Program-made: the position numbers and the translations under genes
Notes under the pieces: generated by a model
Database searches by the model: none
What the model was told of the DNA's origin: nothing
The model's input: the letters and a program-made list of their open reading frames with translations, nothing else
Assembly (NCBI GenBank): GCA_965219685.1
Contig: CBDCOH010000002.1
Location: forward strand, 4,096,001-4,160,000
Length of the DNA stretch: 64,000 bases
Direction of reading: 5' to 3'
Source of the DNA: Candidatus Spongiisociaceae bacterium
GTDB lineage: Bacteria; Actinomycetota; Acidimicrobiia; Spongiisociales; Spongiisociaceae
Shown: positions 1 through 64,000 of the stretch, one piece after another
How positions within the stretch are numbered: the first letter of the stretch is position 1
How the letters are laid out: the number at the start of each line of letters is the position of its first letter

Positions 1-80
1 GCTTGTGCTCTGCATAACAGAGAGTATACAGGAAAGTATGCACCCGAACTCCACTAAGTGGCCGGATGATGACGGCCGGA

Positions 81-129
81 CACCATTCACCATTCACCAT
101 TCACCACTCACCACTCACCACTCACCAAC
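81..129. repeat. Heptamer tandem array CACCA(T/C)T x7
   Basis: caccatt x3, caccact x3, caccaac read directly. Confidence 0.95.
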
Positions 130-143
130 TACCCTGCCCGCTC

Positions 144-1157
144 ATGGCCTCCCGGTCCCATATCGGCTTGTCGCGAGCGCTGGCTCCTTCCACCGGATCC
201 TGGGCGCGGTTGGTCAGGAGGGCTGAGGCTGCCGGCCTGGGTCAGGTGAACAGCGCCGATACGGCGGGCGCCGACTGCTTCGTGGACGGTGGCGTCGCGT
301 TGGCCGTTACGTCGTCGATCAGCCTTGCCGTGTCGGTGGCTTTACCCACGCGTTCGCCGTTGCAGACGGCCATCGCTGCGGGATCGTTGGCGGATCTGGC
401 GCCCGGTCGGGTGACTCTCGGGTTGGGTATCGGCAGCCTGGACACCAACGAGGTCCGGCATGGCGCGGGATACGCCCCTCCGATGCCGAGGATGAAGGAC
501 TTCCTGCGCGCGGTCAGCGCCCTGCTCCGGCATCCGACCGGCGAACCGGTGACGCACGAAGGGCCCTATTACCGGGCGGTCGGGACGGGAATGGGTTTCG
601 AGCCGGACGCGCTTCCCATTGTCTTGGGTGCCCACGGGCCTCGGATGACCGAGTTGGCAGCCGAGGAGACAGACGGGGTGATCGTTCACATCTTCACTCC
701 CCTGCAGACTCTCGCGGAGCGGTTAGCGCTAGCGGCGCGCATTCGCCCGGATCCCTTCCGGGTCGGAGTCGGGCGCCCGGTCGCCGTTCACGAAGACCTC
801 GACCGAGCCATGGAACTGGCCCGCCTGGAGTTGGCCGGTGTGCTTTCGATTCCAAGATTCCAGCCGCGGCTTGTCGAACTGCGAGGGGAGGAGGGGGCCG
901 CCGAACCGCTCAGCCTCCTGCGCGAGGGCAGGGCGGCTGCTGCGGTCGGCGCCATCGACGACGACCTGGTCCACGAGTTCGTCACCGTGGCCGAGCCAGG
1001 CCGCATCGTTGGCGAACTCGCCGAGATCGCCAGTGTGGACACCGTGGTACCGGTTCCTGCCGGTATCTTTGCTCCTATCGTGGCGGCGGGGCTGGGATTC
1101 GACATGGGTGGCTTCGAGGAGTCGCGGGCGGCCCTGGTGGAGGCTCTCCTCGGGTGA
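144..1157 (+). CDS. LLM class flavin/F420-dependent oxidoreductase
   Basis: PGRVTLGLGIG, LGAHGPRMTELAAEETDG motifs; start moved to ATG144 because the upstream ORF part is translated repeat. Confidence 0.85.
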   Translation: MASRSHIGLSRALAPSTGSWARLVRRAEAAGLGQVNSADTAGADCFVDGGVALAVTSSISLAVSVALPTRSPLQTAIAAGSLADLAPGRVTLGLGIGSLDTNEVRHGAGYAPPMPRMKDFLRAVSALLRHPTGEPVTHEGPYYRAVGTGMGFEPDALPIVLGAHGPRMTELAAEETDGVIVHIFTPLQTLAERLALAARIRPDPFRVGVGRPVAVHEDLDRAMELARLELAGVLSIPRFQPRLVELRGEEGAAEPLSLLREGRAAAAVGAIDDDLVHEFVTVAEPGRIVGELAEIASVDTVVPVPAGIFAPIVAAGLGFDMGGFEESRAALVEALLG

Positions 1158-1167
1158 AGGAGGAAAC

Positions 1168-2124
1168 GTGGTAGGAGCCATGGAATACGTCACCGTCGGC
1201 GTTTCCGACCTGGACGAGTCGGTCCGGCTCTTCCGAGATGTGATGGAACTCGACGTGGAATCGGAGTACGTTCCGTCTGTACAGCTGCTGTCCCTGTGGG
1301 GGGTGGAGGGCATCGAGGGGGCACGGGTAGTGGAGTTGTCGTGTTCCGGCTATCCGGTGGGACGGCTTCGCCTGCTTGCCACAACCCCGCCCCGCACCGT
1401 CCGCGTACGCGACGATCACGGCGGCCCCGACACAGCCACCGATGTGGGGGTCAAGGCGATCGACTTCTACGTGCGGCCACCGATCAGGCACTGGATCGAC
1501 ACGCTTGAGAACGCCGGCTGCCGGGCGCGTTCGGAGCCCATACGCTGGGAGATCGGGACGGTGGAGAGCGAGGAGATCAACATCTCCGGTCCGGACGGTT
1601 ACCCGATGCTGCTGATGGTGGCCTGGCGCCATCCGGAGGCCTTCCGTCGCAGGTTCGACGCGGCAAAGCCGTTCAGCGAGGTAGCCACCACCTCGGTGGT
1701 GTGCGGAGACCTGGACGCCAGCCGGCACTTCTACGGCGAGGTGCTCGGACTCACCAAGTTCACCGACGACGAGGTCGAGGACGAGTACCGGGAACTGGCC
1801 GACACGCTGACCGGCGTGCCTTCCGGGACCCGCGTCCGTTTGATCCTCTACGGGGCCGAAGGCGAACCGAGCGGGAAACTTCTCCTCGTCCACTTCTACG
1901 AGGCGTCGGTGCGGAGGCTGGAAGGCCGGATGCGTCCCTATCATCTGGGGGTGGCGATGTTCACCCATACGACGGGCGATCTCGAGGCTCTGCATCGTCG
2001 GGTTCTCGCTTCGGGGTACCCGGTACTCGCGGGTCCTGCCGAGGTTCCTGAGTACCGGGGTCGGGTGATGGTCATGGCCGGACCCAACGACGAGTTGTTC
2101 GAGATCATCGAAGCGGCCGGTTGA
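1168..2124 (+). CDS. Two-domain VOC (glyoxalase-like) protein
   Basis: VTVGVSDLDESVRLFRDVM; DLDASRHFYGEVLGL; GPNDELFEIIE; GGAGG before GTG1168 (ATG1180 alternative). Confidence 0.85.
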   Translation: MVGAMEYVTVGVSDLDESVRLFRDVMELDVESEYVPSVQLLSLWGVEGIEGARVVELSCSGYPVGRLRLLATTPPRTVRVRDDHGGPDTATDVGVKAIDFYVRPPIRHWIDTLENAGCRARSEPIRWEIGTVESEEINISGPDGYPMLLMVAWRHPEAFRRRFDAAKPFSEVATTSVVCGDLDASRHFYGEVLGLTKFTDDEVEDEYRELADTLTGVPSGTRVRLILYGAEGEPSGKLLLVHFYEASVRRLEGRMRPYHLGVAMFTHTTGDLEALHRRVLASGYPVLAGPAEVPEYRGRVMVMAGPNDELFEIIEAAG

Positions 2125-3872
2125 CAGCCATTTCGCAGCCGGGAAGGAGCCTCCGACAGATGGAAATCAAACGCCGTTACGTCTACGCAGGAGACCGCAG
2201 GGTGCACTACCGCCGGGCCGGCTCCGGACCGCCGCTCGTGATGCTGCATGCCTCGCCGGGCAGTTCCTACGTGCTCGAACCGTTGATCGCTCTGCTGGCC
2301 GGTTCGAGGACCGTCATCGCCATAGACACGCCCGGATACGGGGAGTCGGAGGGCCTGGGGATCGACGAACCCGAGATCGACGCCTTTGCAGTTGCTCTGG
2401 TCGACACCCTGGACGCCCTTGGGCTTGGAAGGTTCGACCTCTACGGAACGCATACCGGCTCGAAGATCGCGGTCGAGTTCGCGGGCAACAACCCCGGACG
2501 GGTGCGGCGCCTGGTGCTGGACGGGATCGGCGCCTACACGCCCGAGGAGAGAGCCGACCTGCTCGCCAACTACACCATCGACCTCTCGCCCGAATGGGAC
2601 GGCACGCACCTGATCCGGGCCTGGGCGATGCGGCGCGACATGCACATGTTCTGGCCCTGGTTCAGCAGGGACGGTGACCACCGCATGCCGATGGACATCC
2701 CGTCCGCCGACGAGATGCACGACCACTTCGTCGACTTCCTGAGGGCCATCCCCGACTACGGGAAGGCCTATCGAGCCTCGTTCCGCTACAACGTCCCGCA
2801 AGGAATGGGCCGCCTCACCATGCCTACGCTCATGATCGCCCTCCCCGCCGATCCCCTTTACCAGTACCTGGCGGGCGGCGCCGATCTCGGGGACCACGTG
2901 ACCGTGGAGACAAGCGCAACCGACGTGGGGAGGCTTGCCGAACTCACCGCCCACTTCCTGGGCGAGGGTGGCCAACTCCCGGACGCGTCCCCGGAGACCG
3001 AGCCCGAGGCGGTGCCGGGCTCCCTGCGGCGGCGCTTCGTCGAGGTATCGATAGGGGCTCTCCACGTCCACTGGAGCAGTGGGGAAGGCCGACCCCTCGT
3101 GATGCTTCATGCCTCCCCGACTTCGGCGCGGAATCTGGATCCGCTGACCGCGCGCTTTGCCGCCATGCGACCGGTGATTGCATTCGACAATCCCGGCAAC
3201 GGGGACTCGTCGGCGGTACCGGGCGAGCCGGAGATCGCCGATCTCGCCGAGGTGCTCGTGGAAGGGCTCGACGCGCTGGGAGTGGGAGACTTCGACCTGT
3301 ACGGTTCGCACACCGGGGCGCACATCGCCATCGAGATGGCGATCAGCCAGGGTTCCCGCGTCTCAGGCCTGATCCTCGACGGGATCATCCCCTACGAGGA
3401 GTCCCAGGCCCGGGAGTGGCTTGACCGGTACCCGCCGCCCATGGTTCCGGACCGCCACGGGAGCCACCTGGTTTGGGCGTGGAACTTCATGCGGGACCAG
3501 GTGGTCTTCTGGCCGTGGTTCTCCCAGAAGGCTGAGAATGTCCGCCACGGTGCCTCCATGCCCGACCCGGAAGTGCTCCACGACCGGGTTCTCGAGATGC
3601 TGAAGGGGGGCCGCACCTATCACCATCAGTACGCGGCCGCCTTCCGCTACCGAACCCAGGAGAGACTCCCGCTGGTCGGCGTTCCGACGCTGGTTTGCGC
3701 CGGCCCCACCGACCCGCTGCTGGAGCACCTCGCGGCGGTTCCCGACATCCTGCCCGAGGCCGAGGTGCTGGCCCACCCGGGGCTGGCGACCGCGACCGAT
3801 GCGGACGACACCGTTTTCGAGTTCGTCCGGTTCCTCTCTCCGGAGCGGCTGGTCGTTGACCATGTCGGATAG
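2121..3872 (+). CDS. Tandem (two-domain) alpha/beta hydrolase-fold protein
   Basis: Two repeats of LVMLHASP..D(T/N)PG.G.S..YG(T/S)HTG..FWPWF; start may be ATG2160. Confidence 0.9.
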   Translation: MTAISQPGRSLRQMEIKRRYVYAGDRRVHYRRAGSGPPLVMLHASPGSSYVLEPLIALLAGSRTVIAIDTPGYGESEGLGIDEPEIDAFAVALVDTLDALGLGRFDLYGTHTGSKIAVEFAGNNPGRVRRLVLDGIGAYTPEERADLLANYTIDLSPEWDGTHLIRAWAMRRDMHMFWPWFSRDGDHRMPMDIPSADEMHDHFVDFLRAIPDYGKAYRASFRYNVPQGMGRLTMPTLMIALPADPLYQYLAGGADLGDHVTVETSATDVGRLAELTAHFLGEGGQLPDASPETEPEAVPGSLRRRFVEVSIGALHVHWSSGEGRPLVMLHASPTSARNLDPLTARFAAMRPVIAFDNPGNGDSSAVPGEPEIADLAEVLVEGLDALGVGDFDLYGSHTGAHIAIEMAISQGSRVSGLILDGIIPYEESQAREWLDRYPPPMVPDRHGSHLVWAWNFMRDQVVFWPWFSQKAENVRHGASMPDPEVLHDRVLEMLKGGRTYHHQYAAAFRYRTQERLPLVGVPTLVCAGPTDPLLEHLAAVPDILPEAEVLAHPGLATATDADDTVFEFVRFLSPERLVVDHVG

Positions 3873-4806
3873 GGGCACCCGACTGGTCGCGGCGATGATC
3901 AGCACATCGGAGGCGGATCGCCACGTCGAACTGTTTCGTGATGTGCTCGGCATGGACGTGGTGTCAGAACAGGTCCTGTCGGGTAGCGAGGCGAGATCGC
4001 TCTGGGCGGTGGATGTGCGCTCGGCCCGGGTCACGATGCTCACCACCCCGCCAAGCTACGCGGGCGTGGCCCTCGTGGAGTTCGATCCGGCCTCCGAGGT
4101 CGTGATCCGCGAAGGCATGCAGGGGATCGACATTGAGGCCTTGAAGGTCATCGATGTCGTGACCTCCGATGCGGGGGCCGGCTTCGCCCGGTTCGAGGAA
4201 GCCGGCTTCGTGGTGTCGGATGTGAGGTCCAGTTACGAGATCGAGGATGGGGCGGTTACCGAGACCCACGCGTACGGTCCCGAGGGGGTCGTGATCGGCA
4301 TCCTCGACTTCCACACCATCGACGCGTCCAGGTTCGTGGAGTTGACCGATCGCCTGTTCTCGGAGGCGATGAGCATCTCGGTGCCGGTCGACGACCTGGA
4401 TCCCGTTGTCGAGTGGTACGACCGGGTTCTGGACCTCGAAGTGGTGCACCGCTACGGCTTTGACGCCGAGAGCTTCAAGGACCTGGTCGGAACCGATTCT
4501 GCCGCCTGGAACGTCAGGGGCACCAACATCGGCCGTACGACCCAGGAGTTCTACTTCGGGGTCATCGACTACGGAACCGGGGACACGACTCGGCGGTCGC
4601 TGCGGGACAGGGCCCGGCCTCCCAACCGGGGGATCGCCGGCGCGGTGTGCACGGTCGCCGATCTCGGCAGGGTCGTGTCGGCGGCCAAACCGGACGAGAT
4701 GATCGCGGGGCCGGTTGAACTCGCGCTCGGGCCTTGGGGCCGTGCCCCGGCGACAACCCTTGTGGCCCCACACGGCATCGTCCACACGGTCGTGGAGGCC
4801 CCTTGA
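3862..4806 (+). CDS. Two-domain VOC protein
   Basis: LFRDVLGM, DDLDPVVEWYDRVLDL, APHGIVHTVVE; overlaps upstream stop. Confidence 0.8.
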   Translation: MSDRGTRLVAAMISTSEADRHVELFRDVLGMDVVSEQVLSGSEARSLWAVDVRSARVTMLTTPPSYAGVALVEFDPASEVVIREGMQGIDIEALKVIDVVTSDAGAGFARFEEAGFVVSDVRSSYEIEDGAVTETHAYGPEGVVIGILDFHTIDASRFVELTDRLFSEAMSISVPVDDLDPVVEWYDRVLDLEVVHRYGFDAESFKDLVGTDSAAWNVRGTNIGRTTQEFYFGVIDYGTGDTTRRSLRDRARPPNRGIAGAVCTVADLGRVVSAAKPDEMIAGPVELALGPWGRAPATTLVAPHGIVHTVVEAP

Positions 4807-5720
4807 GCCGGGGCTTCTCTCATGCGATCGTCGGCGTCGCCGGTATGGGCGATGCACTGGACCTGTGGGTGACCACGTTCGGTCTGTCGGTGATTCGCCA
4901 GGTCGAGGGTGCAGATCCCGGCTTGGAGACCCTGTGGGAGTTGCCTAACGGCAGCATCCGGCGTCAAGCGCTGGTGGGGATGCCCGGAGCGGAGACCGGC
5001 CGGCTGCACCTCGTCGAGTTCACGGACCCGAAAGCGGCGGTGCGTGAAGGGGCCCGTCCCTTCGACCTCTGCCCGAAGAACCTGGATGTCAGGCTCACCG
5101 GCATGCGGGACCGCTACGAAGAACTGGTGAGGGCCGGCTGGGCGATGGGCTCGGCTCCCGTCCGGATGCCGGTCGACACGATGCAGATATACGAGGTTCA
5201 GCTCAAGGGACCGGACGTGACCAACCTGTCGCTCGTGGAGGTGGTCGGGGATGGTCTCCCGTACACGCCTCAGGGATACGTGGCGGTCACCCAGGTGGTC
5301 GGCACCAACTCGGACAACCCCGCCGAGAGAGCGTTCTTTGAGGACGTGTTCGAACTGGAGCACCTCGACTACCACCTGTTCGAGGGCCCGGAGGTGGAAC
5401 GCATGGTCGGTCTCCCGGCCGGGGCCAAACTCGACATGCACATTCTCGGTGACCCGCGTGACGAGTTGGGCAAGATCGAAATCGTGCAGTACGTGGGTGT
5501 CCGCGGGACCGACCTCTATCCGGTTGCCCGCCCACCCGCGTGCGGGTTCCTCGGAGTCGCTTTCGACACCGCCGACATCGACGCGCTGGCGGCCCGGGCC
5601 GAAGCCGGGGGTCACCCGATCGAGTCGCTGCCGACGGTGGAGACCGTGATCGGTGGAGGCCGCCGCCTTGCGGTCACCAGCCCCGCCGGGTGGCGGGTCG
5701 AAGTGAGTGGTGAGTGGTGA
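4803..5720 (+). CDS. Two-domain VOC protein
   Basis: SHAIVGV, GRLHLVEF, FFEDVFEL, SPAGWRVE; TTG4803 coupled to upstream TGA. Confidence 0.8.
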   Translation: MSRGFSHAIVGVAGMGDALDLWVTTFGLSVIRQVEGADPGLETLWELPNGSIRRQALVGMPGAETGRLHLVEFTDPKAAVREGARPFDLCPKNLDVRLTGMRDRYEELVRAGWAMGSAPVRMPVDTMQIYEVQLKGPDVTNLSLVEVVGDGLPYTPQGYVAVTQVVGTNSDNPAERAFFEDVFELEHLDYHLFEGPEVERMVGLPAGAKLDMHILGDPRDELGKIEIVQYVGVRGTDLYPVARPPACGFLGVAFDTADIDALAARAEAGGHPIESLPTVETVIGGGRRLAVTSPAGWRVEVSGEW

Positions 5721-5733
5721 GTGGTGAGTGGTG
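5703..5733. repeat. Heptamer array GTGAGTG x4
   Basis: Reverse complement of the CACCACT unit; supplies the VOC gene stop codon. Confidence 0.9.
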
Positions 5734-5805
5734 CCATTGAGAGGTGGTGTGCCTCCGGCATCCAACGTGATAGCGTGATCGAGACTTCCGGCTAGGTGGT
5801 GCGAA

Positions 5806-6213
5806 GTGGATCCTGAACTGAGAGAAGCGATCGAGAAGATCCATACTCCGGCCGGGTGGGTCCATCTGGCCACGATCGGTCCCGACGGCAGTCCACATGT
5901 TGCGCCGATGATGATGGGACTGGGCGACGGGTGCCTCCTGTTCAGCCTCACGGGCAAGCAGAAGAAGCGCAATCTCGAGCGCGACCCGCGGGCCACGGTG
6001 TCGCTGGCTCAGACCGGCACGCTGGCGCATGTGATCGCCTGGGGTTCTGTCGAGATGCGCCACGATGACGAGGCCCACGGTCTCTGGGCGGACATGATCA
6101 AGGACGCCTTCGGTGACTCCGGCTACGTCGACCGGAAGCGTCCGTTGAGCCTGGAGGGAACCAGTCTGGGCGTCATGACGGTGGCCCGTCACCGGGTGTA
6201 CGGCATCGAGTGA
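5806..6213 (+). CDS. PPOX-class (pyridoxamine 5'-phosphate oxidase-like) F420/flavin-binding protein
   Basis: LATIGPDGSPHVAPM, KKRNLERDPRATVS. Confidence 0.85.
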   Translation: MDPELREAIEKIHTPAGWVHLATIGPDGSPHVAPMMMGLGDGCLLFSLTGKQKKRNLERDPRATVSLAQTGTLAHVIAWGSVEMRHDDEAHGLWADMIKDAFGDSGYVDRKRPLSLEGTSLGVMTVARHRVYGIE

Positions 6214-7013
6214 CCGTCGCGGTTCGCAGGGCATACGCGGACTCCCGCCACGGGCAACTGCACTATCGAGTCGCCGGAGCGAAAGGCACCGACGGTACTC
6301 CCCTGATGTGTTTCCACCTGAGTCCCGTGTCCGGCATCATCTACGAGAGGCTGCTGTCCGAGATCGGGAAGGACCGGCTGGCGGTGGCGCCCGACAATCC
6401 CGGCTTCGGAGGCTCCGATCCACCCTGCTCGCCTCCCACGATCGGTGACTATGCCGCGGTGATGGGGGAGTTCGCCGACTCGTTGGGGCTGGGATCGGTG
6501 GACGTGATCGGCTACCACACGGGTGCCAAGATCGGCATCGAACTCTCGCTGCAGCGGCCCGAGTTGGTGCGCAAGCTGGTCCTGGTCTCGACTCCCGTCT
6601 ACACCGAGGAGGAACTGGCCCGCCAGCACGCGACGCTCGGCAAGCCGAGTTGGTTCGACGAGGGAGGCGCCCACCTTCTGGAGGTGTGGGACGGTCACTG
6701 GGAGTGGCGCGGACCCGGCCAGACCATCGAGATGGTCCACCAGACGGTGGCCGAGGTCTTCCGGGCCGGTAGCAGGACCTGGTGGGGCCATCGGGCGGCC
6801 TTCGAGTACCGGATGGGCGACCGGCTCCCGCTGGTCACCCACCCGACCTTGGTCCTGTGCCCGCACGACGACCTTCTCGAGCCCACGAGACGTTCCGAGC
6901 CGCTCATCCGCAACGGACGCCTCCTCGAACTGCCAGGTTGGGGTCACGGCATGATGGACGTCCACACCGAGGACTTCGCCTCCATTGTCAGGGGGTTTTT
7001 GGACAACGGCTAA
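6210..7013 (+). CDS. Alpha/beta hydrolase-fold protein
   Basis: GQLHYR, FHLSP, DNPGFGGSD, GYHTG elbow, GWGHG. Confidence 0.9.
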   Translation: MTVAVRRAYADSRHGQLHYRVAGAKGTDGTPLMCFHLSPVSGIIYERLLSEIGKDRLAVAPDNPGFGGSDPPCSPPTIGDYAAVMGEFADSLGLGSVDVIGYHTGAKIGIELSLQRPELVRKLVLVSTPVYTEEELARQHATLGKPSWFDEGGAHLLEVWDGHWEWRGPGQTIEMVHQTVAEVFRAGSRTWWGHRAAFEYRMGDRLPLVTHPTLVLCPHDDLLEPTRRSEPLIRNGRLLELPGWGHGMMDVHTEDFASIVRGFLDNG

Positions 7014-7105
7014 TGATCTGAGGAGGCTCGGTTCTGCACGTCGTGTCGAGGCTCGTACTCCCCTGTCTGGATATACTGCGCGCTTTTCGTATATATACTC
7101 GCCGT

Positions 7106-7300
7106 ATGGGAAAGCACTTGGTAGACATAGATGAGAAGGCCTTGAGCGCGGCTCGCGCCGAGATGGGAACGGTAACGATCAAGGAAACGGTGAACAGGGC
7201 ACTGCGCCTCGCTGTCTCGGCCCGTGACGCCCGGGTGGCAAGCGCTCTCGATGTCCTCGCTGATGCCGAGTACCAGGAACGTTCTCAGGCGTGGCGTTGA
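7106..7300 (+). CDS. vapB: VapB-type antitoxin
   Basis: HLVDIDEKALSAARAEMGTVTIKETVNRALR; overlaps PIN gene; AT-rich upstream region. Confidence 0.85.
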   Translation: MGKHLVDIDEKALSAARAEMGTVTIKETVNRALRLAVSARDARVASALDVLADAEYQERSQAWR

Positions 7301-7704
7301 GCCATCTCCTGGATACAAGCGTTTTGACCCGCCTCAAGCAGCCGCTGGTGAGAGCGGTTGTCGAACCGCTCGTCGCCAGTGGCCGAGGCGCCCGTGCCGC
7401 CATCAGCGATCTCGAGATCGGATTCATGGCGCGCAACGAGGCCGAGTGGGACAGCCGTATGCGTGCGCTCGAGGTTCTGGTACGCGTCGAGACCACGGCT
7501 CAGCACGTTCGAAGGGCACAACAGGTCCAGCGCATGCTGGCCTCCAGAAGTCAGAGAGGTCGCAAGATTCCCGACTTGCTCGTAGCAGCCGCAGCGGAAG
7601 AGGTGGGCTATACGATATTGCACTACGACCGGGACTTTGACCTGATCTCCTCGGTTACCGGACAGTCTTGTGAGTGGGTATCCCCGCCGGGAACGATCGA
7701 CTAA
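7291..7704 (+). CDS. vapC: PIN-domain VapC toxin
   Basis: LLDTSV, DLLVAAAAE, LHYDRDF. Confidence 0.92.
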   Translation: MALSHLLDTSVLTRLKQPLVRAVVEPLVASGRGARAAISDLEIGFMARNEAEWDSRMRALEVLVRVETTAQHVRRAQQVQRMLASRSQRGRKIPDLLVAAAAEEVGYTILHYDRDFDLISSVTGQSCEWVSPPGTID

Positions 7705-7723
7705 ACGTGTATAGCATCTGTCT

Positions 7724-7975
7724 GTGACCTTCATCATCACCGAGGCTTGTATCGACGAGAAGGACGCCTCGTGTGTCGACGTCTGTCCCGTGGACTGCAT
7801 CCACGAGGGTGACGACCAGTTTTACATCGACCCCATCGAGTGCGTCGACTGCTACGCCTGCGTGCCCGTGTGCCCCGTCAAGGCGATCTATCCCGAGGAC
7901 GAGGTCCCGGAGCGCGACGCCGCGTACATCGACAAGAACTACCTGTACTTCGACGTTTCGCCGCCACATCGCTGA
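7724..7975 (+). CDS. Dicluster ferredoxin (FdxA-like)
   Basis: CVDVCPVDC and CVDCYACVPVCP. Confidence 0.93.
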   Translation: MTFIITEACIDEKDASCVDVCPVDCIHEGDDQFYIDPIECVDCYACVPVCPVKAIYPEDEVPERDAAYIDKNYLYFDVSPPHR

Positions 7976-7984
7976 CCTGCCGAC

Positions 7985-8656
7985 GTGAAGCACCGGACCG
8001 TCACAGGACGCATCGCCTACCGGCGGTTCGACGGCTTGGTCCGGGGGCACGAGAGTTTCCACCTCACCGTCCACACCGACGGCGACCGGACCATCCGAGC
8101 CGTATCGGAAATCTACGACTCGGGCATCCTTCGGGATGTCACCTACACGGTGGACCGGAACTGGCGTCCGAAGGACGCGGCGATCCGGCTTAGGATCCAC
8201 GACCGGTTCGTCGGGTCGAGTTGGTTCCGTTTCGATGGGCGGGATGCGGAGTGCGAGGCGTTCCTGGCCGACGGAGGGCGGATCAGCCAGCACGTAGTCC
8301 TCGACGTCCCGCCCGACAGCTTCAACCCCCATCCCGTACAGGCCGATATGTGGCACTTCGCGGCCTACCGCCACGACGACGAACGGGTGCAGACCATGAG
8401 AGTGCTCACCGCCTCGCCGCTCTACGACGGTGGGTCTGGACCGTTGCTCGCCACCCTTGATGTTCCGATCGAGTACGTGGGCCCGGAGGAGGTGACCGTT
8501 GCGGCGGGGTCCTTTCAGGCTGAGCACTTCCGGTTCATCCACGCCAACGACTGGCCTCCCCAGGATGCGTGGTGCTGGGGGGACGACCTGATCCTGGTGC
8601 GGATGGACTGGGATTACACCGAAACGACCTACGAACTGTTAGTTGTTAGTGGGTAG
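7985..8656 (+). CDS. Uncharacterised beta-rich protein, paralog 1 of 3
   Basis: H.T..GRI.Y, GHESF, RDVTYTVD, PHPVQADMWH, GPEEVTVAAGSF, TTYEL shared with 9612 and 57344 genes. Confidence 0.8.
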   Translation: MKHRTVTGRIAYRRFDGLVRGHESFHLTVHTDGDRTIRAVSEIYDSGILRDVTYTVDRNWRPKDAAIRLRIHDRFVGSSWFRFDGRDAECEAFLADGGRISQHVVLDVPPDSFNPHPVQADMWHFAAYRHDDERVQTMRVLTASPLYDGGSGPLLATLDVPIEYVGPEEVTVAAGSFQAEHFRFIHANDWPPQDAWCWGDDLILVRMDWDYTETTYELLVVSG

Positions 8657-8678
8657 TTTTTAGTTGTCAGCTGGTGGC
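8637..8678. repeat. Degenerate heptamer array (TGTTAGT-like)
   Basis: tgttagt tgttagt gggtagt ttttagt tgtcagc tggtggc between convergent genes; includes stop TAG. Confidence 0.7.
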
Positions 8679-8682
8679 AAGG

Positions 8683-9615
8683 TTAGGGTCCGACCTTGAG
8701 CGGGAGGTCGGGGTTACGGCCCCACTCGCTCATCGAACCGTCGTAAACGGCTACACCCTCGTGGCCGAGAAGCAGCAGGGCGAATGCGTTGGTCGTGGCT
8801 GATATGCCCCCGCCGCAATAGGTAATAATCCGTTCCGACTCAAGGACGCCCGCCTCCTCGAAATGGGCGCGCAGCTCATCGGCGGGCTTGAAGGTCCGTT
8901 TGTCGGGATCGGCCAGGTCGGCGGCATATACGTTCACGCTGCCTTCTATGTGCCCTCGCCGGTGATAGTTGGGTATCAGGCGCTCGCCCGAGTGCACCGC
9001 AGGCGCGAGAGCATTGACGAGGCTCGTCCGGGGGTCGTCCAGGGCGCCCAACACCTCATCCAAGCCGACTATGAACGGAGTCCCTTCTGCCGCAACGAAC
9101 CGGGCGCGAGGATGGGACACCCTCTCAGCCGTCAGCGGTCGTCCCTCCTGGCTCCACTTGTCGAAACCGCCGTTGAGCACCCGCACGTTGTCGAATCCGA
9201 AGCAGTGGAACATCAAGAAGATGCGGGTCGCCCAATAGTTGATCCCCCGGCTGTAGACGACGACGTCGTGCTCGTTGCCAACACCCTTCCCGGCCATCAC
9301 GCGTTCGAAACGGGACGGCGTTGGCAGCATGAATCTCAGGTAGGGGTGGTCACCCGCCAACTCATCCGAAAGGTCCACGTACACGGATCCCGGAATGTGT
9401 GCTTCGAGATACGCGTCCAACCCCGACCGGACGATGTATCCGCCATCGGGCTGCCGGTCCAGGATGATGTCGCAGTCGATGATGCGGAGGCCGGGTTCGC
9501 CCAGGCGGGCTTCAAGTTCCGCGGTCTCGATCAGGAGTTCAGGCCGGACATAGCCGTGAGATTCGGGGACTGTGGCCGGGCTCGTCTCGCCTCCGGGTTG
9601 CGTCGCCGCGTTCAA
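8683..9615 (-). CDS. Tandem rhodanese sulfurtransferase (SseA-like)
   Basis: HIPGSVY, VLNGG, YCGGGISA, YDGSMSEW; TTG9615 coupled to upstream stop. Confidence 0.92.
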   Translation of the reverse strand: MNAATQPGGETSPATVPESHGYVRPELLIETAELEARLGEPGLRIIDCDIILDRQPDGGYIVRSGLDAYLEAHIPGSVYVDLSDELAGDHPYLRFMLPTPSRFERVMAGKGVGNEHDVVVYSRGINYWATRIFLMFHCFGFDNVRVLNGGFDKWSQEGRPLTAERVSHPRARFVAAEGTPFIVGLDEVLGALDDPRTSLVNALAPAVHSGERLIPNYHRRGHIEGSVNVYAADLADPDKRTFKPADELRAHFEEAGVLESERIITYCGGGISATTNAFALLLLGHEGVAVYDGSMSEWGRNPDLPLKVGP

Positions 9616-10319
9616 CGTTCCAACTCGACGAGTTCGTAGGTGGTGGCCATCACGTCGAAACGGACCTTGACGATTATCAGGTCTCCCGGAATGCACCAGA
9701 TGTCCTCGGGAATCGATTCCTCGCCGAGCAGGAACCTGAAGTGTTCCGTCTCGAAGGTTCCGGCGTCCACCGTGACCGTTTCCGGTCCCACGTGTTCGAT
9801 GCGGAACTCGTCCGTGCTGACTCCAGCCGTCTCGAGCACGGTCCTGCTCAGGATGGGACCCGAAGCGCCGTCCGGTCGCGGCGAGCTCATCAGCGTCCCC
9901 TTGATGGTCTGGATCCTGGCCTCGCTGCCCATGTCGAAGGCGCCGATGTGCCAGACGTCGCATGCCACGGGGTGCGGGCCGAATGAGGGCGGGAGGCCGT
10001 TCAGCCTCATCCGTTGGGAGATGCGTCCGGCATCGGCGGTGTAGGTCTCGCACTCGGCGTACTCGTCGGTGAAGCGGAACCATCCACTCCCCATGAACTT
10101 GTCGTTCTCGGTGAGCCTGACGAATGCGTCCACCGGCTGCCAATTGACGTCGACGGTGTAGGTCACGTCCCGCACGAGGCCGGTGTTGAGCACCTCCACG
10201 AAGGAGCGGATCGTCCGGTGGCCGTCGCCGTGCTTCGTTACGGTGAACCACTCACGGCCCCGCTCACCCAGGGTGTCGCTGCGGTACACCACCTTGCCGC
10301 GGTAGGTCTGATGCTTCAT
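9612..10319 (-). CDS. Uncharacterised beta-rich protein, paralog 2 of 3
   Basis: MKHQTYRGKVVY, GREWF, RDVTYTVD, PHPVACDVWH, TTYELVEL; GGAGG upstream. Confidence 0.8.
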   Translation of the reverse strand: MKHQTYRGKVVYRSDTLGERGREWFTVTKHGDGHRTIRSFVEVLNTGLVRDVTYTVDVNWQPVDAFVRLTENDKFMGSGWFRFTDEYAECETYTADAGRISQRMRLNGLPPSFGPHPVACDVWHIGAFDMGSEARIQTIKGTLMSSPRPDGASGPILSRTVLETAGVSTDEFRIEHVGPETVTVDAGTFETEHFRFLLGEESIPEDIWCIPGDLIIVKVRFDVMATTYELVELER

Positions 10320-11260
10320 GGATCCTCCTTCCGTTCGATCAGTTCGATCTTCTCCCCGAGTTCCCCGGTGAACACGGCACATCGTCCTCCGTCGTAGGGG
10401 GGTGTGTAGACGGCCGAGACCGGACCCGCGGCCGGGTATCCGGCCCGTCCCATCGCCTCTACGGCGGTGTCGAACTCGCTGGTATAAAAGGACACGAGCC
10501 CGAAGCCCGGCGGGAGTTCGCCCGCGGGGCAAGTCCTCACCGGCCGGTCCGGCGGGAACCGATCGACCTCGACCCTGGTCCGACCCCGGGGCGCCAGCAC
10601 GATGAACTCGTAGGAATGGTCGAGCGGTAGGCCGGCCTTCCTCGAGATCACTTCCACTGCGGCTTCGAACCGCCAGGCCGGCTCCATCCCAAGACCGGAA
10701 ACGTAAGGCCCGAGTTGTCGGTCGGGGTCGGTGCACAGCAGCACCGCTACGAACAACGCCCCGACATCGCATCCGGGCGGGGGCCGGACATGGCTCGTGC
10801 CTGTCGCGAGGACCTGCGTGAGGTACACCTGCTCGCCGGCTGGACCGATGGCCTGGGACGCCCGGATTGCCGGCGGCAGGCCCCCGAAGCCGAAGTCGGC
10901 GGCCTCGCCGTGGACATGGAAGTAGCCCGAGGAACGAACCCGCTCGGTGAGCGCGTCGACATCTCGCACCGTTATCTCGAGGGCGGTCCACCCCTGAGTC
11001 GCGTAGGGAGCCGGTGACGGAGTCGGACCGCTTACGAAGCGCACCAGGCCGCGGTCCTCGCCCTCGGCGCCCAGCACCACCACCGACCGGTCGGGATCGG
11101 CGGTGCCCCACGCCAGCGCCAGCCCTTCGCCGAGCCGGCCCTTGTAACGGACCTCGTACCCGAACAGGCTCCGGTATGCCCCCACTGCATCGTCCAGAAG
11201 GTCCTCGGCCACCGTGACCGTTCCCGTCGCGAGGTCATCCACCAGTGGTTGCTGTGTCAT
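10316..11260 (-). CDS. Two-domain VOC protein
   Basis: GLVRFV, GWTALEITVRDVD, GELPPGFGLVSF, PPYDG, GEKIELIE. Confidence 0.8.
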   Translation of the reverse strand: MTQQPLVDDLATGTVTVAEDLLDDAVGAYRSLFGYEVRYKGRLGEGLALAWGTADPDRSVVVLGAEGEDRGLVRFVSGPTPSPAPYATQGWTALEITVRDVDALTERVRSSGYFHVHGEAADFGFGGLPPAIRASQAIGPAGEQVYLTQVLATGTSHVRPPPGCDVGALFVAVLLCTDPDRQLGPYVSGLGMEPAWRFEAAVEVISRKAGLPLDHSYEFIVLAPRGRTRVEVDRFPPDRPVRTCPAGELPPGFGLVSFYTSEFDTAVEAMGRAGYPAAGPVSAVYTPPYDGGRCAVFTGELGEKIELIERKEDP

Positions 11261-12209
11261 ATCCCTCCGCGAGTCTCGCTCTGGTGCGCTCGTCAGCCAT
11301 TAGTTTCTTCCCCGACGGGCTGACGATCGCGCATATCACTCCCGCCAGGGCCAGGCCTCCACCAACCAGGTGTAGCCAGGTGATCGGCTCCGAGAGTAAC
11401 CACCAGGCCAGTCCGCTTGCCACCACGGGCTCGGCGCGCAGGACCAGGGGCGGGATGTTGGCCGGCAGCCAGCGGAACGCCCAGGTCATCAACAGGAGCC
11501 CCACGCCTCCCGGAAGGACTGTCATGTACGCCAGCAGGATCCAGTCCCGGTTGGAGACCGTACCGATGTTCCAGCCTGTAACCGCCACGTAGGTCGTGAC
11601 CACAACCCCGGCTATGGCGAAGATGCTCCAGAGCAGCGTCAACGCGTCGAGGTGAGTCCTGGCGATCTTCAGGAACACCATGTAGAAGGCCCACGCGATC
11701 AGGCTGACGGCCGCCATCGCAATACCCAGGGGATTGCCCTCGATCCCGGTGGATCCCCCGTACGCGACCATCGCGGCGCCCGCCACCGCCAGCAAGGACC
11801 AGGCGAGGAAGCGCCCGCCCGGGCGTTCCCCCAGTATCGGGAAGGCGACCAGGCTGACGAGCAACGGCATCAGGGAGGTCAGCAGCACGACATCGGTGAC
11901 CGAGGTCCACTTCATCCCGGTGAACATCAACGGTTGGGCAACACCGGCGAACAGCCCCGGCCAGATGGCCCACTTGAAGGAGGCCAGCGGCGGTCGGATG
12001 CCGAACCAGATGGCGCGGACGGCCACGAGGAGACCGACGGCTACGACGAGGCACCAGAGGCGCCAGAAGGAGAACTGGACACCACTCAGGTCGGAAGCCT
12101 GGATCGCGACCAGCCCGGTGCCCATGATCAGGACCGCGATGCACATCCCGACCATCGGAGTGTTCAGGCGAACGGCGCCAGGTGCCTTGTCCAATGGGAT
12201 ACCGGTCAA
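11235..12209 (-). CDS. DMT/EamA family transporter
   Basis: About 10 hydrophobic helices, LGERP, EPVVA..LAWWLLSEPIT. Confidence 0.88.
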   Translation of the reverse strand: MTGIPLDKAPGAVRLNTPMVGMCIAVLIMGTGLVAIQASDLSGVQFSFWRLWCLVVAVGLLVAVRAIWFGIRPPLASFKWAIWPGLFAGVAQPLMFTGMKWTSVTDVVLLTSLMPLLVSLVAFPILGERPGGRFLAWSLLAVAGAAMVAYGGSTGIEGNPLGIAMAAVSLIAWAFYMVFLKIARTHLDALTLLWSIFAIAGVVVTTYVAVTGWNIGTVSNRDWILLAYMTVLPGGVGLLLMTWAFRWLPANIPPLVLRAEPVVASGLAWWLLSEPITWLHLVGGGLALAGVICAIVSPSGKKLMADERTRARLAEGYDTATTGG

Positions 12210-12350
12210 CCAGCAGTCCTCTCTCGAGGTGGCCAGAACGGTCCCGACCTCCGGAAAAGAGGATAGCTGCGCTCATGATTCTTCCGCATCGGAGGCGGTG
12301 GTCCTCACGTGTGCTGTGATTATACTGCTAATACAGCTAAAATAGCTGCC

Positions 12351-12584
12351 ATGCCTACGATTACGATTCGCAACGTCCCCACCCAGACCCGCAACGAACT
12401 CGCTGCGAGGGCCGCTCTCGCCGGGAGGTCCCTGCAGGAGCATCTCCGCTTGGCGCTGATTGCTCTTGCCGACCGCCCCGAACCGGAGGTCCTCATGGCT
12501 GCGGTACGGCGGCGCAAGCAGGGGGCCGCCGGTTCCCTTACCACCGAGGACATTCTCAAGTTCCGTGATGAAGGGCGCCGGTGA
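12351..12584 (+). CDS. FitA-like ribbon-helix-helix antitoxin
   Basis: MPTITIRNVP..LAARAA..GRSLQEHLR. Confidence 0.88.
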   Translation: MPTITIRNVPTQTRNELAARAALAGRSLQEHLRLALIALADRPEPEVLMAAVRRRKQGAAGSLTTEDILKFRDEGRR

Positions 12585-12979
12585 CGCTGGTCGTCGACGC
12601 CTCGGTCGTGGTCGCCGGTCTCGCGGGAGGGGGTGCTGACGGTTCCTGGGCCGAGGAAGTGCTGGTCACCGACGATCTGGCGGCGCCGCATCTGATGCCC
12701 GTTGAGGCAGCCCATGTTCTGCGGCGCGCTGTCCTCTCGAGCCGCCTCTCCGCGGATGTCGCCTCGTTGGCCCACCAGGATCTCCTGGCACTGCGTGTGG
12801 CCCTGTTCGACTACGTTCCGGTGGCCCACCGGGTTTGGGAACTCCGATCGAACGTCACAGCCTACGATGCCTGGTATGTCGCTCTCGCCGAGATGCTCGG
12901 CGCGCCGCTCGCCACTCTGGATAAGCGTCTGGCCGAGGCGACGGGCCCCCGCTGTCCGTTCCTGACGCCGTCCACGTGA
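12581..12979 (+). CDS. vapC: PIN-domain VapC toxin
   Basis: VVDASV, TAYDAWYVALAE, LATLDKRL. Confidence 0.92.
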   Translation: MTLVVDASVVVAGLAGGGADGSWAEEVLVTDDLAAPHLMPVEAAHVLRRAVLSSRLSADVASLAHQDLLALRVALFDYVPVAHRVWELRSNVTAYDAWYVALAEMLGAPLATLDKRLAEATGPRCPFLTPST

Positions 12980-13033
12980 ACCCGCACAGCACTACCGAGA
13001 CCGGAAAACCACCCGATCCAACGTAACCACCAC

Positions 13034-13068
13034 CCAACCCCCAACACCCAACACCCAACACCTAACTA
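13034..13068. repeat. Heptamer array CCAACAC-like x5
   Basis: ccaaccc ccaacac x3 ctaacta; contains the minus-strand stop. Confidence 0.85.
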
Positions 13069-13901
13069 TTCCGGATGAACCTGTCGACGATCTCCACGAA
13101 TTCCACGGGATATTCGTCCGCCACGTCGACCCCCGCTCCGAGCATGGGAGCGAAATGGCCGTCGGCGAACAGTCCGGCCCCCGTCGTACGGTTGTCCTCC
13201 CAGAAGTGATCCCGGTTGCCGCAGATCACCAGGGTCGGAGCAGTCACTCGTTTTGCGACCTCGACCTCGTCGGTCCTGCCGATGACGTGGTACGCGTGGT
13301 ACCACTCGGGTCCTACCTGGAGCCGTGCTATCAAGGTGCGGCGGGCGATGTCGCTGTTGTAGGCCAAGCGATCCCCGGGCTCGGCAAGCATCTCGCTCAT
13401 GTCCCAGCGGGTGATCCAGGCCCGCAGCACCTCCTTGCCTTCCCGGTCGTAGGTGCGGGGCTTGGCGTTGCTCATGTATTGGCGGTTGATGAAGTCGAAG
13501 TGCTCGTTCTTCTCCGGGATCTGGGGGAAGCCGTAGAAGAGCAGGTGGGTTACCCGGTCCGGGTAGTCGGCAGCCATCCAGAGAGCCACGGTTGCGCCGA
13601 AGTGATGGCCCAGCACGGCATAGCGGTCCATTCCGAGGAGGCGGGTGACCTCGTCGACGCGGCGCGCGAACTCGGGCCCGTCGGGCTGGGTGGGGGCCGG
13701 GTCCGACTGGCCGTGACCCGGTATGTCGATGGCCACGGCCCGGTAGCCGACCCGTGCGAACAGGGGAAGCACGGCTTCCCACATGCTGGCCGCGTCCGAA
13801 GTCTGGTGGAGCAGTATGAGCGGTGTTCCCTCTCCGCTCGCCAGGTAGTGAACCTGTCCCTGGTCGGTGTCTACGTAGCCCTTCCGCATGCCCATGGCCA
13901 C
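13062..13901 (-). CDS. Alpha/beta hydrolase-fold protein
   Basis: GQVHY, LLHQT, DIPGHGQSD, GHHFG elbow. Confidence 0.9.
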   Translation of the reverse strand: MAMGMRKGYVDTDQGQVHYLASGEGTPLILLHQTSDAASMWEAVLPLFARVGYRAVAIDIPGHGQSDPAPTQPDGPEFARRVDEVTRLLGMDRYAVLGHHFGATVALWMAADYPDRVTHLLFYGFPQIPEKNEHFDFINRQYMSNAKPRTYDREGKEVLRAWITRWDMSEMLAEPGDRLAYNSDIARRTLIARLQVGPEWYHAYHVIGRTDEVEVAKRVTAPTLVICGNRDHFWEDNRTTGAGLFADGHFAPMLGAGVDVADEYPVEFVEIVDRFIRNS

Positions 13902-13986
13902 CCCGTCACATCGCTGCGAACAACCCTACTGAATCTCGGGGTGGGTAGCCTTTGATCGCACCGGCGGCGAGCGTGAGGAGGATCGG

Positions 13987-14949
13987 ATGGCCGATCTCGG
14001 AGTGGCGTATTTCTTCAAGGGGGTGACCGGACCGGGGCCGCTTGTCGACTACGCGAAGCGGCTCGAGGACACGGGGCTCTCGCACCTGTTCGTCACCGAA
14101 TCCAACAACGACGCCATGACTCTCCTGGCCGCGCTGGCCGTGGAGACCGGCCGGCTTACCCTGGGCTCGGGCATCGTCAACATCTATGCCCGGCACCCCT
14201 ACCAACTGGCCAACGAGACGGCGGTGGTCCAGCAACTCTCCGGGGGCAGGTTCATCCTCGGTCTCGGAACCGGGCACCAAGAGGTGAACGTTGACGGGTG
14301 GGGCATGGAGATGGCCAAGCCCCTGTCGAGAATGCGCGACTACCTTGCCACGGTCCGCCAGGCGCTCGATTCGGACGGCGGTCCCCTGGACATCCGGACC
14401 GACCGCTACCGGATCACCGGTCCCTCGGTGGCCTGGGCGCCTCCCCAGCGGGTCCCCATCTACCTGGCCGCTCTCGGACCCAAGATGTTCGAGTTGGCCG
14501 GCCAGGCTGCCGACGGTGTGATCCTCTCGATGGCGCCCCTGCCCTACATCAGGAGGATGCGCAAGCTCCTCGACGACACCGCTCGGGCGAACGGCCGCGA
14601 CCCCGGCGCGATCAAGATCTACGCCTTCGTGAACACGCTCCTCCGGCCCACCCGTGAGGAGGCGATCCCGCTCCTTCACTACTCGATCAAGAGCTATTAC
14701 CGGTTCCCCTACTACCAGTACCAGCTGAAGGTGGCGGGTGTCGAGTTGGGCTCCGGCGGGATCAGCGACGCTGCGCTCGACTCCCTGGCGATAGGAGGAC
14801 CGCCCGAATACGCTCGCGAGCGGCTCGACGAGTACCGGGAGGCCGGAGTCGACGTACCCATCCTCGCTCCGATCGGCACCCTGCCGCGACCGACGCCGGC
14901 CGATCCCGACCTGTTCGCGGCGTTCGACGGCTTGGCCGCGCTCGCGTGA
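13987..14949 (+). CDS. LLM class oxidoreductase (Mer-like)
   Basis: GRFILGLGTG, PIYLAALGPKMFELAGQAADG. Confidence 0.9.
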   Translation: MADLGVAYFFKGVTGPGPLVDYAKRLEDTGLSHLFVTESNNDAMTLLAALAVETGRLTLGSGIVNIYARHPYQLANETAVVQQLSGGRFILGLGTGHQEVNVDGWGMEMAKPLSRMRDYLATVRQALDSDGGPLDIRTDRYRITGPSVAWAPPQRVPIYLAALGPKMFELAGQAADGVILSMAPLPYIRRMRKLLDDTARANGRDPGAIKIYAFVNTLLRPTREEAIPLLHYSIKSYYRFPYYQYQLKVAGVELGSGGISDAALDSLAIGGPPEYARERLDEYREAGVDVPILAPIGTLPRPTPADPDLFAAFDGLAALA

Positions 14950-14960
14950 TCGGGTGGTCA

Positions 14961-15045
14961 GGTGTTAGGTGTTAGGTGTTAGGTGTTAGGTGTTAGTTTA
15001 GGTAGGTTAAGGTACCATTCACCATTCACCATTCACCATTCACCA
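14961..15045. repeat. Head-to-head heptamer arrays GGTGTTA x5 and ACCATTC x4
   Basis: 14961-14995 and 15014-15045, between convergent genes. Confidence 0.95.
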
Positions 15046-15046
15046 G

Positions 15047-16015
15047 CTACCTGCGTCGCGTGCTCAGATAGAGTTCGCGGATCTTCGGGTTGAAGTAGGC
15101 GTAGAGGATGTCGACCGCGAAATTCAGCACTAGGAAGAACACCGCGGTGAACAGGGTGGCGCCCACCGCCACCGGGATGTCCTGCTTGCGGAAGGAGTCC
15201 ACCATTAGCTGGCCCACGCCCGGGATGGTGAACACGGTCTCCACGATCACCGATCCGCTGACCAGGAACCCGACGAGCAGCCCGATCACGGTGGTGGTCG
15301 GGATGATCGCGTTGGGCAGGGCCACCCGGCCCACCACCCGCCGCTCCTGCAAGCCCATCGATCGGGCGAATGTGACGTAATCGCGCTGGAGAGTGTCGAG
15401 CATCGAGGCCCGCAGCGTCTTGGTCACGATGGCGATCGTTGCCAGACCGAGCACGAACGAGGGCAGGATCAGATGCGCCAGATTCTGTCCCGGGTCCTCC
15501 GAGAAGTGAATCCAGCCGCCCGCAGGCAGGACATCTGTGATGTACAGACCGAACACCATCAGCAGGAGCAGGCCCAGCCAGAAGTTCGGGATCGAGATGG
15601 CGACCACCGAGACCACCCGGATGAGGCCGTCGAGGAATCCTCCGTACCTGGCCGCGGCGACAAGTCCCAGCACCATCGCCACCAGGGTCGCCACGATGCC
15701 CGTGGAGAGGGCCAGTTGCAGGGTCGGGATCGCCCGGTCGGCGATGAGCTCGGTAACGGGTGTGAGGCTCAGGTTGGACTGGCCCAGATCACCCTGCAGG
15801 ACATTCACCAGGTAGCGCCAGTACTGGACGAGCAGCGGCTGGTCAAGACCCAACCTCGCCATGACCTCGGCGCGTTGCTCAGGAGTGGCGTCCGTACCGG
15901 TGAAGAGCAACACGATGTTGCCCGGAGTCAACTGGATGAACATGAACACCAGCGTCAGGACGGCCCAGAACACGATGACCGTTGCGACCAAGCGACGAAC
16001 GACGTAGCTCCGCAA
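15047..16015 (-). CDS. Peptide/nickel ABC permease (DppB/OppB-like)
   Basis: LGLDQPL..QY, GDLGQS, SIPNFWLG, DYVTFARSMGL, VETVFTIPGVG. Confidence 0.93.
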   Translation of the reverse strand: MRSYVVRRLVATVIVFWAVLTLVFMFIQLTPGNIVLLFTGTDATPEQRAEVMARLGLDQPLLVQYWRYLVNVLQGDLGQSNLSLTPVTELIADRAIPTLQLALSTGIVATLVAMVLGLVAAARYGGFLDGLIRVVSVVAISIPNFWLGLLLLMVFGLYITDVLPAGGWIHFSEDPGQNLAHLILPSFVLGLATIAIVTKTLRASMLDTLQRDYVTFARSMGLQERRVVGRVALPNAIIPTTTVIGLLVGFLVSGSVIVETVFTIPGVGQLMVDSFRKQDIPVAVGATLFTAVFFLVLNFAVDILYAYFNPKIRELYLSTRRR

Positions 16016-16157
16016 TTCACCCCCACGAAGGTTTCCGGTGTGCTTCTACAGTCCGATCTTACGCCTGCAGTGCCGCCAGCGCTGATTTAGCAGCATTTCC
16101 CTGCGGTGGATCGCGCGGTTCTAGTAATGTCGTTTTGCCACTATCACGGGAGGGTTT

Positions 16158-17924
16158 ATGGCACGGAGCACGCCCGAGGGTGCAGGGATCGTGGAGCCGG
16201 ACGACGGCCGGAAGCTGATCACCCGGCGTCGATTCATAACGATGTCGGCGGTCGCCGCAGCCGGAGGTGTGCTGGCCGCCTGCGGTCAGGACGCCGAAGA
16301 GGTGGCTACCACCCCGGCGGCGACATCCCCACCGGCGACGACGGCCGCGACGACCGCGACCACGGAAGCCATGGCGGATGAGGCGGCGCCGGCCACAACC
16401 GAGGCACCGCTGACCACCACCGTCGCCACGACCGCCCCGACGACGACGCAACCGGCTCAGGTCGGAGGTGTTGTCGTGGTCGATCAGGCCACAGAGCCGC
16501 CTGCCCTGAACCCGTGGCAGTTCAACTTCCAGTACGTGATCTGGATGTCCGATCTGGTCGAGGAGCCCCTCTACCGGTACGACGATGACCTCAAGATCAT
16601 CCCCTGGCTGGCCTCCGAACTGCCCGCCGCAAGTGACGACGGACTCACCTGGGACATCCCCATCAGGGAGGGCATCCAGTTCCACAACGGCGACACGCTG
16701 ACCGCCCACCATGTGGTCGACCTGTTCGCCAAGGGCGCCGAGTCGGGCATCTGGAGGAGCCGCTTCGCGTTCGGAATTGACAGCACCGAGGCCCTTGAGG
16801 ACAACCTGCTGCGGGTCAACTTCAGCAAGCCGTTCTCGATCTTCCTGGACAAGCTGGCCCTCATGGCGATACGGCATCCCGACAACTTCGAGGCGACGGA
16901 CAAGTTCCTCGGAACCGGTCCCTTCGTCCATACGGCTTACGACCAGGGTTCCTCGGCGACCTTCGCCCGGAACGACAACTACTGGGGCACCCAGCCGTCG
17001 ATCGAGGGCGTCGAGTTCCGGTTCGTGGCGGACAACGGCGCCCGACTGGTGAACCTGATTCGGGCCGATTCCACCGTCTACCCGGAAACGGAACCGAATT
17101 CCGTGCCGCTGCTGGAAGCGGAGCCGGACATCACGGTCCTGAACCAGCAGTCCCCCTTCGAGATCTTGTGGTGGAACAACGTCGGGCGGGAGCCGTTCAG
17201 CGACAAGCGCATCGTGGAGGCCATGGCCCGTTCCATGGACCGCCAGGCTGTGAACGACATCGTGTTCGGTGGGTTGGGAACCATCGCCCAGGGCATGCTC
17301 GGACCGGCCACCGGCGGTTACGACCCGAACTTCAAGCCCTTCACCGACACCGCCGACCTGGCGACGGCCAGGGCGCTCATGTCGGAGGCCACCAACCTGG
17401 TGTTCGATGAGGACGGGAACATCGCCGAGGGAGACCCGGTCGAGTTCGACGTGATGTTCATCAACTCGCCGACGGTGCGCGATCTTGGAGCAGTGCTGCA
17501 GCAGCAGTGGTTGGCGGTGGGCCTTCGAGCCAACCTCGCCTTCCTGGAGATCGCAGCCTGGGTAGCCAGGTTCTTCGATTCCGACTACGACATCGGGGTC
17601 AGCGTGTCGACCGACGGGCCCTCGCAGGGAGCCACCGCGTGGAGTTCGCTGGGGACGGCTCGGTCGGATCACTTCTTCAACACGATGATGTACTACAACG
17701 ACGAGTACACGCAGCTCATCAGCGACTCGTTCGGCGAGCCGGACGACGCGACCCGGTTCGCCATGTGGAGGCGCGCCAACGAGATCCTGACCCTGGACTT
17801 CGTGATGACGCCGCCGGTGTACCCGCCGTTCGTCGTGTCGACACATGCCAGCCTGCAGGGCAACCTGCTCGGCCCGATGCGGACCAACCGTCTCGCGCTC
17901 GAGAACACCAGTTTCGTCGCCTGA
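16158..17924 (+). CDS. Family 5 ABC substrate-binding lipoprotein with Tat signal
   Basis: TRRRFI...LAAC, Thr/Ala/Pro linker, FHNGDTLTA, GTGPF. Confidence 0.92.
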   Translation: MARSTPEGAGIVEPDDGRKLITRRRFITMSAVAAAGGVLAACGQDAEEVATTPAATSPPATTAATTATTEAMADEAAPATTEAPLTTTVATTAPTTTQPAQVGGVVVVDQATEPPALNPWQFNFQYVIWMSDLVEEPLYRYDDDLKIIPWLASELPAASDDGLTWDIPIREGIQFHNGDTLTAHHVVDLFAKGAESGIWRSRFAFGIDSTEALEDNLLRVNFSKPFSIFLDKLALMAIRHPDNFEATDKFLGTGPFVHTAYDQGSSATFARNDNYWGTQPSIEGVEFRFVADNGARLVNLIRADSTVYPETEPNSVPLLEAEPDITVLNQQSPFEILWWNNVGREPFSDKRIVEAMARSMDRQAVNDIVFGGLGTIAQGMLGPATGGYDPNFKPFTDTADLATARALMSEATNLVFDEDGNIAEGDPVEFDVMFINSPTVRDLGAVLQQQWLAVGLRANLAFLEIAAWVARFFDSDYDIGVSVSTDGPSQGATAWSSLGTARSDHFFNTMMYYNDEYTQLISDSFGEPDDATRFAMWRRANEILTLDFVMTPPVYPPFVVSTHASLQGNLLGPMRTNRLALENTSFVA

Positions 17925-17956
17925 TCGCAGGGACCTATGAGTAGACGGGCGCCGTC

Positions 17957-19303
17957 GTGACGGTCACGGCGGCGCTCGTTCGCGAGGTCATCGACACGTC
18001 CTTCCGGGAGATTCCCCGAGCCGCTGTCGACCGGATAAGGCGCCTCATCGTCGACTCCGTCGCCAACTGCTTCATGGGCTACGAGGTGACCGGTCGGCAG
18101 TTGGCGGCATACGCGGCGGAACTCGGCGGACCTGAGGAAGCCGTGCTTGTAGCGGACGGCCGCCGGGTTCCGGCGGAGGTGGCGGCTGCTGTAAACGCGC
18201 AGGTCGCTCGGGATACCGACTTCGAGGAGACCGGTCCCGGTCTTCATGCCGGACCGGCCATGGTCCACACCGCTCTGGCCGTCGGCCAGCGCGTAGGCGC
18301 CTCCGGCGCCGACGTGGTGGCCGCCGCAACCATCGGGTACGAGGTGAACGCTCGCTTCCATCACGCGAGGCGCGACGGTGACATCATCCGCCACCACGCC
18401 ACCTGCGTCGCCATCGTGGCCGGCAAGCTCCTGGGTCTGGGCGGAGAGGCGCTGAATCGGGCCATCGGATTCTCCTGGGAACTACCTACGAGCGACATCC
18501 TCCGCTACTGGCCTCCTCAGGCCAAGCGGGTGAGCCGCCTGGGGATCGGGAATCTCTGGGTTTGCCGCTTGGGCGTGCAAGCTGCTCTGCTGGCCAGTCA
18601 CGGTTACGGGGGCCTGCCCGACGAACTCGACTTCCAGGCTGCGGATTACGACCTCCAAGGGATAGCCGCACCGACCGGGTTCGCTCACACCGCCAACGAA
18701 CTGGAACTCAAGCCCTACCCGGCCAGCCGGGGCTGCAACGGGGCTCTCGACCTGGTCGGCCGGATCGTCCGGCGGGAGTCTCTGCGGATCGACGAGATCG
18801 AGCGCATTACGGCCCGGCTGCCGAGTATCTACCTGGATGCCCACCAGTTCGAACCCGAGCCCGAGAACTACTGGGAGGCGATCTACAGCACGCATTGGGG
18901 CATCACCATGCAGGCGATGCAGGTGCCCCCAGGTCGGCAGTGGTTCACACCCGAACGCCTGGGCGACGCTCGTTCGAGGGGGCTATGCGCCAAGGTCGAG
19001 ATCGTCGAGGATCCGGAGGCTACGCGGGCTCGTGACGAGAAGCGTCGTGGGGAGATGGCGAACACGGTGGAGATCGAGGCCAGGGGACAGGTGTTCACCG
19101 AGTCGATACTGATGCGCGACGTGCCCGGAAGCGCGCGTATGCCGATGACCGAGGATGTGTTCAGGGGAAAGTTCCTGTCGCTCGCCGAACCCGGCATCGG
19201 CTCCGCCCAAGCCGCCACGTTGTACGACGCTCTCTCCGAAGTCGAAGCGCTTCCGGACGTGAGGTCGCTCGCACCCATTATGGCTCCACCGGTTCGGGGG
19301 TAA
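17957..19303 (+). CDS. MmgE/PrpD family protein (divergent)
   Basis: AAAVNA, DFEETGPGLH, GYEVNARF, LKPYPA. Confidence 0.85.
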   Translation: MTVTAALVREVIDTSFREIPRAAVDRIRRLIVDSVANCFMGYEVTGRQLAAYAAELGGPEEAVLVADGRRVPAEVAAAVNAQVARDTDFEETGPGLHAGPAMVHTALAVGQRVGASGADVVAAATIGYEVNARFHHARRDGDIIRHHATCVAIVAGKLLGLGGEALNRAIGFSWELPTSDILRYWPPQAKRVSRLGIGNLWVCRLGVQAALLASHGYGGLPDELDFQAADYDLQGIAAPTGFAHTANELELKPYPASRGCNGALDLVGRIVRRESLRIDEIERITARLPSIYLDAHQFEPEPENYWEAIYSTHWGITMQAMQVPPGRQWFTPERLGDARSRGLCAKVEIVEDPEATRARDEKRRGEMANTVEIEARGQVFTESILMRDVPGSARMPMTEDVFRGKFLSLAEPGIGSAQAATLYDALSEVEALPDVRSLAPIMAPPVRG

Positions 19304-19347
19304 CATCGGGCCAACGCGATCGGGTGCCGGAGCGTAGGGAGGGAATC

Positions 19348-20190
19348 ATGGAGCCGGTGATGCTTACCGATGTCTCCGGGATGGACTGGACCGCCCAGAT
19401 GTTCGGTGGGCGATCGAAGCGGCTCTTCGAAGGAGCCGACGGGAGCCATCTCGACTACGTCGACTTCTCGGGCAACGCCGCCTGGGACCGCAACGATCCG
19501 GGAAAAGGTCCCCACTACCACACCTACCACGAGTGGGCCTACTGCCTGTCGGGCCATTTCGTCATCTACGAGTTCGTCCATCCACGCCAGATCGAGGGTG
19601 AACTGGTCCACTTTCGCGAGGGAACCTTCATGAGCAGGCCGGCCTACAGCCTGCACGCAGGGCAGGGCTACCCGCGTTCGGCGTTCCGCCAGGGACCGTG
19701 TGTCCTGCTCAACTACGAGGAGGGTCCGTCGGAGGTGCTGCTGGCCGGACCGGACAACGTTCCTGACGATGTGGTCGACTGGCCCGATAACTTCATTCGT
19801 CAGAGCGCCACGACCCTCGAGTGGGAGGTTGATCCGGAGCTCGGGGGCGCCAGCATGAAGTGGCTCCGTGAGGATCCGATCGGTGGGTTCCGGGCCAAAC
19901 TACGCCACGTGCCGCCCGGATGGGTGGCACCCGCAGAGATGCGGGCCACCTACCACGAACGGGCACACCGCTTCGCCTACGTGATCGCGGGAGACATGAC
20001 GTTGCTGGCAGGGGATGGTGGTACCGCGGTCGGGCCCGACTGGTTCATCGAACAGCCGCCGGGAACAGTGTGGGCCTGGCAGAGCGGCTCGGCGTCCGAG
20101 ACAGGGTGCATGTGGCTCGAAGCGACCTACGCATCCGGCACGACATTGAGCAACGGCGGGGTGGAGGACCCGATCGCGGCCGGGAACTGA
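19348..20190 (+). CDS. Bicupin (ChrR/DUF4437-like) protein
   Basis: HYHTYHEWAYCLSG..RPAYSLH; second repeat YHERAHRFAYVIAG..QPPG. Confidence 0.7.
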   Translation: MEPVMLTDVSGMDWTAQMFGGRSKRLFEGADGSHLDYVDFSGNAAWDRNDPGKGPHYHTYHEWAYCLSGHFVIYEFVHPRQIEGELVHFREGTFMSRPAYSLHAGQGYPRSAFRQGPCVLLNYEEGPSEVLLAGPDNVPDDVVDWPDNFIRQSATTLEWEVDPELGGASMKWLREDPIGGFRAKLRHVPPGWVAPAEMRATYHERAHRFAYVIAGDMTLLAGDGGTAVGPDWFIEQPPGTVWAWQSGSASETGCMWLEATYASGTTLSNGGVEDPIAAGN

Positions 20191-20203
20191 GGCCGGCCCG
20201 CTC

Positions 20204-21142
20204 CTACTGGCGGAGTTGGGGGTCGAGGAGGTCGTTCAGCCCGTCGCCCACGAGGTTGAAGCCGACCGTGGCGACCAAGAGCACCATTCCGGGGAACAGG
20301 GAATACCACCAGGCCCCCAGAAGCATGAAGGCGGTGGCGTCGAACAGGATGTTGCCGATGGTGGGAGCAGGGGGCTGGATGCCCAATCCGAGGAAGCTGA
20401 GAGCCGCTTCGGCGAAGATGGCTATCGCGATCCAGAGGAATGCCTGGACGAGCACGGGTGGCGCGACGTTGACGATGACCTCCCGGAACAGGATCCGGCG
20501 GCGGGGCACGCCCACCACCCTCAGGGCATCTACGTAGTCCTCGTGAACCTCCACCAGGGTGGCGGCCCGGGCAACTCGAGCGAAGAACGGGGTGGCGGCA
20601 AGGGCGATGAGCATCACCACCTTCCAGGCGCCAGGGATCTGGATGGGTCCGACCTGGGTGGGTCCGATCCCGGTGAGGCCTAGAACGAACATTCCCAAGA
20701 CGAACAGGGGCAATGCCAGGATGACGTCGACGGCGCGCATGATCACCTCGTCGATCATGGTGCCCCCGCGGTACCCGGCCAGCATCCCCGCCGGCACCGC
20801 GATGATCAGGCCCAGCAGTACGCTCATCACTGCCACAAGGAGGGAGATGCGGGCCCCGTCGGCCGATCGGGCCAGCATGTCCCGTCCCAGATGATCCGTC
20901 CCGAAGAGGCTCTCCCCGCTCGGTGAGCCCAGGCGATCGGTCGACAGTTCGAGAGGGTCGCCCGTGAGGATCGGTCCGAAGATGGAGAAAAGTAGGTAGA
21001 TCAAGACCAGGACGGCGCCTGCCCTGGTCGCCCAGTTGTGGTTGATCATGCTGGTGAAGCTGCGCAGGGCGCGCAGTACGGGCGATGTAGCCTGAGCCGG
21101 GCCGGGGAGCGGCGCCGGATCCCGTTGTACGGCTGAAGTCAC
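20204..21142 (-). CDS. Peptide/nickel ABC permease (DppC/OppC-like)
   Basis: FGTDHLGRD, EAALSFLGLG, FNLVGDGLND. Confidence 0.93.
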   Translation of the reverse strand: MTSAVQRDPAPLPGPAQATSPVLRALRSFTSMINHNWATRAGAVLVLIYLLFSIFGPILTGDPLELSTDRLGSPSGESLFGTDHLGRDMLARSADGARISLLVAVMSVLLGLIIAVPAGMLAGYRGGTMIDEVIMRAVDVILALPLFVLGMFVLGLTGIGPTQVGPIQIPGAWKVVMLIALAATPFFARVARAATLVEVHEDYVDALRVVGVPRRRILFREVIVNVAPPVLVQAFLWIAIAIFAEAALSFLGLGIQPPAPTIGNILFDATAFMLLGAWWYSLFPGMVLLVATVGFNLVGDGLNDLLDPQLRQ

Positions 21143-21281
21143 GCTGACACCTCGGCTTGACTGCTGGAATCAGGTTAGGGGAGAGCATAAGCGGCCGCCA
21201 TCGCCGATGGGCCGCGCCAACCCGCCCGATAGCCGACGGCCCGCCCGCAGTCCCTATAGGCTCCGACTACCGACTACTCCC

Positions 21282-22625
21282 ATGACCATTACCCAACGCC
21301 TGGCAGAAGAAGTCGCCCGATCCGAGTACGACGACCTCCCCGTGGAGGCAGTCTCGATCGTCAAACAGGCTCTGATGGACGACATCGGAGTGGCGATGCT
21401 CGCCCACGAGTACCTAGACCAGCCTCTGGTGCGGTTCGCCCGCGCGATCGGCGGGAATACGGAGGCGACCCTGGTGGGCGACGGATCCCTTGTCTCGGCC
21501 GGGCTGGCGGCCGGCGTCAACGCGGAGATGGCCTCCCACTCCGACTTCGAGGAGTCGGGTCCCGGAGTTCATGCCTTCTCGCCGATCGGCCAGACAGCCG
21601 TGGCCATGGCCGAGCGGGAGGGGGCCTCGGGCCGCGACGTGATCGCCGCCATCGCGGTGAGCTACGAGATCAACGGCCGATTCGCTCGGAACCTCGCCGA
21701 CACGAGTCCCCTCATACACCTTTTCCCGGCCCACTTCCGGAGGCATCTGATCGTCAACCCGGCCCTGGCAGCTGCAAGGATGCTGCGCCTGGACGCAGAC
21801 GCCATCAACAGGGTGATCGGCCTCGCTTGGACGATGGTGCCGCCCGATATGAAACACATCTACCTGACCCCCCGGCTGGACTGGCCCAACAGCCAGCACA
21901 ATCTGTGGAGTTGCCAGATCGGCATCCAGTCGGCTCTGCTGGTCGCATCGGGTACCGGCGGTCCCCCCGACATTCTCGACCACGGAGCGGCTGACATCTA
22001 CTGCCTCAGCCGTCTCGGCGAGTCTCCCGCGCCCTTCCACTACCTGACGAACGAACTCAACTTCAAGCCCTGGATCGGCAGCTACGGCTTCATGGGAGGC
22101 ATGCAGATCGCCGGCCGCTTGGTGGCGGAACACCGGATCGATCCATCCGCGATCGACCATGTGACCTTCCGCGGCAGCGCTGTCTACAACGACCCGGACA
22201 GCGTTTTCGTCGATCCGGAGCCGGACACGGCCTGGAAGGCACTCGGATGTGTCCCGTGGGCCATCGCCAACGTCATCCTCGGCCACCCCGCCGGCCCGGA
22301 CTGGCTGGCGCCCGAGAGCCTGGCCGATCCGGAGCGCCGCGCCCTTACCCGCAGGGTGAGGCTCGAGACCTCCGAGAGTCCGTATGTCAACGAGGTGGAG
22401 ATTGCGGCCGCCGGTGAGGTCTACCAAGGCCGGATCCGGCGGGAAGACTATCTCGGCAGCCCGCGCAACCCGATGTCCTTGGAGCAGTTGGAAGCCAAGT
22501 TCGTGCGCAACGCTTCGGTGGTGGTCGGCGAGCCCAGGGCGAGAGAGATGGTCGATTTACTCAGCGCCCTGGAGGAGGTGGCCGACATTCGCGAGTTGAC
22601 TCGACTCTTCTCGAGTCAGTTCTGA
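21282..22625 (+). CDS. MmgE/PrpD family protein (divergent)
   Basis: AAGVNA, DFEESGPGVH, GSPRNPMS..KF; start ATG21282. Confidence 0.85.
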   Translation: MTITQRLAEEVARSEYDDLPVEAVSIVKQALMDDIGVAMLAHEYLDQPLVRFARAIGGNTEATLVGDGSLVSAGLAAGVNAEMASHSDFEESGPGVHAFSPIGQTAVAMAEREGASGRDVIAAIAVSYEINGRFARNLADTSPLIHLFPAHFRRHLIVNPALAAARMLRLDADAINRVIGLAWTMVPPDMKHIYLTPRLDWPNSQHNLWSCQIGIQSALLVASGTGGPPDILDHGAADIYCLSRLGESPAPFHYLTNELNFKPWIGSYGFMGGMQIAGRLVAEHRIDPSAIDHVTFRGSAVYNDPDSVFVDPEPDTAWKALGCVPWAIANVILGHPAGPDWLAPESLADPERRALTRRVRLETSESPYVNEVEIAAAGEVYQGRIRREDYLGSPRNPMSLEQLEAKFVRNASVVVGEPRAREMVDLLSALEEVADIRELTRLFSSQF

Positions 22626-22680
22626 ACGGTTGCCGGTTGTCCGTCGTGACCACTTGTTTGGGTCTGGTTCGGGGTGTTTA

Positions 22681-22702
22681 TGTCACAGGCGGGTTGTACA
22701 AT
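22681..22702 (+). promoter_or_regulatory. RecA-NDp/PafBC-type DNA-damage promoter
   Basis: TGTCAC-N10-TACAAT resembles actinobacterial TGTCGG-N10-TAnnnT. Confidence 0.7.
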
Positions 22703-22704
22703 GA

Positions 22705-22716
22705 GAACATATGTTC
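22705..22716. promoter_or_regulatory. LexA SOS box (Gram-positive type)
   Basis: Palindrome GAACATATGTTC overlapping the HNH start codon. Confidence 0.8.
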
Positions 22717-24069
22717 GATTACTTACTCGACTATCCCGACCGGGAAAACGTCCAGCCCACCACTGCCAACAGTGGAGGACCGGACGCTGACCTGTTCGCG
22801 AGCCGTTACCAGCAGGAACGGCAGCGGGTCTACGACCGGGCCCGGCACATGGCAGCCGATGGTGGCTACACCCACGCCGTTGTGGAGGACGCCAAAGCCG
22901 AAGCCGCCCTCGTCCGCGCGCAGGCCAAGGTCAGCCGGGCCCGCGGTGGGCAGATCGCATGGGTGCGGCACATGCTGCGGCGGGGCGCGGCGGCCAGGTT
23001 GGGGTACCGCAACCCCACAGAGATGGTCGCCTCCCGCCTCGATGTGCGCCGCTCCACAGCCCGCGACCTGGTCTATCTCGCCGGACGGTTGGGAGATCAT
23101 CGGATCGAGGCGATCCGCGCAGGTGCCGTCTCCTACGAACGGGCACTGGCCGAGGAACACCTAGCCGAGGCGGGCGCCTCGATGGAGGTGATCGAAGCCA
23201 GCCGGGACCTCGACCTCGAAGCCGTCAAACGGGTATTGCAGTCTCATCGCAGGATGAGCCGCCACGACGAACGGGCTGTGTTCGAAGGCCAGTACCTGAT
23301 GTTGCAGCCGTCGTTGGACGGCAGCCACATGCAGGTGAACGGACGGCTCGGCGCCCTCGAAGGAGACATATGCCGCCAAGGCTTGGACCGAAGAGGCGAA
23401 AAACTGGTACCCGCAGGCGAAACCCGTCCCAACGCCGGACAGAGACGAGCCCTCGCGCTCACCACCCTATGCCAAGACGAACTAGACCGCACCCCCCAAC
23501 CGCCCACAACGACCACCGAACGCTTCCGGGAAGCCCAAAGACGCCGCGAACCCTCCCTCATAGCCGTCGCCAACCAGCCCCAAGCCGACGACTCCGGCAA
23601 CGAACAAGGAGCAGCCATCCTCGCCGGAGCCAGGATAGGACCCGACAGCGTAGACCTCATCAACTGCGTCGCCACCACCGAGATCATCACCGTCTCCGGA
23701 CAGAACATCCTCCACCACGGAACCACCACCTCGATACGCCCATCCCTGCGCAGAGCCGTCCTCGCCCGCGACGACGGATGCACCATCGACGGATGCACCT
23801 CCACCTACCGGCTCGAAGCACACCACATCACCCCCAGATCCCAAGGCGGCACCAACACAGCAGAGAACCTCACCACCCTGTGCTGGTGGCACCACCACGT
23901 CGCCGTACACCGCCGAGGCATGCGCATAGACCCCCAATCCCCACCCCGACGCCGACGCCTCACCCCACCAAGAACACGAACCTGCGACCACCAGCCACCC
24001 GAACCCGACCCCCACACCCACGCCGTACTCAAAGCCATACACACACCCACCAACCGCGCCCCGCCGTGA
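22711..24069 (+). CDS. HNH endonuclease, DUF222/REP13E12-like
   Basis: LRRAVLARDDGCTIDGC..EAHHI..GG..ENLTTLCWWHH. Confidence 0.88.
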   Translation: MFDYLLDYPDRENVQPTTANSGGPDADLFASRYQQERQRVYDRARHMAADGGYTHAVVEDAKAEAALVRAQAKVSRARGGQIAWVRHMLRRGAAARLGYRNPTEMVASRLDVRRSTARDLVYLAGRLGDHRIEAIRAGAVSYERALAEEHLAEAGASMEVIEASRDLDLEAVKRVLQSHRRMSRHDERAVFEGQYLMLQPSLDGSHMQVNGRLGALEGDICRQGLDRRGEKLVPAGETRPNAGQRRALALTTLCQDELDRTPQPPTTTTERFREAQRRREPSLIAVANQPQADDSGNEQGAAILAGARIGPDSVDLINCVATTEIITVSGQNILHHGTTTSIRPSLRRAVLARDDGCTIDGCTSTYRLEAHHITPRSQGGTNTAENLTTLCWWHHHVAVHRRGMRIDPQSPPRRRRLTPPRTRTCDHQPPEPDPHTHAVLKAIHTPTNRAPP

Positions 24070-24133
24070 CGGTGGCTGTCGGGAGGGTCCAATGCCCGTG
24101 CCAACCACAGACTGTCCACTAGCCTGCGCGGCT

Positions 24134-24793
24134 ATGGAACCGACCAGACTTCCCCCCGTCGGTCACTACCTGGCCTATGAGGTGGGACAACTCGCAGGGG
24201 TATCCGGTGGCCGTATCGGCCAGTGGGCCCGACACGGCTACATATGCTCGTCGCAGTCCGAGGGTCCGCCCCGCATCTACTCCTACCAAGACGTGGCGGA
24301 GGCGATGGTTGTCCATGCGCTGATTCAAGACGGTATGTCGCTGAGGAACATTCGAACCGCCGTCCAGAATCTGCGGGATGAGTTCGGGCCCTGGCCGCTT
24401 CAGGACGCGCCGCTGTATGCGGAATCTGACCGCCGGATCCTGCTCATGGACTCAGGAGAGCTTTTCGAGGCGGATACCGCGAAGATGCCGGGTAGCGGGG
24501 TGATCTACCAAACGGTGGAGCGGAACCTCAAACAGATCGCCGCCGATCTCCGCAGAGGAGGATGGGCGGCCCGCGAACTTCCCGACCTCGAACACATAGA
24601 GGTCAACCCCAAGCGGCTGTCCGGCCGACCCACTATAAGAGGACGACGCATACCGGCTCGATTCGTTGCTGAGACGGCCCGAACGGCGGGTGGCCGAGAT
24701 CTCCTACAGGCAGACTTCGATCTCGAACCTGCACAGATCGATGACGCGGTCTCCTGGCTTGAATCCGTCGATGTATATCTCGCCGCTGCATAG
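24134..24793 (+). CDS. MerR-like HTH plus DUF433 antitoxin (VapB45-like)
   Basis: EVGQLAGVS..IGQW, YSYQD; NPKRLSGRPTIRGRRIP. Confidence 0.82.
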   Translation: MEPTRLPPVGHYLAYEVGQLAGVSGGRIGQWARHGYICSSQSEGPPRIYSYQDVAEAMVVHALIQDGMSLRNIRTAVQNLRDEFGPWPLQDAPLYAESDRRILLMDSGELFEADTAKMPGSGVIYQTVERNLKQIAADLRRGGWAARELPDLEHIEVNPKRLSGRPTIRGRRIPARFVAETARTAGGRDLLQADFDLEPAQIDDAVSWLESVDVYLAAA

Positions 24794-24796
24794 TTC

Positions 24797-25215
24797 GTGC
24801 TGGAAATCGTTGTCGACGAGAGCTTGTCAACTCGCATCGCTACTGAGCTTGGCAATCGCGGGCGAAAATCCATCACGGTGGCAGCGCTCGATCTCAGAGG
24901 GCAGGAGGATGGCGATATAGTACGCCAACTGGCCGAACGGTCTGATCAGTGGGTATTGCTCACCGCTGATGATCGGCTACCTCTTGTCTGGCACGAGGTA
25001 ATCGCCCAGACGCCACCATCGCGACGATTCACCCGGTCTATCCCGTCTCATACACTGAGAACGAGTGGCACCACGATGTATCGCATCGCTGGGCACATGT
25101 GATCTGCGAACAGGGCCAAGGAACCGTAAGACGGTACTACTTGAAAACACACCGACTCTGGACTCCTCCCCGGTACCGTCGGAGATCGGCCGCGTCCGGT
25201 TCATGCGGTGGTTGA
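24797..25215 (+). pseudogene. PIN-like (DUF5615/VapC45-like) toxin, apparently frameshifted near 25010
   Basis: IVVDESL..EDGDI..LLTADD; protein-like continuation ATIATIHP..HRWAHVI in the -1 frame to TGA25215. Confidence 0.6.
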
Positions 25216-25365
25216 TCCCGTAGAGGTTCGCAGCACCGGATCCTCACCCATTGGGTGATTGGAGCCCGCCCGATCCGCAGTCCGGTACCCCGGGAGCATT
25301 CCTCGGCGCTGTCATTAGCATGCAGTCCTAGTACGGTGGCCGGCATCGTCCAGGGGAGGTTGAGC

Positions 25366-25776
25366 ATGGAAGCGTTGTTGATCATCGGGCGGATTCTGTT
25401 CTCGCTGATATTCATCGGAGCCGGGATCGGCCATCTAGCCAAGCCCAAGGAGACCGCCGCGTACGCCGAGGTGCGAGGCATGCCGGCTGCCGAATGGCGG
25501 GTGCGCATCTCGGGTGTCTTGATCGCCGCGGGGGGTCTTGGCGTCATCCTCGGAGTCTGGATGGACCTCGCCGCGCTCGGGCTGACCGTCTACGTGCTGA
25601 TCGCGGCCTTCCTGATACACCACTTCTGGTCGGACGAAGAGCCCACGAGGACCACGGAAATGGCCATGTTCATGAAGAACCTCGCCATCGCGGGCGCCGG
25701 CCTGATCATCTTCGCCATGTCGGCCAACGGCGCGGATATGGGCTGGGAACTGGGAAGCAGCGCCTTCAACCTCTGA
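25366..25776 (+). CDS. DoxX family membrane protein
   Basis: IGRILF, HHFW, FMKNLAIAGA. Confidence 0.9.
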   Translation: MEALLIIGRILFSLIFIGAGIGHLAKPKETAAYAEVRGMPAAEWRVRISGVLIAAGGLGVILGVWMDLAALGLTVYVLIAAFLIHHFWSDEEPTRTTEMAMFMKNLAIAGAGLIIFAMSANGADMGWELGSSAFNL

Positions 25777-25923
25777 GAATTGCCCGGCGATCGGTTCTCG
25801 TGACCGATCTGCACGGCTCACCTTGTGAATTCCGTCTGATGCCTCGGTCGGACTGAGGTCGCTACCGGCCACTGGTAGAGTCGCAGCGCTCGTCTGAGGA
25901 GGGTTCCGGCTATCGGAGGATCG

Positions 25924-27105
25924 TTGCCGCTCGAGGGGATACGCGTCATCGATGCGTCCACGCTGATCGCCGGGCCGTTGGCTGCCATGATCCTGGCCGA
26001 CTTCGGGGCCGACGTGATCAAGATCGAGCATCCCCGCGGGGACCCGATTCGCGATCATGGCCATGCCAGGGACGGGGTTCCGCTGTGGTGGAAGGTCGTG
26101 GGGCGCAACAAGCGGGCTGTCACCCTGAACCTGTCCAAGGAAGCCGGCCAGGAGGTCCTTCTCAAACTCGCCCGGCGCTCCGACGTGCTGATCGAGAACT
26201 TCAGACCCGGAACGTTCGAGCGATGGAACCTGAGCCCGGACCGCCTGCACTCCGTCAATCCGGGCCTGATCATCACCCGCGTCACGGGGTTCGGGCAGTT
26301 CGGGCCCTACTCATCGAGGCCCGGGTTCGGCACCCTTGCGGAGTCGATGAGCGGGTTCGCGCACATGACCGGGGAGCCCGATGGGCCTCCTACCTTGCCG
26401 CCCTTCGGGCTTGCCGACAGCATCGCCGCCCAGGCCACCGCGAACGCGATCCTCATGTGCCTCTACAACCGTGATGCGCGTGCCGGGGGAGGGCAGACCA
26501 TCGATGTGGCGATCATCGAACCGATACTCACCGTCCTCGGCTCCCAACCGACGGTATACGACCAACTGGGGATCGCCCAGAGACGGTCCGGCAACCGGTC
26601 GGTGAACAACGCTCCTCGCAACACCTACGAGACGAGCGACGGCCACTGGGTAGCGATCTCGACCAGCGCCCAGAGTGTGGCGGAACGGGTGATGCGACTG
26701 GTCGGGCGTCCTGAGTTGATCGACGAGCCGTGGTTCAAGTCGGGCCGCGAGCGCGCCAAGCATGCCGACCTGCTCGACGGGTGCGTAGGATCTTGGATCG
26801 GGGACCGCAACCTGGAGGAAGTCGTGGCTGCTTTCGAGCAGGCCGAGGCTGCCGTCGCTCCGATCTACGACGCCAAGGGGATCCTCGACGATCCGCAGTA
26901 CCAGGCTCTGGAGTCGATCGTCACCATCGACGACCCGGAATTGGGACGGGTCAGGATGCAGAACGTCATGTTCCGGCTCAGCGATACTCCCGGAGAGGTC
27001 CGTTGGGCGGGGAGAGCGCTGGGCGCGGACAATCGATCCGTTTACAGGGAGCTCGGGCTTTCGGGAACCGAGATCGACGACCTCGCCGAGGCCGGGGTGA
27101 TCTGA
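25924..27105 (+). CDS. Family III CoA-transferase (CaiB/BaiF)
   Basis: PLEGIRVID, LADFGADVIKIE, ENFRPG. Confidence 0.95.
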   Translation: MPLEGIRVIDASTLIAGPLAAMILADFGADVIKIEHPRGDPIRDHGHARDGVPLWWKVVGRNKRAVTLNLSKEAGQEVLLKLARRSDVLIENFRPGTFERWNLSPDRLHSVNPGLIITRVTGFGQFGPYSSRPGFGTLAESMSGFAHMTGEPDGPPTLPPFGLADSIAAQATANAILMCLYNRDARAGGGQTIDVAIIEPILTVLGSQPTVYDQLGIAQRRSGNRSVNNAPRNTYETSDGHWVAISTSAQSVAERVMRLVGRPELIDEPWFKSGRERAKHADLLDGCVGSWIGDRNLEEVVAAFEQAEAAVAPIYDAKGILDDPQYQALESIVTIDDPELGRVRMQNVMFRLSDTPGEVRWAGRALGADNRSVYRELGLSGTEIDDLAEAGVI

Positions 27106-27108
27106 GCC

Positions 27109-27909
27109 ATGGACCTTCGACATCTCGCGGGCGCTCGGGTTATCGACTTGGCCCAACCCATGGAACGCGGGATGCCGGTGTCGCCCAACCACCCCGCCTT
27201 CGAGATAGCGATGATGCGCCGGCACGGTGACGTGGTCCGGCCCGACGGCGGGTCCGCAGCCAACGACATAATCACCCTGGGTGGTCATGTCGGAACCCAC
27301 ATCGACGCGTTGGGCCATGTCTCCCAGGACGGCATGCTGCATGGAGGAGTCGAGGCGGCCGGCGTCCAGAGCAACCGAGGGCTGGCGGCGCTCGGGATCG
27401 ACACGGTGAAACCCATCGTGGGCCGGGGGATCCTGCTCGACGTGGCCGCCGCTCACGGAGTGGACTGTCTCCCGCCCGCCTACGAGATCACCGTCGAGGA
27501 CATGGAGGACGCGGAGCGGAGAGCAGGAGTAGAAGTCCGGGAAGGCGACTCGGTGCTGATCAGTACCGGTTGGGCGAAACACTGGGGCGATCCGGACATG
27601 TTCCGGGGCCAGATCGACGGCGCCCCGGGTCCCGGCGCCGCGGCCGCAAGCTGGCTGGCGGACCGGAGCGTGCGTTTGGCGGGCGGAGAGACCATCGCCT
27701 TCGAGGTGATCCGTCCCGGTGCCGGCCACGCGACCCTGCCCGTTCACCGCGTCCTGCTGGTGGAGGCCGGGATCCACATCATCGAGACCATGGATCTGAC
27801 CCGACTTGCGGCCGCCGGGTCGCCGGAGTTCGTACTCGTCGTAGCTCCGCTCAAGATCGTCGGGGGCACCGGGTCACCGATCCGCCCGATCGCGCTGGTA
27901 GATGCCTGA
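27109..27909 (+). CDS. Cyclase / kynurenine formamidase-like metal hydrolase
   Basis: HVGTHIDALGH, GGTGSPIRP. Confidence 0.92.
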   Translation: MDLRHLAGARVIDLAQPMERGMPVSPNHPAFEIAMMRRHGDVVRPDGGSAANDIITLGGHVGTHIDALGHVSQDGMLHGGVEAAGVQSNRGLAALGIDTVKPIVGRGILLDVAAAHGVDCLPPAYEITVEDMEDAERRAGVEVREGDSVLISTGWAKHWGDPDMFRGQIDGAPGPGAAAASWLADRSVRLAGGETIAFEVIRPGAGHATLPVHRVLLVEAGIHIIETMDLTRLAAAGSPEFVLVVAPLKIVGGTGSPIRPIALVDA

Positions 27910-29308
27910 AGGCCTCGTAGTCCGCCTCGGGCATTTCGCGACGGCCCTACGGGATGCAGAAGTGACCGGCGCCGTCGCGGCCAATGTGCACGACCGTATC
28001 CTCGACGTGCTAGGTGTGGGTCTCGCCGCGCGAGGCGAGGATGCGGGGAAGGCCACGCTAGGCCTGGTGCGGAGCCAGGGCGGGATAGCGGAGTCGACGG
28101 TCTGGGGTGAGCAGGATCGGCTGCCGGCGGCTGCGGCAGCGCTCGTCAACGGCACCCATTGCCACGCCCTCGATTTCGATGACACCCACCTGCCGTCCGT
28201 GCTGCATCCATCTGCCTCCGTGGTCCCCGCGGCTCTGGCGACCGCCGAAGCAGTCGATGCGTCGGGCGCCGAGTTGATGGCCGCGGTGGCCGCGGGCACC
28301 GAGATATGCATAAGGCTGGGGATGGCCTCCTACGATCCCGACATCCGCAACTCGATCTTCTTCGAGAACGGTCTCCACGCCACCTCGATCTGCGGCGCCC
28401 TGGCGTCGGCTGCTGCTGCCGCTCTCCTCCTGGGCCTCGACGGAGACGGTGTCGCCCACGCCATGGGGATCGCCGCGAGCATGGGAGCCGGAATCATCGA
28501 GGCGAACCGCACGGGGGGCAGCGTGAAGCGCATCCACTGCGGATGGGCCGCCCATGCCGGTGTATCCGCTGGGCAGTTGGCCTATCACGGCCTGACGGGT
28601 CCTCCCACCGTCCTCGAGGGCCGCTTCGGGTTCTATCGCGCATACTCGGAGGGCCGGTTCGATGCCGAGGCGGTGGTCGGTGAACTGGGGGAACGGTGGG
28701 ATCTGCTCCGGGTCTGGTACAAGCCATACCCCACCAACCACTTCACCCACGCAGGTGTCGACGCCGCGCTGGCCATCATCGCTCAGGGCGTCGACCCGGC
28801 CGATGTCGAAACCATGGAGTTGGGCGTTCCCCAGCCCGTGCTGCGTACGATCGCCCAACCACCGGACCTGAAGGCCCGCCCGACCAGCCCCTACACCGCC
28901 CGGTTCAGCGGTCCGTTCTGCGTGGCGGCTGCCATGGTCGGGGGAGGCGGGCTGGGCGTCTACCTCGAGGACTTCACCGGCGACACGATCCAGGATCCCG
29001 AGCGGCTACGCCTGGCCGGAGCAGTGACCTGCTTTGCCGACGAGGAGGCCACCGAGGTCTTCCCTCACCAGTTTCCCGGCGTCCTGAGAGCAAGACTCAG
29101 AGACGGCTCTGTCGTTGAACATCGGGTACGGCACAACCGCGGCGGCCCGGAAAACCCTTTGTCGGCACAGGAATTGGGGCTGAAGTTCAGATTGAACGCC
29201 AACCTCTCCATGAACATGTCGTCCGTGACCACGATCCAGGAGGCGGTTGGTTCACTTGAGGACGTCCGGGCTCGAGACCTTGCGGGAACCCTCTCAGCAC
29301 CGTCCTAG
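27902..29308 (+). CDS. MmgE/PrpD family protein (canonical motif)
   Basis: NGTHCHALDFDDTH..HPS, KRIHCGWAA, KPYPTNHFTH. Confidence 0.93.
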   Translation: MPEGLVVRLGHFATALRDAEVTGAVAANVHDRILDVLGVGLAARGEDAGKATLGLVRSQGGIAESTVWGEQDRLPAAAAALVNGTHCHALDFDDTHLPSVLHPSASVVPAALATAEAVDASGAELMAAVAAGTEICIRLGMASYDPDIRNSIFFENGLHATSICGALASAAAAALLLGLDGDGVAHAMGIAASMGAGIIEANRTGGSVKRIHCGWAAHAGVSAGQLAYHGLTGPPTVLEGRFGFYRAYSEGRFDAEAVVGELGERWDLLRVWYKPYPTNHFTHAGVDAALAIIAQGVDPADVETMELGVPQPVLRTIAQPPDLKARPTSPYTARFSGPFCVAAAMVGGGGLGVYLEDFTGDTIQDPERLRLAGAVTCFADEEATEVFPHQFPGVLRARLRDGSVVEHRVRHNRGGPENPLSAQELGLKFRLNANLSMNMSSVTTIQEAVGSLEDVRARDLAGTLSAPS

Positions 29309-29377
29309 GACGGTTTCGGTAGGTTACCCAACACACCCGGACAGGCCTGTGAAGACCCATGTCGTAGGATCATACCT

Positions 29378-29446
29378 GTCCAACCTGTAGGATGGAATCG
29401 GTCCAACCTGTAGGAGGGAATCTGTCCAACCTGTAGGATGGGATCG
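29378..29446 (+). repeat. 23-bp tandem direct repeat x3
   Basis: GTCCAACCTGTAGGA(T/G)GG(A/G)ATC(G/T) at 29378, 29401, 29424. Confidence 0.92.
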
Positions 29447-29472
29447 ATTACCTCAGGAAGCGGAGATTAGCA

Positions 29473-30744
29473 ATGGCCAGAAGGCTCACACCCAAGGGCT
29501 ATCTTCCACGGCTGGTCGACGCCCGAGTCCAGGCGGTGCTCGAAACCTCGGCAGCGCTGGTGATCGACGGTCCGAAGAGCTGCGGCAAGACATGGACAGG
29601 ACTACGTCACTCCCGCAGCGCCGTGATGTTCGATCGTGACCTCGATGCTCGCCTGTCCGCGTCCGTCAACCCGATCCGCCTACTCGAGGAGCCGTACCCC
29701 CGGCTACTGGACGAGTGGCAAACGGCTCCAGAGGTATGGAACGCGGTCCGAGGTGCCTGCGATGACGGGACAGGCCCAGGTCGCTTCATTCTCACAGGGT
29801 CGGCGGTCCCAGCGGAGGACACGACAAGACACTCCGGCGCCGGTCGCATACGACGGGTCCGGATGCGACCCATGTCGCTGCTGGAATCGGGTGAGTCGAG
29901 CGGCGAGGTCTCGGTCGGGCGGCTTCTCGACGGTGCCCGATGCGATGCGGCCAGGGCCCATCCGGACTTCCGTGGGGTTGTCGAGTCAGTATGTCGTGGC
30001 GGATGGCCCCGGCTCCTTCCGATCACCCCGAGCCAGGCCCAGGAGGAACTCCGGGCCTACCTGGACGAGATCTGCCGTACTGACATCTCCGCGGTCGACG
30101 CCACGCCTCGCGATCCGGTCGGTGTAAGCCGGCTGCTCTCGTCGCTGGCCCGGAATGTGGCCACAGAGGCATCGGTTTCCAAGCTCGCGGCCGACACGGG
30201 CGGGGACCGTCCGATCAACCGCACTACCGCGAAGGCCTACCTGCAGGCTCTTGAGAGGTTGTTCGTGGTGGAAGACCTCCCACGGTGGCCCATCCACCTT
30301 CGCTCCCGCAAGCCGCTCCGGGGTGCACCCAAGCGCCATCTGGTCGATCCCTCACTTGCAGCCGCCATGCTGAGGGCCACACCGGACCGATTGGCCGCTG
30401 AACTCAGCTACTTCGGGTTCCTCTTCGAATCACTGGTCGTACGCGACCTGCGCATCTATTGCCATGGCGCCGACTCGGTCGTGTGGCACTACCGGGACGC
30501 CGACAACATAGAAGCCGATGCCATCGTTGAGGCGGGTGACGGCCGCTGGATCGCCGTGGAGATCAAACTAGGCGGTGCCCAGCTCATCGATGCCGGCGCG
30601 GCTTCCCTCTTGAGGCTCCGCGCCAAGGCCGTGGCAGATGGTCTCCGACCACCGGCCAAGCTGCTCGTCGTTACGGCGACGGGTTACGGTTACGAACGCG
30701 CCGACGGTGTGGCGGTTGCGCCCGTAACCACCCTGGGTCCATGA
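29473..30744 (+). CDS. AAA ATPase with DUF4143 / PD-(D/E)xK-like C-terminus
   Basis: GPKSCGKT, LLDEWQ, FILTGS, EADAIVE..EIK. Confidence 0.9.
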   Translation: MARRLTPKGYLPRLVDARVQAVLETSAALVIDGPKSCGKTWTGLRHSRSAVMFDRDLDARLSASVNPIRLLEEPYPRLLDEWQTAPEVWNAVRGACDDGTGPGRFILTGSAVPAEDTTRHSGAGRIRRVRMRPMSLLESGESSGEVSVGRLLDGARCDAARAHPDFRGVVESVCRGGWPRLLPITPSQAQEELRAYLDEICRTDISAVDATPRDPVGVSRLLSSLARNVATEASVSKLAADTGGDRPINRTTAKAYLQALERLFVVEDLPRWPIHLRSRKPLRGAPKRHLVDPSLAAAMLRATPDRLAAELSYFGFLFESLVVRDLRIYCHGADSVVWHYRDADNIEADAIVEAGDGRWIAVEIKLGGAQLIDAGAASLLRLRAKAVADGLRPPAKLLVVTATGYGYERADGVAVAPVTTLGP

Positions 30745-30792
30745 CCTCCGGTCGGGATCAAGACGGCCATCGGGCAGGTGAGAAGAGCGGTC

Positions 30793-31752
30793 CTACACAG
30801 GTTCGTATATCTCCACGCATTCACGCTCGGGGCCGAGGAAGGTTGCCAGTTTGACGGGGCCCGTGCCGGGGACATCGGTTTCGACCGGGCCGGCGACGGT
30901 AGTGCCGCCCAGTCGGGTAATCATCCGGGTTGCCTGATCCAGGTCGGGAGTCGCCATCGATGCGGACAGGATCCCTCGGGCGGGAGGGACGGCCCGATCT
31001 GTAATGGAATCGGGCTCCGGAAGGGGCACGACACCGGTGTCGAGGAACTGGAACAACTCCACCCGGCCGGGCATTATGGCCACGTCGCGCACCAGGTTGG
31101 CGTCGTGGAGGGTTATTCCCTCAGGTATCTGGAGCATCCCCTCGAGGCCGGCGATGGTCCGCTCCCACAGGACCTCGAATCCGAGACCTTCGTAGAACAG
31201 CCGGGTCCGTGCCAGGTCGTGAACACACATGGCGATGGTCTGGAGGGCGCTGATCGGGCCCACGAGCTCTCCGCCGCGCAGTTCCGCCCCTCGCTCGTAG
31301 CTGTAGATGTCGAGATGGACGCCGTCGGGGTCGGTGCCGATCGAGTCCCACACCTCTACCTCGTCGGTGATCGACCAGTTCATCGCCTCCCCGGTGCCGG
31401 TGACGCCTGCGTCCATCATCCTGGGGAGCAGTTCCCTGATGTCGGGCACCCGGTAGTTGAGCGCCCAGAATCCGTTCCCGGAGAGTTGGTCGGCCTTGGT
31501 CCGGATCAGGCCTCCGGGTGCATCGAACTCCACCAGCCGCAACATCCCGGTGCGTTCCGAGCCGGCGGCCAGCAGGGCCATCTCCCCTCCCATGCCTGGA
31601 GGGATGCGCCACGGTGCCGAGAGTTCCGCCGATAGCCGGCCCCGGCCCACGACTTCCAGTCCCAGAACACCTGAATACAGGTGAAGAGCGTCTTCGAGGG
31701 ACGCGACCGACAGAGTCGCGATTCGAACTTCGGAAACGAGCATGGTACCCAC
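30793..31752 (-). CDS. Two-domain VOC protein
   Basis: LYSGVLGL, GMLRLVEF, DLARTRLFYEGLGF. Confidence 0.82.
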   Translation of the reverse strand: MGTMLVSEVRIATLSVASLEDALHLYSGVLGLEVVGRGRLSAELSAPWRIPPGMGGEMALLAAGSERTGMLRLVEFDAPGGLIRTKADQLSGNGFWALNYRVPDIRELLPRMMDAGVTGTGEAMNWSITDEVEVWDSIGTDPDGVHLDIYSYERGAELRGGELVGPISALQTIAMCVHDLARTRLFYEGLGFEVLWERTIAGLEGMLQIPEGITLHDANLVRDVAIMPGRVELFQFLDTGVVPLPEPDSITDRAVPPARGILSASMATPDLDQATRMITRLGGTTVAGPVETDVPGTGPVKLATFLGPERECVEIYEPV

Positions 31753-31821
31753 TCCAGACCGTCGATTCCGGGAATCCTAAGGGATCGACCTCCGCTCGGT
31801 GGTGGCTACCCTGCCAACACC

Positions 31822-32751
31822 ATGCCCGAATCCGCACACGTCGAAGATCTGTTGGTGGCCACCGCAACCGTCCCCATGGGCGAACTCGAGTCGACCACCG
31901 CCATCTACACGTCCGAATTCGACTGGGTGCCGCACTGGTCGGGAGAGGCGGGCATGCTCGGCGAGGCTTGGGGAATCGGCTCGGATCGCCGGATCGCCTA
32001 CCTCGCCCCCGAAGCCGAGACCCGAGGGTGGCTGCGGCTCGTAGAGGGTCCTAACCCCTCGCCCGCACCGCTGTCCACATGGGGTTGGAACGCCATCGAG
32101 ATCTGTGTCGCCGACGTGGACGGGATGATGGAGCAGGTTTCTGCCTCACCCCATTTCAGGGTGAACGGCCTTCCGGTCGACCTGGCCATTTCCGATGACC
32201 CACCGGGGCAGCGGGCCATGCAGGCTGTCGGACCCCACGGGCTCCAGACCTTCCTCACCCAGGTTCTCTACCAGATTCCCGGTATGGAGTTGCTCGTGCC
32301 GCCGACCGGGGCGAAGGTAGGCGGCATATTCATCGCCGTCCTCGCCGCCCGGTCGTACGACCAGGCCATGGCGTTCTACACCGATGGTCTGGGTCTGGAG
32401 ACCAAGCTGGAGTTCGAGTACAGGCCGACTGCCGCTAGGGAACACGACTGGCCGGAAGGCGACAAGATCCGCATCGCCGCCCTCAAGACGAGGGGGGTGA
32501 CGCTGATCGAACTCGGAGGCTACGGGGACCACGCCGGGCCGCGGTCCACGCTTCAAGGAGAGTTACCTCCGGCGATAGGGATGGCTTCGTTCATCACCGA
32601 GGATGTCGAGGGATCGGCGGCTCGGGCTGTGAGCGCCGGAGCATGCGTGGTCGCCGATGCGATGGCCGTGGCTCACCCTCCTTACGAGGGCCGGACGAGC
32701 ATCCTTGTCAAGGCCCCGGGCGGAGAACTGGTCGAGCTGATCGGGTCATGA
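31822..32751 (+). CDS. Two-domain VOC protein
   Basis: GWLRLVE, GWNAIEICVADVD, GELPPAIGMASF, PPYEG; closest to the 10316 gene. Confidence 0.82.
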   Translation: MPESAHVEDLLVATATVPMGELESTTAIYTSEFDWVPHWSGEAGMLGEAWGIGSDRRIAYLAPEAETRGWLRLVEGPNPSPAPLSTWGWNAIEICVADVDGMMEQVSASPHFRVNGLPVDLAISDDPPGQRAMQAVGPHGLQTFLTQVLYQIPGMELLVPPTGAKVGGIFIAVLAARSYDQAMAFYTDGLGLETKLEFEYRPTAAREHDWPEGDKIRIAALKTRGVTLIELGGYGDHAGPRSTLQGELPPAIGMASFITEDVEGSAARAVSAGACVVADAMAVAHPPYEGRTSILVKAPGGELVELIGS

Positions 32752-32823
32752 TCCGGCGTACCGGCGCCGCCGCTCCACCCAAACAGTGATTTATGAAGAT
32801 AGTAAATAATATGCACTGACGGT

Positions 32824-32865
32824 AACTACCAATTACCAACTATAAACTATAGACGACCGACTAGA
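32824..32865. repeat. Degenerate heptamer array AACTACC-like x6
   Basis: aactacc aattacc aactata aactata gacgacc gactaga. Confidence 0.7.
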
Positions 32866-32878
32866 AATAAAGAACCAT

Positions 32879-34879
32879 CTACAGCCCGAGCGTCCACCAG
32901 CGCCTTCTCGGGCGGAGCCGACGGCCGATGAACCTCTCCAGGCTGGCTCTGTGCAGCACCGTCCGGTCGCCGCCGCTGGAGGCCTCGTCGATGAGGGTTG
33001 AGGGGAGGTCGTCCCAACTGAAGCCACGCCTGCCGAAGGCGTCCCGCTGTTCCCACACGACGACGTTGTCGCCCTCGATGGTCCAGCCGTTGGGCGTTTC
33101 ACCCTCCCTCCGGGCGTAGGCCGGCTCGCGGAGCAGTGATAGAACTCGCGACCTGACCCGGTCATAACGCTTGTCGGCGTAGCCCAGCCACTCCACCTCC
33201 CGGCACCAGGGCGGGGCGACACCATCGGAGGCCTCGGCCAGGATCCCGCTGAGGGTGCGCGAGGATACGGCCAGCCAGTCCTCGGGGAGCGGGTCGTCCT
33301 CAAGCCGATCCATGACCTCGGCCAGGTAGCGGCGGTAGAGGTGACCCGTCATCTCCCCGCGAATCGTCCTGACGCGGCTCTGCAGGCGCTGCCGCAGTTG
33401 TTCGTCGTGGGCCGGGAGCGCGGTCGTCGTGTAGACGGTCAGGCTTCTCTTCACGATCTCGTCGGGGAACGAATGGGGCTCTGCGTTCATCGACAGTACG
33501 AAGCCCGGGTACTCGGTCACCTGCGGCGGGTACTCGTCCTTGATCAGGTCCTTGCCGTGGGTGTTGAAGGCCCGCCGCCCTATGTCGTCGAATACCACCG
33601 GGTGCCGCTTGTAGGCGTACTGCAGGCCCCGAAGCCTGGCGGTGGTGAAGCTCCTCTTCTCGACGGTGTGGGGGCGACCGAACATCGACGCCATGAGGGT
33701 GTCCACCAGGCTGGTCTTGCCGCAGTTGGACTTGCCGAAGATGATCGCGAACGACGGGTACCTCACCACGTCGCTGTCGCGCAGGTGAGCGAGGGAGCGG
33801 AGATCGCAGATGAGGGGTGAGAAGTAGAGCCAGGCCATGAAGGTGAAGTAGTCCCGCTGGAGCATCGGCACATCTCCCTCGAAGGCGCCCTCGTAGTTTC
33901 CGAAGAACCGGAGCACCAGCCCGGAGTCGTTCTCGACCGAGGCGCTGTCCCAGTCCAGGGAGAACTTCTCATCGGACAGCACAGCCGTGCGGTTCACCCG
34001 GTCGATCGACAGGAAACGGTTGCTGGCCTCGTCGGTAGACTTGACGAGACGGATACGGCTCAACTCGCGCTTGATCTTGGGCGTGACCCGCTGCCTTCCA
34101 CCGCGCAACGGGGGTAATGCAGCGGACAGGCGAGGTCTCAGCACGCTCGCGACCTTCTCGATCCGCTCCACCTGTGCCGGCGCGGAGACTTCCGCGTCGG
34201 CGGATGCGAGCGGCTCGATGACCACGGTTGTGGAGTCGTCCGAGAGGACCGGCGCTTGGGGTACCTCGATCTCGGTGCGGACGATCCGCCGCTCGGGCAG
34301 CGGGATCTCGTCGGAACCCGAGTCGCGGATCGTGTCGAACATGCGGCCGTAGTGACGCCATGCCTGCTCGTCGTCATCGAACACCACCAGCGTCTCGGGC
34401 TGCTGTCCCCCGAATGCCCGCTCGGAGAGGTTGGCGGACCCGACGATCACACGGGTGCGGTCGCGACCGGCCAGCAGGAACAACTTGGCGTGGGCGACCG
34501 AGTTGCGCAGCACGCGGAAGGCTGCCTGCCCGGCTGTGACCTTCGCCAGGATACGATGGTGCCGGTCGTCCTTCAGCCCCATGATCGCGGCGCGCGTCCC
34601 TTCGGCTGCGACCTTCTGGAAGGCGAGCACATCGACCATGTTCCCGAGCGTCGCCTCGGACCCGAATACGCACTCGAACCGCTCGAAGGAGAAGTCGTCC
34701 AACATCCTGACGATCGCTCCGGCACTGGCCGAGTAGGTAAGCACTCTCAGGCTGTCGAAGCCCTCGAACAGGGCCCAGTCGAACTTCTGCTCCTCGAGGT
34801 ACCTGGCTCTGACAACCCGGAGCCCGGTGCCGTCATCCAACCCCAGGGTCAACGTCGATGCTTGTTCCGGCTTCGGCAC
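32879..34879 (-). CDS. PLD-family nuclease domain fused to P-loop NTPase
   Basis: HAKLFLL..GSANLS..E; GKSNCGKTS; VVFDD. Confidence 0.8.
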   Translation of the reverse strand: MPKPEQASTLTLGLDDGTGLRVVRARYLEEQKFDWALFEGFDSLRVLTYSASAGAIVRMLDDFSFERFECVFGSEATLGNMVDVLAFQKVAAEGTRAAIMGLKDDRHHRILAKVTAGQAAFRVLRNSVAHAKLFLLAGRDRTRVIVGSANLSERAFGGQQPETLVVFDDDEQAWRHYGRMFDTIRDSGSDEIPLPERRIVRTEIEVPQAPVLSDDSTTVVIEPLASADAEVSAPAQVERIEKVASVLRPRLSAALPPLRGGRQRVTPKIKRELSRIRLVKSTDEASNRFLSIDRVNRTAVLSDEKFSLDWDSASVENDSGLVLRFFGNYEGAFEGDVPMLQRDYFTFMAWLYFSPLICDLRSLAHLRDSDVVRYPSFAIIFGKSNCGKTSLVDTLMASMFGRPHTVEKRSFTTARLRGLQYAYKRHPVVFDDIGRRAFNTHGKDLIKDEYPPQVTEYPGFVLSMNAEPHSFPDEIVKRSLTVYTTTALPAHDEQLRQRLQSRVRTIRGEMTGHLYRRYLAEVMDRLEDDPLPEDWLAVSSRTLSGILAEASDGVAPPWCREVEWLGYADKRYDRVRSRVLSLLREPAYARREGETPNGWTIEGDNVVVWEQRDAFGRRGFSWDDLPSTLIDEASSGGDRTVLHRASLERFIGRRLRPRRRWWTLGL

Positions 34880-35007
34880 CAGCCAGGAGTCCTTTCCGCT
34901 CGGCGCCCCGGACGATATCAGCGGCGGATGGCACCCCGGCTCCTGATGTCGAGGTTCGGATCCCCGGTCCGCGGTCGAGACTCACACGCCAAACGGCCTC
35001 GGCCGGG

Positions 35008-36240
35008 TCAGGGCGCGGTGGCCTGGGCCGCTGCCACCTCCTCGGGTGTGAGGCCCAGCAAACCATGGAGGATCTCCTGGTTGTGCTGGCCCAACTCCGG
35101 TCCCAGCCACCGGATCTCCCCGGGGGTCTCCGAGAGCTTGGGCGCAACGTTCTGGATCCGGAAGTCTCCGAACTCCGGATGGAGGAGCGTGACGATCGCC
35201 TCGCGGGCTGCGAAGTGAGGATCCCGGAGCATCTCGGGCGCCCGGTAGATGCGGCCCGCCGGTACGCCTCCCTCGTCGAGGAGGTCCACCAGGGGCTGCG
35301 CCTCGATGGTGCTGGTCCACGCAGCGATCTTCTCGTCGAGTTCGGCCTGGTTGGCGCCGCGGGCGGCGTGGTTGTCGAAACGAGGGTCGGCGGCGAGATC
35401 CCTCCTGCCCATCAGCCCGGCGAGTCGGGCGAAGACCGTGTCCTGGTTGGCCGCGATCAGAACCATCGCTCCGTCGCTGGTCGGATACACGTTCGAGGGC
35501 GCCACGTTGGGGAGGATGGGCCCGCTCCGCTCGCGTATGTAGCCGCCGATGTCGAACTCGGGGATCAGCGACTCCATGTATGTGAGGACCGCCTCGTAGA
35601 TGGCCGTGTCCACCACCTGGCCCCGGCCTGAGCGCCGGCGGTGGTGGAGAGCCACCATCCCGCCGAGGGCGCTCAGCGATCCGGCGAGGGCGTCCCCGAT
35701 GCTGATACCCACCCGGCTGGGCGGGGTTTCCGGATCGCCGGTGATGTAGCGGAGGCCGCCCATGGCCTCACCGATGGCTCCGTAGCCGGCCTTCTGGGAG
35801 TCGGGCCCGGTCTGGCCGAATCCGGTGACGCGGATCAGGACGATCCCGGGATTCACCTCGGCCAGCCGGTCGTAGCCGAGGTTCCACCTCTCCAGGGTTC
35901 CCGGCCGGAAGTTCTCCACCACTACATCACTGCGCGCGATGAGGTCGCGGGCCACCTGCTGCCCGGCTCCGGTCCTCAGGTTCAGCGTCACGGACTTCTT
36001 GTTCCGGGCGATCACCGGGAACCAGAGGGATCGGCCGTAGGGCCTTTCCCGGCCCCACAGGCGCATGGGGTCACCCCGCGTGGGCTCCTCGATCTTGATG
36101 ACTTCGGCGCCGAAGTCCCCGAGCAACTGAGCGCAGAAAGGCCCGGCCAGCAATTGGCCCATCTCGATCACCCGGATGTCGTTGAGAGGCAGCTGCGTCA
36201 GGTGAACCTCCTCGGGGCTGGTTCCGGGGAGTGTAAGCAC
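35008..36240 (-). CDS. Family III CoA-transferase
   Basis: PLNDIRVIE, GDFGAEVIKIE, ENFRPG; start uncertain. Confidence 0.93.
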   Translation of the reverse strand: MLTLPGTSPEEVHLTQLPLNDIRVIEMGQLLAGPFCAQLLGDFGAEVIKIEEPTRGDPMRLWGRERPYGRSLWFPVIARNKKSVTLNLRTGAGQQVARDLIARSDVVVENFRPGTLERWNLGYDRLAEVNPGIVLIRVTGFGQTGPDSQKAGYGAIGEAMGGLRYITGDPETPPSRVGISIGDALAGSLSALGGMVALHHRRRSGRGQVVDTAIYEAVLTYMESLIPEFDIGGYIRERSGPILPNVAPSNVYPTSDGAMVLIAANQDTVFARLAGLMGRRDLAADPRFDNHAARGANQAELDEKIAAWTSTIEAQPLVDLLDEGGVPAGRIYRAPEMLRDPHFAAREAIVTLLHPEFGDFRIQNVAPKLSETPGEIRWLGPELGQHNQEILHGLLGLTPEEVAAAQATAP

Positions 36241-36284
36241 CGGACTTCCGGTTATGGTGACCGAAGAAGCCCCGGGGAGCGAGG

Positions 36285-37202
36285 GTGGTCACAGCCAGCG
36301 TCGAGATCGTCGAAGTAGGCCCGCGTGACGGCCTGCAGAACGAGGATGTGCTGGTCGCCACCGACACGAAGGTGGAACTGATCGAGCGGCTCGTGGCCGC
36401 CGGACTCAGGCGGATCGAGGCGGTGAGCTTCGTCCATCCCCGCCTGGTGCCGCAGATGGCCGACGCCGAGGCGGTCATGGCGGCCCTTCCCGATACGGAC
36501 GGGGTCTCCTACATTGGGCTGGCCCTCAACGAACGGGGTGTGAACCGTGCGCTGGACGCCGGGGTCGACGAGGTCAACTTCGTGGTTGTGGCCACCGACG
36601 CCTTCAGCATGCGGAACCAGGGGTCCACCACCGCCGAGTCCATAGAGACCTGGGAGCGGGTGATGTCCCTGGGCTACAGCGCCGGCAGACGGTTCGGCGT
36701 GACGGTGGGCGCCGCATTCGGATGCCCGTTCGAGGGGGAGGTTCCCGTCGACCGGGTCGTGGAGGTCGCGGCCCGGGTGGTGGACGCAGGCGCCGCCGAG
36801 GTAACGCTGGCCGACACGATCGGGGTCGCCTCGCCTGGTGATGTAGCCGTGCGATTCGGAGCCGTGCGGGAGGCGGTCGGGCCCATTCCGCTCCGTTGCC
36901 ACTTCCACAACACCCGCAACACGGGGCTCGCCAACGCCTTCGCGGCCACATCGGCGGGGGTGAGGAGCTTCGACGCCTCGATCGGAGGCCTCGGAGGCTG
37001 CCCGTTCGCTCCCGACGCCACCGGCAACATACCCACCGAGGACCTCGTGTACATGCTGCAGCGAATGGACCGTGCCGCCGGACTGTCTCTCCCCACGCTC
37101 ATCCGTACCGCGCAGTGGTTGGAGCGCAGCATCGGAACGCGGCTCCCGGGCATGCTGATGCGAGCCGGGACGTTCCCGGCGGTGGCCGGGAGGGCCTCTT
37201 GA
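36285..37202 (+). CDS. HMG-CoA lyase family protein
   Basis: EVGPRDGLQNE, HFHNTR, GLGGCPFAP..GN. Confidence 0.93.
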   Translation: MVTASVEIVEVGPRDGLQNEDVLVATDTKVELIERLVAAGLRRIEAVSFVHPRLVPQMADAEAVMAALPDTDGVSYIGLALNERGVNRALDAGVDEVNFVVVATDAFSMRNQGSTTAESIETWERVMSLGYSAGRRFGVTVGAAFGCPFEGEVPVDRVVEVAARVVDAGAAEVTLADTIGVASPGDVAVRFGAVREAVGPIPLRCHFHNTRNTGLANAFAATSAGVRSFDASIGGLGGCPFAPDATGNIPTEDLVYMLQRMDRAAGLSLPTLIRTAQWLERSIGTRLPGMLMRAGTFPAVAGRAS

Positions 37203-38092
37203 AGCCGGCCGATTTCGACTACCTCGCGCCCGGCAACCTCGATGCCGCGCTGGAGATTGTGGCGTCCAGCCCCTCGGATACACGGATTCTGGCCGGCGGC
37301 CAGAGCCTCCTCCCGCTGATGAAGGCCCGCTTGGTCAGACCCTCGGCGGTGGTCGACCTCGGTCGGATACAGGGCCTCGATCACATCGAGTTGCACAACG
37401 GCGCCCTGCGGCTCGGCGCCATGACCAGCCAGTCCAGGGCCCTCGGATCCGAGACCGTGAGAACTCGCGTACCCCTCCTGGCGAGGGCTTTGCGTCTTGT
37501 GGGCAGTCCGGCTATCCGCAGCCGCGGCACCGTAGGGGGCAGCGCCGCACACGCGGATCCGGCCGCAGAGATCCCTGCGGTGCTGATCGCCCTGGACGCG
37601 ACCCTCGTGGCCGCCGGTCCCGCCCGGACCAGGGAGATACCGGCCGCGAGCTTCTACAGGTACGCCTACGAGACCTCCCTCGCGGACGGCGAGCTGGTCA
37701 CCCGCCTGGACATCCCGTTAGGGAAACACGATGGGGACACCGGCGTGTCGTTCCACGAGGTCGCCATACCCAGCCACAACTTCGCCCTGGCCGGCGCAGC
37801 GGTCAGAGTGACCGTCGACGGTGGAGCGATGAGGGATGTACGCATCGGTCTCTGCGGGCTCGGGCCGACACCCCTGCGCGCTCGCGAGGCGGAGGCTCTG
37901 GCCGAGGGATCCACACCTACTCGCGGAGTCATCGATCGCATCGCCCGCGCTGCGACCTCGGTGATCGATCCGGTGGACGATGTCCTCGCCTCGGCCTCCT
38001 ACCGCCGGGACCTGGCCCCGGTCGTGGTCAGGCGCGCTCTGGTCGAAGCCCTGGCCGATACCGGGAGCCTCCGGGAGGGAGTGCTGCGATGA
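37199..38092 (+). CDS. Molybdenum hydroxylase FAD subunit (CoxM-like)
   Basis: LAGGQSLLP, RGTVGGSAAHADPAAE. Confidence 0.93.
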   Translation: MKPADFDYLAPGNLDAALEIVASSPSDTRILAGGQSLLPLMKARLVRPSAVVDLGRIQGLDHIELHNGALRLGAMTSQSRALGSETVRTRVPLLARALRLVGSPAIRSRGTVGGSAAHADPAAEIPAVLIALDATLVAAGPARTREIPAASFYRYAYETSLADGELVTRLDIPLGKHDGDTGVSFHEVAIPSHNFALAGAAVRVTVDGGAMRDVRIGLCGLGPTPLRAREAEALAEGSTPTRGVIDRIARAATSVIDPVDDVLASASYRRDLAPVVVRRALVEALADTGSLREGVLR

Positions 38093-38604
38093 GCCGGGTC
38101 CACGAGGTCTCGATCATGGTCAACGGCGTCCGGGAGACAGCCGTCGTGTCCTCGAGGGCCACGCTGGCCGACCACATCCGTCACGGGCTCGGTCTCACGG
38201 GTACCCACGTCGGCTGCGACGAGGGCGTATGCGGGGCCTGCACGGTGCTGCTCGACGGGGAGCCGGTCCGGTCCTGTCTCGTCCTGGCGGTCCAAGCCAC
38301 CGGCCGCCGGGTGGAAACGGTCGAGGGTCTGGCGCCCGGCCGCGCCTCCCTCCATCCCCTGCAGGAGGCGTTCCGCACCGCGCACGGACTCCAGTGCGGG
38401 TTCTGCACGCCGGGCATGCTGATGAGCGCCACCGCGCTCCTGGAACGCCACCCGGATCCGGACGAGGACCTGATCCGCGAGGCGATGGCGGGCAACCTGT
38501 GCCGGTGCACCGGCTACCAGCAGATTATCGACGCGATCCGCCTCGGCGCCGAACTTCTGGCCCGACCGGATCGTGATCGGGGAGGGGAGAAGGGGAAGAC
38601 ATGA
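38089..38604 (+). CDS. Molybdenum hydroxylase 2Fe-2S subunit (CoxS-like)
   Basis: GCDEGVCGACTV, QCGFCTPG, NLCRCTGY. Confidence 0.95.
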   Translation: MSRVHEVSIMVNGVRETAVVSSRATLADHIRHGLGLTGTHVGCDEGVCGACTVLLDGEPVRSCLVLAVQATGRRVETVEGLAPGRASLHPLQEAFRTAHGLQCGFCTPGMLMSATALLERHPDPDEDLIREAMAGNLCRCTGYQQIIDAIRLGAELLARPDRDRGGEKGKT

Positions 38605-41030
38605 CCATCCCCGCCTCCGCGCCTCCCGGCGGTCCCGGGTTCGCTACTGTCGAGTCGGCCCGGTTCGTCCGCGGGGACGGCGCCTTCATCGACGACTTCG
38701 ACGCCCGGGGCATGCTGCACATGGCTCTGGTCCGGAGCCCGTTCGCCCACGCCAGGATCACCGGGATCGACGCCGCCGAGGCACGAGAGATGCCGGGGGT
38801 CCACGGTGTCATCACGGCACATGAAGTTGCGGAGCGGACCCGTCCGATCTTCACGCTCGCAGACGTGGCCGATCCGCCCCTGCCCATCCCCATGTACGCG
38901 CTGGCGGCGGGAAAAGTACGACATGCGGGCGAGGCGGTGGCGGCGGTGGTCGCCACCAGCCGGGACCTGGCCGAGGACGCCTGCCGCCGGGTAGTGGTCG
39001 ACTACGAGCCGCTCGAGCCCGTCCCGACCGTCGAGGCGGCCACCGCCGACGGTGCAACGCTGATCCACGAGGGCCTCGGCTCGAACGTGGCCATGCGGCG
39101 CAGGATCGATTGGGGCGACCCCGGAGCCGCCTTCGACGACGCTGTTCACGTCGTGCGCCGCACCATGCACTGGGGCCGCCACAGTGGAGCGGCGCTCGAC
39201 CCGTTCGGGGTCGTGGCGGCGTTCAACCCGGGACGGGGCGAACTCACCTACTGGAGCAACTCGCAGAGCAATGCGCTGCTCTGGACGCTGGGGGACACGC
39301 TCGGGCTCCCCACCCACAAGGTGCAGGGGGTTCCGCGGGACGTCGGAGGCGCATTCGGGGGGAAGTTCTGGGTGCCCCGCAACATGGTGCTGGTGGGGAT
39401 GTTCGCGATGGACACCGGCCGCCACGTCAAGTACGTCGAGGATCGCTGGGAGAACCTGATCGTGGGTGACAACCACGGCGAGGACCGCTACTACGACGCC
39501 GGACTGGCGCTGGACGGAGACGGTCGCATGCTCGGGATGACCCTGCGGGTGGTCGAGGACTACGGCGCCTACTTCCTGCTCGGTCCCGCCGCCAACTCCA
39601 GCCCACTGGCCCAGGCCACCGGGCCGTACCGTATCCCGTCGATAGGGGTGGACTTCACCGCCGTCCTCACCAACAAGACCAACCAGGGCGCCTACCGGGG
39701 CCTCGGCGCCTCGCCGATGACGATGATCCTGGAGCGTCTGGTGGACGCAGCCGCCGACCGGCTCGGTCTGCCGCGCGAAGAGATCCGCCGACGCAACTTC
39801 ATCCATCCGGACGAGTTCCCCTTCAAGACCCCCGTTGGCAATGTCTACGACTCGGGCGACTACCCGGCCGCCCTCGAACACGCTCTCGAGTTCGGGCGGG
39901 TGGAGGAGTGGCGTCGGCGCCAGGAGGAGGCTCGACTCCAGGGCAGGTACATCGGCGTCGGCCTGGCCACCGCCCAGGAGCGGAGCGTCCCGAGCATGAC
40001 CGAGCTCTGGGTTCTGTTCGAGAGTCCGGGAAGGCGCCCGACCACCTCGGCCGAGACGGTCACCTGCCGCATCGACTCCCACGCCCACCTGTCGATCCTC
40101 CTCCACTCTCCCTCGCTGGGGACCTCGCCGGAGACGGTGGCCGTGATGGTGGCCTCGGAGGAGTTGGGCATCGACCCTGCACACATCGTCGTGGATCGCC
40201 TTACCACCAGGGCGGCCGGCCCGGCAATGGGTCCGGCCGGGAGCCGCATGACGGTGATGACCTCCGGCGCGCTGAACGGCGCTCTGTCGGAGATAAAGGA
40301 GAAGCTGGTCCGCATCGCCGCGCACCTCCTCGAAGCGGCGCCCGAGGATGTCGTGTACGACCCGGATACGCCCGGGTGCCACGTGCGCGGTGCGCCCGGG
40401 CCGGTCAAGACCTTCGCCGAGTTGGCCCTGGTCGCCAATACCGCCAGCCTCCTGCTGCCACCCGGCGAGTCGAGCGGGCTCGAGGCGACCCATACCTACG
40501 ACCACCCGCTGGCCACCATGCCCGGTCCCGACGGCGACTGGGGGAGTTTCAACCCGATCATGGGACACTCGGTACACATCCCGGTGGTGGAGGTCGACAT
40601 CGAGACCGGTCTCGTGAGCTTCCTCGACTACGCGGTGGTGCACGACTGCGGAACGGTGCTGAACCCGCCGGCGGTGCGGGGCCAGATCCTCGGCGGGATA
40701 TGCCAGGGGATAGGAAGCGCCCTGTACGAGGAGTTCGTCTACGACGAGTCGGCCACCCCGCTCAACGGAAGCTTCGCCACCTACCTCATGCCCACCTTCG
40801 CGGAGATGCCCAGGGTCCGGATCGAGCACCTGGTGACGCCGTCGCCCTTCACCTACAAGGGAATGAAGGGAACGGGCGAAGGGGGGCGCATCGGCGCGCC
40901 TGCGGCCATCGCCTCGGCCATCGAGGATGCCCTGGCGCCCCTCGGCGTGGTGGTCGACCAGGTGCCTATGACTTCGGAGAGGCTGCTCGGGCGCATCAAG
41001 GAGGCCCGGCAGCGGATAGGAGGAGGTTGA
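38601..41030 (+). CDS. Xanthine-oxidase-family molybdopterin subunit
   Basis: GGAFGGK, AYRGLG, GSR, KGTGE. Confidence 0.93.
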   Translation: MTIPASAPPGGPGFATVESARFVRGDGAFIDDFDARGMLHMALVRSPFAHARITGIDAAEAREMPGVHGVITAHEVAERTRPIFTLADVADPPLPIPMYALAAGKVRHAGEAVAAVVATSRDLAEDACRRVVVDYEPLEPVPTVEAATADGATLIHEGLGSNVAMRRRIDWGDPGAAFDDAVHVVRRTMHWGRHSGAALDPFGVVAAFNPGRGELTYWSNSQSNALLWTLGDTLGLPTHKVQGVPRDVGGAFGGKFWVPRNMVLVGMFAMDTGRHVKYVEDRWENLIVGDNHGEDRYYDAGLALDGDGRMLGMTLRVVEDYGAYFLLGPAANSSPLAQATGPYRIPSIGVDFTAVLTNKTNQGAYRGLGASPMTMILERLVDAAADRLGLPREEIRRRNFIHPDEFPFKTPVGNVYDSGDYPAALEHALEFGRVEEWRRRQEEARLQGRYIGVGLATAQERSVPSMTELWVLFESPGRRPTTSAETVTCRIDSHAHLSILLHSPSLGTSPETVAVMVASEELGIDPAHIVVDRLTTRAAGPAMGPAGSRMTVMTSGALNGALSEIKEKLVRIAAHLLEAAPEDVVYDPDTPGCHVRGAPGPVKTFAELALVANTASLLLPPGESSGLEATHTYDHPLATMPGPDGDWGSFNPIMGHSVHIPVVEVDIETGLVSFLDYAVVHDCGTVLNPPAVRGQILGGICQGIGSALYEEFVYDESATPLNGSFATYLMPTFAEMPRVRIEHLVTPSPFTYKGMKGTGEGGRIGAPAAIASAIEDALAPLGVVVDQVPMTSERLLGRIKEARQRIGGG

Positions 41031-41773
41031 TGCCAGACGTTGTCGGATACCGGGCCAAGTTCGGGGTGATCGTGCCGTCCACCAACACGGTTGTCGAGCA
41101 CGACTTCAACATGATCGGGCCGCGCGGTGTCACGTTCCACACCGGCCGCATGTACATCGAGGTTCCCACCCTCGACTCCGACGAGACGTTCCTGGCTCTG
41201 ATCGGCCAGATTCGCGACTCGATCTCGGTGGCGGTCCGGGACGTGCTCACCTGCCGTCCCGACTACATGGTGATGGGGATGTCGGCGGAGACCTTCTGGA
41301 ACGGGGTGGAGGGCAACCGGCGTTTCGAGGCCCGCATCAGGGACGCCACCGGCCTGGAGTTGAGCACGGGGGCCACCAGTTGCCGGACCGCTCTGGAACT
41401 GCTGGGAGTCGAGCGGATCGCCGTCCTCACCCCCTACCAGCCGGTCGCCGACCGGGAGGTGGCCCGGTTTTTCGCCGAGGCCGGATTCTCGGTGAGGAGG
41501 GCGGAGGGCCTCAAGTGCCCGACGGCCACTTCCATCGCCGAGGTCACGCGGCCCAGGCTGATCGACGTGTTGCGGGACCTTGACGGAGAGGATGTGGACG
41601 CCATCGTCCAGGCGGGCACCAACCTGTCGATGGTGCGCCTGGCCGCCGAGGCCGAGGAATGGCTGGGCAAGCCGGTCATCGCCATCAATGCCGCCACCCT
41701 CTGGCACGCCCTGCGGACGAACGGGTTCGACGACCGCTTCGAGGGGTTCGGTTCGCTACTCGCCGAGCACTAG
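41030..41773 (+). CDS. Maleate isomerase/arylmalonate decarboxylase-fold protein
   Basis: GVIVPSTNTVVEHD, IAVLTPY, GKPVIAIN; AGGAGG upstream. Confidence 0.88.
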   Translation: MPDVVGYRAKFGVIVPSTNTVVEHDFNMIGPRGVTFHTGRMYIEVPTLDSDETFLALIGQIRDSISVAVRDVLTCRPDYMVMGMSAETFWNGVEGNRRFEARIRDATGLELSTGATSCRTALELLGVERIAVLTPYQPVADREVARFFAEAGFSVRRAEGLKCPTATSIAEVTRPRLIDVLRDLDGEDVDAIVQAGTNLSMVRLAAEAEEWLGKPVIAINAATLWHALRTNGFDDRFEGFGSLLAEH

Positions 41774-41775
41774 GT

Positions 41776-41803
41776 TGGTGATTGGTGAATGGTGAATGGT
41801 GGT
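41776..41803. repeat. Heptamer array TGGTGAA-like x4
   Basis: tggtgat tggtgaa tggtgaa tggtggt just after the stop. Confidence 0.8.
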
Positions 41804-41980
41804 GACTCTGGAGGGTACTCGACTGCCGTGCCAGGACCGACCACGATGAGCCAGGTGTCGTAACCGTTTACGGGCAACTGGCAAGTTGGTGGCGTGCGTT
41901 ACCCCCGGATATCGCGGCCATACGGAAAGAGATTCGGGCTACGCTGGACTTTGGCGGCGGGTTGGCGGAACGGAGGCCCA

Positions 41981-42637
41981 ATGACCGACGGTATCGATCT
42001 GAACGCCGACTACGAGGCGGCCGGATTCAAGCGGAGCCTCGAGCCGGGAGAGCACCCGGCGCTCCTCGTCATCGACTTCGTAAATGCCTATCTCGACCGG
42101 ACCTCGCCCTTGTACGCGGGCGTGGAGGAGGCTCTGGATTCCGCGGTCCGCGTGCTTGCCGCGGCCCGGAAGAGTGCCACACCGGTGGTCTACACCAAGG
42201 TGGTCTACACGCCGGGCGGGGTCGACGGCGGCATCTTCTACCGCAAGATCCCGGTCCTGGAGGTGTTCGACGCCGGATCCCCGCTTGGCGAGATACCCGA
42301 CGAACTCGCTCCCGCAACGGACGAGATCGTCATATACAAGCAGTACGCAAGCGCCTTCTTCGGCACCTCGCTGGCTTCCACGCTGACTGCCCTCGGTGTC
42401 GACACCGTCGTGATCGTGGGCCTGTCCACGAGCGGGTGTGTCAGGGCATCCGCCGTGGACGCCATGCAGTACGGCTTCATACCGATCGTGGTGGCCGATG
42501 CGGTCGGTGATCGAGACCCGAGGCCACACGAGGCCAACCTGTTCGACCTGCAAGCCAAGTACGCGGAGGTGGTGACCGAGGACGACGCCATCAAATACCT
42601 CTGGTCTGTCCGTGCCACTATCCACCAGCCACAATGA
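41981..42637 (+). CDS. Isochorismatase-family amidohydrolase (NicF/CSHase-like)
   Basis: Asp-Lys-Cys triad: VIDF, KQYASAFFGT, STSGCVRAS. Confidence 0.9.
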   Translation: MTDGIDLNADYEAAGFKRSLEPGEHPALLVIDFVNAYLDRTSPLYAGVEEALDSAVRVLAAARKSATPVVYTKVVYTPGGVDGGIFYRKIPVLEVFDAGSPLGEIPDELAPATDEIVIYKQYASAFFGTSLASTLTALGVDTVVIVGLSTSGCVRASAVDAMQYGFIPIVVADAVGDRDPRPHEANLFDLQAKYAEVVTEDDAIKYLWSVRATIHQPQ

Positions 42638-43539
42638 CGAGCGGCATCCTCATCACCAAGCAGTTGGGCGCCACCATGGCGGTTCCCAACCCTGCCCGCA
42701 CGGCGGACGCGCTGGCCGGGGCCTTCGAGTGGAGGATCCGCGATACGGGCGACCTGGCGGAGCGTTGGTCCTCGCTCGAGATCCCGGAGCCCGACTCGAT
42801 CATCATGGGTCCGCCGGAGGCAACCCGCGGGCTGGTCCGCTTGGTCCGGACGGCGGACGGGGAGGAACGCGGTCGGCTTCCCCGCGCCTGGTCCTCGGTG
42901 GAGCCGGTGGTGCGCGACCTCGACCGGCTGGTGGCGGAACTCGACCGGCACCCGGACTTCGAGCTCACCAGCCCCGGGATCGAACTCGACATGCGGGACC
43001 ACGGGAGCAACATCCACGAGGCAGCGGTCGCGCGGCTGCATGACTGCCTGTTCGTGCTGACCATGGCCGTTACCCAGCCCGCCGAGCGAGACTTTCCCGA
43101 GTCGCCCTCCCGGGTCGGCCACATCTTCGCTTCCCATCTCCGGTCGACCGAGGCCGATGCAGCCCGGCGTCTCTACTCGGAAGTGTTCGGCATGCGTCCG
43201 CTCATGGTGGTGGAAGGCCACGACACCTTCATCCACCAGTTCTGGGGCGTCGACAGCCGCTACCCGGTGCGGGTCGATGTGTTGCAAGGGGTCACAGAAG
43301 GACTCGGGCTTGGAGCTGTGGAGGTCCAGTCATGGCCCCGCGGCTACCTCGGCCGCTACGTGACCGAGCCGGTCCCGCCCGGGATCGCCGCCGTCACCTA
43401 CCAGGCACCCGACCTCGGAGCCGCCCGCTCTGCGGTCGCCCGGGCCGGGATTACGGTGGTGGGCGAGGACCCGGAGGGTTTCATCGTGCGCGGAGCGGAA
43501 GGCGAGCTTTTCGAGGTCACGTCGACGGATTGGGTCTGA
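42634..43539 (+). CDS. Two-domain VOC protein
   Basis: GLVRLV, LYSEVFGM, PPGIAAVTY, GAEGELFEV. Confidence 0.78.
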   Translation: MTSGILITKQLGATMAVPNPARTADALAGAFEWRIRDTGDLAERWSSLEIPEPDSIIMGPPEATRGLVRLVRTADGEERGRLPRAWSSVEPVVRDLDRLVAELDRHPDFELTSPGIELDMRDHGSNIHEAAVARLHDCLFVLTMAVTQPAERDFPESPSRVGHIFASHLRSTEADAARRLYSEVFGMRPLMVVEGHDTFIHQFWGVDSRYPVRVDVLQGVTEGLGLGAVEVQSWPRGYLGRYVTEPVPPGIAAVTYQAPDLGAARSAVARAGITVVGEDPEGFIVRGAEGELFEVTSTDWV

Positions 43540-43557
43540 GGGCGGATCCGGACCGGC

Positions 43558-44481
43558 TCAACGGAACTCCGGTATCACCTCTGCGGCGAACTGCTCGATG
43601 GCCTCGAGGTCGAAGGGCGGCCGGTTGCCGAACACGTTCAGGTTGATCTGGTCCGCTCCGGCGTCGCGGTACGCGGCCACCTGCTCGATCACCTCGTCCA
43701 CCGTCCCCAGCAGCACCTCGCCGGGGCGCAGGTAGGAGGCGTCGATCAGCTCCCGGTAGGCGTTCGCCTCTGCAGGGGTGGTACCCATGTAGAACCCCAC
43801 GTTGATGGCCCTGTCGACAAGCCATGGGTGGCGTCCCTCCATCTCGAGCGCTTCCTGAAGCCGCCGGATGCGGGCTGCGTACTCGGCCGGGGTCATGTTG
43901 TTGCCGTTGTAGACGTCGGCGTACCGGGCCGCGATCGGGACGAGGCGGCGCATGCCCTTGCCGCCGATCCACAGCGGGATCCGGTGCTGGGCCGGCCGCG
44001 GGGTCAGCTTGGCCTTCTCGACGCGGAAGTAGCGTCCCCGGAACGTGAAACCTTTGCGATGGAGAAGGCCCGGCACGACGATGCATGCCTCTTCGAGCTG
44101 GTCGAGGCGTTCCCGCGCGGAGGGGTACCGGTAACCGAAGGCCGTGTACTCGGCTTCCATGGCGCCCGTGCCGAGGCCGAGCTCGACCCGTCCGTGGCTC
44201 CATCGGTCGATCGTGGCAACCGCCTTGGCTATCAGGCTGGGTGACCGGAAGCCCACCGCCCACACCAGGCAGCCGATCCGGATCCGGGTGGTCTCGAGTG
44301 CCAGAGCCGTGAGGGTCGCAACCGGCTCGTAGCAGACTGGCGATCCGTCGCCACGGGGGATCGGGTAGAAGTGATCCGACGTGAAGATCGTGTCGAACCC
44401 GACCTCCTCAGCCAGCCGCCAGACGTTGACCAGATCCTCCAGCGAGCACTCCTGCTGTCCCGTATGTAGCCCGAACCGCAT
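43558..44481 (-). CDS. LLM class F420-dependent oxidoreductase
   Basis: GFDTIFTSDHF, GRVELGLG, PLWIGGKG. Confidence 0.92.
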   Translation of the reverse strand: MRFGLHTGQQECSLEDLVNVWRLAEEVGFDTIFTSDHFYPIPRGDGSPVCYEPVATLTALALETTRIRIGCLVWAVGFRSPSLIAKAVATIDRWSHGRVELGLGTGAMEAEYTAFGYRYPSARERLDQLEEACIVVPGLLHRKGFTFRGRYFRVEKAKLTPRPAQHRIPLWIGGKGMRRLVPIAARYADVYNGNNMTPAEYAARIRRLQEALEMEGRHPWLVDRAINVGFYMGTTPAEANAYRELIDASYLRPGEVLLGTVDEVIEQVAAYRDAGADQINLNVFGNRPPFDLEAIEQFAAEVIPEFR

Positions 44482-44561
44482 CGATCGGCCTCCTCGTTAT
44501 TCCGTGGCGAATCCCTGAGAGGGGGGTTCCTACTATCAGTTATTCAGGGTACGTTAGGTGT

Positions 44562-44768
44562 ATGGAGGCCATCTCGGATTGGATCACCCCGGGGATCGTT
44601 GTCGCCGTGTCGAGCATGTTCTGGCGGCGCCTTGTGCGAATCGAGCATCGGTTCGATCGTTCGGAGGATCGTTTGGACGTCCTGACGCGAGGTGTGGCGG
44701 CCAACGGCGTGGCCATCGCTCGGCTCGAAGGTCGTCACCAAGGTCACCCGATCGCCACCGCCGAGTAG
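44562..44768 (+). CDS. Small TM plus coiled-coil hypothetical protein
   Basis: N-terminal hydrophobic helix then RFDRSEDRLD..IARLEG. Confidence 0.6.
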   Translation: MEAISDWITPGIVVAVSSMFWRRLVRIEHRFDRSEDRLDVLTRGVAANGVAIARLEGRHQGHPIATAE

Positions 44769-44810
44769 CCCTGCCGTCGAGGTCCGGCCCGGCAGTCCTG
44801 AACAGGCCCT

Positions 44811-45761
44811 CTACGGAACCACCACAACCCGGCCGCGGCCGCCCACGGCGGCATAGCCGGCAGCCATCTCCTCGATCGGAACGGTCAGCCGGACGATCGG
44901 CTTGAGGACGCCATGGGAGATATCGTCGAGCACCTCGGAGATGACCTCCTGGTAGCGGCCCGGCGGCGCCTGGTAGGCATGGAACCCCATGAGGCGGTGC
45001 TGGCGGATCATCGTGAGCGGGATGGTGAACTCGGAGTTCCTGCCGGCGCTGTACCCGATCAGCAGGTGGCGTGCCTTGGGAGCCCCGCACAGGATGGCGG
45101 CGTTCAGGTAGGGACCGCCTAGCGGGTCGATGATCACCTGCGCCCCCTTGCCGCCGGTGGTGGCCATGACTTCCCCGGTCAGGTTCTCAAGAGATACGGG
45201 GACGGCGTCCAGATCGTCCAGCGCCGACGTGTCGCGGGCCGCAGCCAGAACGGTTGCGCCGAAGGCGGCGGATATCTGGCAGGCGGCCCGACCCACCGAA
45301 CCTGTGGCTCCCAGCACCAGGACCGTTCCGTCGGGCCGCAGGCGCCCGTAGTCGAACAGGGCTTGGCGCGCCGAGATGCCACCGCTCACGCCGGCGGCCG
45401 CAAGCATCGGGTCGACCGCCCCGGGGATCGGCACGGCGGCCTCGTCGGGTACCGAGACCTGCTCCGCGGCCATTCCCGGCCTGCTGTTCCCCAGGCCGAA
45501 CGGTCCCCCGCCGACGTATACGAGTTGGCCGGGTTCGAACCTTGCCGAGCTTCGGACCCGACCCACGCCCGTTGCCCCGGGCTGGATGGGGAGAGGACCG
45601 GCGCCGGGCAGCATGCCCATGGCGATCTGGCGGTCGAGCGGAGCGATCTCCGCGGCGATCACGTCGATCAGGGTCTCACCGTCACCTGGTTCCGGCGGGT
45701 TGGTCTCGCTCACCGCCGGACCGGGCGGGTCGGTGAACTCGTGGATTCTCACAGCGCGCAT
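44811..45761 (-). CDS. MDR-family NADPH:quinone oxidoreductase-like protein
   Basis: MRAVRIHEF, VLVLGATGSVG, TGGKGA; GAGG upstream. Confidence 0.88.
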   Translation of the reverse strand: MRAVRIHEFTDPPGPAVSETNPPEPGDGETLIDVIAAEIAPLDRQIAMGMLPGAGPLPIQPGATGVGRVRSSARFEPGQLVYVGGGPFGLGNSRPGMAAEQVSVPDEAAVPIPGAVDPMLAAAGVSGGISARQALFDYGRLRPDGTVLVLGATGSVGRAACQISAAFGATVLAAARDTSALDDLDAVPVSLENLTGEVMATTGGKGAQVIIDPLGGPYLNAAILCGAPKARHLLIGYSAGRNSEFTIPLTMIRQHRLMGFHAYQAPPGRYQEVISEVLDDISHGVLKPIVRLTVPIEEMAAGYAAVGGRGRVVVVP

Positions 45762-45855
45762 TCCGGTACCTCCTCTGTAGTAGTGGCCCCGCCTGCGAGA
45801 CGATCCGGCGTGCCCTGCGAGGAACGCCGCTTCCGGCCCATGCCACACCGGTCCT

Positions 45856-47328
45856 TCACGGGTGGGTCACATGCGTGGGCCGGCGGACGAAGCGACCCCT
45901 GCGCCCTCCGGTGATCTGCCCGTCGGCGAGGACCTGCTGTCCGCGCAGGAACACGTCCTTGACCCGCCCGGTGAGTTCGTGCCCCTCGAAGGGGGTGTAC
46001 TCCTGGGCTGACTCGGAATCGGCCGCGCTGACCACGAACGACCTGTCCGGGTCGAGCACCACGAGGTCGGCGTCCATACCCGGGGCGATGTCCCCCTTTC
46101 GGTGCAGTCCGAAGCGGCGGGCGGGGTTGGCGCTGACGAGCTCTGCGACCCGGTTGGGAGACAGCCCTCGCTTGGTCCCCTCGCCGAACACTCCGGAGAG
46201 CAGGTATTCGGCCCCGCCGAATCCCGCCTTGGCCAGGAACACGTCGTCGCGGTCGGAGGGTGAGAACTTCATCTCGTCGAGGCAGCAGGCATGGTCGGAG
46301 ACCACCCAGTCCACGTTTCCCTCCAGCACGTGGCTCCAAAGGGCCTCGCGGTCGGCCTCGCTCCGCAGCGGCGGGTTGACCTTGCCGCCCAGCCCGCTGG
46401 CGGTGTCGTAGGTGGTCAGCAGGTGGCCCACGGTCACCTCGCGCCGGAAGTCGATATGGTCGAAGGTTGTCGCCATCAGCATGGCCGCTTCGAGTGCCTT
46501 GGCCGACGACAGGTGTAGGAGGTTGATGGTTGCCAACCCGGTCTCGTGGGCGAGGTAGGAGGCGACGGTCACCGCCAGGCCCTCCGAGTGGGGAGGCCTG
46601 GAGGCGCTGTAGGCCTCCAGGCCGGACAGGGTTGGGTCCCGTTCGACCCTTTCCGTGTAGGCGCGCATTATCTCCGCCGTCTCGCAGTGCAGGGAGAGGC
46701 TGATGCTGTCGGCGATTCCCGGGAAGCGTTCCCGAGCAGCCTGGATTCCCCGCATGACCACTTCGAAGTGGGCTACGTCGTACGATTCCCCCTCTGGCGT
46801 CATCAGAAACGAACGCTGGTCCGATGACTTGCCGTGGAGGCCGTGCCCGCCGTAGAACATGAAGATCTTGAAGGAGGGGATCCCGAAGTCCTCGATGATC
46901 GACGGGATCTCCTCGACATGATGGAGCATCATCGGCGCCACGTGGAAGCTGTAGTCGACGTGGGTGCGCCCTTCCGCCATATCCAGCGCCGCCGGTAGGA
47001 ATTCTGTGTAGGGGCCTCCCCGGTTCAGGTAGTACTGGCCGGTCCGGATATATGTGATGCCGGTCGTCACGCCACCCTGCGCGCATGCCCGGCTCTCGGT
47101 GGCTGCGTCGATATCGAGCGGGTTGTAGATTCCCCAATGCTGGTGGGTGTCCACCACACCCGGGAACACCATCAGGCCGCCGGCGTCATGGACGGGGGAG
47201 CCCGACGGGTCGATACCGGGCTCGATGCGGGCGATCTTCCCGGCTCTCACGGCCACGTCCAGGTGCTCCACGCCGGTTCGGAAAGGCCGGACGACCCTCC
47301 CGTTCTTAATGACCAGATCGTAAGACAC
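45856..47328 (-). CDS. Cyclic amidohydrolase (allantoinase/dihydroorotase-like)
   Basis: DTHQH, SFKIF, LHCE, LHLSS, SDHA, NPARRFGL. Confidence 0.92.
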   Translation of the reverse strand: MSYDLVIKNGRVVRPFRTGVEHLDVAVRAGKIARIEPGIDPSGSPVHDAGGLMVFPGVVDTHQHWGIYNPLDIDAATESRACAQGGVTTGITYIRTGQYYLNRGGPYTEFLPAALDMAEGRTHVDYSFHVAPMMLHHVEEIPSIIEDFGIPSFKIFMFYGGHGLHGKSSDQRSFLMTPEGESYDVAHFEVVMRGIQAARERFPGIADSISLSLHCETAEIMRAYTERVERDPTLSGLEAYSASRPPHSEGLAVTVASYLAHETGLATINLLHLSSAKALEAAMLMATTFDHIDFRREVTVGHLLTTYDTASGLGGKVNPPLRSEADREALWSHVLEGNVDWVVSDHACCLDEMKFSPSDRDDVFLAKAGFGGAEYLLSGVFGEGTKRGLSPNRVAELVSANPARRFGLHRKGDIAPGMDADLVVLDPDRSFVVSAADSESAQEYTPFEGHELTGRVKDVFLRGQQVLADGQITGGRRGRFVRRPTHVTHP

Positions 47329-47378
47329 CCCGGTGTCCCCTTTCGCCTCGGTCGGGCCGAACTCGCTGTGAAACTAGT

Positions 47379-48752
47379 ATGTGCCGATACCCGCCGCCGA
47401 ATCGGCACCTCCCATCGAACGGGGCCCCGTGCAGATCCTCCGAAGGAAGAACCGACCGAGACTCGACCCGACATCGGCGAGGTCGAGCGATTAGGTCCGC
47501 CGGGAGTGGTCAGGAGACCGGTCGCCTGCCTGTGCTCTGGGCGTTCCGGCACCGGAACTTCACGGTGCTGTGGAGTTCGATGCTCTTCTACCGTCTCGGC
47601 TTCTGGGTGGGCTCGATCACCTTCCAGTGGATGGTGGCTCGCATCACCGGCAACAGCCCGTTGATGCTGGGGCTGCTGGCCTTTTTCAACCTGATCCCGA
47701 TGCTGGTCGTGACTCCGATCGGGGGCGTGGTGGCCGACCGGGTGGGTCGCGCCCAGATCCTGGTGGTCTCCCAGTTCTTCATGAGTGCGGCCGCCGGACT
47801 GCTGACCCTGATGGTGGTGCTGGGCCGGGGTGAGTCCGTGGTGGTGTTGTTCGCTTTCGCCTTCGTGTTCGGGGTGGTGCTGTCCTTCAGCGCTCCGGCC
47901 AACCAGGCCGCGGTCGCCAACTCGGTTCCCCAAACCGACCTGAGAAGCGCTATCTCCCTCAACTCGATCGGCCTCAACCTGGCCAGGATCGCAGGGCCCG
48001 CGCTGGCTGGGCCGGTCATTCTGGCGTGGGGCGCCGGCGCCAGCTTCGGGTTGTGGGCGCTGGTCAGCGTGCTGGCCGCGGTGGGGATCTCGACCATCAC
48101 CCTGACTCCCTACGAACCCGAGACGGACTCCCTCGGCGTGGCGCAGCGGATCCTTCAGGGTTTCGACCACGTCCGGGCCCGGCCACCTGCCCTTCTGGCG
48201 CTGACGCTGGTCGCGGTCCTGACGATCTTCGGACAGTCCTATTCGGCCGTTGTGGCCGTCATCGCGTTCGACACCCTCGGCCTGGGCGATCGGGCTTTTA
48301 CATTGCTGGTGACCGCCACCGGCGTCGGAGCGATGGTGGGTGCGCTGGCAGCGGGAACCGGCCGGTTGCCCTCGAGCCTCCCCCGTCTTGCAATCTGGAC
48401 GGTCGGCTTCGCGCTGGCACAGGCTGCCCTCGGAATGTCCCGCTCCCTTGGGGCGGCTCTGGTCTTCATCTGCCTCGTGGGGGGTCTGAACTTCTTCCTG
48501 ATGACCTCCCTCAACGTTCTGCTGCAGCATCTCACCGCCGAATCCAAGCGCGGGAGGATCATGAGCCTGTTCATGCTGGCGTGGGGTGGGCTCTATCCGA
48601 TCGGGGGTCTTGCCGTCGGTTTCGTCGGAGAGCGTATCTCGGTCCCCACCACCCTGGTCGTGTTCGCGGCCGTGCTCACCGTGCTCAGCCTGATGATCGG
48701 TTGGGCGGCCCGGTCAGCGGCTCGAAGCGCCCGTACCGGTCCTTCCCCCTGA
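47379..48752 (+). CDS. MFS transporter
   Basis: FRHRNF, GGVVADRVGR, NLARIAGP, RGRIMS; true start probably later (e.g. GTG47532). Confidence 0.9.
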   Translation: MCRYPPPNRHLPSNGAPCRSSEGRTDRDSTRHRRGRAIRSAGSGQETGRLPVLWAFRHRNFTVLWSSMLFYRLGFWVGSITFQWMVARITGNSPLMLGLLAFFNLIPMLVVTPIGGVVADRVGRAQILVVSQFFMSAAAGLLTLMVVLGRGESVVVLFAFAFVFGVVLSFSAPANQAAVANSVPQTDLRSAISLNSIGLNLARIAGPALAGPVILAWGAGASFGLWALVSVLAAVGISTITLTPYEPETDSLGVAQRILQGFDHVRARPPALLALTLVAVLTIFGQSYSAVVAVIAFDTLGLGDRAFTLLVTATGVGAMVGALAAGTGRLPSSLPRLAIWTVGFALAQAALGMSRSLGAALVFICLVGGLNFFLMTSLNVLLQHLTAESKRGRIMSLFMLAWGGLYPIGGLAVGFVGERISVPTTLVVFAAVLTVLSLMIGWAARSAARSARTGPSP

Positions 48753-49019
48753 GCGCGGCCTTAGCTCGCGAAAACCGCCGGCAGCGACTCCATCGCAGGG
48801 CCCGCCCCCGCCACCACCCATCCTCGAGATCGGACGCGCTCCGCGAAGCCCGCCCTATGTGAGCGCGCCCGAGTGAACTGATCCCACCGGCGGCCGGATG
48901 ACGTCCCGTCCAGACTGGCCGGGTGTTTGCTAACACTCATAGTGCAGGACGGCTGTGACAGTTGCAACCCCTTCGCCGCGACTTGTTTCGCGCCCCGGCG
49001 CTCCGCCTGCCGACCCTGC

Positions 49020-49967
49020 TCAGGAGGGTCGGCAGTAGAGATCGCGCAGTCTGGGATCCAGCCAGGCGTACAGGATGTCGACCGCCGTGTTCAGCACGAG
49101 AAAGAAGGTTGCGAGGAACAGGGTCGCTCCGGTGGCCACCGGAATGTCCTGGTTCCGGAGGGACTGCACCAGCAGCCTGCCGACGCCCGGGATCGTGAAT
49201 ACGGTCTCGACGATGACCGTGCCGCTGATTAGGACTCCCACCATCAGGCCTATGACCGTTGCCGTCGGTAGGACGGCATTGGGCAGCGCCACCTGCCGCA
49301 TCACCTTGGGCTCGGCCAGCCCGGCGGAACGTCCGAACGTCACGTAATCGCGCTGGAGGGCGTCCCGCATCGAGACCTGGAGGGTCCGGGAGACCAGCGC
49401 CACCGTGGCCAGACCGAGCACCGATGCAGGCAGGACCAGGTGAAGGAGATTGCCGGTGGGGTCCTCGGTGAACGGGACCCATCCGCCGGCAGGGAGCACG
49501 TCCGGTACATACAGCCCGAACACCATCAGCAGCAGCAGCCCGAGCCAGAAGCTCGGAACGGACACACCGACAACCGTGGCCACCCGTACGGCCACCTCGC
49601 CGAACCGGCCCCTCCGGGCGGTCGTGTAGAGGCCCAGTCCCAGACCCATCGACGTTGCGACGGCGGCGGTCACGAGCGCGAGTTCGAGGGTGGGGCCGGC
49701 CCTGTCTGCAACCAGGCCGGTGACCTTGGCGCCGCTCAGCCACGATCGTCCCAGGTCGCCCTGCACCAGGGCGGACATGTATCGCCCGTACTGGACGACC
49801 AGCGGCTGGTCGAGGCCCAGTTCACGGGCATCGAGACCGCCGAAGATCATCGCCACGTTTCCGGGTGTCAGGGAGATGAGCAGGAACACGAGGGTCGCCA
49901 CCGCCCAGAGCACCAGCACCGACGTGACCAGCCGTCTGAAGATGAAACGCCAGATCAACCCGTCCAC
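49020..49967 (-). CDS. Peptide/nickel ABC permease (DppB-like), paralog of 15047 gene
   Basis: LGLDQPL, DVLPAGGW, DYVTFGRSAGL, VETVFTIPGVG; start inferred. Confidence 0.9.
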   Translation of the reverse strand: MDGLIWRFIFRRLVTSVLVLWAVATLVFLLISLTPGNVAMIFGGLDARELGLDQPLVVQYGRYMSALVQGDLGRSWLSGAKVTGLVADRAGPTLELALVTAAVATSMGLGLGLYTTARRGRFGEVAVRVATVVGVSVPSFWLGLLLLMVFGLYVPDVLPAGGWVPFTEDPTGNLLHLVLPASVLGLATVALVSRTLQVSMRDALQRDYVTFGRSAGLAEPKVMRQVALPNAVLPTATVIGLMVGVLISGTVIVETVFTIPGVGRLLVQSLRNQDIPVATGATLFLATFFLVLNTAVDILYAWLDPRLRDLYCRPS

Positions 49968-50022
49968 TACGTCTGGCTCGTGGACCGAACCGAAAGCCCG
50001 CTCTCGGGGAGGGCGGTCTGCA

Positions 50023-51102
50023 TCAGTCGTGCCGTTCGTTCTGGTTCCTGCGTTCCGCCCAGCACTTGGCCTCGACCGGGCCGACACCCGTGAAGTCCTC
50101 CATCCGCTCGCTCACCGCGAACATGGTCACCCCGAGATCCAGGTAGCGGGAGAACCACCGGCGGAACCGGTCGGGATCCGGTGCCCCGGTGAGGGTGAAG
50201 GCCGGGGCGATGTCGGCCTTGGCCATCCTGGCTGCCTCCTTCCGGGCGCCGGCCGCCGCCAAGCGGCGCACCTCCATGGCCTCCGACCACAAGTCGCCGT
50301 GCTTCCAGAGGGACTCGAACCCCGGGTGCGAACAATGGAGGACGATGTTCTCCAGCCACGATCGCCGCCGCGCCCTCAGGAAGGAGTCTTCGACATCGGT
50401 CAGGAAGTGGGTCTCGACGCACACCTCGAAGCCGTCGAGCGACCGGTCGTTTCCGGCCGCCCCCTCCCGGATCCTCTCCCACGCCCACCTGACGTAGGCT
50501 GCCGAGGCGTGCTCGAGGATCACGCCGTCCGCCCAAGCCCCGGCGATCCGCAGCATCATCGGTCCGACCGCGGCGATGTAGATCGGCGGCGTCCGGTCGG
50601 GGATCAGGTCCAGGGTCGCTCGCCGGACGTGGATGGTCCTCCCCTCGTATCGCACGGCTCCGGATGGTCCTCGTTCGATGCCGGGGATCTCCTCGCCGAA
50701 CAGGGCGCGGTAAAGCTTGATGCTGTCCTCCATGCGGGCCGCCGGGCGCTTGAACTCAAGGCCCATCACGTCCTCGACCATGTAGGGCATCGAGGCGCCC
50801 AACCCCAGGGAGAACCTGCCATTCGAGACAGCGTCGACCCAGGCCGACCCGGATGCCAGCAGGGTGGGGGAGTGGCCGAAGACTCCCATGATCCGGGAGT
50901 TCACCTCCACACGGGTCGTTGCCTGGGCGATGAGGGTGAGACCGGGGAAGAGTTCGCTTCGTCCGAAGTCGGCAAGGCATACGATGTCGAATCCGGCCTC
51001 TTCCTGGGCGACGGCGGTGGCGACCACACTATCGGGTGTGATCCTGCCTTCCCACCCTGGGATGGTGAAGTGGTTGGCCTGGGTGGCGAATCGGACTTTC
51101 AC
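50023..51102 (-). CDS. LLM class oxidoreductase
   Basis: NGRFSLGLG, PIYIAAVGPMMLRIAGAWADG; start inferred at GTG51102. Confidence 0.85.
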   Translation of the reverse strand: MKVRFATQANHFTIPGWEGRITPDSVVATAVAQEEAGFDIVCLADFGRSELFPGLTLIAQATTRVEVNSRIMGVFGHSPTLLASGSAWVDAVSNGRFSLGLGASMPYMVEDVMGLEFKRPAARMEDSIKLYRALFGEEIPGIERGPSGAVRYEGRTIHVRRATLDLIPDRTPPIYIAAVGPMMLRIAGAWADGVILEHASAAYVRWAWERIREGAAGNDRSLDGFEVCVETHFLTDVEDSFLRARRRSWLENIVLHCSHPGFESLWKHGDLWSEAMEVRRLAAAGARKEAARMAKADIAPAFTLTGAPDPDRFRRWFSRYLDLGVTMFAVSERMEDFTGVGPVEAKCWAERRNQNERHD

Positions 51103-51178
51103 AGGGGCCGAGACCGCCTTGCGCGGGACCACGAGTGTACATTCCGGGGTCGTACCCCAACCCGGCCGGGAGGAGAGC

Positions 51179-51952
51179 GTGGAACGCCGAATCATCAACA
51201 CGAGCCTGGGGCAGACCCATGTGGTCGTCGCCGGCCCCGACGACGCTCCTACTGTGGTGCTCCTGCACCAGACTCCCCGCTCGACCGACGAGTACGCGGA
51301 GGTGATGCCCCTGCTGTCCGACACCTTGCGGGTGGTCGCCATCGACACTCCCGGGTACGGGGCCTCCGACCACCCGCCGGCCCCTCCCAGCATGGGGGAT
51401 TACGCCGCGGTCGTGGCCGACGTGCTGTGGGCGCTGTCCAGCGGTCCCGCCTACGTCTGCGGCCACCACACCGGAGCGATCATCGCGGTCGAGTTCGGGG
51501 CGGCTTATCCGGAGTTGACCCGCAAGGTCATCGCTTCGGGGCTGATCTGGGTCGACGACGAGGTACGAGCCGACCTGGGTCCGCGGTTCAAACAGTGGAC
51601 GGTACAGGCCGACGGGTCACACCTGACGGCGCATTGGGAGCGCCTGTCCTACTGGACCTCTCCCGACACAGCCCTCACCCAACGTCTGCTGCTCGATGTC
51701 TACCGGGCCGGCGAGACCAGCGAGTTCGGTCACTGGGCGTGTCTGGAGTACGACATGGAAGCCCGCTTGCCACTGGTGGGGAGCCCTGTCCTGATCCTCA
51801 CGGGTAGGGATGATCCGTTCGTCACACCCCCGCAGATCCAGCGGTTGACCGCGGCCCTCCCGGACACGGAGGTCTCCTACATCGATGGCAGCGTCTTCCT
51901 GCCCAACGAGAACCCCGAGGGCTTCGCCGGCGCGATCCTCTCGTTCATATGA
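51179..51952 (+). CDS. Alpha/beta hydrolase-fold protein
   Basis: LLHQTPRS, DTPGYGASD, GHHTG, DGSHL..W. Confidence 0.9.
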   Translation: MERRIINTSLGQTHVVVAGPDDAPTVVLLHQTPRSTDEYAEVMPLLSDTLRVVAIDTPGYGASDHPPAPPSMGDYAAVVADVLWALSSGPAYVCGHHTGAIIAVEFGAAYPELTRKVIASGLIWVDDEVRADLGPRFKQWTVQADGSHLTAHWERLSYWTSPDTALTQRLLLDVYRAGETSEFGHWACLEYDMEARLPLVGSPVLILTGRDDPFVTPPQIQRLTAALPDTEVSYIDGSVFLPNENPEGFAGAILSFI

Positions 51953-51972
51953 GGACAGAGGGAGGAAGTCGC

Positions 51973-52374
51973 ATGCAACTCGATACCGCACTTGAGATAG
52001 TCGAAGCCGCCCGGAAGACCGCGGACGAACTCGGCGTGCCGATGGCGATCGCCGTCGTCGATTCCGGCAAGCATCCAGTAGCGATGTTGCGGATGGACGG
52101 CGCGCTCCCGGTCGCGGTCGATACGGTGCTCGCCAAGGCGCGTACCGCGGTGCAGTTCGGCTGCCCGACCGGCGAGGTGCTGGAAGCTGCCAGGACCAAC
52201 CCGACCGTTTACGACTCCTTCCTCACCGCCACACCGGACCCGATGGTCTATTCCCGCGGCGGTATCCCCCTGCGGGTCGACGGAGTGCTCATCGGCGCGG
52301 TCGCCGCCTCGGGAGCCGACGGCGACCTCGACGAGCAGGTGGCGGGAGCCGGCGCCCGGCTGCTACACGATTAG
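51973..52374 (+). CDS. GlcG/HbpS family heme-binding protein
   Basis: IAVVDSG..RMDGA..KARTA..GGIPL..IGAVAASG..DEQVA. Confidence 0.9.
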   Translation: MQLDTALEIVEAARKTADELGVPMAIAVVDSGKHPVAMLRMDGALPVAVDTVLAKARTAVQFGCPTGEVLEAARTNPTVYDSFLTATPDPMVYSRGGIPLRVDGVLIGAVAASGADGDLDEQVAGAGARLLHD

Positions 52375-52474
52375 TTCCTAGTCGGTAGTTGGTAATAGAT
52401 AGTTAACACTAACCACCGCTCACCAACTAACACCTAGCACCCAACACCTAGCTTGCTAGGAACTAGCCATCTAG
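52371..52474. repeat. Head-to-head degenerate heptamer arrays
   Basis: TAGTT-rich units followed by CTAAC/CTAGC-rich units between convergent genes. Confidence 0.75.
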
Positions 52475-53349
52475 GGCACCGGCCGTATCTCGAAGACCAT
52501 CGTGATGCGGGACGTGACGGTCTCGGCACCGCCGAACACGGGCGTGGGTACGGAACCCGAGTCGTCCAAGGCACTCTCGGCCGCGGCGAACCTCTCACTG
52601 TCTCCGTAGGGGTCGTAGGCGGATCCCGGCATCATTTTGGCTATCCGCACGATCTCGAACCCCATGTGGTCTGCGATGGCTTGGGCGGTCGCCCGGGCAT
52701 CGTCGATGGCGTCGAGCAGCGCCAGCCTCTCGAACTCGGCGCGGCGGGAGACGGTGAAGTCCAGTCCCTGGAAGCGGACGTTGTCGCCTCCGGCCGTGAT
52801 CACCATATCGACCAGCCCGCCGGCGAATCCCGTGCCGCGGATGCCGATCGTCAGCCGGTTCTCGTAGAGGAAGCCCTGTGAGACGCGGCCCTGTTCGGTC
52901 CAGTCGAATTCCTCCTGGATGCGGATGCCCACGGTCTGCAGGCCGCCCGGGGAGATACATGTGGGAGGGGTCGTGTGATCGGCGTCCTCCGGTTCCCCCT
53001 CCGTACACTTCTCCGCAACCTCATCGGCAATGGCCTGGACCGTCTTGTTGCCGTCCGACACCGCTTTGATGAGCGAGTCTCGCAGCACGCTCACGGTGAA
53101 CCTGCCGATGGCTCCGTCATAGTTGACGCTCCGCGAGCCGATCCCGTCCACGGTGAGTTCGGTCAGTGCCTTCTCTGCGGACCAGACGTCCACCGGCTTC
53201 CCCGGTGCTTCGCCGTCCACCCCGTTGGCTCGTGCCGAGCGGGTGAGTGCAGGCGCGCTGACGAGTGCCAGCGCGACGAGCGCCGCCGTCCAGGCTGCGA
53301 TCATCCGGCGCACGCCGGGAGTCCGTATGGCTTCCATCATGTCGATCAC
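52471..53349 (-). CDS. SIMPL (DUF541) domain secreted protein
   Basis: Signal peptide, LTVDGIG, ALLDAIDDARATAQAIA, VTSRITMVF. Confidence 0.8.
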   Translation of the reverse strand: MIDMMEAIRTPGVRRMIAAWTAALVALALVSAPALTRSARANGVDGEAPGKPVDVWSAEKALTELTVDGIGSRSVNYDGAIGRFTVSVLRDSLIKAVSDGNKTVQAIADEVAEKCTEGEPEDADHTTPPTCISPGGLQTVGIRIQEEFDWTEQGRVSQGFLYENRLTIGIRGTGFAGGLVDMVITAGGDNVRFQGLDFTVSRRAEFERLALLDAIDDARATAQAIADHMGFEIVRIAKMMPGSAYDPYGDSERFAAAESALDDSGSVPTPVFGGAETVTSRITMVFEIRPVP

Positions 53350-53515
53350 TCCTTGTCGTTGCTCGCCGACCCGGTGTCGGACGGGCTCCTGAATACCCTA
53401 CGCTGGTACGACGGTCTAAGTGCTCCCGGCGGTTCCCTCAAAACGATCGTGTTGAACAATCGGCGCACAACCACGCGCAACGCGGCGGGGACTCGATCGA
53501 GTAGTTTCCGGTCTG

Positions 53516-53549
53516 CTAACTACAACTACTAACTGCTAACTATCGACTA
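53516..53549. repeat. Heptamer array CTAACTA-like
   Basis: ctaacta caacta ctaactg ctaacta tcgacta; includes the minus-strand stop. Confidence 0.8.
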
Positions 53550-54887
53550 TAGGAGCTCGGCCAGATCGTGGACGTTCGGGACGGCGTCGATCGACCACAG
53601 GGCTTCGATCAACCGGGTGGCCCTCTGTTCACCCACCACGGGTGCAACCTGCCGGAGGAACTTGTCGTCAAGCACCCCCTTGGGCATCGGGTTGCCGGGC
53701 CCTCCGACTGCGTCGCGCATGGTGACCGATCGCCGGTGGATCCTGCCACGCGTGCTGATCGTGACCGTGTTGATGACGTCCGCCAGGTAGCGGGAGTCCC
53801 AGATCCGGGTGGACTCCCGGTCCTCTTCGATCTCGATGCGGGCAGCCAGCCGGCGCACGACCGGATCGGCCAGCCGTTCCGCGGTGAACCACTCGGGTCC
53901 CGGCTCGACGTCGAGGATGGCCAGCGCGGCTGCCCACTGGACGCTGTAGATCGCTTCCCAGTAGGTCCGGGGGTTCGGATCGAACATGTGCGGCTTGAGG
54001 TAGAAGGCCGGCAGGCCGAGGACGATGCGGTCGAGCTCGTCCACCGACAGGCCGTACTCTGCGATGAGGTCCTGGAGCAACTGGAGGGCCCCGTGGCATT
54101 GGCGGCTGGCGGGCCACATCTTGAGCTGGAGTTGGTCAGCGGTGTAGAGGAAGGGTTCGGGCGACGAATCCAGTTCCTCGAGCCGGTACTCGTCTTCCCG
54201 ATGTTCGAGTTCGTCGGGTAGTTCGCCGAACCCGTTCATGGCGAGCAGGGCGGACTGGATACCCGACTGGCATTGCCAGAGGTTGCCGAAACCGATCCGG
54301 CTGATCCGCTTGGGGGCCGGAGGCCGCATCAGCAGGGACTTACGCACCGGGTAGTTCCAGCTCAGGCCGAGCGCCAGGTTGGTCGTCTCCCGGTCGAGAC
54401 CCAGTAGCCGGGCCGCGGCCAGGGTAAGGCAGACCGGGATGTGCCGCTGGATGTCACCGGCCCGGTTCGCGTAGTGGAAGCGGGCGTTTATCTCGTACAC
54501 GATGCACGCCGTGGCGAGGATCTCGGCGCCGCTCGCCCCGGTGCGTTGACCGACTGCCAGCAGGGTGTGGATGAGCGACGGTGCAATGTGCAGGCCGGGC
54601 CCGCCCTCCTCGAAGTCCATCGTCCGTGCCATCTGGGCGTTGATACCGGCGGCCAGCTCGCAGCCGGTCCTCAGACCGCCGCCGATAACCACCGCCTCGG
54701 CCCGGGCCCCCACCTCGCAAGCGTAGGCAGCGAGTTGGCGGCCGATGACCGGCCAGCCCCCGTAGGTGGTCCCGACGGTGTCGACGAAGGCGCGGCGCAT
54801 CCGATCCAAGGCCGCATCGGGGATGTCTCCGAGGTCGGTGTCCATCGTCTCGGCGATGAGAGACCGGGTTGTGCCCACGACCCTCAT
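53547..54887 (-). CDS. MmgE/PrpD family protein (divergent)
   Basis: AAGINA, DFEEGGPGLH, YEINARFH, LKMWPA, YWEAIYS. Confidence 0.85.
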   Translation of the reverse strand: MRVVGTTRSLIAETMDTDLGDIPDAALDRMRRAFVDTVGTTYGGWPVIGRQLAAYACEVGARAEAVVIGGGLRTGCELAAGINAQMARTMDFEEGGPGLHIAPSLIHTLLAVGQRTGASGAEILATACIVYEINARFHYANRAGDIQRHIPVCLTLAAARLLGLDRETTNLALGLSWNYPVRKSLLMRPPAPKRISRIGFGNLWQCQSGIQSALLAMNGFGELPDELEHREDEYRLEELDSSPEPFLYTADQLQLKMWPASRQCHGALQLLQDLIAEYGLSVDELDRIVLGLPAFYLKPHMFDPNPRTYWEAIYSVQWAAALAILDVEPGPEWFTAERLADPVVRRLAARIEIEEDRESTRIWDSRYLADVINTVTISTRGRIHRRSVTMRDAVGGPGNPMPKGVLDDKFLRQVAPVVGEQRATRLIEALWSIDAVPNVHDLAELL

Positions 54888-55921
54888 CCAGCCGCGGCGC
54901 CCCGGACGGGGACCCCCACTAGGACCGAGAGGGTCGAACCCTCCTCGACCGGGATGATCCGCCCCAACCGGAGCCCGCTCCGCCCGAAGAGGGACCGGAA
55001 CTCGGCTGCGGTACGTTCCCTCCCACGCGTCAACACCATCATCCCGACGTCCTGCGCCTTGTGTGGATCCGGTTCGTTACCCGGCCTCATGACGGCCTCG
55101 ACAACCAGTACCCGTCCAGCGCTGCGGGCGGCAGCCCGGCAGCGATCGAGTAGGTCCGCCGCGGTGGCGTCATCCCAATCATGGACGATCCGCTTCAGCA
55201 CGTAGGCGTTGGCGTCCGCGGGCACCGACTCGAAGAAGTCTCCGGCTACCACGCGGCATCGGTCCAGCAGGTCCACATCGAGATGGTCGGGGGCGGCCAC
55301 TACCTGGGGCTGGTCGAACAGGATGCCCTCCACGTCCGGGTACCGGCTCAGAACCGCGGCCAGAAGACCACCGGTGCCGCCGCCGACATCCACGACCAGC
55401 TGATGGCGCCCGAAGTCGTAGGCCGCCGCAACGGCCGCGTCCTCGGGACCGGATATCTGCGCCATCGCCCTGTCGAAGGCCTGGTTGGCATCGGGGTTCT
55501 CGGCCAGGTAGTCGAACAGGGGCAGGCCGTGGGCTCGCTCGAATGCCGCCTCCCCGGTCATCACCGTGTGGGGAAGCTCCCCGTAGCTGGCCCAGATGAG
55601 GTTCTGCCATGCCAGACGTAGCCTGTCCCGCAGCGAGCCTTCGACGTTGGATCGGAGGATCGATGCCGCGGAGGTGAGGTGGAAGCGGCGCTTGTCGTCC
55701 TCCGAGAATATCCCGCGGGCGGCCAGCATCCGCAGGATCCGGTAGAGGGAGTCGGCGTGTGCTCCGGTGGCGGCCGCCAGTTCGCCCGCGGTCATCGGTC
55801 GCTCGGCGACTAGGTCCGCGATCCCCAACTCCACGACGACGTGCAGGCAGCGGGCCACGGCAACGCTTCCGAGGATCTCGTGGATCGCCGCCGGGTCCGC
55901 CTGCTCGCTGCGTTGCGCCAT
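54884..55921 (-). CDS. SAM-dependent O-methyltransferase (class II, dimerisation domain)
   Basis: VDVGGGTG, GDFF, LKRIVHDWDD, GRERT. Confidence 0.93.
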   Translation of the reverse strand: MAQRSEQADPAAIHEILGSVAVARCLHVVVELGIADLVAERPMTAGELAAATGAHADSLYRILRMLAARGIFSEDDKRRFHLTSAASILRSNVEGSLRDRLRLAWQNLIWASYGELPHTVMTGEAAFERAHGLPLFDYLAENPDANQAFDRAMAQISGPEDAAVAAAYDFGRHQLVVDVGGGTGGLLAAVLSRYPDVEGILFDQPQVVAAPDHLDVDLLDRCRVVAGDFFESVPADANAYVLKRIVHDWDDATAADLLDRCRAAARSAGRVLVVEAVMRPGNEPDPHKAQDVGMMVLTRGRERTAAEFRSLFGRSGLRLGRIIPVEEGSTLSVLVGVPVRGAAAG

Positions 55922-55983
55922 GCACGGCACTGTAGACCGGTCCGGTTGCGGTGGCAGGCGTCTCGGTATCACAATCACCCCCG

Positions 55984-57327
55984 ATGAGCGTCACGCGCGT
56001 ACTCGCAGACGAGATAGTCGGGACGGACCCGGCATCGATTCCCGACGAGGCCATGGATCTCGTGAGGGCGATGTTCGTCGATCACGTCGGGATTGCCTTC
56101 ATGGGTCATCAGTTCACCGGAGAGGGGCTGATCGGGTACGCCCGCGATCTAGGCGGTGCAGCGGAGGCTCTGCTCCTGGGGACGGACGTCTACGCCCCCA
56201 TGGAGATCGCCGCGGGAGTGAACGGGCAGTTGGCCCAGAACGCCGGCATGGAGAACACCGGTCCCGGCCTCCACGCCGGCCCCCTCGTCGTACACGCCGC
56301 TCTGGCAGTGGGACAGAAGACCGGAGCGAGCGGAGCCGATGTGCTGGCGGCGATCGCTCTCGGATACGACCTGAACGCCCGTTTCCACCTGGCCCGCACC
56401 GCCGACGAGGACCTTCGCCATCTGACCATGGTGGGCGCGGCGGTGGCCGCCAGGTTGCTCCGCCTTGACGTGGACACCACTGCGGATGCTCTCTCGATGG
56501 CGTGGGAGTTCCCGATGCGCCAACGGCTGTACCTCAAGCCCAAGGTTCCCAAGCGGGTCAGCGCCTTCCCGATGGGTCACCTCTTCACCGCCAGGAGCGG
56601 CATCCAGGCGGCTCTCATGGCCCGGTACGGATACCCGAACCTGGCGGATGAGATCGACCAGCTGGGGGACGAGTACGACCTCGACGCCCTCACGCGGAGA
56701 TCCCCCGGTTACGAGTCGATCACCCGCGGGCTCTTCCTCAAGCCGTATGTGGCCAGCCACCTGTGTCACATGGTCCTGCAGACCGTCTCGGAGCTCGTGG
56801 ACGCGAACGAGATCGCTCCCGGGGAGATCACCCGGGTAGAGGTGGGGCTGCCGCACATCTACACGATTCCCCACCAGAGCGATCCCTCACCGGAGACGTT
56901 CTGGGAGAGCATCTACAGCGCCGAGTGGGCGATCTCGATGGTGGCCCATCGCGTACCTCCCGGACCCGACTGGTGTACGCCCGGGCGATTGGCCGACCCT
57001 TCTTCGAGAGCCTTGGCGCGGAGGGTTCGCATCGTCGAGCACCCGCCTGCAACCGCCGCCCTGGCGCGGAAGGACTTCCTCGCGGTGGACGGCTGGGTCC
57101 GGCTCGAGACGGGCGGACGGGTTCTGACGGGAACCAAGACGATGGCGGAGACCTATGGCAGCCCGACCACCCCCATGACCTCCATGATGCTCGAGGAGAA
57201 GTTCCTCCGGGTCAGCGAGCCCACCCTTGGACGCCGCAGAGCCCAGTCAGCGTGGAGTCAGTTGAGCCGGGTCGATGAGTGTGGCGACGTAAGGGAACTG
57301 ACCCCCGTCCTACACCTGTCTCGCTAG
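55984..57327 (+). CDS. MmgE/PrpD family protein (divergent)
   Basis: AAGVNG, GMENTGPGLH, YDLNARFH, FWESIYS. Confidence 0.85.
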   Translation: MSVTRVLADEIVGTDPASIPDEAMDLVRAMFVDHVGIAFMGHQFTGEGLIGYARDLGGAAEALLLGTDVYAPMEIAAGVNGQLAQNAGMENTGPGLHAGPLVVHAALAVGQKTGASGADVLAAIALGYDLNARFHLARTADEDLRHLTMVGAAVAARLLRLDVDTTADALSMAWEFPMRQRLYLKPKVPKRVSAFPMGHLFTARSGIQAALMARYGYPNLADEIDQLGDEYDLDALTRRSPGYESITRGLFLKPYVASHLCHMVLQTVSELVDANEIAPGEITRVEVGLPHIYTIPHQSDPSPETFWESIYSAEWAISMVAHRVPPGPDWCTPGRLADPSSRALARRVRIVEHPPATAALARKDFLAVDGWVRLETGGRVLTGTKTMAETYGSPTTPMTSMMLEEKFLRVSEPTLGRRRAQSAWSQLSRVDECGDVRELTPVLHLSR

Positions 57328-57343
57328 CAACCGGCAACCGGCC

Positions 57344-58036
57344 CTACTCCTCCTCGAGCCAGACCAGTTCGTAGTTGACCTTCCAGTCGCCGCCGACGAA
57401 GCCCTTCACGAACAGGTAGTAGCCGTCGGCGGATACCCACACGTCGTAGGGTGGATGATCGTTGGAAGTCTCGACGAACCGTACGTGATGGCACGGGAAG
57501 GTTCCCGAGCGGACCGTGATCTCCTCGTCGCCCAGGTACTCGACGCTCGCCCCGACGAACTCGAGATGAGGTCCGGTGGCGCCGATGTGATGAGAGGAGC
57601 AGAACGGCATGTTCTCCAGGCTCTGGCGCCCGGTCTGGGTGTAGTCGAGTCTGGCCAGGATCCAGGCATCCGATTGCAGGGCGTGGGTTCCGAGGGTGGC
57701 CGAAGAGGACTCACGTGAGGCGTTCTGGGAGATCCTCCCCGCGTCGGTCAGGGCCTCGCATTCGATCGAGTCGTCGGTGAACCTGTACCAGGCCGTGCCC
57801 TGGGTGTTGTCGTCGACCATGACCCGGATGGAGGCGTCGCGTGGTGAGTAGTCCTCGTCCATCGCCAGGACGACATCCCGGATGATCCTGTTGTCGTACA
57901 GTTGGCAGAACGACCGCAGCACCCTCAGGCCGTCGCCGTGCGTGGTGATGGTGAAGTCCTCCCGGCTGCGCTTGTGGTCCTCGTCGCGTTCCTGGTACCA
58001 GGAGACGATCCGTCCCCTCAACGTGGTGTGATCCAT
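57344..58036 (-). CDS. Uncharacterised beta-rich protein, paralog 3 of 3
   Basis: HTTLRGRI, REDF, HGDG.R, RDV, THALQSDAW, YLGDEEITVRSGTF, YEL. Confidence 0.78.
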   Translation of the reverse strand: MDHTTLRGRIVSWYQERDEDHKRSREDFTITTHGDGLRVLRSFCQLYDNRIIRDVVLAMDEDYSPRDASIRVMVDDNTQGTAWYRFTDDSIECEALTDAGRISQNASRESSSATLGTHALQSDAWILARLDYTQTGRQSLENMPFCSSHHIGATGPHLEFVGASVEYLGDEEITVRSGTFPCHHVRFVETSNDHPPYDVWVSADGYYLFVKGFVGGDWKVNYELVWLEEE

Positions 58037-58204
58037 CTTGGCGCTCTCCCTGAATCTCGCGAATGTGATCACTCTATCGAACCGGAATGTTCTGCCGTCG
58101 GTGCTCCGTTGTCTTCCCGTTCCGGGGATGGGAGGGGGTGAGCCCTCAACACCGAACGCTGTCGCATCGCGGTGGGAGGATCAGAGCCGGCAGTCCGCCG
58201 ATGC

Positions 58205-59026
58205 CTAGCCGAAGTCGATTGCGTCGAAGCCGTCGGGGAACGCCGGGGGAGTGTCATGCCAGTCGACCGCCATTGCGCTCGAGGAGCGGCAGAGGCCGAT
58301 GACGTAGGTGTCGGTTCCGGATCCGGGGCCGGAGTGGCCGATCTCCGCCGGTCGGTAGAAGTATCCCCCCGCTTCGTACGGGATCATCCTCGTCCCGTCC
58401 GGGAACACCTCGCCGTTCTGTATCGCCCCCTCCAGAAAGTACACCTCCTCCGCGCAGGGGTGCGTCTCCCACTTGCTGATCTCCCTGCCCCAGTGGATGA
58501 GGCCGATGATCCAGGTGCGGGCCCCGTTGTCCGGATCCTCGGCCAATCGCTTGTGCAACAGGCCGGGGGTGACCCCCGGCGTGGTGGATGCGACCCAGCT
58601 CATCTCGTGCAAGGACAGGGGTTCGAGATCGTCCGGCTCGGTCCGACTCTTGTCGGGAACCATCTCCAGGCGACCGTTGGAGAACATGAGGAAGCGGCAT
58701 CCTGAGTCGCCCGCCTCGATACCCGACACGGTGGTTCCGGCGGGGACCCGCAGGTAGCTGTAATGCCGGAGAGTCTCGTCCCCGACGCGCAACTCACCCT
58801 TGAGGACGAACACTTCGGTGACGGTGGAGAACGACTTGGCACCTTCGGAGGACCACCCACCCGGCGCGGTCACCACCTGCGACACCGACCCGTCGGCTGA
58901 TCGGCTGAGAACCCTTGTGGTGGGGCCATCGAGCATGCCGGGCACTCTCAGGGGCTGGTCGACGAGCGCGTCCGTTCGGACCCCGGCCAGGAACGTCGTC
59001 GATCGGTCAAACTCCTCAGGTCCCAA
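58205..59026 (-). CDS. Bicupin (ChrR/DUF4437-like) protein
   Basis: EVFVLKG; ETHPCAEEVYFLEG..GYFYRPAEIGH; AGGAGG before TTG59026. Confidence 0.75.
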   Translation of the reverse strand: MGPEEFDRSTTFLAGVRTDALVDQPLRVPGMLDGPTTRVLSRSADGSVSQVVTAPGGWSSEGAKSFSTVTEVFVLKGELRVGDETLRHYSYLRVPAGTTVSGIEAGDSGCRFLMFSNGRLEMVPDKSRTEPDDLEPLSLHEMSWVASTTPGVTPGLLHKRLAEDPDNGARTWIIGLIHWGREISKWETHPCAEEVYFLEGAIQNGEVFPDGTRMIPYEAGGYFYRPAEIGHSGPGSGTDTYVIGLCRSSSAMAVDWHDTPPAFPDGFDAIDFG

Positions 59027-59135
59027 AGTGCCTCCTGCGCCGCGCTCCCGCAACCGTATCAGCCTGCCGGCGTGACCGCGCCACTCCATCGGATGACGGG
59101 CGACCGGCAAACTGACAACCGGCTACGATGCAGGG

Positions 59136-59606
59136 ATGCTGCTGCCGAACAGTCCCGCACCCCAGTTCACCCTTCTGGATCAGGAAGGGGCGGAGGTCCG
59201 ACTATCCGACTTTCGCGGGCGGTGGGTGGTCCTCTGGTGGTATGCGAAAGCGGCGACCGAGGGCTGAAGGCGCGAGGGTGTGGGGTTCCGTGCCAGAACC
59301 CCTGAATTCGAGTCAGAGGATGTGGTTATCCTGGGAGCCTCCTACGACAAGCCGGCGGAGAACCGCGCGTGGCATGAGGATATGGGCTTCGGGTTCCGGC
59401 TCCTGTCGGACACCGATCGCACTGCTGCGGAAGCGTACGGGGTTGTCAGGCCGCCGACCGACCGGTTCGCCGCCTACCCCGCGCGCGCCACTTTCGTCAT
59501 CGATCCGGCCGGGCTGGTCGGTTTGGTGTACGTGGTGGCGGGTAGCCAGATCGACAGCCACGCCTCCACGGTCCTCGAGGATCTGCGCATCCTCAAGCTG
59601 GAGTGA
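59136..59606 (+). CDS. BCP/PrxQ-type peroxiredoxin, selenoprotein (UGA at codon 44)
   Basis: APQFTLLDQEG..LSDFRGRWVVLWWYAKAATEG-TGA-RREG..LLSD..AYGV..RATFVID; TGA 59265-59267 sits at the peroxidatic Cys position. Confidence 0.9.
59282..59302 (+). promoter_or_regulatory. Putative bacterial SECIS hairpin
   Basis: GGGGTTC-CGTGCCA-GAACCCC; loop starts 21 nt after the UGA. Confidence 0.7.
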
Positions 59607-59823
59607 CGGTACTCGCTTTCCCGACCCTGATTGCTGGACGAGTGGTTCCAAGGGATCTCACCGGAAGCGACAGCACTGTACTATTGGTACACAACGATGT
59701 ACAACGCACCTGTAGCTTGTACTTGCCTGTGCTTGGGCTCGGATTCACCCACTTCGACTTTCAGGACAGCCCTCTGCGCCACCGCGAAACCCGAACCGCG
59801 CTCCAGAGACCGGAAAGACCCGA

Positions 59824-59871
59824 TCTAACGCCAACCACCGATCCCCCGACTACCGACTAGGAACTAATCGT
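59824..59871. repeat. Degenerate heptamer array CCGACTA-like
   Basis: ccgacta ccgacta ggaacta preceded by degenerate units. Confidence 0.7.
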
Positions 59872-60708
59872 CTAGGACGGATCGGGGTAGGCAGCCACGA
59901 TCTGGCGGGATCTGCGGACCACAGCTTCGTCGATCATGCGACCGTGCTCGTCGACGATGATGCCGCGCCCGGAAGCGACGGCCCGGTCGTAGGCCTCGAC
60001 CATCCGGCGCGCCTCCTCCAACTCGCCGGCGCCGGGTGTGAAGGTCTCGTTGATGATCCGGATGTGGGCCGGATGGATGGCGGAACGGCCCGCGAAACCC
60101 GTGTCCGCCAGTTCCTGCGTGGAGCGCCTGAGTTCGTCGAGGGTGCTCATGTCCAGATTGGTGTAGACCGGCCCGATCGGGCCTCCTATCCCTGCGGCCG
60201 CCGACGCCCACACCAGCATGGACCGGGGGGCGAGCCAGGCAGGATGTTCCGGCGGCACGGACATCCCGAGGTCGGCGCCCATGTCCGCCTCGCCTGCCAT
60301 CAGGCGGATCACCCGTTCATGAGCCGCCATCGACGGTGCATCGAGCAGTCCCCGACCGCTCTCGACCAGGGCAGTGAGACCAATGCCTTCTGCAGCCCCG
60401 GCATCGGCGATCCGTTCGATGAGCCGGATGTCGGCCTTGGGGACCACGATCGTGTCGATGTCGAGTCCGGCGAGAGCGTCGAGGTCCGACGAGAGGTGGT
60501 CCGGGTGGCTGTTGATCCTCACGCCCACGCTTGCACCGTCGTGTTTCAGTCGAGGGATCGCCCTCTGCGCCTCCCGGCGGGCCAGTTGCTTGGAGCCCAC
60601 GGCAACCGCGTCCTCCAGATCGACCAGCACCAGGTCGGCCTGGCGCTGCGCCGCCTTCACCAGCATCTTCGGCCGGTCGGCCGGTACGTACAGGACACTG
60701 CGGATCAT
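59872..60708 (-). CDS. CitE/HpcH-like CoA ester lyase
   Basis: RSVLYVPADR, DLEDAV, VRIN, GRSAIHP, GRMID. Confidence 0.92.
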   Translation of the reverse strand: MIRSVLYVPADRPKMLVKAAQRQADLVLVDLEDAVAVGSKQLARREAQRAIPRLKHDGASVGVRINSHPDHLSSDLDALAGLDIDTIVVPKADIRLIERIADAGAAEGIGLTALVESGRGLLDAPSMAAHERVIRLMAGEADMGADLGMSVPPEHPAWLAPRSMLVWASAAAGIGGPIGPVYTNLDMSTLDELRRSTQELADTGFAGRSAIHPAHIRIINETFTPGAGELEEARRMVEAYDRAVASGRGIIVDEHGRMIDEAVVRRSRQIVAAYPDPS

Positions 60709-60735
60709 CGGACGGAATCGTAGTGCTGGTGGCCG

Positions 60736-61506
60736 TTAGTCTGTCGGTGGACGGAGCGCCTGGAGTAACGGGATCGAGGCGATCTTCTTCTCCGTCAGTA
60801 CGTCCCACTGAACGCTAGGGGGGTCATGCCGGCTTTCGCAGAGGATGACCCGCTCGGGAGTGACGATCAGATCCAGGGACATGTCATGGTCGGTGAGGGG
60901 GATCAAGTCTGGATCCATCACCTGGATCTCATGCACGGTCGTAGCCACAACCGTGTCCGGTCCGATTAGCCCGGCTTCCCAAGCCACCGCGTATTCGAGG
61001 TCGCTGAAGCCTCCGCCCTTGCCCAGGCGGGCTCCGGTCGGGTCCACTGCCACGCAACCCGTGACGACCAGGTCGACCGGCTCCATGTCTTCGACCCGCA
61101 CCGTGTGGGCCGACCGGTTTGCTCCCTTGATCGAGGATGCGGCGCGCGGGGTATCGGCCAGATGGTCGGGATCGAGGTAGAAGAAGGGTTCCGTCCGCGC
61201 GAGCCGTGGCACGGCCATGAAGACCAGTTTCCCGTCCTCGAGAGCCCTCTGCCGGACCGGCCATTGGGGAGAGTCGGGATTCGACTTGACCGTCCGAGCC
61301 GCTGCCCACTCGCCGGTGTGTCGGAGGCGTTCGGCCGCCGCCTCGGCACCCACGAAGTTCGGAATGCGCCCGCGGGCCCCCGGGAAGCGGGAGGCCTTGC
61401 CGCTGATCAGGCGGTCCCAGACCATCTCGCGCAGGTCCGCCTTGGCGGCCAGTACGGCAGTATCGCCGCCGGCGTCGTGATCGTGGCGAGGTGCGGAACG
61501 GGCCAT
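60736..61506 (-). CDS. 5-formyltetrahydrofolate cyclo-ligase family (COG0212-like)
   Basis: RIPNFVGA, NPDSPQ, RLGKGGGFSDLE, DLIVTP. Confidence 0.88.
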   Translation of the reverse strand: MARSAPRHDHDAGGDTAVLAAKADLREMVWDRLISGKASRFPGARGRIPNFVGAEAAAERLRHTGEWAAARTVKSNPDSPQWPVRQRALEDGKLVFMAVPRLARTEPFFYLDPDHLADTPRAASSIKGANRSAHTVRVEDMEPVDLVVTGCVAVDPTGARLGKGGGFSDLEYAVAWEAGLIGPDTVVATTVHEIQVMDPDLIPLTDHDMSLDLIVTPERVILCESRHDPPSVQWDVLTEKKIASIPLLQALRPPTD

Positions 61507-61544
61507 TGGCGATCGACCTTACTCTGAGCCCATTGGCGAGCGAA

Positions 61545-61698
61545 TACCATCCACCACTCACCACTCACCACTCACCACTCACCACTCACCACTCACAATC
61601 CGCCATTCACCACTCACTATTCACAATCCGCCATTCACCATTCACTATTCACCATTCACCATCCGCCATTCACCATTCACCACTCACCACTCCCCACC
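61545..61698. repeat. Heptamer tandem array CACCA(C/T)T-like x22
   Basis: Continuous 7-bp phase counted across 154 bp between divergent genes. Confidence 0.95.
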
Positions 61699-61742
61699 CG
61701 CGCTACCGTCACGCGGTCATCGCGTACCGGGAGATACAGAAC

Positions 61743-62495
61743 ATGGGCCGAGTCCTGGTAGCCGGATTGATCCTGCTCCTGGCAGCGGGCGCGTGCGGGA
61801 GATCGGCCGGCGACCCGGGCGATCTACGGGAGTTGGTGGTGTCGGCCGCGGCCTCGCTCACCGATGCGTTCCGGGAGATCGAAACGGCCTTCGAAGAGAC
61901 GAATCCGGGTGTGGATGTGATCCTCAACGTGGGGGGTAGTGCCGTCCTCCGGGAACAGATCCTTTCGGATGCCCCGGTTGGAGTGTTCGCGTCCGCCAGC
62001 CTCCGGATCATGGACCAGGTCGCGGACGCCGGCCGGATCGAAGGTCCCTACCGGGTGTTCGCTCACAACCGCATGACGATCGCGGTTCCCGCGGGCAACC
62101 CGGCGGGGATCCTCGGCCTGGACGACTTGGCAAACGAGACGCTCCTGGTGGGCTTGTGTGCGCCGGCGGTTCCGTGTGGCTACCTGGCACGGGAGGTGCT
62201 GGCCGAGGCCGGGGTCCGTCCGGCCCTGGACACCGAGGAGACCAATGTACGGGCTCTGCTCACCAAGGTGGAGGCCGGGGAGCTCGACGTGGCGATCGTG
62301 TACGTCACCGACCTCGCGGCCTCGGATGGGGTGGAGGGGATACCGATCGCCGACCGCTACAACGTGGACGCCGAGTACCCGATCGGGGTGCTGAACGGAT
62401 CACCGCAGTCGGCCGACGCCCGAGTGTTCGCCGCATTCGTCCTGTCCGCGGAAGGGAGGCGGATACTGGAAGGTCACGGGTTTTCTCTACCGTAG
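61743..62495 (+). CDS. modA: Molybdate ABC substrate-binding lipoprotein
   Basis: LAAGAC lipobox, AAASLTDAF, VFASA, VPCG, VYVTD. Confidence 0.93.
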   Translation: MGRVLVAGLILLLAAGACGRSAGDPGDLRELVVSAAASLTDAFREIETAFEETNPGVDVILNVGGSAVLREQILSDAPVGVFASASLRIMDQVADAGRIEGPYRVFAHNRMTIAVPAGNPAGILGLDDLANETLLVGLCAPAVPCGYLAREVLAEAGVRPALDTEETNVRALLTKVEAGELDVAIVYVTDLAASDGVEGIPIADRYNVDAEYPIGVLNGSPQSADARVFAAFVLSAEGRRILEGHGFSLP

Positions 62496-62501
62496 GCGTC
62501 T

Positions 62502-63344
62502 ATGAGCGTCACGCGCCGCAAGAGACGAGACGGGGGCCCTCCCCGGTCAGCCAGGCGCCGTCCTCGGCGCTCGCCCCCGATGTTCATCCTCATCCCGGCC
62601 GCCATCGGACTCGCGCTGTTCGTGGTCCCGGTGCTGGGTCTCCTCATGCGTACACCGTGGCAGGACCTGCCCTCGCTGCTATCCGCGGAGATGGTGATCG
62701 ACACGCTGTGGCTTTCCCTGATCTCGTCGGTGGCCGCGGCGGTGATCTCCCTTGCCGTCGGTGTGCCGCTCGCCTGGGTGCTGGCTCGCTCCGATCTGCC
62801 GGGAAGGTCGGTGGTCAGAGGTCTGGTGCTTCTCCCAATGGTCCTGCCGCCGGTCGTCGGGGGCGCAGTACTGCTGTTCGCGCTCGGACGGCGAGGGCTG
62901 GTGGGCGCGCCGCTCGAGCGGGTGACCGGTATCACCCTCCCGTTCACCACCTGGGGCGTGATCGTGGCCGTCTCGTTCGTGGCCATGCCGCTGATGGTCA
63001 TCACGGTCGAGGGAGCATTGCGCAACCTCGACACGGGCTTCGAGCGGGCCGCCGAGACGCTGGGCGCAGGGCGGTGGACGGTGCTGCGGCGGGTGACCCT
63101 TCCCATGATCGCTCCGTCGCTGGTTGCCGGGACCGCTTTGACCTGGGCCCGGGCGCTGGGCGAGTTCGGCGCCACCCTCACCTTTGCGGGCAACCTGCAG
63201 GGCCGGACCCAGACCCTGCCCCTGGCGGTGTTCGTCGCCCTCGAGAGCGACCGGGACACAGCTATAGCCCTGAGCCTGCTGATGGTGGCCGTCTCGCTGG
63301 CAGTTCTTGTCGCGCTTCGAGACCATTGGTGGAGGAGAAGATGA
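62502..63344 (+). CDS. modB: Molybdate ABC permease
   Basis: LPMVLPPVVGG, WARALGEFGAT, TQTLPL. Confidence 0.95.
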   Translation: MSVTRRKRRDGGPPRSARRRPRRSPPMFILIPAAIGLALFVVPVLGLLMRTPWQDLPSLLSAEMVIDTLWLSLISSVAAAVISLAVGVPLAWVLARSDLPGRSVVRGLVLLPMVLPPVVGGAVLLFALGRRGLVGAPLERVTGITLPFTTWGVIVAVSFVAMPLMVITVEGALRNLDTGFERAAETLGAGRWTVLRRVTLPMIAPSLVAGTALTWARALGEFGATLTFAGNLQGRTQTLPLAVFVALESDRDTAIALSLLMVAVSLAVLVALRDHWWRRR

Positions 63345-64000
63345 GCGGCGGCCTCGACGCCCGCGTCGTGGTGGAGCGGGAAGGCTTCCTTCTCGACGTG
63401 TCCTTGAGCATCCCGTCAGGCCGGACGGTGGCGGTACTCGGCCCGAATGGGGCGGGGAAGACCACCCTGGTGGAGGCCCTGGCAGGGTTGGTGCCCCTGG
63501 ACCGCGGGTCCGTGACGCTCGGGGGCCGGCTCCTCGACGCTCCCGGCGAGGGTGTGTTCGTCGAGCCGTACCGGAGGCGCGTGGGGGTGGCCTTCCAGGA
63601 CGGGATGCTGTTTCCCCACCTCAGTTCCCTCGAGAACGTCGCGTTCGGACTGCGCGCCGGAGGCGCACCCCGTTCCGAGGCGCGGAGAGCAGCCGGAGAG
63701 TGGCTGGCGGCGGTGGGAATGTCCGACATGGCGGACCGGCATCCGGCGGCGCTTTCCGGGGGCCAGGCGCAAAGAGTGGCCTTCGCACGGGCTCTGGCGA
63801 CGGAACCGGAGATGCTCCTACTCGACGAGCCGTTCTCGGCGCTGGACATCACGACGAGGGCCGGACTCCGGCGAATGCTCAGGGAACACCTCGCCGGTTA
63901 CTCCGGACCCCGCCTCCTGATCACCCACGATCCGACCGAGGCATTCCTGCTAGCCGATGTGCTGGTGATCCTGGAGCAGGGCTCCGTCGTCCAGACGGGC
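63341..64000 (+). CDS. modC: Molybdate ABC ATPase, cut by window end
   Basis: ATG63341 coupled to modB; GPNGAGKT, LSGGQ, LLDEP, ITHD. Confidence 0.92.
   Translation, partial: MSGGLDARVVVEREGFLLDVSLSIPSGRTVAVLGPNGAGKTTLVEALAGLVPLDRGSVTLGGRLLDAPGEGVFVEPYRRRVGVAFQDGMLFPHLSSLENVAFGLRAGGAPRSEARRAAGEWLAAVGMSDMADRHPAALSGGQAQRVAFARALATEPEMLLLDEPFSALDITTRAGLRRMLREHLAGYSGPRLLITHDPTEAFLLADVLVILEQGSVVQTG

Follow-up and report, generated by a model that had tools for sequence, protein, structure and literature searches.

Four genes in the window, the 64,000-nucleotide stretch of a Candidatus Spongiisociaceae genome analysed here, encode five alpha/beta-hydrolase-fold (ABH) domains, and in each of them a histidine replaces the usual catalytic serine at the nucleophile elbow. 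Alignments, a structural model, a phylogeny and measures of selection support the view that these His-elbow domains form a non-canonical, selected and widespread ABH subfamily.

Five hydrolase domains with histidine at the elbow

PF00561 scores above the Pfam cut-off for all four genes, and all five His motifs lie in frame within ORFs that Pfam assigns to Abhydrolase_1/6. The pattern G.H[TFS]G occurs in 10 places across the six frames; 5 are the elbows and 5 fall outside hydrolase ORFs. The genes are:

2160..3872, plus strand: two-domain His-elbow ABH (GTHTG and GSHTG, elbow His codons at 2451 and 3309)
6210..7013, plus strand: single-domain His-elbow ABH (GYHTG, elbow His codon at 6516) with a post-strand-8 His246 (GWGHG), Asp220/221 and cap His194
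13062..13901, minus strand: divergent His-elbow ABH (GHHFG, elbow His codon at 13604) with HQTSD, without GxHL and with Val at the post-strand-8 site
51179..51952, plus strand: single-domain His-elbow ABH (GHHTG, elbow His codon at 51467) with HQTPRS, His96, His184, Asp211 and Val/Ile at the post-strand-8 site

ATG 2160 is the probable start of the two-domain gene, whose reading frame had been listed from 2121; the last gene probably begins at GTG 51179, downstream of an AGGAG site. Both domains of the two-domain protein carry HASP, a Thr at elbow+1, a cap Tyr (Tyr205/Tyr492) and Asp232/Asp519 (numbered from 2157), without a post-strand-8 His. The divergent 13062 protein has few relatives in the comparison set.

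The first-pass annotation had placed His at the elbow in all five domains, and both alignment and modelling bear this out. The elbow His pairs with the Ser of GWSLG in 4g8c, and the GHHTG His pairs with the Asp of GHDRG in 3qyj. AlphaFold (AF2) models the 51179 protein with a mean pLDDT of 96.9, and in this model the turn from strand 90-95 into helix 97-108 consists of one residue, His96. Another Ser, Asp or Cys at the elbow with an intact triad was looked for in the alignments and the model and was absent. Only the 6210 protein has the catalytic His after strand 8, as had been noted from the sequence; 4/5 domains lack it, and an Asp follows strand 7 in 5/5. The shared motifs that had been described need some correction: H-x-S/T-P and the GxHL cap motif each occur in 4/5 domains, the exception being the 13062 protein (HQTSD and GKEVLRAW), and the cap motif reads G-x-H-L-x-x-x-W, with three spacer residues and not two.

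Conservation, selection and family size

The elbow His is present in 120/120 homologues of the 51179 protein, in 120/120 of the 6210 protein and in 255/255 single-domain database homologues; for the two-domain protein, with 120 homologues compared, its domains have it in 89% and 93%. Because it is kept across the homologues of all three genes, it is not a chance substitution. The genes evolve with dN/dS of 0.07-0.14 in 9 comparisons, indicating purifying selection. At the site of the canonical base the 51179 subtype has Val in 72%, Ile in 27% and Met in 1% of 120 homologues and keeps Asp211 in 100%; the 6210 subtype keeps its post-strand-8 His in 99% of homologues and conserves four His in all (103, 155, 194 and 246). 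Among 856 His domains, Ser/Thr stands at H+2 in 783, Thr at elbow+1 in 825, a His or Tyr at the cap position in 768 (His 472, Tyr 296) and Asp after strand 7 in 785.

In a midpoint-rooted FastTree phylogeny of 193/309 representatives, His-elbow members branch separately from Ser/Asp members (separating-branch support 0.90), with one His member (L028) placed outside the His clade. The family spans 1,870 clusters at 50% identity with E<=1e-30, a count in which His was not verified cluster by cluster. A genome may hold up to 17 copies, and even genomes of 1.3-1.5 Mb hold 3-8. NCBIfam has no family above cut-off for the His-elbow proteins, every match being far below; ESM Atlas returned generic ABH clusters only, and the displayed alignments of our PDB searches included no His-elbow structure among the matches listed. 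With no Ser/Asp/Cys elbow and no intact triad, a clade of their own, purifying selection and a wide distribution, these proteins fit the earlier proposal of a non-canonical subfamily.

It is very improbable that the elbow has been misread and the proteins are ordinary esterases, or that the genes are decaying pseudogenes: automatic annotation does call them 'pimeloyl-ACP methyl ester carboxylesterase', and many two-domain members have one degenerate domain, but this reading is contradicted by the alignments and model, by the NCBIfam scores, by the low dN/dS and by the invariance of His in single-domain members.

Residues lost together with the elbow histidine

Many two-domain members have lost the His from a domain, which allowed us to compare His-present with His-lost domains among 149 two-domain representatives, 18 of them without His in either domain. 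Loss of the elbow His is accompanied, in the same domain only, by loss of the post-strand-7 Asp, the cap Tyr/His and three Ser/Thr. In the first domain the His-present and His-lost counts are 97/103 versus 21/46 for T100, 86/101 versus 15/46 for S33, 75/103 versus 9/46 for T58, 83/103 versus 13/46 for Y205 and 96/102 versus 19/37 for D232. The second domain gives 71/79 versus 17/70 for T386, 62/79 versus 10/70 for S320, 53/79 versus 7/70 for T345, 57/78 versus 14/66 for Y492 and 72/77 versus 32/60 for D519. The co-loss persists at 45% dereplication, with no crossing between domains.

The co-lost residues can be read as the outline of a rebuilt active site in which a His-Asp pair would act together with the cap Tyr/His and the hydroxyls of Ser/Thr. 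This putative active-site set, defined by co-loss, is new for His-elbow domains. The GxHL cap His, by contrast, persists in 45/46 and 64/68 of the domains without the elbow His, which shows the GxHL motif to be independent of the elbow His and, on this pattern of retention, outside the rebuilt active site. A metal site made of the GxHL His and the elbow His is not supported, since the former stays where the latter is lost.

Relation to known alpha/beta-hydrolases

Membership of the fold is clear: the 51179 model aligns to 2xua over 248 residues with Z 31.6 and an rmsd of 2.1 A. The features of the serine hydrolases are found in part, as the post-strand-7 acid is present, the Ser elbow is absent and the post-strand-8 His is absent except in the 6210 protein. 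The closest folds (Z 28.6-31.6) are the enol-lactonase PcaD (2xua), non-heme haloperoxidases, E-2-(acetamidomethylene)succinate hydrolase (3kxp) and N-formylmaleamate deformylase (4l0c); at 14-23% identity they share with the family an acid after strand 7 and, in their case, roles in ring catabolism. These enzymes use Ser-His-Asp. The title of 4l0c names S94A.

By sequence, the family profile comes closest to the fluoroacetate dehalogenase/epoxide hydrolase/haloalkane dehalogenase group (3qyj Alr0039 with E 4e-29, RPA1163, Cif-like 7jqz and DhaA). The family shares with this group a G-x-G-x-S loop and a helical cap Tyr that aligns to the tyrosine of E-D-Y-R in 3qyj. Its cap residues His184, His194, Tyr205 and Tyr492 are conserved, show coupling with the elbow His and are candidate counterparts of the cap Tyr/His that activate the electrophile in epoxide hydrolases and dehalogenases. 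It differs in having His for the Asp nucleophile, a replaced HG glycine, Thr and not Trp/Arg after the elbow and, in the 51179 subtype, Val/Ile for the post-strand-8 His; the Asp elbow of the group is found in none of the five domains.

RutD, the aminoacrylate hydrolase, offers a likeness of setting, as an ABH in a flavoprotein/isochorismatase pathway for an N-heterocycle. RutD is said to lack a nucleophile, and its elbow is not known to be His. The proteins score 27-44 bits against the RutD model TIGR03611, whose cut-off is 238.5.

Two further groups are relevant for mechanism, as they provide precedent within the fold for non-covalent base chemistry (PMC10548524, PMC3444685). HOD, QDO and AqdC resemble the family in their His-Asp base, dispensable nucleophile and N-heteroaromatic substrates, but they are defined by a post-strand-8 His-Asp dyad that supplies the base and by a Ser/Ala elbow, whereas all five window domains have the His at the elbow (PMC10548524). 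The hydroxynitrile lyases HbHNL and AtHNL likewise rely on a general base and form no covalent intermediate, and at their oxyanion site a Thr/Asn serves as hydrogen-bond partner, but they retain Ser-His-Asp with His as the base, the Ser acting as a relay in HbHNL (PMC3444685).

Gene context

The window is part of an island of about 145 kb, and the island gene set recurs on sphingomonad plasmids, a sharing that is new. The other genes considered here are:

1168-2124, plus strand: two-domain VOC/glyoxalase gene, in the same run as the two-domain ABH and 6210 genes
3865-4806, plus strand: two-domain VOC/glyoxalase gene, same run
4803-5720, plus strand: two-domain VOC/glyoxalase gene, same run
5806..6213, plus strand: split-barrel protein of the PPOX class (F420-type), scoring under the NCBIfam cut-off; it overlaps the start of the 6210 gene
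7985-8656, plus strand: unnamed DUF3108-like beta protein, on one side of a rhodanese
9612-10319, minus strand: its paralogue, on the other side of the rhodanese
57344-58072: third DUF3108-like paralogue
Within 17957..57327: five MmgE/PrpD genes, cupins, two CoA-transferases III, an HMG-CoA-lyase-like gene, LLM flavoproteins and a peptide-type ABC importer
41027-41773: maleate-isomerase-like
41894-42637: isochorismatase-like
45856-47328: allantoinase-like
51949..52374, plus strand: HbpS-like protein of the haem-degrading family (PF03928, E 2.8e-34), its gene overlapping the 51179 stop

The DUF3108-like protein has 4 copies in this genome, all inside the island, and a PDB sequence search with the family gave no match. 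We infer that the genes in 17957..57327 form the lower pathway of the island. The island also holds imide/maleate enzymes and an orthologue of the MhuD-type heme oxygenase (E 6e-28 to 5uq4), a link known from one lineage. Neighbours of the family include aldehyde dehydrogenases, FAD oxidases and imide hydrolases, as well as amidase, hydantoinase and isochorismatase.

Among 151 related genomes of a single gammaproteobacterial order, DUF1838 occurs in 66/78 genomes with the family versus 0/73 without it, and a CpeT/CpcT-like bilin-lyase domain in 48/78 versus 2/73. Neither heme oxygenase (5/78 versus 2/73) nor HemS (0/78 versus 2/73) tracks the family in this set, and a classical heme oxygenase or HemS is therefore rejected as its partner. 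DUF1838-ABH fusions exist, as do single-domain VOC-ABH fusions in other genomes; some fusions begin with a hydrophobic stretch that, judged by eye, resembles a signal peptide. A profile search of the source genome gave no DUF1838 or CpcT match, the CpcT profile being weak. Rare module markers lie near only 11/36 non-seed metagenome loci of the 6210 type, 2/8 His loci of the five genomes tested and 3/63 loci of the 51179 type, which also occurs in Rieske/LigB ring-cleavage clusters. In a wide search the DUF1838 model matched nitrobindin/CpeS/CpeT-type barrels at Z 6.2-8.4, middling scores with outer-membrane barrels mixed in, and Foldseek matches were no better than TM<=0.32; the fold likeness, at a best Z of 8.4, is at most suggestive. 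A DUF3598-like profile had 2o62 as its sole PDB match (E 0.05). Gene context lends circumstantial backing to a possible role with pigments.

Proposed mechanism and rival readings

Our best explanation, held with a little less than even confidence from sequence comparison, is that these are intact, selected ABH enzymes that perform non-covalent His-Asp acid-base catalysis on intermediates of N-heterocycle breakdown. No covalent intermediate would form. The elbow His would be the general base, probably tuned by the post-strand-7 Asp, and the pattern of co-loss suggests the cap Tyr or His as general acid, while a substrate oxygen would be held by Ser/Thr hydroxyls at three places: the H-x-S/T-P loop, the D-T-P-G loop and elbow+1. 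The likely reaction would be water addition, or C-N/C-C cleavage, on the lactam, imine or hydroxy-lactam intermediates that N-heterocycle catabolism provides. Going by their family names, the downstream enzymes of the island may convert cyclic imides to alkyl-maleates and on to central metabolites. Since the 6210 subtype also keeps the canonical His, one mechanism may not cover all subtypes.

The co-lost His, Asp and cap His/Tyr are also compatible with metal or heme ligation. The elbow His might be an axial ligand that, with the cap His/Tyr, binds the metal of a heme or metallo-tetrapyrrole or a bare ion, the Asp tuning the His, so that the proteins are pigment carriers or metal-dependent ring-opening enzymes. 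We regard this reading as rather improbable. His and Tyr are common heme ligands, and these are the residues that alternate at the elbow-coupled cap position; the four conserved His of the 6210 subtype, the CpcT-like, HbpS-like, MhuD, DUF3598-like and DUF1838 neighbours and the signal-peptide-like start of some fusions point the same way. Against it, three oxyanion-site Ser/Thr are lost with the His, a pattern that fits a porphyrin less well than an oxyanion or hydroxyl site; the GxHL His, which would be the third, is uncoupled, and the DUF1838 barrel matches are equivocal for the reasons given above.

Cofactor-free dioxygenation of the HOD/QDO type is unlikely. Here His-Asp would deprotonate a lactam or enol such as a dipyrrinone, O2 would sit at the oxyanion site, and the bridge would be cleaved to a maleimide and a pyrrole aldehyde, the products that chemical oxidation of dipyrrinones yields (PMC11833878). 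HOD needs no nucleophile beside its His-Asp dyad and places O2 in the oxyanion hole, but its base follows strand 8 and its small Ser/Ala elbow makes room for O2 (PMC10548524), whereas in the His-elbow family a bulky His and polar Ser/Thr would crowd that site. Neighbouring dehydrogenases, oxidases and imide hydrolases of the kinds named above speak for this reading; HOD and QDO are absent from the best 50 structural and best 60 sequence matches.

We also think it quite improbable that the elbow His itself attacks an imide, N-formyl or carbamoyl substrate as a nucleophile to give a labile N-acyl-imidazole, although unaided hydrolysis of that adduct would explain the loss of the canonical base. 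His ND1 and the OD nucleophile of the epoxide-hydrolase Asp are separated from C-alpha by equal numbers of bonds, the 51179 model keeps the elbow geometry, and amidase, hydantoinase and isochorismatase neighbours indicate amide-rich substrates. However, we know of no ABH precedent for a nucleophilic elbow His, an alkylated His would be a dead end, and Gln, Ala, Leu, Met and others stand in place of the canonical HG glycine, so the oxyanion site has been remodelled. Section 2.7 of a 2024 survey of the fold, which describes S, D, C or nucleophile-less elbows with a His after strand 8, likewise makes no mention of an elbow His (PMC11878206).

For the preferred acid-base mechanism, the single likeliest substrate class may be open-chain tetrapyrroles and their fragments, which we suggest tentatively; other subtypes probably serve other ring systems. 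Bilin oxidation gives maleimides, propentdyopents and pyrrole aldehydes (PMC11833878). It is tempting to speculate that a widespread, undescribed bacterial pathway imports bilins from heme, phycobiliproteins or chlorophyll, passes them on with CpcT/DUF1838/DUF3598 barrels, cuts them to maleimides and feeds the alkyl-maleates into central metabolism. The His-elbow ABHs would be its core catalysts or pigment-ligating subunits, an arrangement new for the fold. A search of the open literature found nothing on His-elbow ABHs, the shared module or bacterial bilin mineralisation.

Significance

Few folds have been studied as closely as the ABH fold, and an elbow His departs from the elbow types surveyed in section 2.7 of PMC11878206. 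The co-lost set provides named residues to mutate. As the module is present in sphingomonads that are cultured and harmless, its substrate should be findable by growth and transcriptomics. If bilins are that substrate, bacterial use of tetrapyrrole carbon and nitrogen would become directly testable.

A histidine at the nucleophile elbow

The 64-kb window (C2:4096001-4160000, GC about 65%) encodes five alpha/beta-hydrolase (ABH) domains across four genes, named here by start position. All five elbow motifs listed in the first-pass annotation are present in its open reading frames:

His codon 2451, 2121 gene (two-domain), GTHTG
His codon 3309, 2121 gene, GSHTG
His codon 6516, 6210 gene, GYHTG
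His codon 13604, minus strand, 13062 gene, GHHFG
His codon 51467, 51179 gene, GHHTG

The claim that all five domains carry histidine at the elbow is borne out by sequence alignments, in which the serine of 4g8c (GWSLG) and the aspartate of 3qyj (Alr0039, dehalogenase/epoxide hydrolase group) align with this histidine. An AlphaFold model for 51179 (pLDDT 96.9) agrees: the histidine forms the turn from strand 90-95 to helix 97-108 of an ordinary capped ABH fold (Z 31.6, rmsd 2.1 Å over 248 residues against the enol-lactonase PcaD, 2xua). The residue is present in 120/120 homologues of 51179, 120/120 of 6210 and all 255 single-domain database proteins compared, and nine dN/dS comparisons with relatives, representing all four genes, gave 0.07-0.14. 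The His-elbow ABHs are a real, conserved variant of the ABH active site, and a protein family rather than a case of gene decay.

The family profile matches 1,870 clusters (50% identity, E<=1e-30; histidine not confirmed cluster by cluster), with members spread across Actinomycetota, Proteobacteria, Acidobacteriota, Dehalococcoidia, Rokubacteria, Desulfobacterota and archaea, among them the cultured genera Bradyrhizobium, Pseudonocardia and Novosphingobium. A FastTree tree covering 193 of 309 representatives placed the His proteins in a group separate from the Ser/Asp members, with support 0.90 and a single exception. The 51179 gene has 85% identity to a close relative in a Candidatus Spongiisociaceae MAG (L002), and the organism is probably an actinobacterium living in association with sponges. 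Its genome holds nine such genes, with 11 His domains and one Gly-degenerate domain between them. Elsewhere, a tandem array (L111:1-12202) packs nine ABH domains into 12 kb, six with elbow His.

Residues that accompany the histidine

Among 120 homologues of 51179, the canonical His position after strand 8 is Val, Ile or Met in all 120, and Asp211 after strand 7 is invariant. The 6210 subtype retains both the elbow and the canonical histidine; the C-terminal catalytic His noticed earlier in that protein is genuine, His246 being kept in 99% of homologues. Across 856 His domains, a redundant set, the HG oxyanion motif has become H-x-S/T (x mostly Gln, Ala, Leu or Met; Ser/Thr in 783), compared with Gly at the HG position in 51 of 58 canonical controls. 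Thr follows the elbow His in 825, the post-strand-7 Asp is present in 785 (51 are gaps), and one cap position holds His in 472 and Tyr in 296.

Two-domain members offer a natural knock-out series. Among 149 representatives (60% identity), both domains carry His in 51, the first only in 52, the second only in 28 and neither in 18. When every conserved position was scanned (98 and 87), the same ones proved to be lost together with the elbow His in both domains:

elbow+1 Thr
Ser of H-x-S-P
Thr of D-T-P-G
cap Tyr (Y205/Y492), which corresponds to His184 and His194 in single-domain proteins
post-strand-7 Asp, together with the Leu two positions further on

This co-loss, whose p-values are overstated because related sequences are not independent, persists at 45% dereplication (97 representatives) and is confined to its own domain; where the partner domain lacks His, a domain tends if anything to retain its own residues more fully. 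The GxHLxxxW motif, R160, D161 and H188 are retained whether or not the histidine is lost. Because the co-lost set is the same in both domains and the cap motif is kept regardless, the functional unit would comprise the His, the Asp, the cap Tyr/His and three Ser/Thr. The cap motif that the first-pass annotation had linked to these domains is present but not coupled to the elbow His, and would be a structural or substrate-binding element outside the unit.

Mechanism

With the canonical base absent in most subtypes and the Asp coupled to the elbow His, these observations are most simply read as a His-Asp base that has been relocated. The elbow His would pair with the post-strand-7 Asp, the cap residue may serve as acid on the opposite face, hydroxyls would line the oxyanion site, and the chemistry would be non-covalent overall. 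Of the readings weighed, a mode of action like that of the non-covalent ABH lyases is the likeliest. In HOD, a cofactor-free dioxygenase, a His-Asp dyad is described as deprotonating the substrate, with the nucleophile dispensable (PMC10548524), and hydroxynitrile lyases are a further precedent for non-covalent chemistry on this fold (PMC3444685); in both accounts the base is the post-strand-8 His, whereas the base proposed here is the elbow His. Three rivals to the relocated base are serious: a metal or heme ligated by the elbow His and the cap His/Tyr, O2 chemistry, and an acyl-imidazole route. Judged by the residues that define each group, the proteins belong neither to the serine hydrolases nor to the epoxide hydrolase/dehalogenase group, nor to HOD/QDO, nor to RutD (aminoacrylate hydrolase). 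The earlier proposal is upheld in part, in that a non-canonical subfamily is supported. Section 2.7 of a 2024 survey, which deals with active-site variation, gives only S, D, C and nucleophile-less elbows (PMC11878206), and no description of a His-elbow ABH site was found in the non-subscription literature searched.

A catabolic island and a recurring module

The window covers the right-hand portion of an island (contig C2, about 4.012 to 4.156 Mb) that makes up 3.3% of the genome yet carries seven of its nine His-ABH genes. The island also holds most or all of the genome's profile matches to DUF3108-like (4/4), DUF2269-like membrane (2/2), DUF3598-like (1/1), bicupin (4/7), VOC (13/18) and MmgE (9/17) proteins. 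It is all-or-none in the genus, with 8-12 matches in four of eight genomes and none in four. A search of 250 other genomes from the class found the DUF3108-like family in none, and the family had no PDB match; three of its four paralogues, all within the island, lie in the window:

7985-8656, unnamed DUF3108-like beta protein
9612-10319, the same
57344-58072, the same

Three PIN-domain toxin-antitoxin-like pairs (7043-7704, 12309-12979, 24092-25102) sit as insertions between the island's catabolic operons, as do single genes of HNH (22711-24069), AAA/DUF4143 (29473-30744) and PLD-like (32879-34879) type. The island also carries a tandem pair of aldehyde:ferredoxin oxidoreductase genes, together with a ferredoxin, at C2:4079054-4083090. 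His-elbow-clade genes are repeatedly found beside FAD_binding_4 oxidase genes, including at sites beyond the main island (C2:1005521-1007945; L235, L237, L232; the L237 elbow is GSATG).

Plasmid clusters of about 45 kb in Sphingomonas sp. JE1, Sphingobium sp. TomTYG65 and Novosphingobium resinovorum SA1 contain the island's parts: single- and two-domain His-ABHs, VOC, membrane protein, DUF3108, cupin, FAD oxidases, MmgE, PuuE-like, isochorismatase, racemase/maleate-isomerase-like, LeuCD, HMG-CoA lyase and CoA-transferase. pJE1 adds an ICL/PEP-mutase lyase and hydantoinase A/B. The sphingomonad module also has a HapK/RedY-like gene (a prodiginine-cluster family name), a methyltransferase-like gene and a small conserved hypothetical (L085:3076-5067). 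Rare module markers lie near 11/36 non-seed metagenome loci of 6210 type (427 kb), 3/63 loci of 51179 type, and 2/8 His loci as against 0/31 control loci without elbow His (611 kb) in the same five genomes; as the markers were picked from His loci, this is a specificity check and not a blind test.

Possible substrates

In 151 related genomes of a gammaproteobacterial order (that of G033, which holds L019, titled Steroidobacteraceae), DUF1838 occurs in 66 of the 78 with the His-elbow family and 0 of the 73 without, and CpeT/CpcT domains in 48/78 versus 2/73. Genes for both often lie within a few kb of His-ABH genes. VOC-ABH (three loci) and DUF1838-ABH (one) fusions are all closest to the 6210 protein. 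One CpcT-like protein matches the phycocyanobilin lyase 4o4o (E 3e-9). CpcT/CpeT bilin-lyase domains, found in 50 of the 151 genomes at up to six per genome, sit within catabolic clusters (L224:8873-9847). DUF1838 (L007:7102-7989) has an apparent signal peptide and up to 19 matches per genome. Its model is a beta-barrel (pLDDT 87.8) whose best soluble matches, BFA1, Rv2717c, CpeS, DUF3598, nitrobindins and CpeT (Z 6.2-8.4), are intermixed with outer-membrane barrels; its likeness to nitrobindin/CpeS/CpeT is weak.

The island holds the genome's only MhuD-type heme oxygenase:

C2:4076690-4077034 (L090:6690-7034), 19 kb before the window, E 6e-28

Its start overlaps a PuuE-like gene, and MmgE and isochorismatase genes precede it. 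Orthologues occur in four island-bearing congeners and two further genomes without the island, and were not found in four congeners lacking it. The 51179 gene, for its part, overlaps an HbpS-like gene. Dialkyl-maleimides would be consumed by imide hydrolases, a maleamate-type amidase, maleate isomerase, LeuCD- or MmgE-type hydratases and ICL/HMG-CoA-type lyases; the island's matches to such types all fall below equivalog cut-offs. Chemical oxidation of bilins is described as yielding maleimides such as hematinic acid, propentdyopents and pyrrole aldehydes (PMC11833878).

Against a tetrapyrrole substrate, profile searches found no DUF1838 or CpcT match in the own genome, and neither heme oxygenase nor HemS follows the distribution of the His-elbow family. 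Maleates are also end products of pyridine and gentisate catabolism. The 51179 subtype, moreover, also occurs in clusters with Rieske, LigB and Ser-hydrolase genes and in other amide-catabolic loci. One conserved cluster, in actinobacteria (including Pseudonocardia spinosispora) and Henriciella, comprises a homotrimeric Rieske oxygenase, a LigB dioxygenase, two Ser-type ABHs, an M20-like protein, an amidase and a GHHTG-type ABH (L043, L074, L040, L067, L072, L073, L078, L080, L044). Tetrapyrroles are a plausible substrate class, though less likely than not; a role in N-heterocycle catabolism more broadly is fairly probable. The recurring catabolic module can be tested in cultured sphingomonads.
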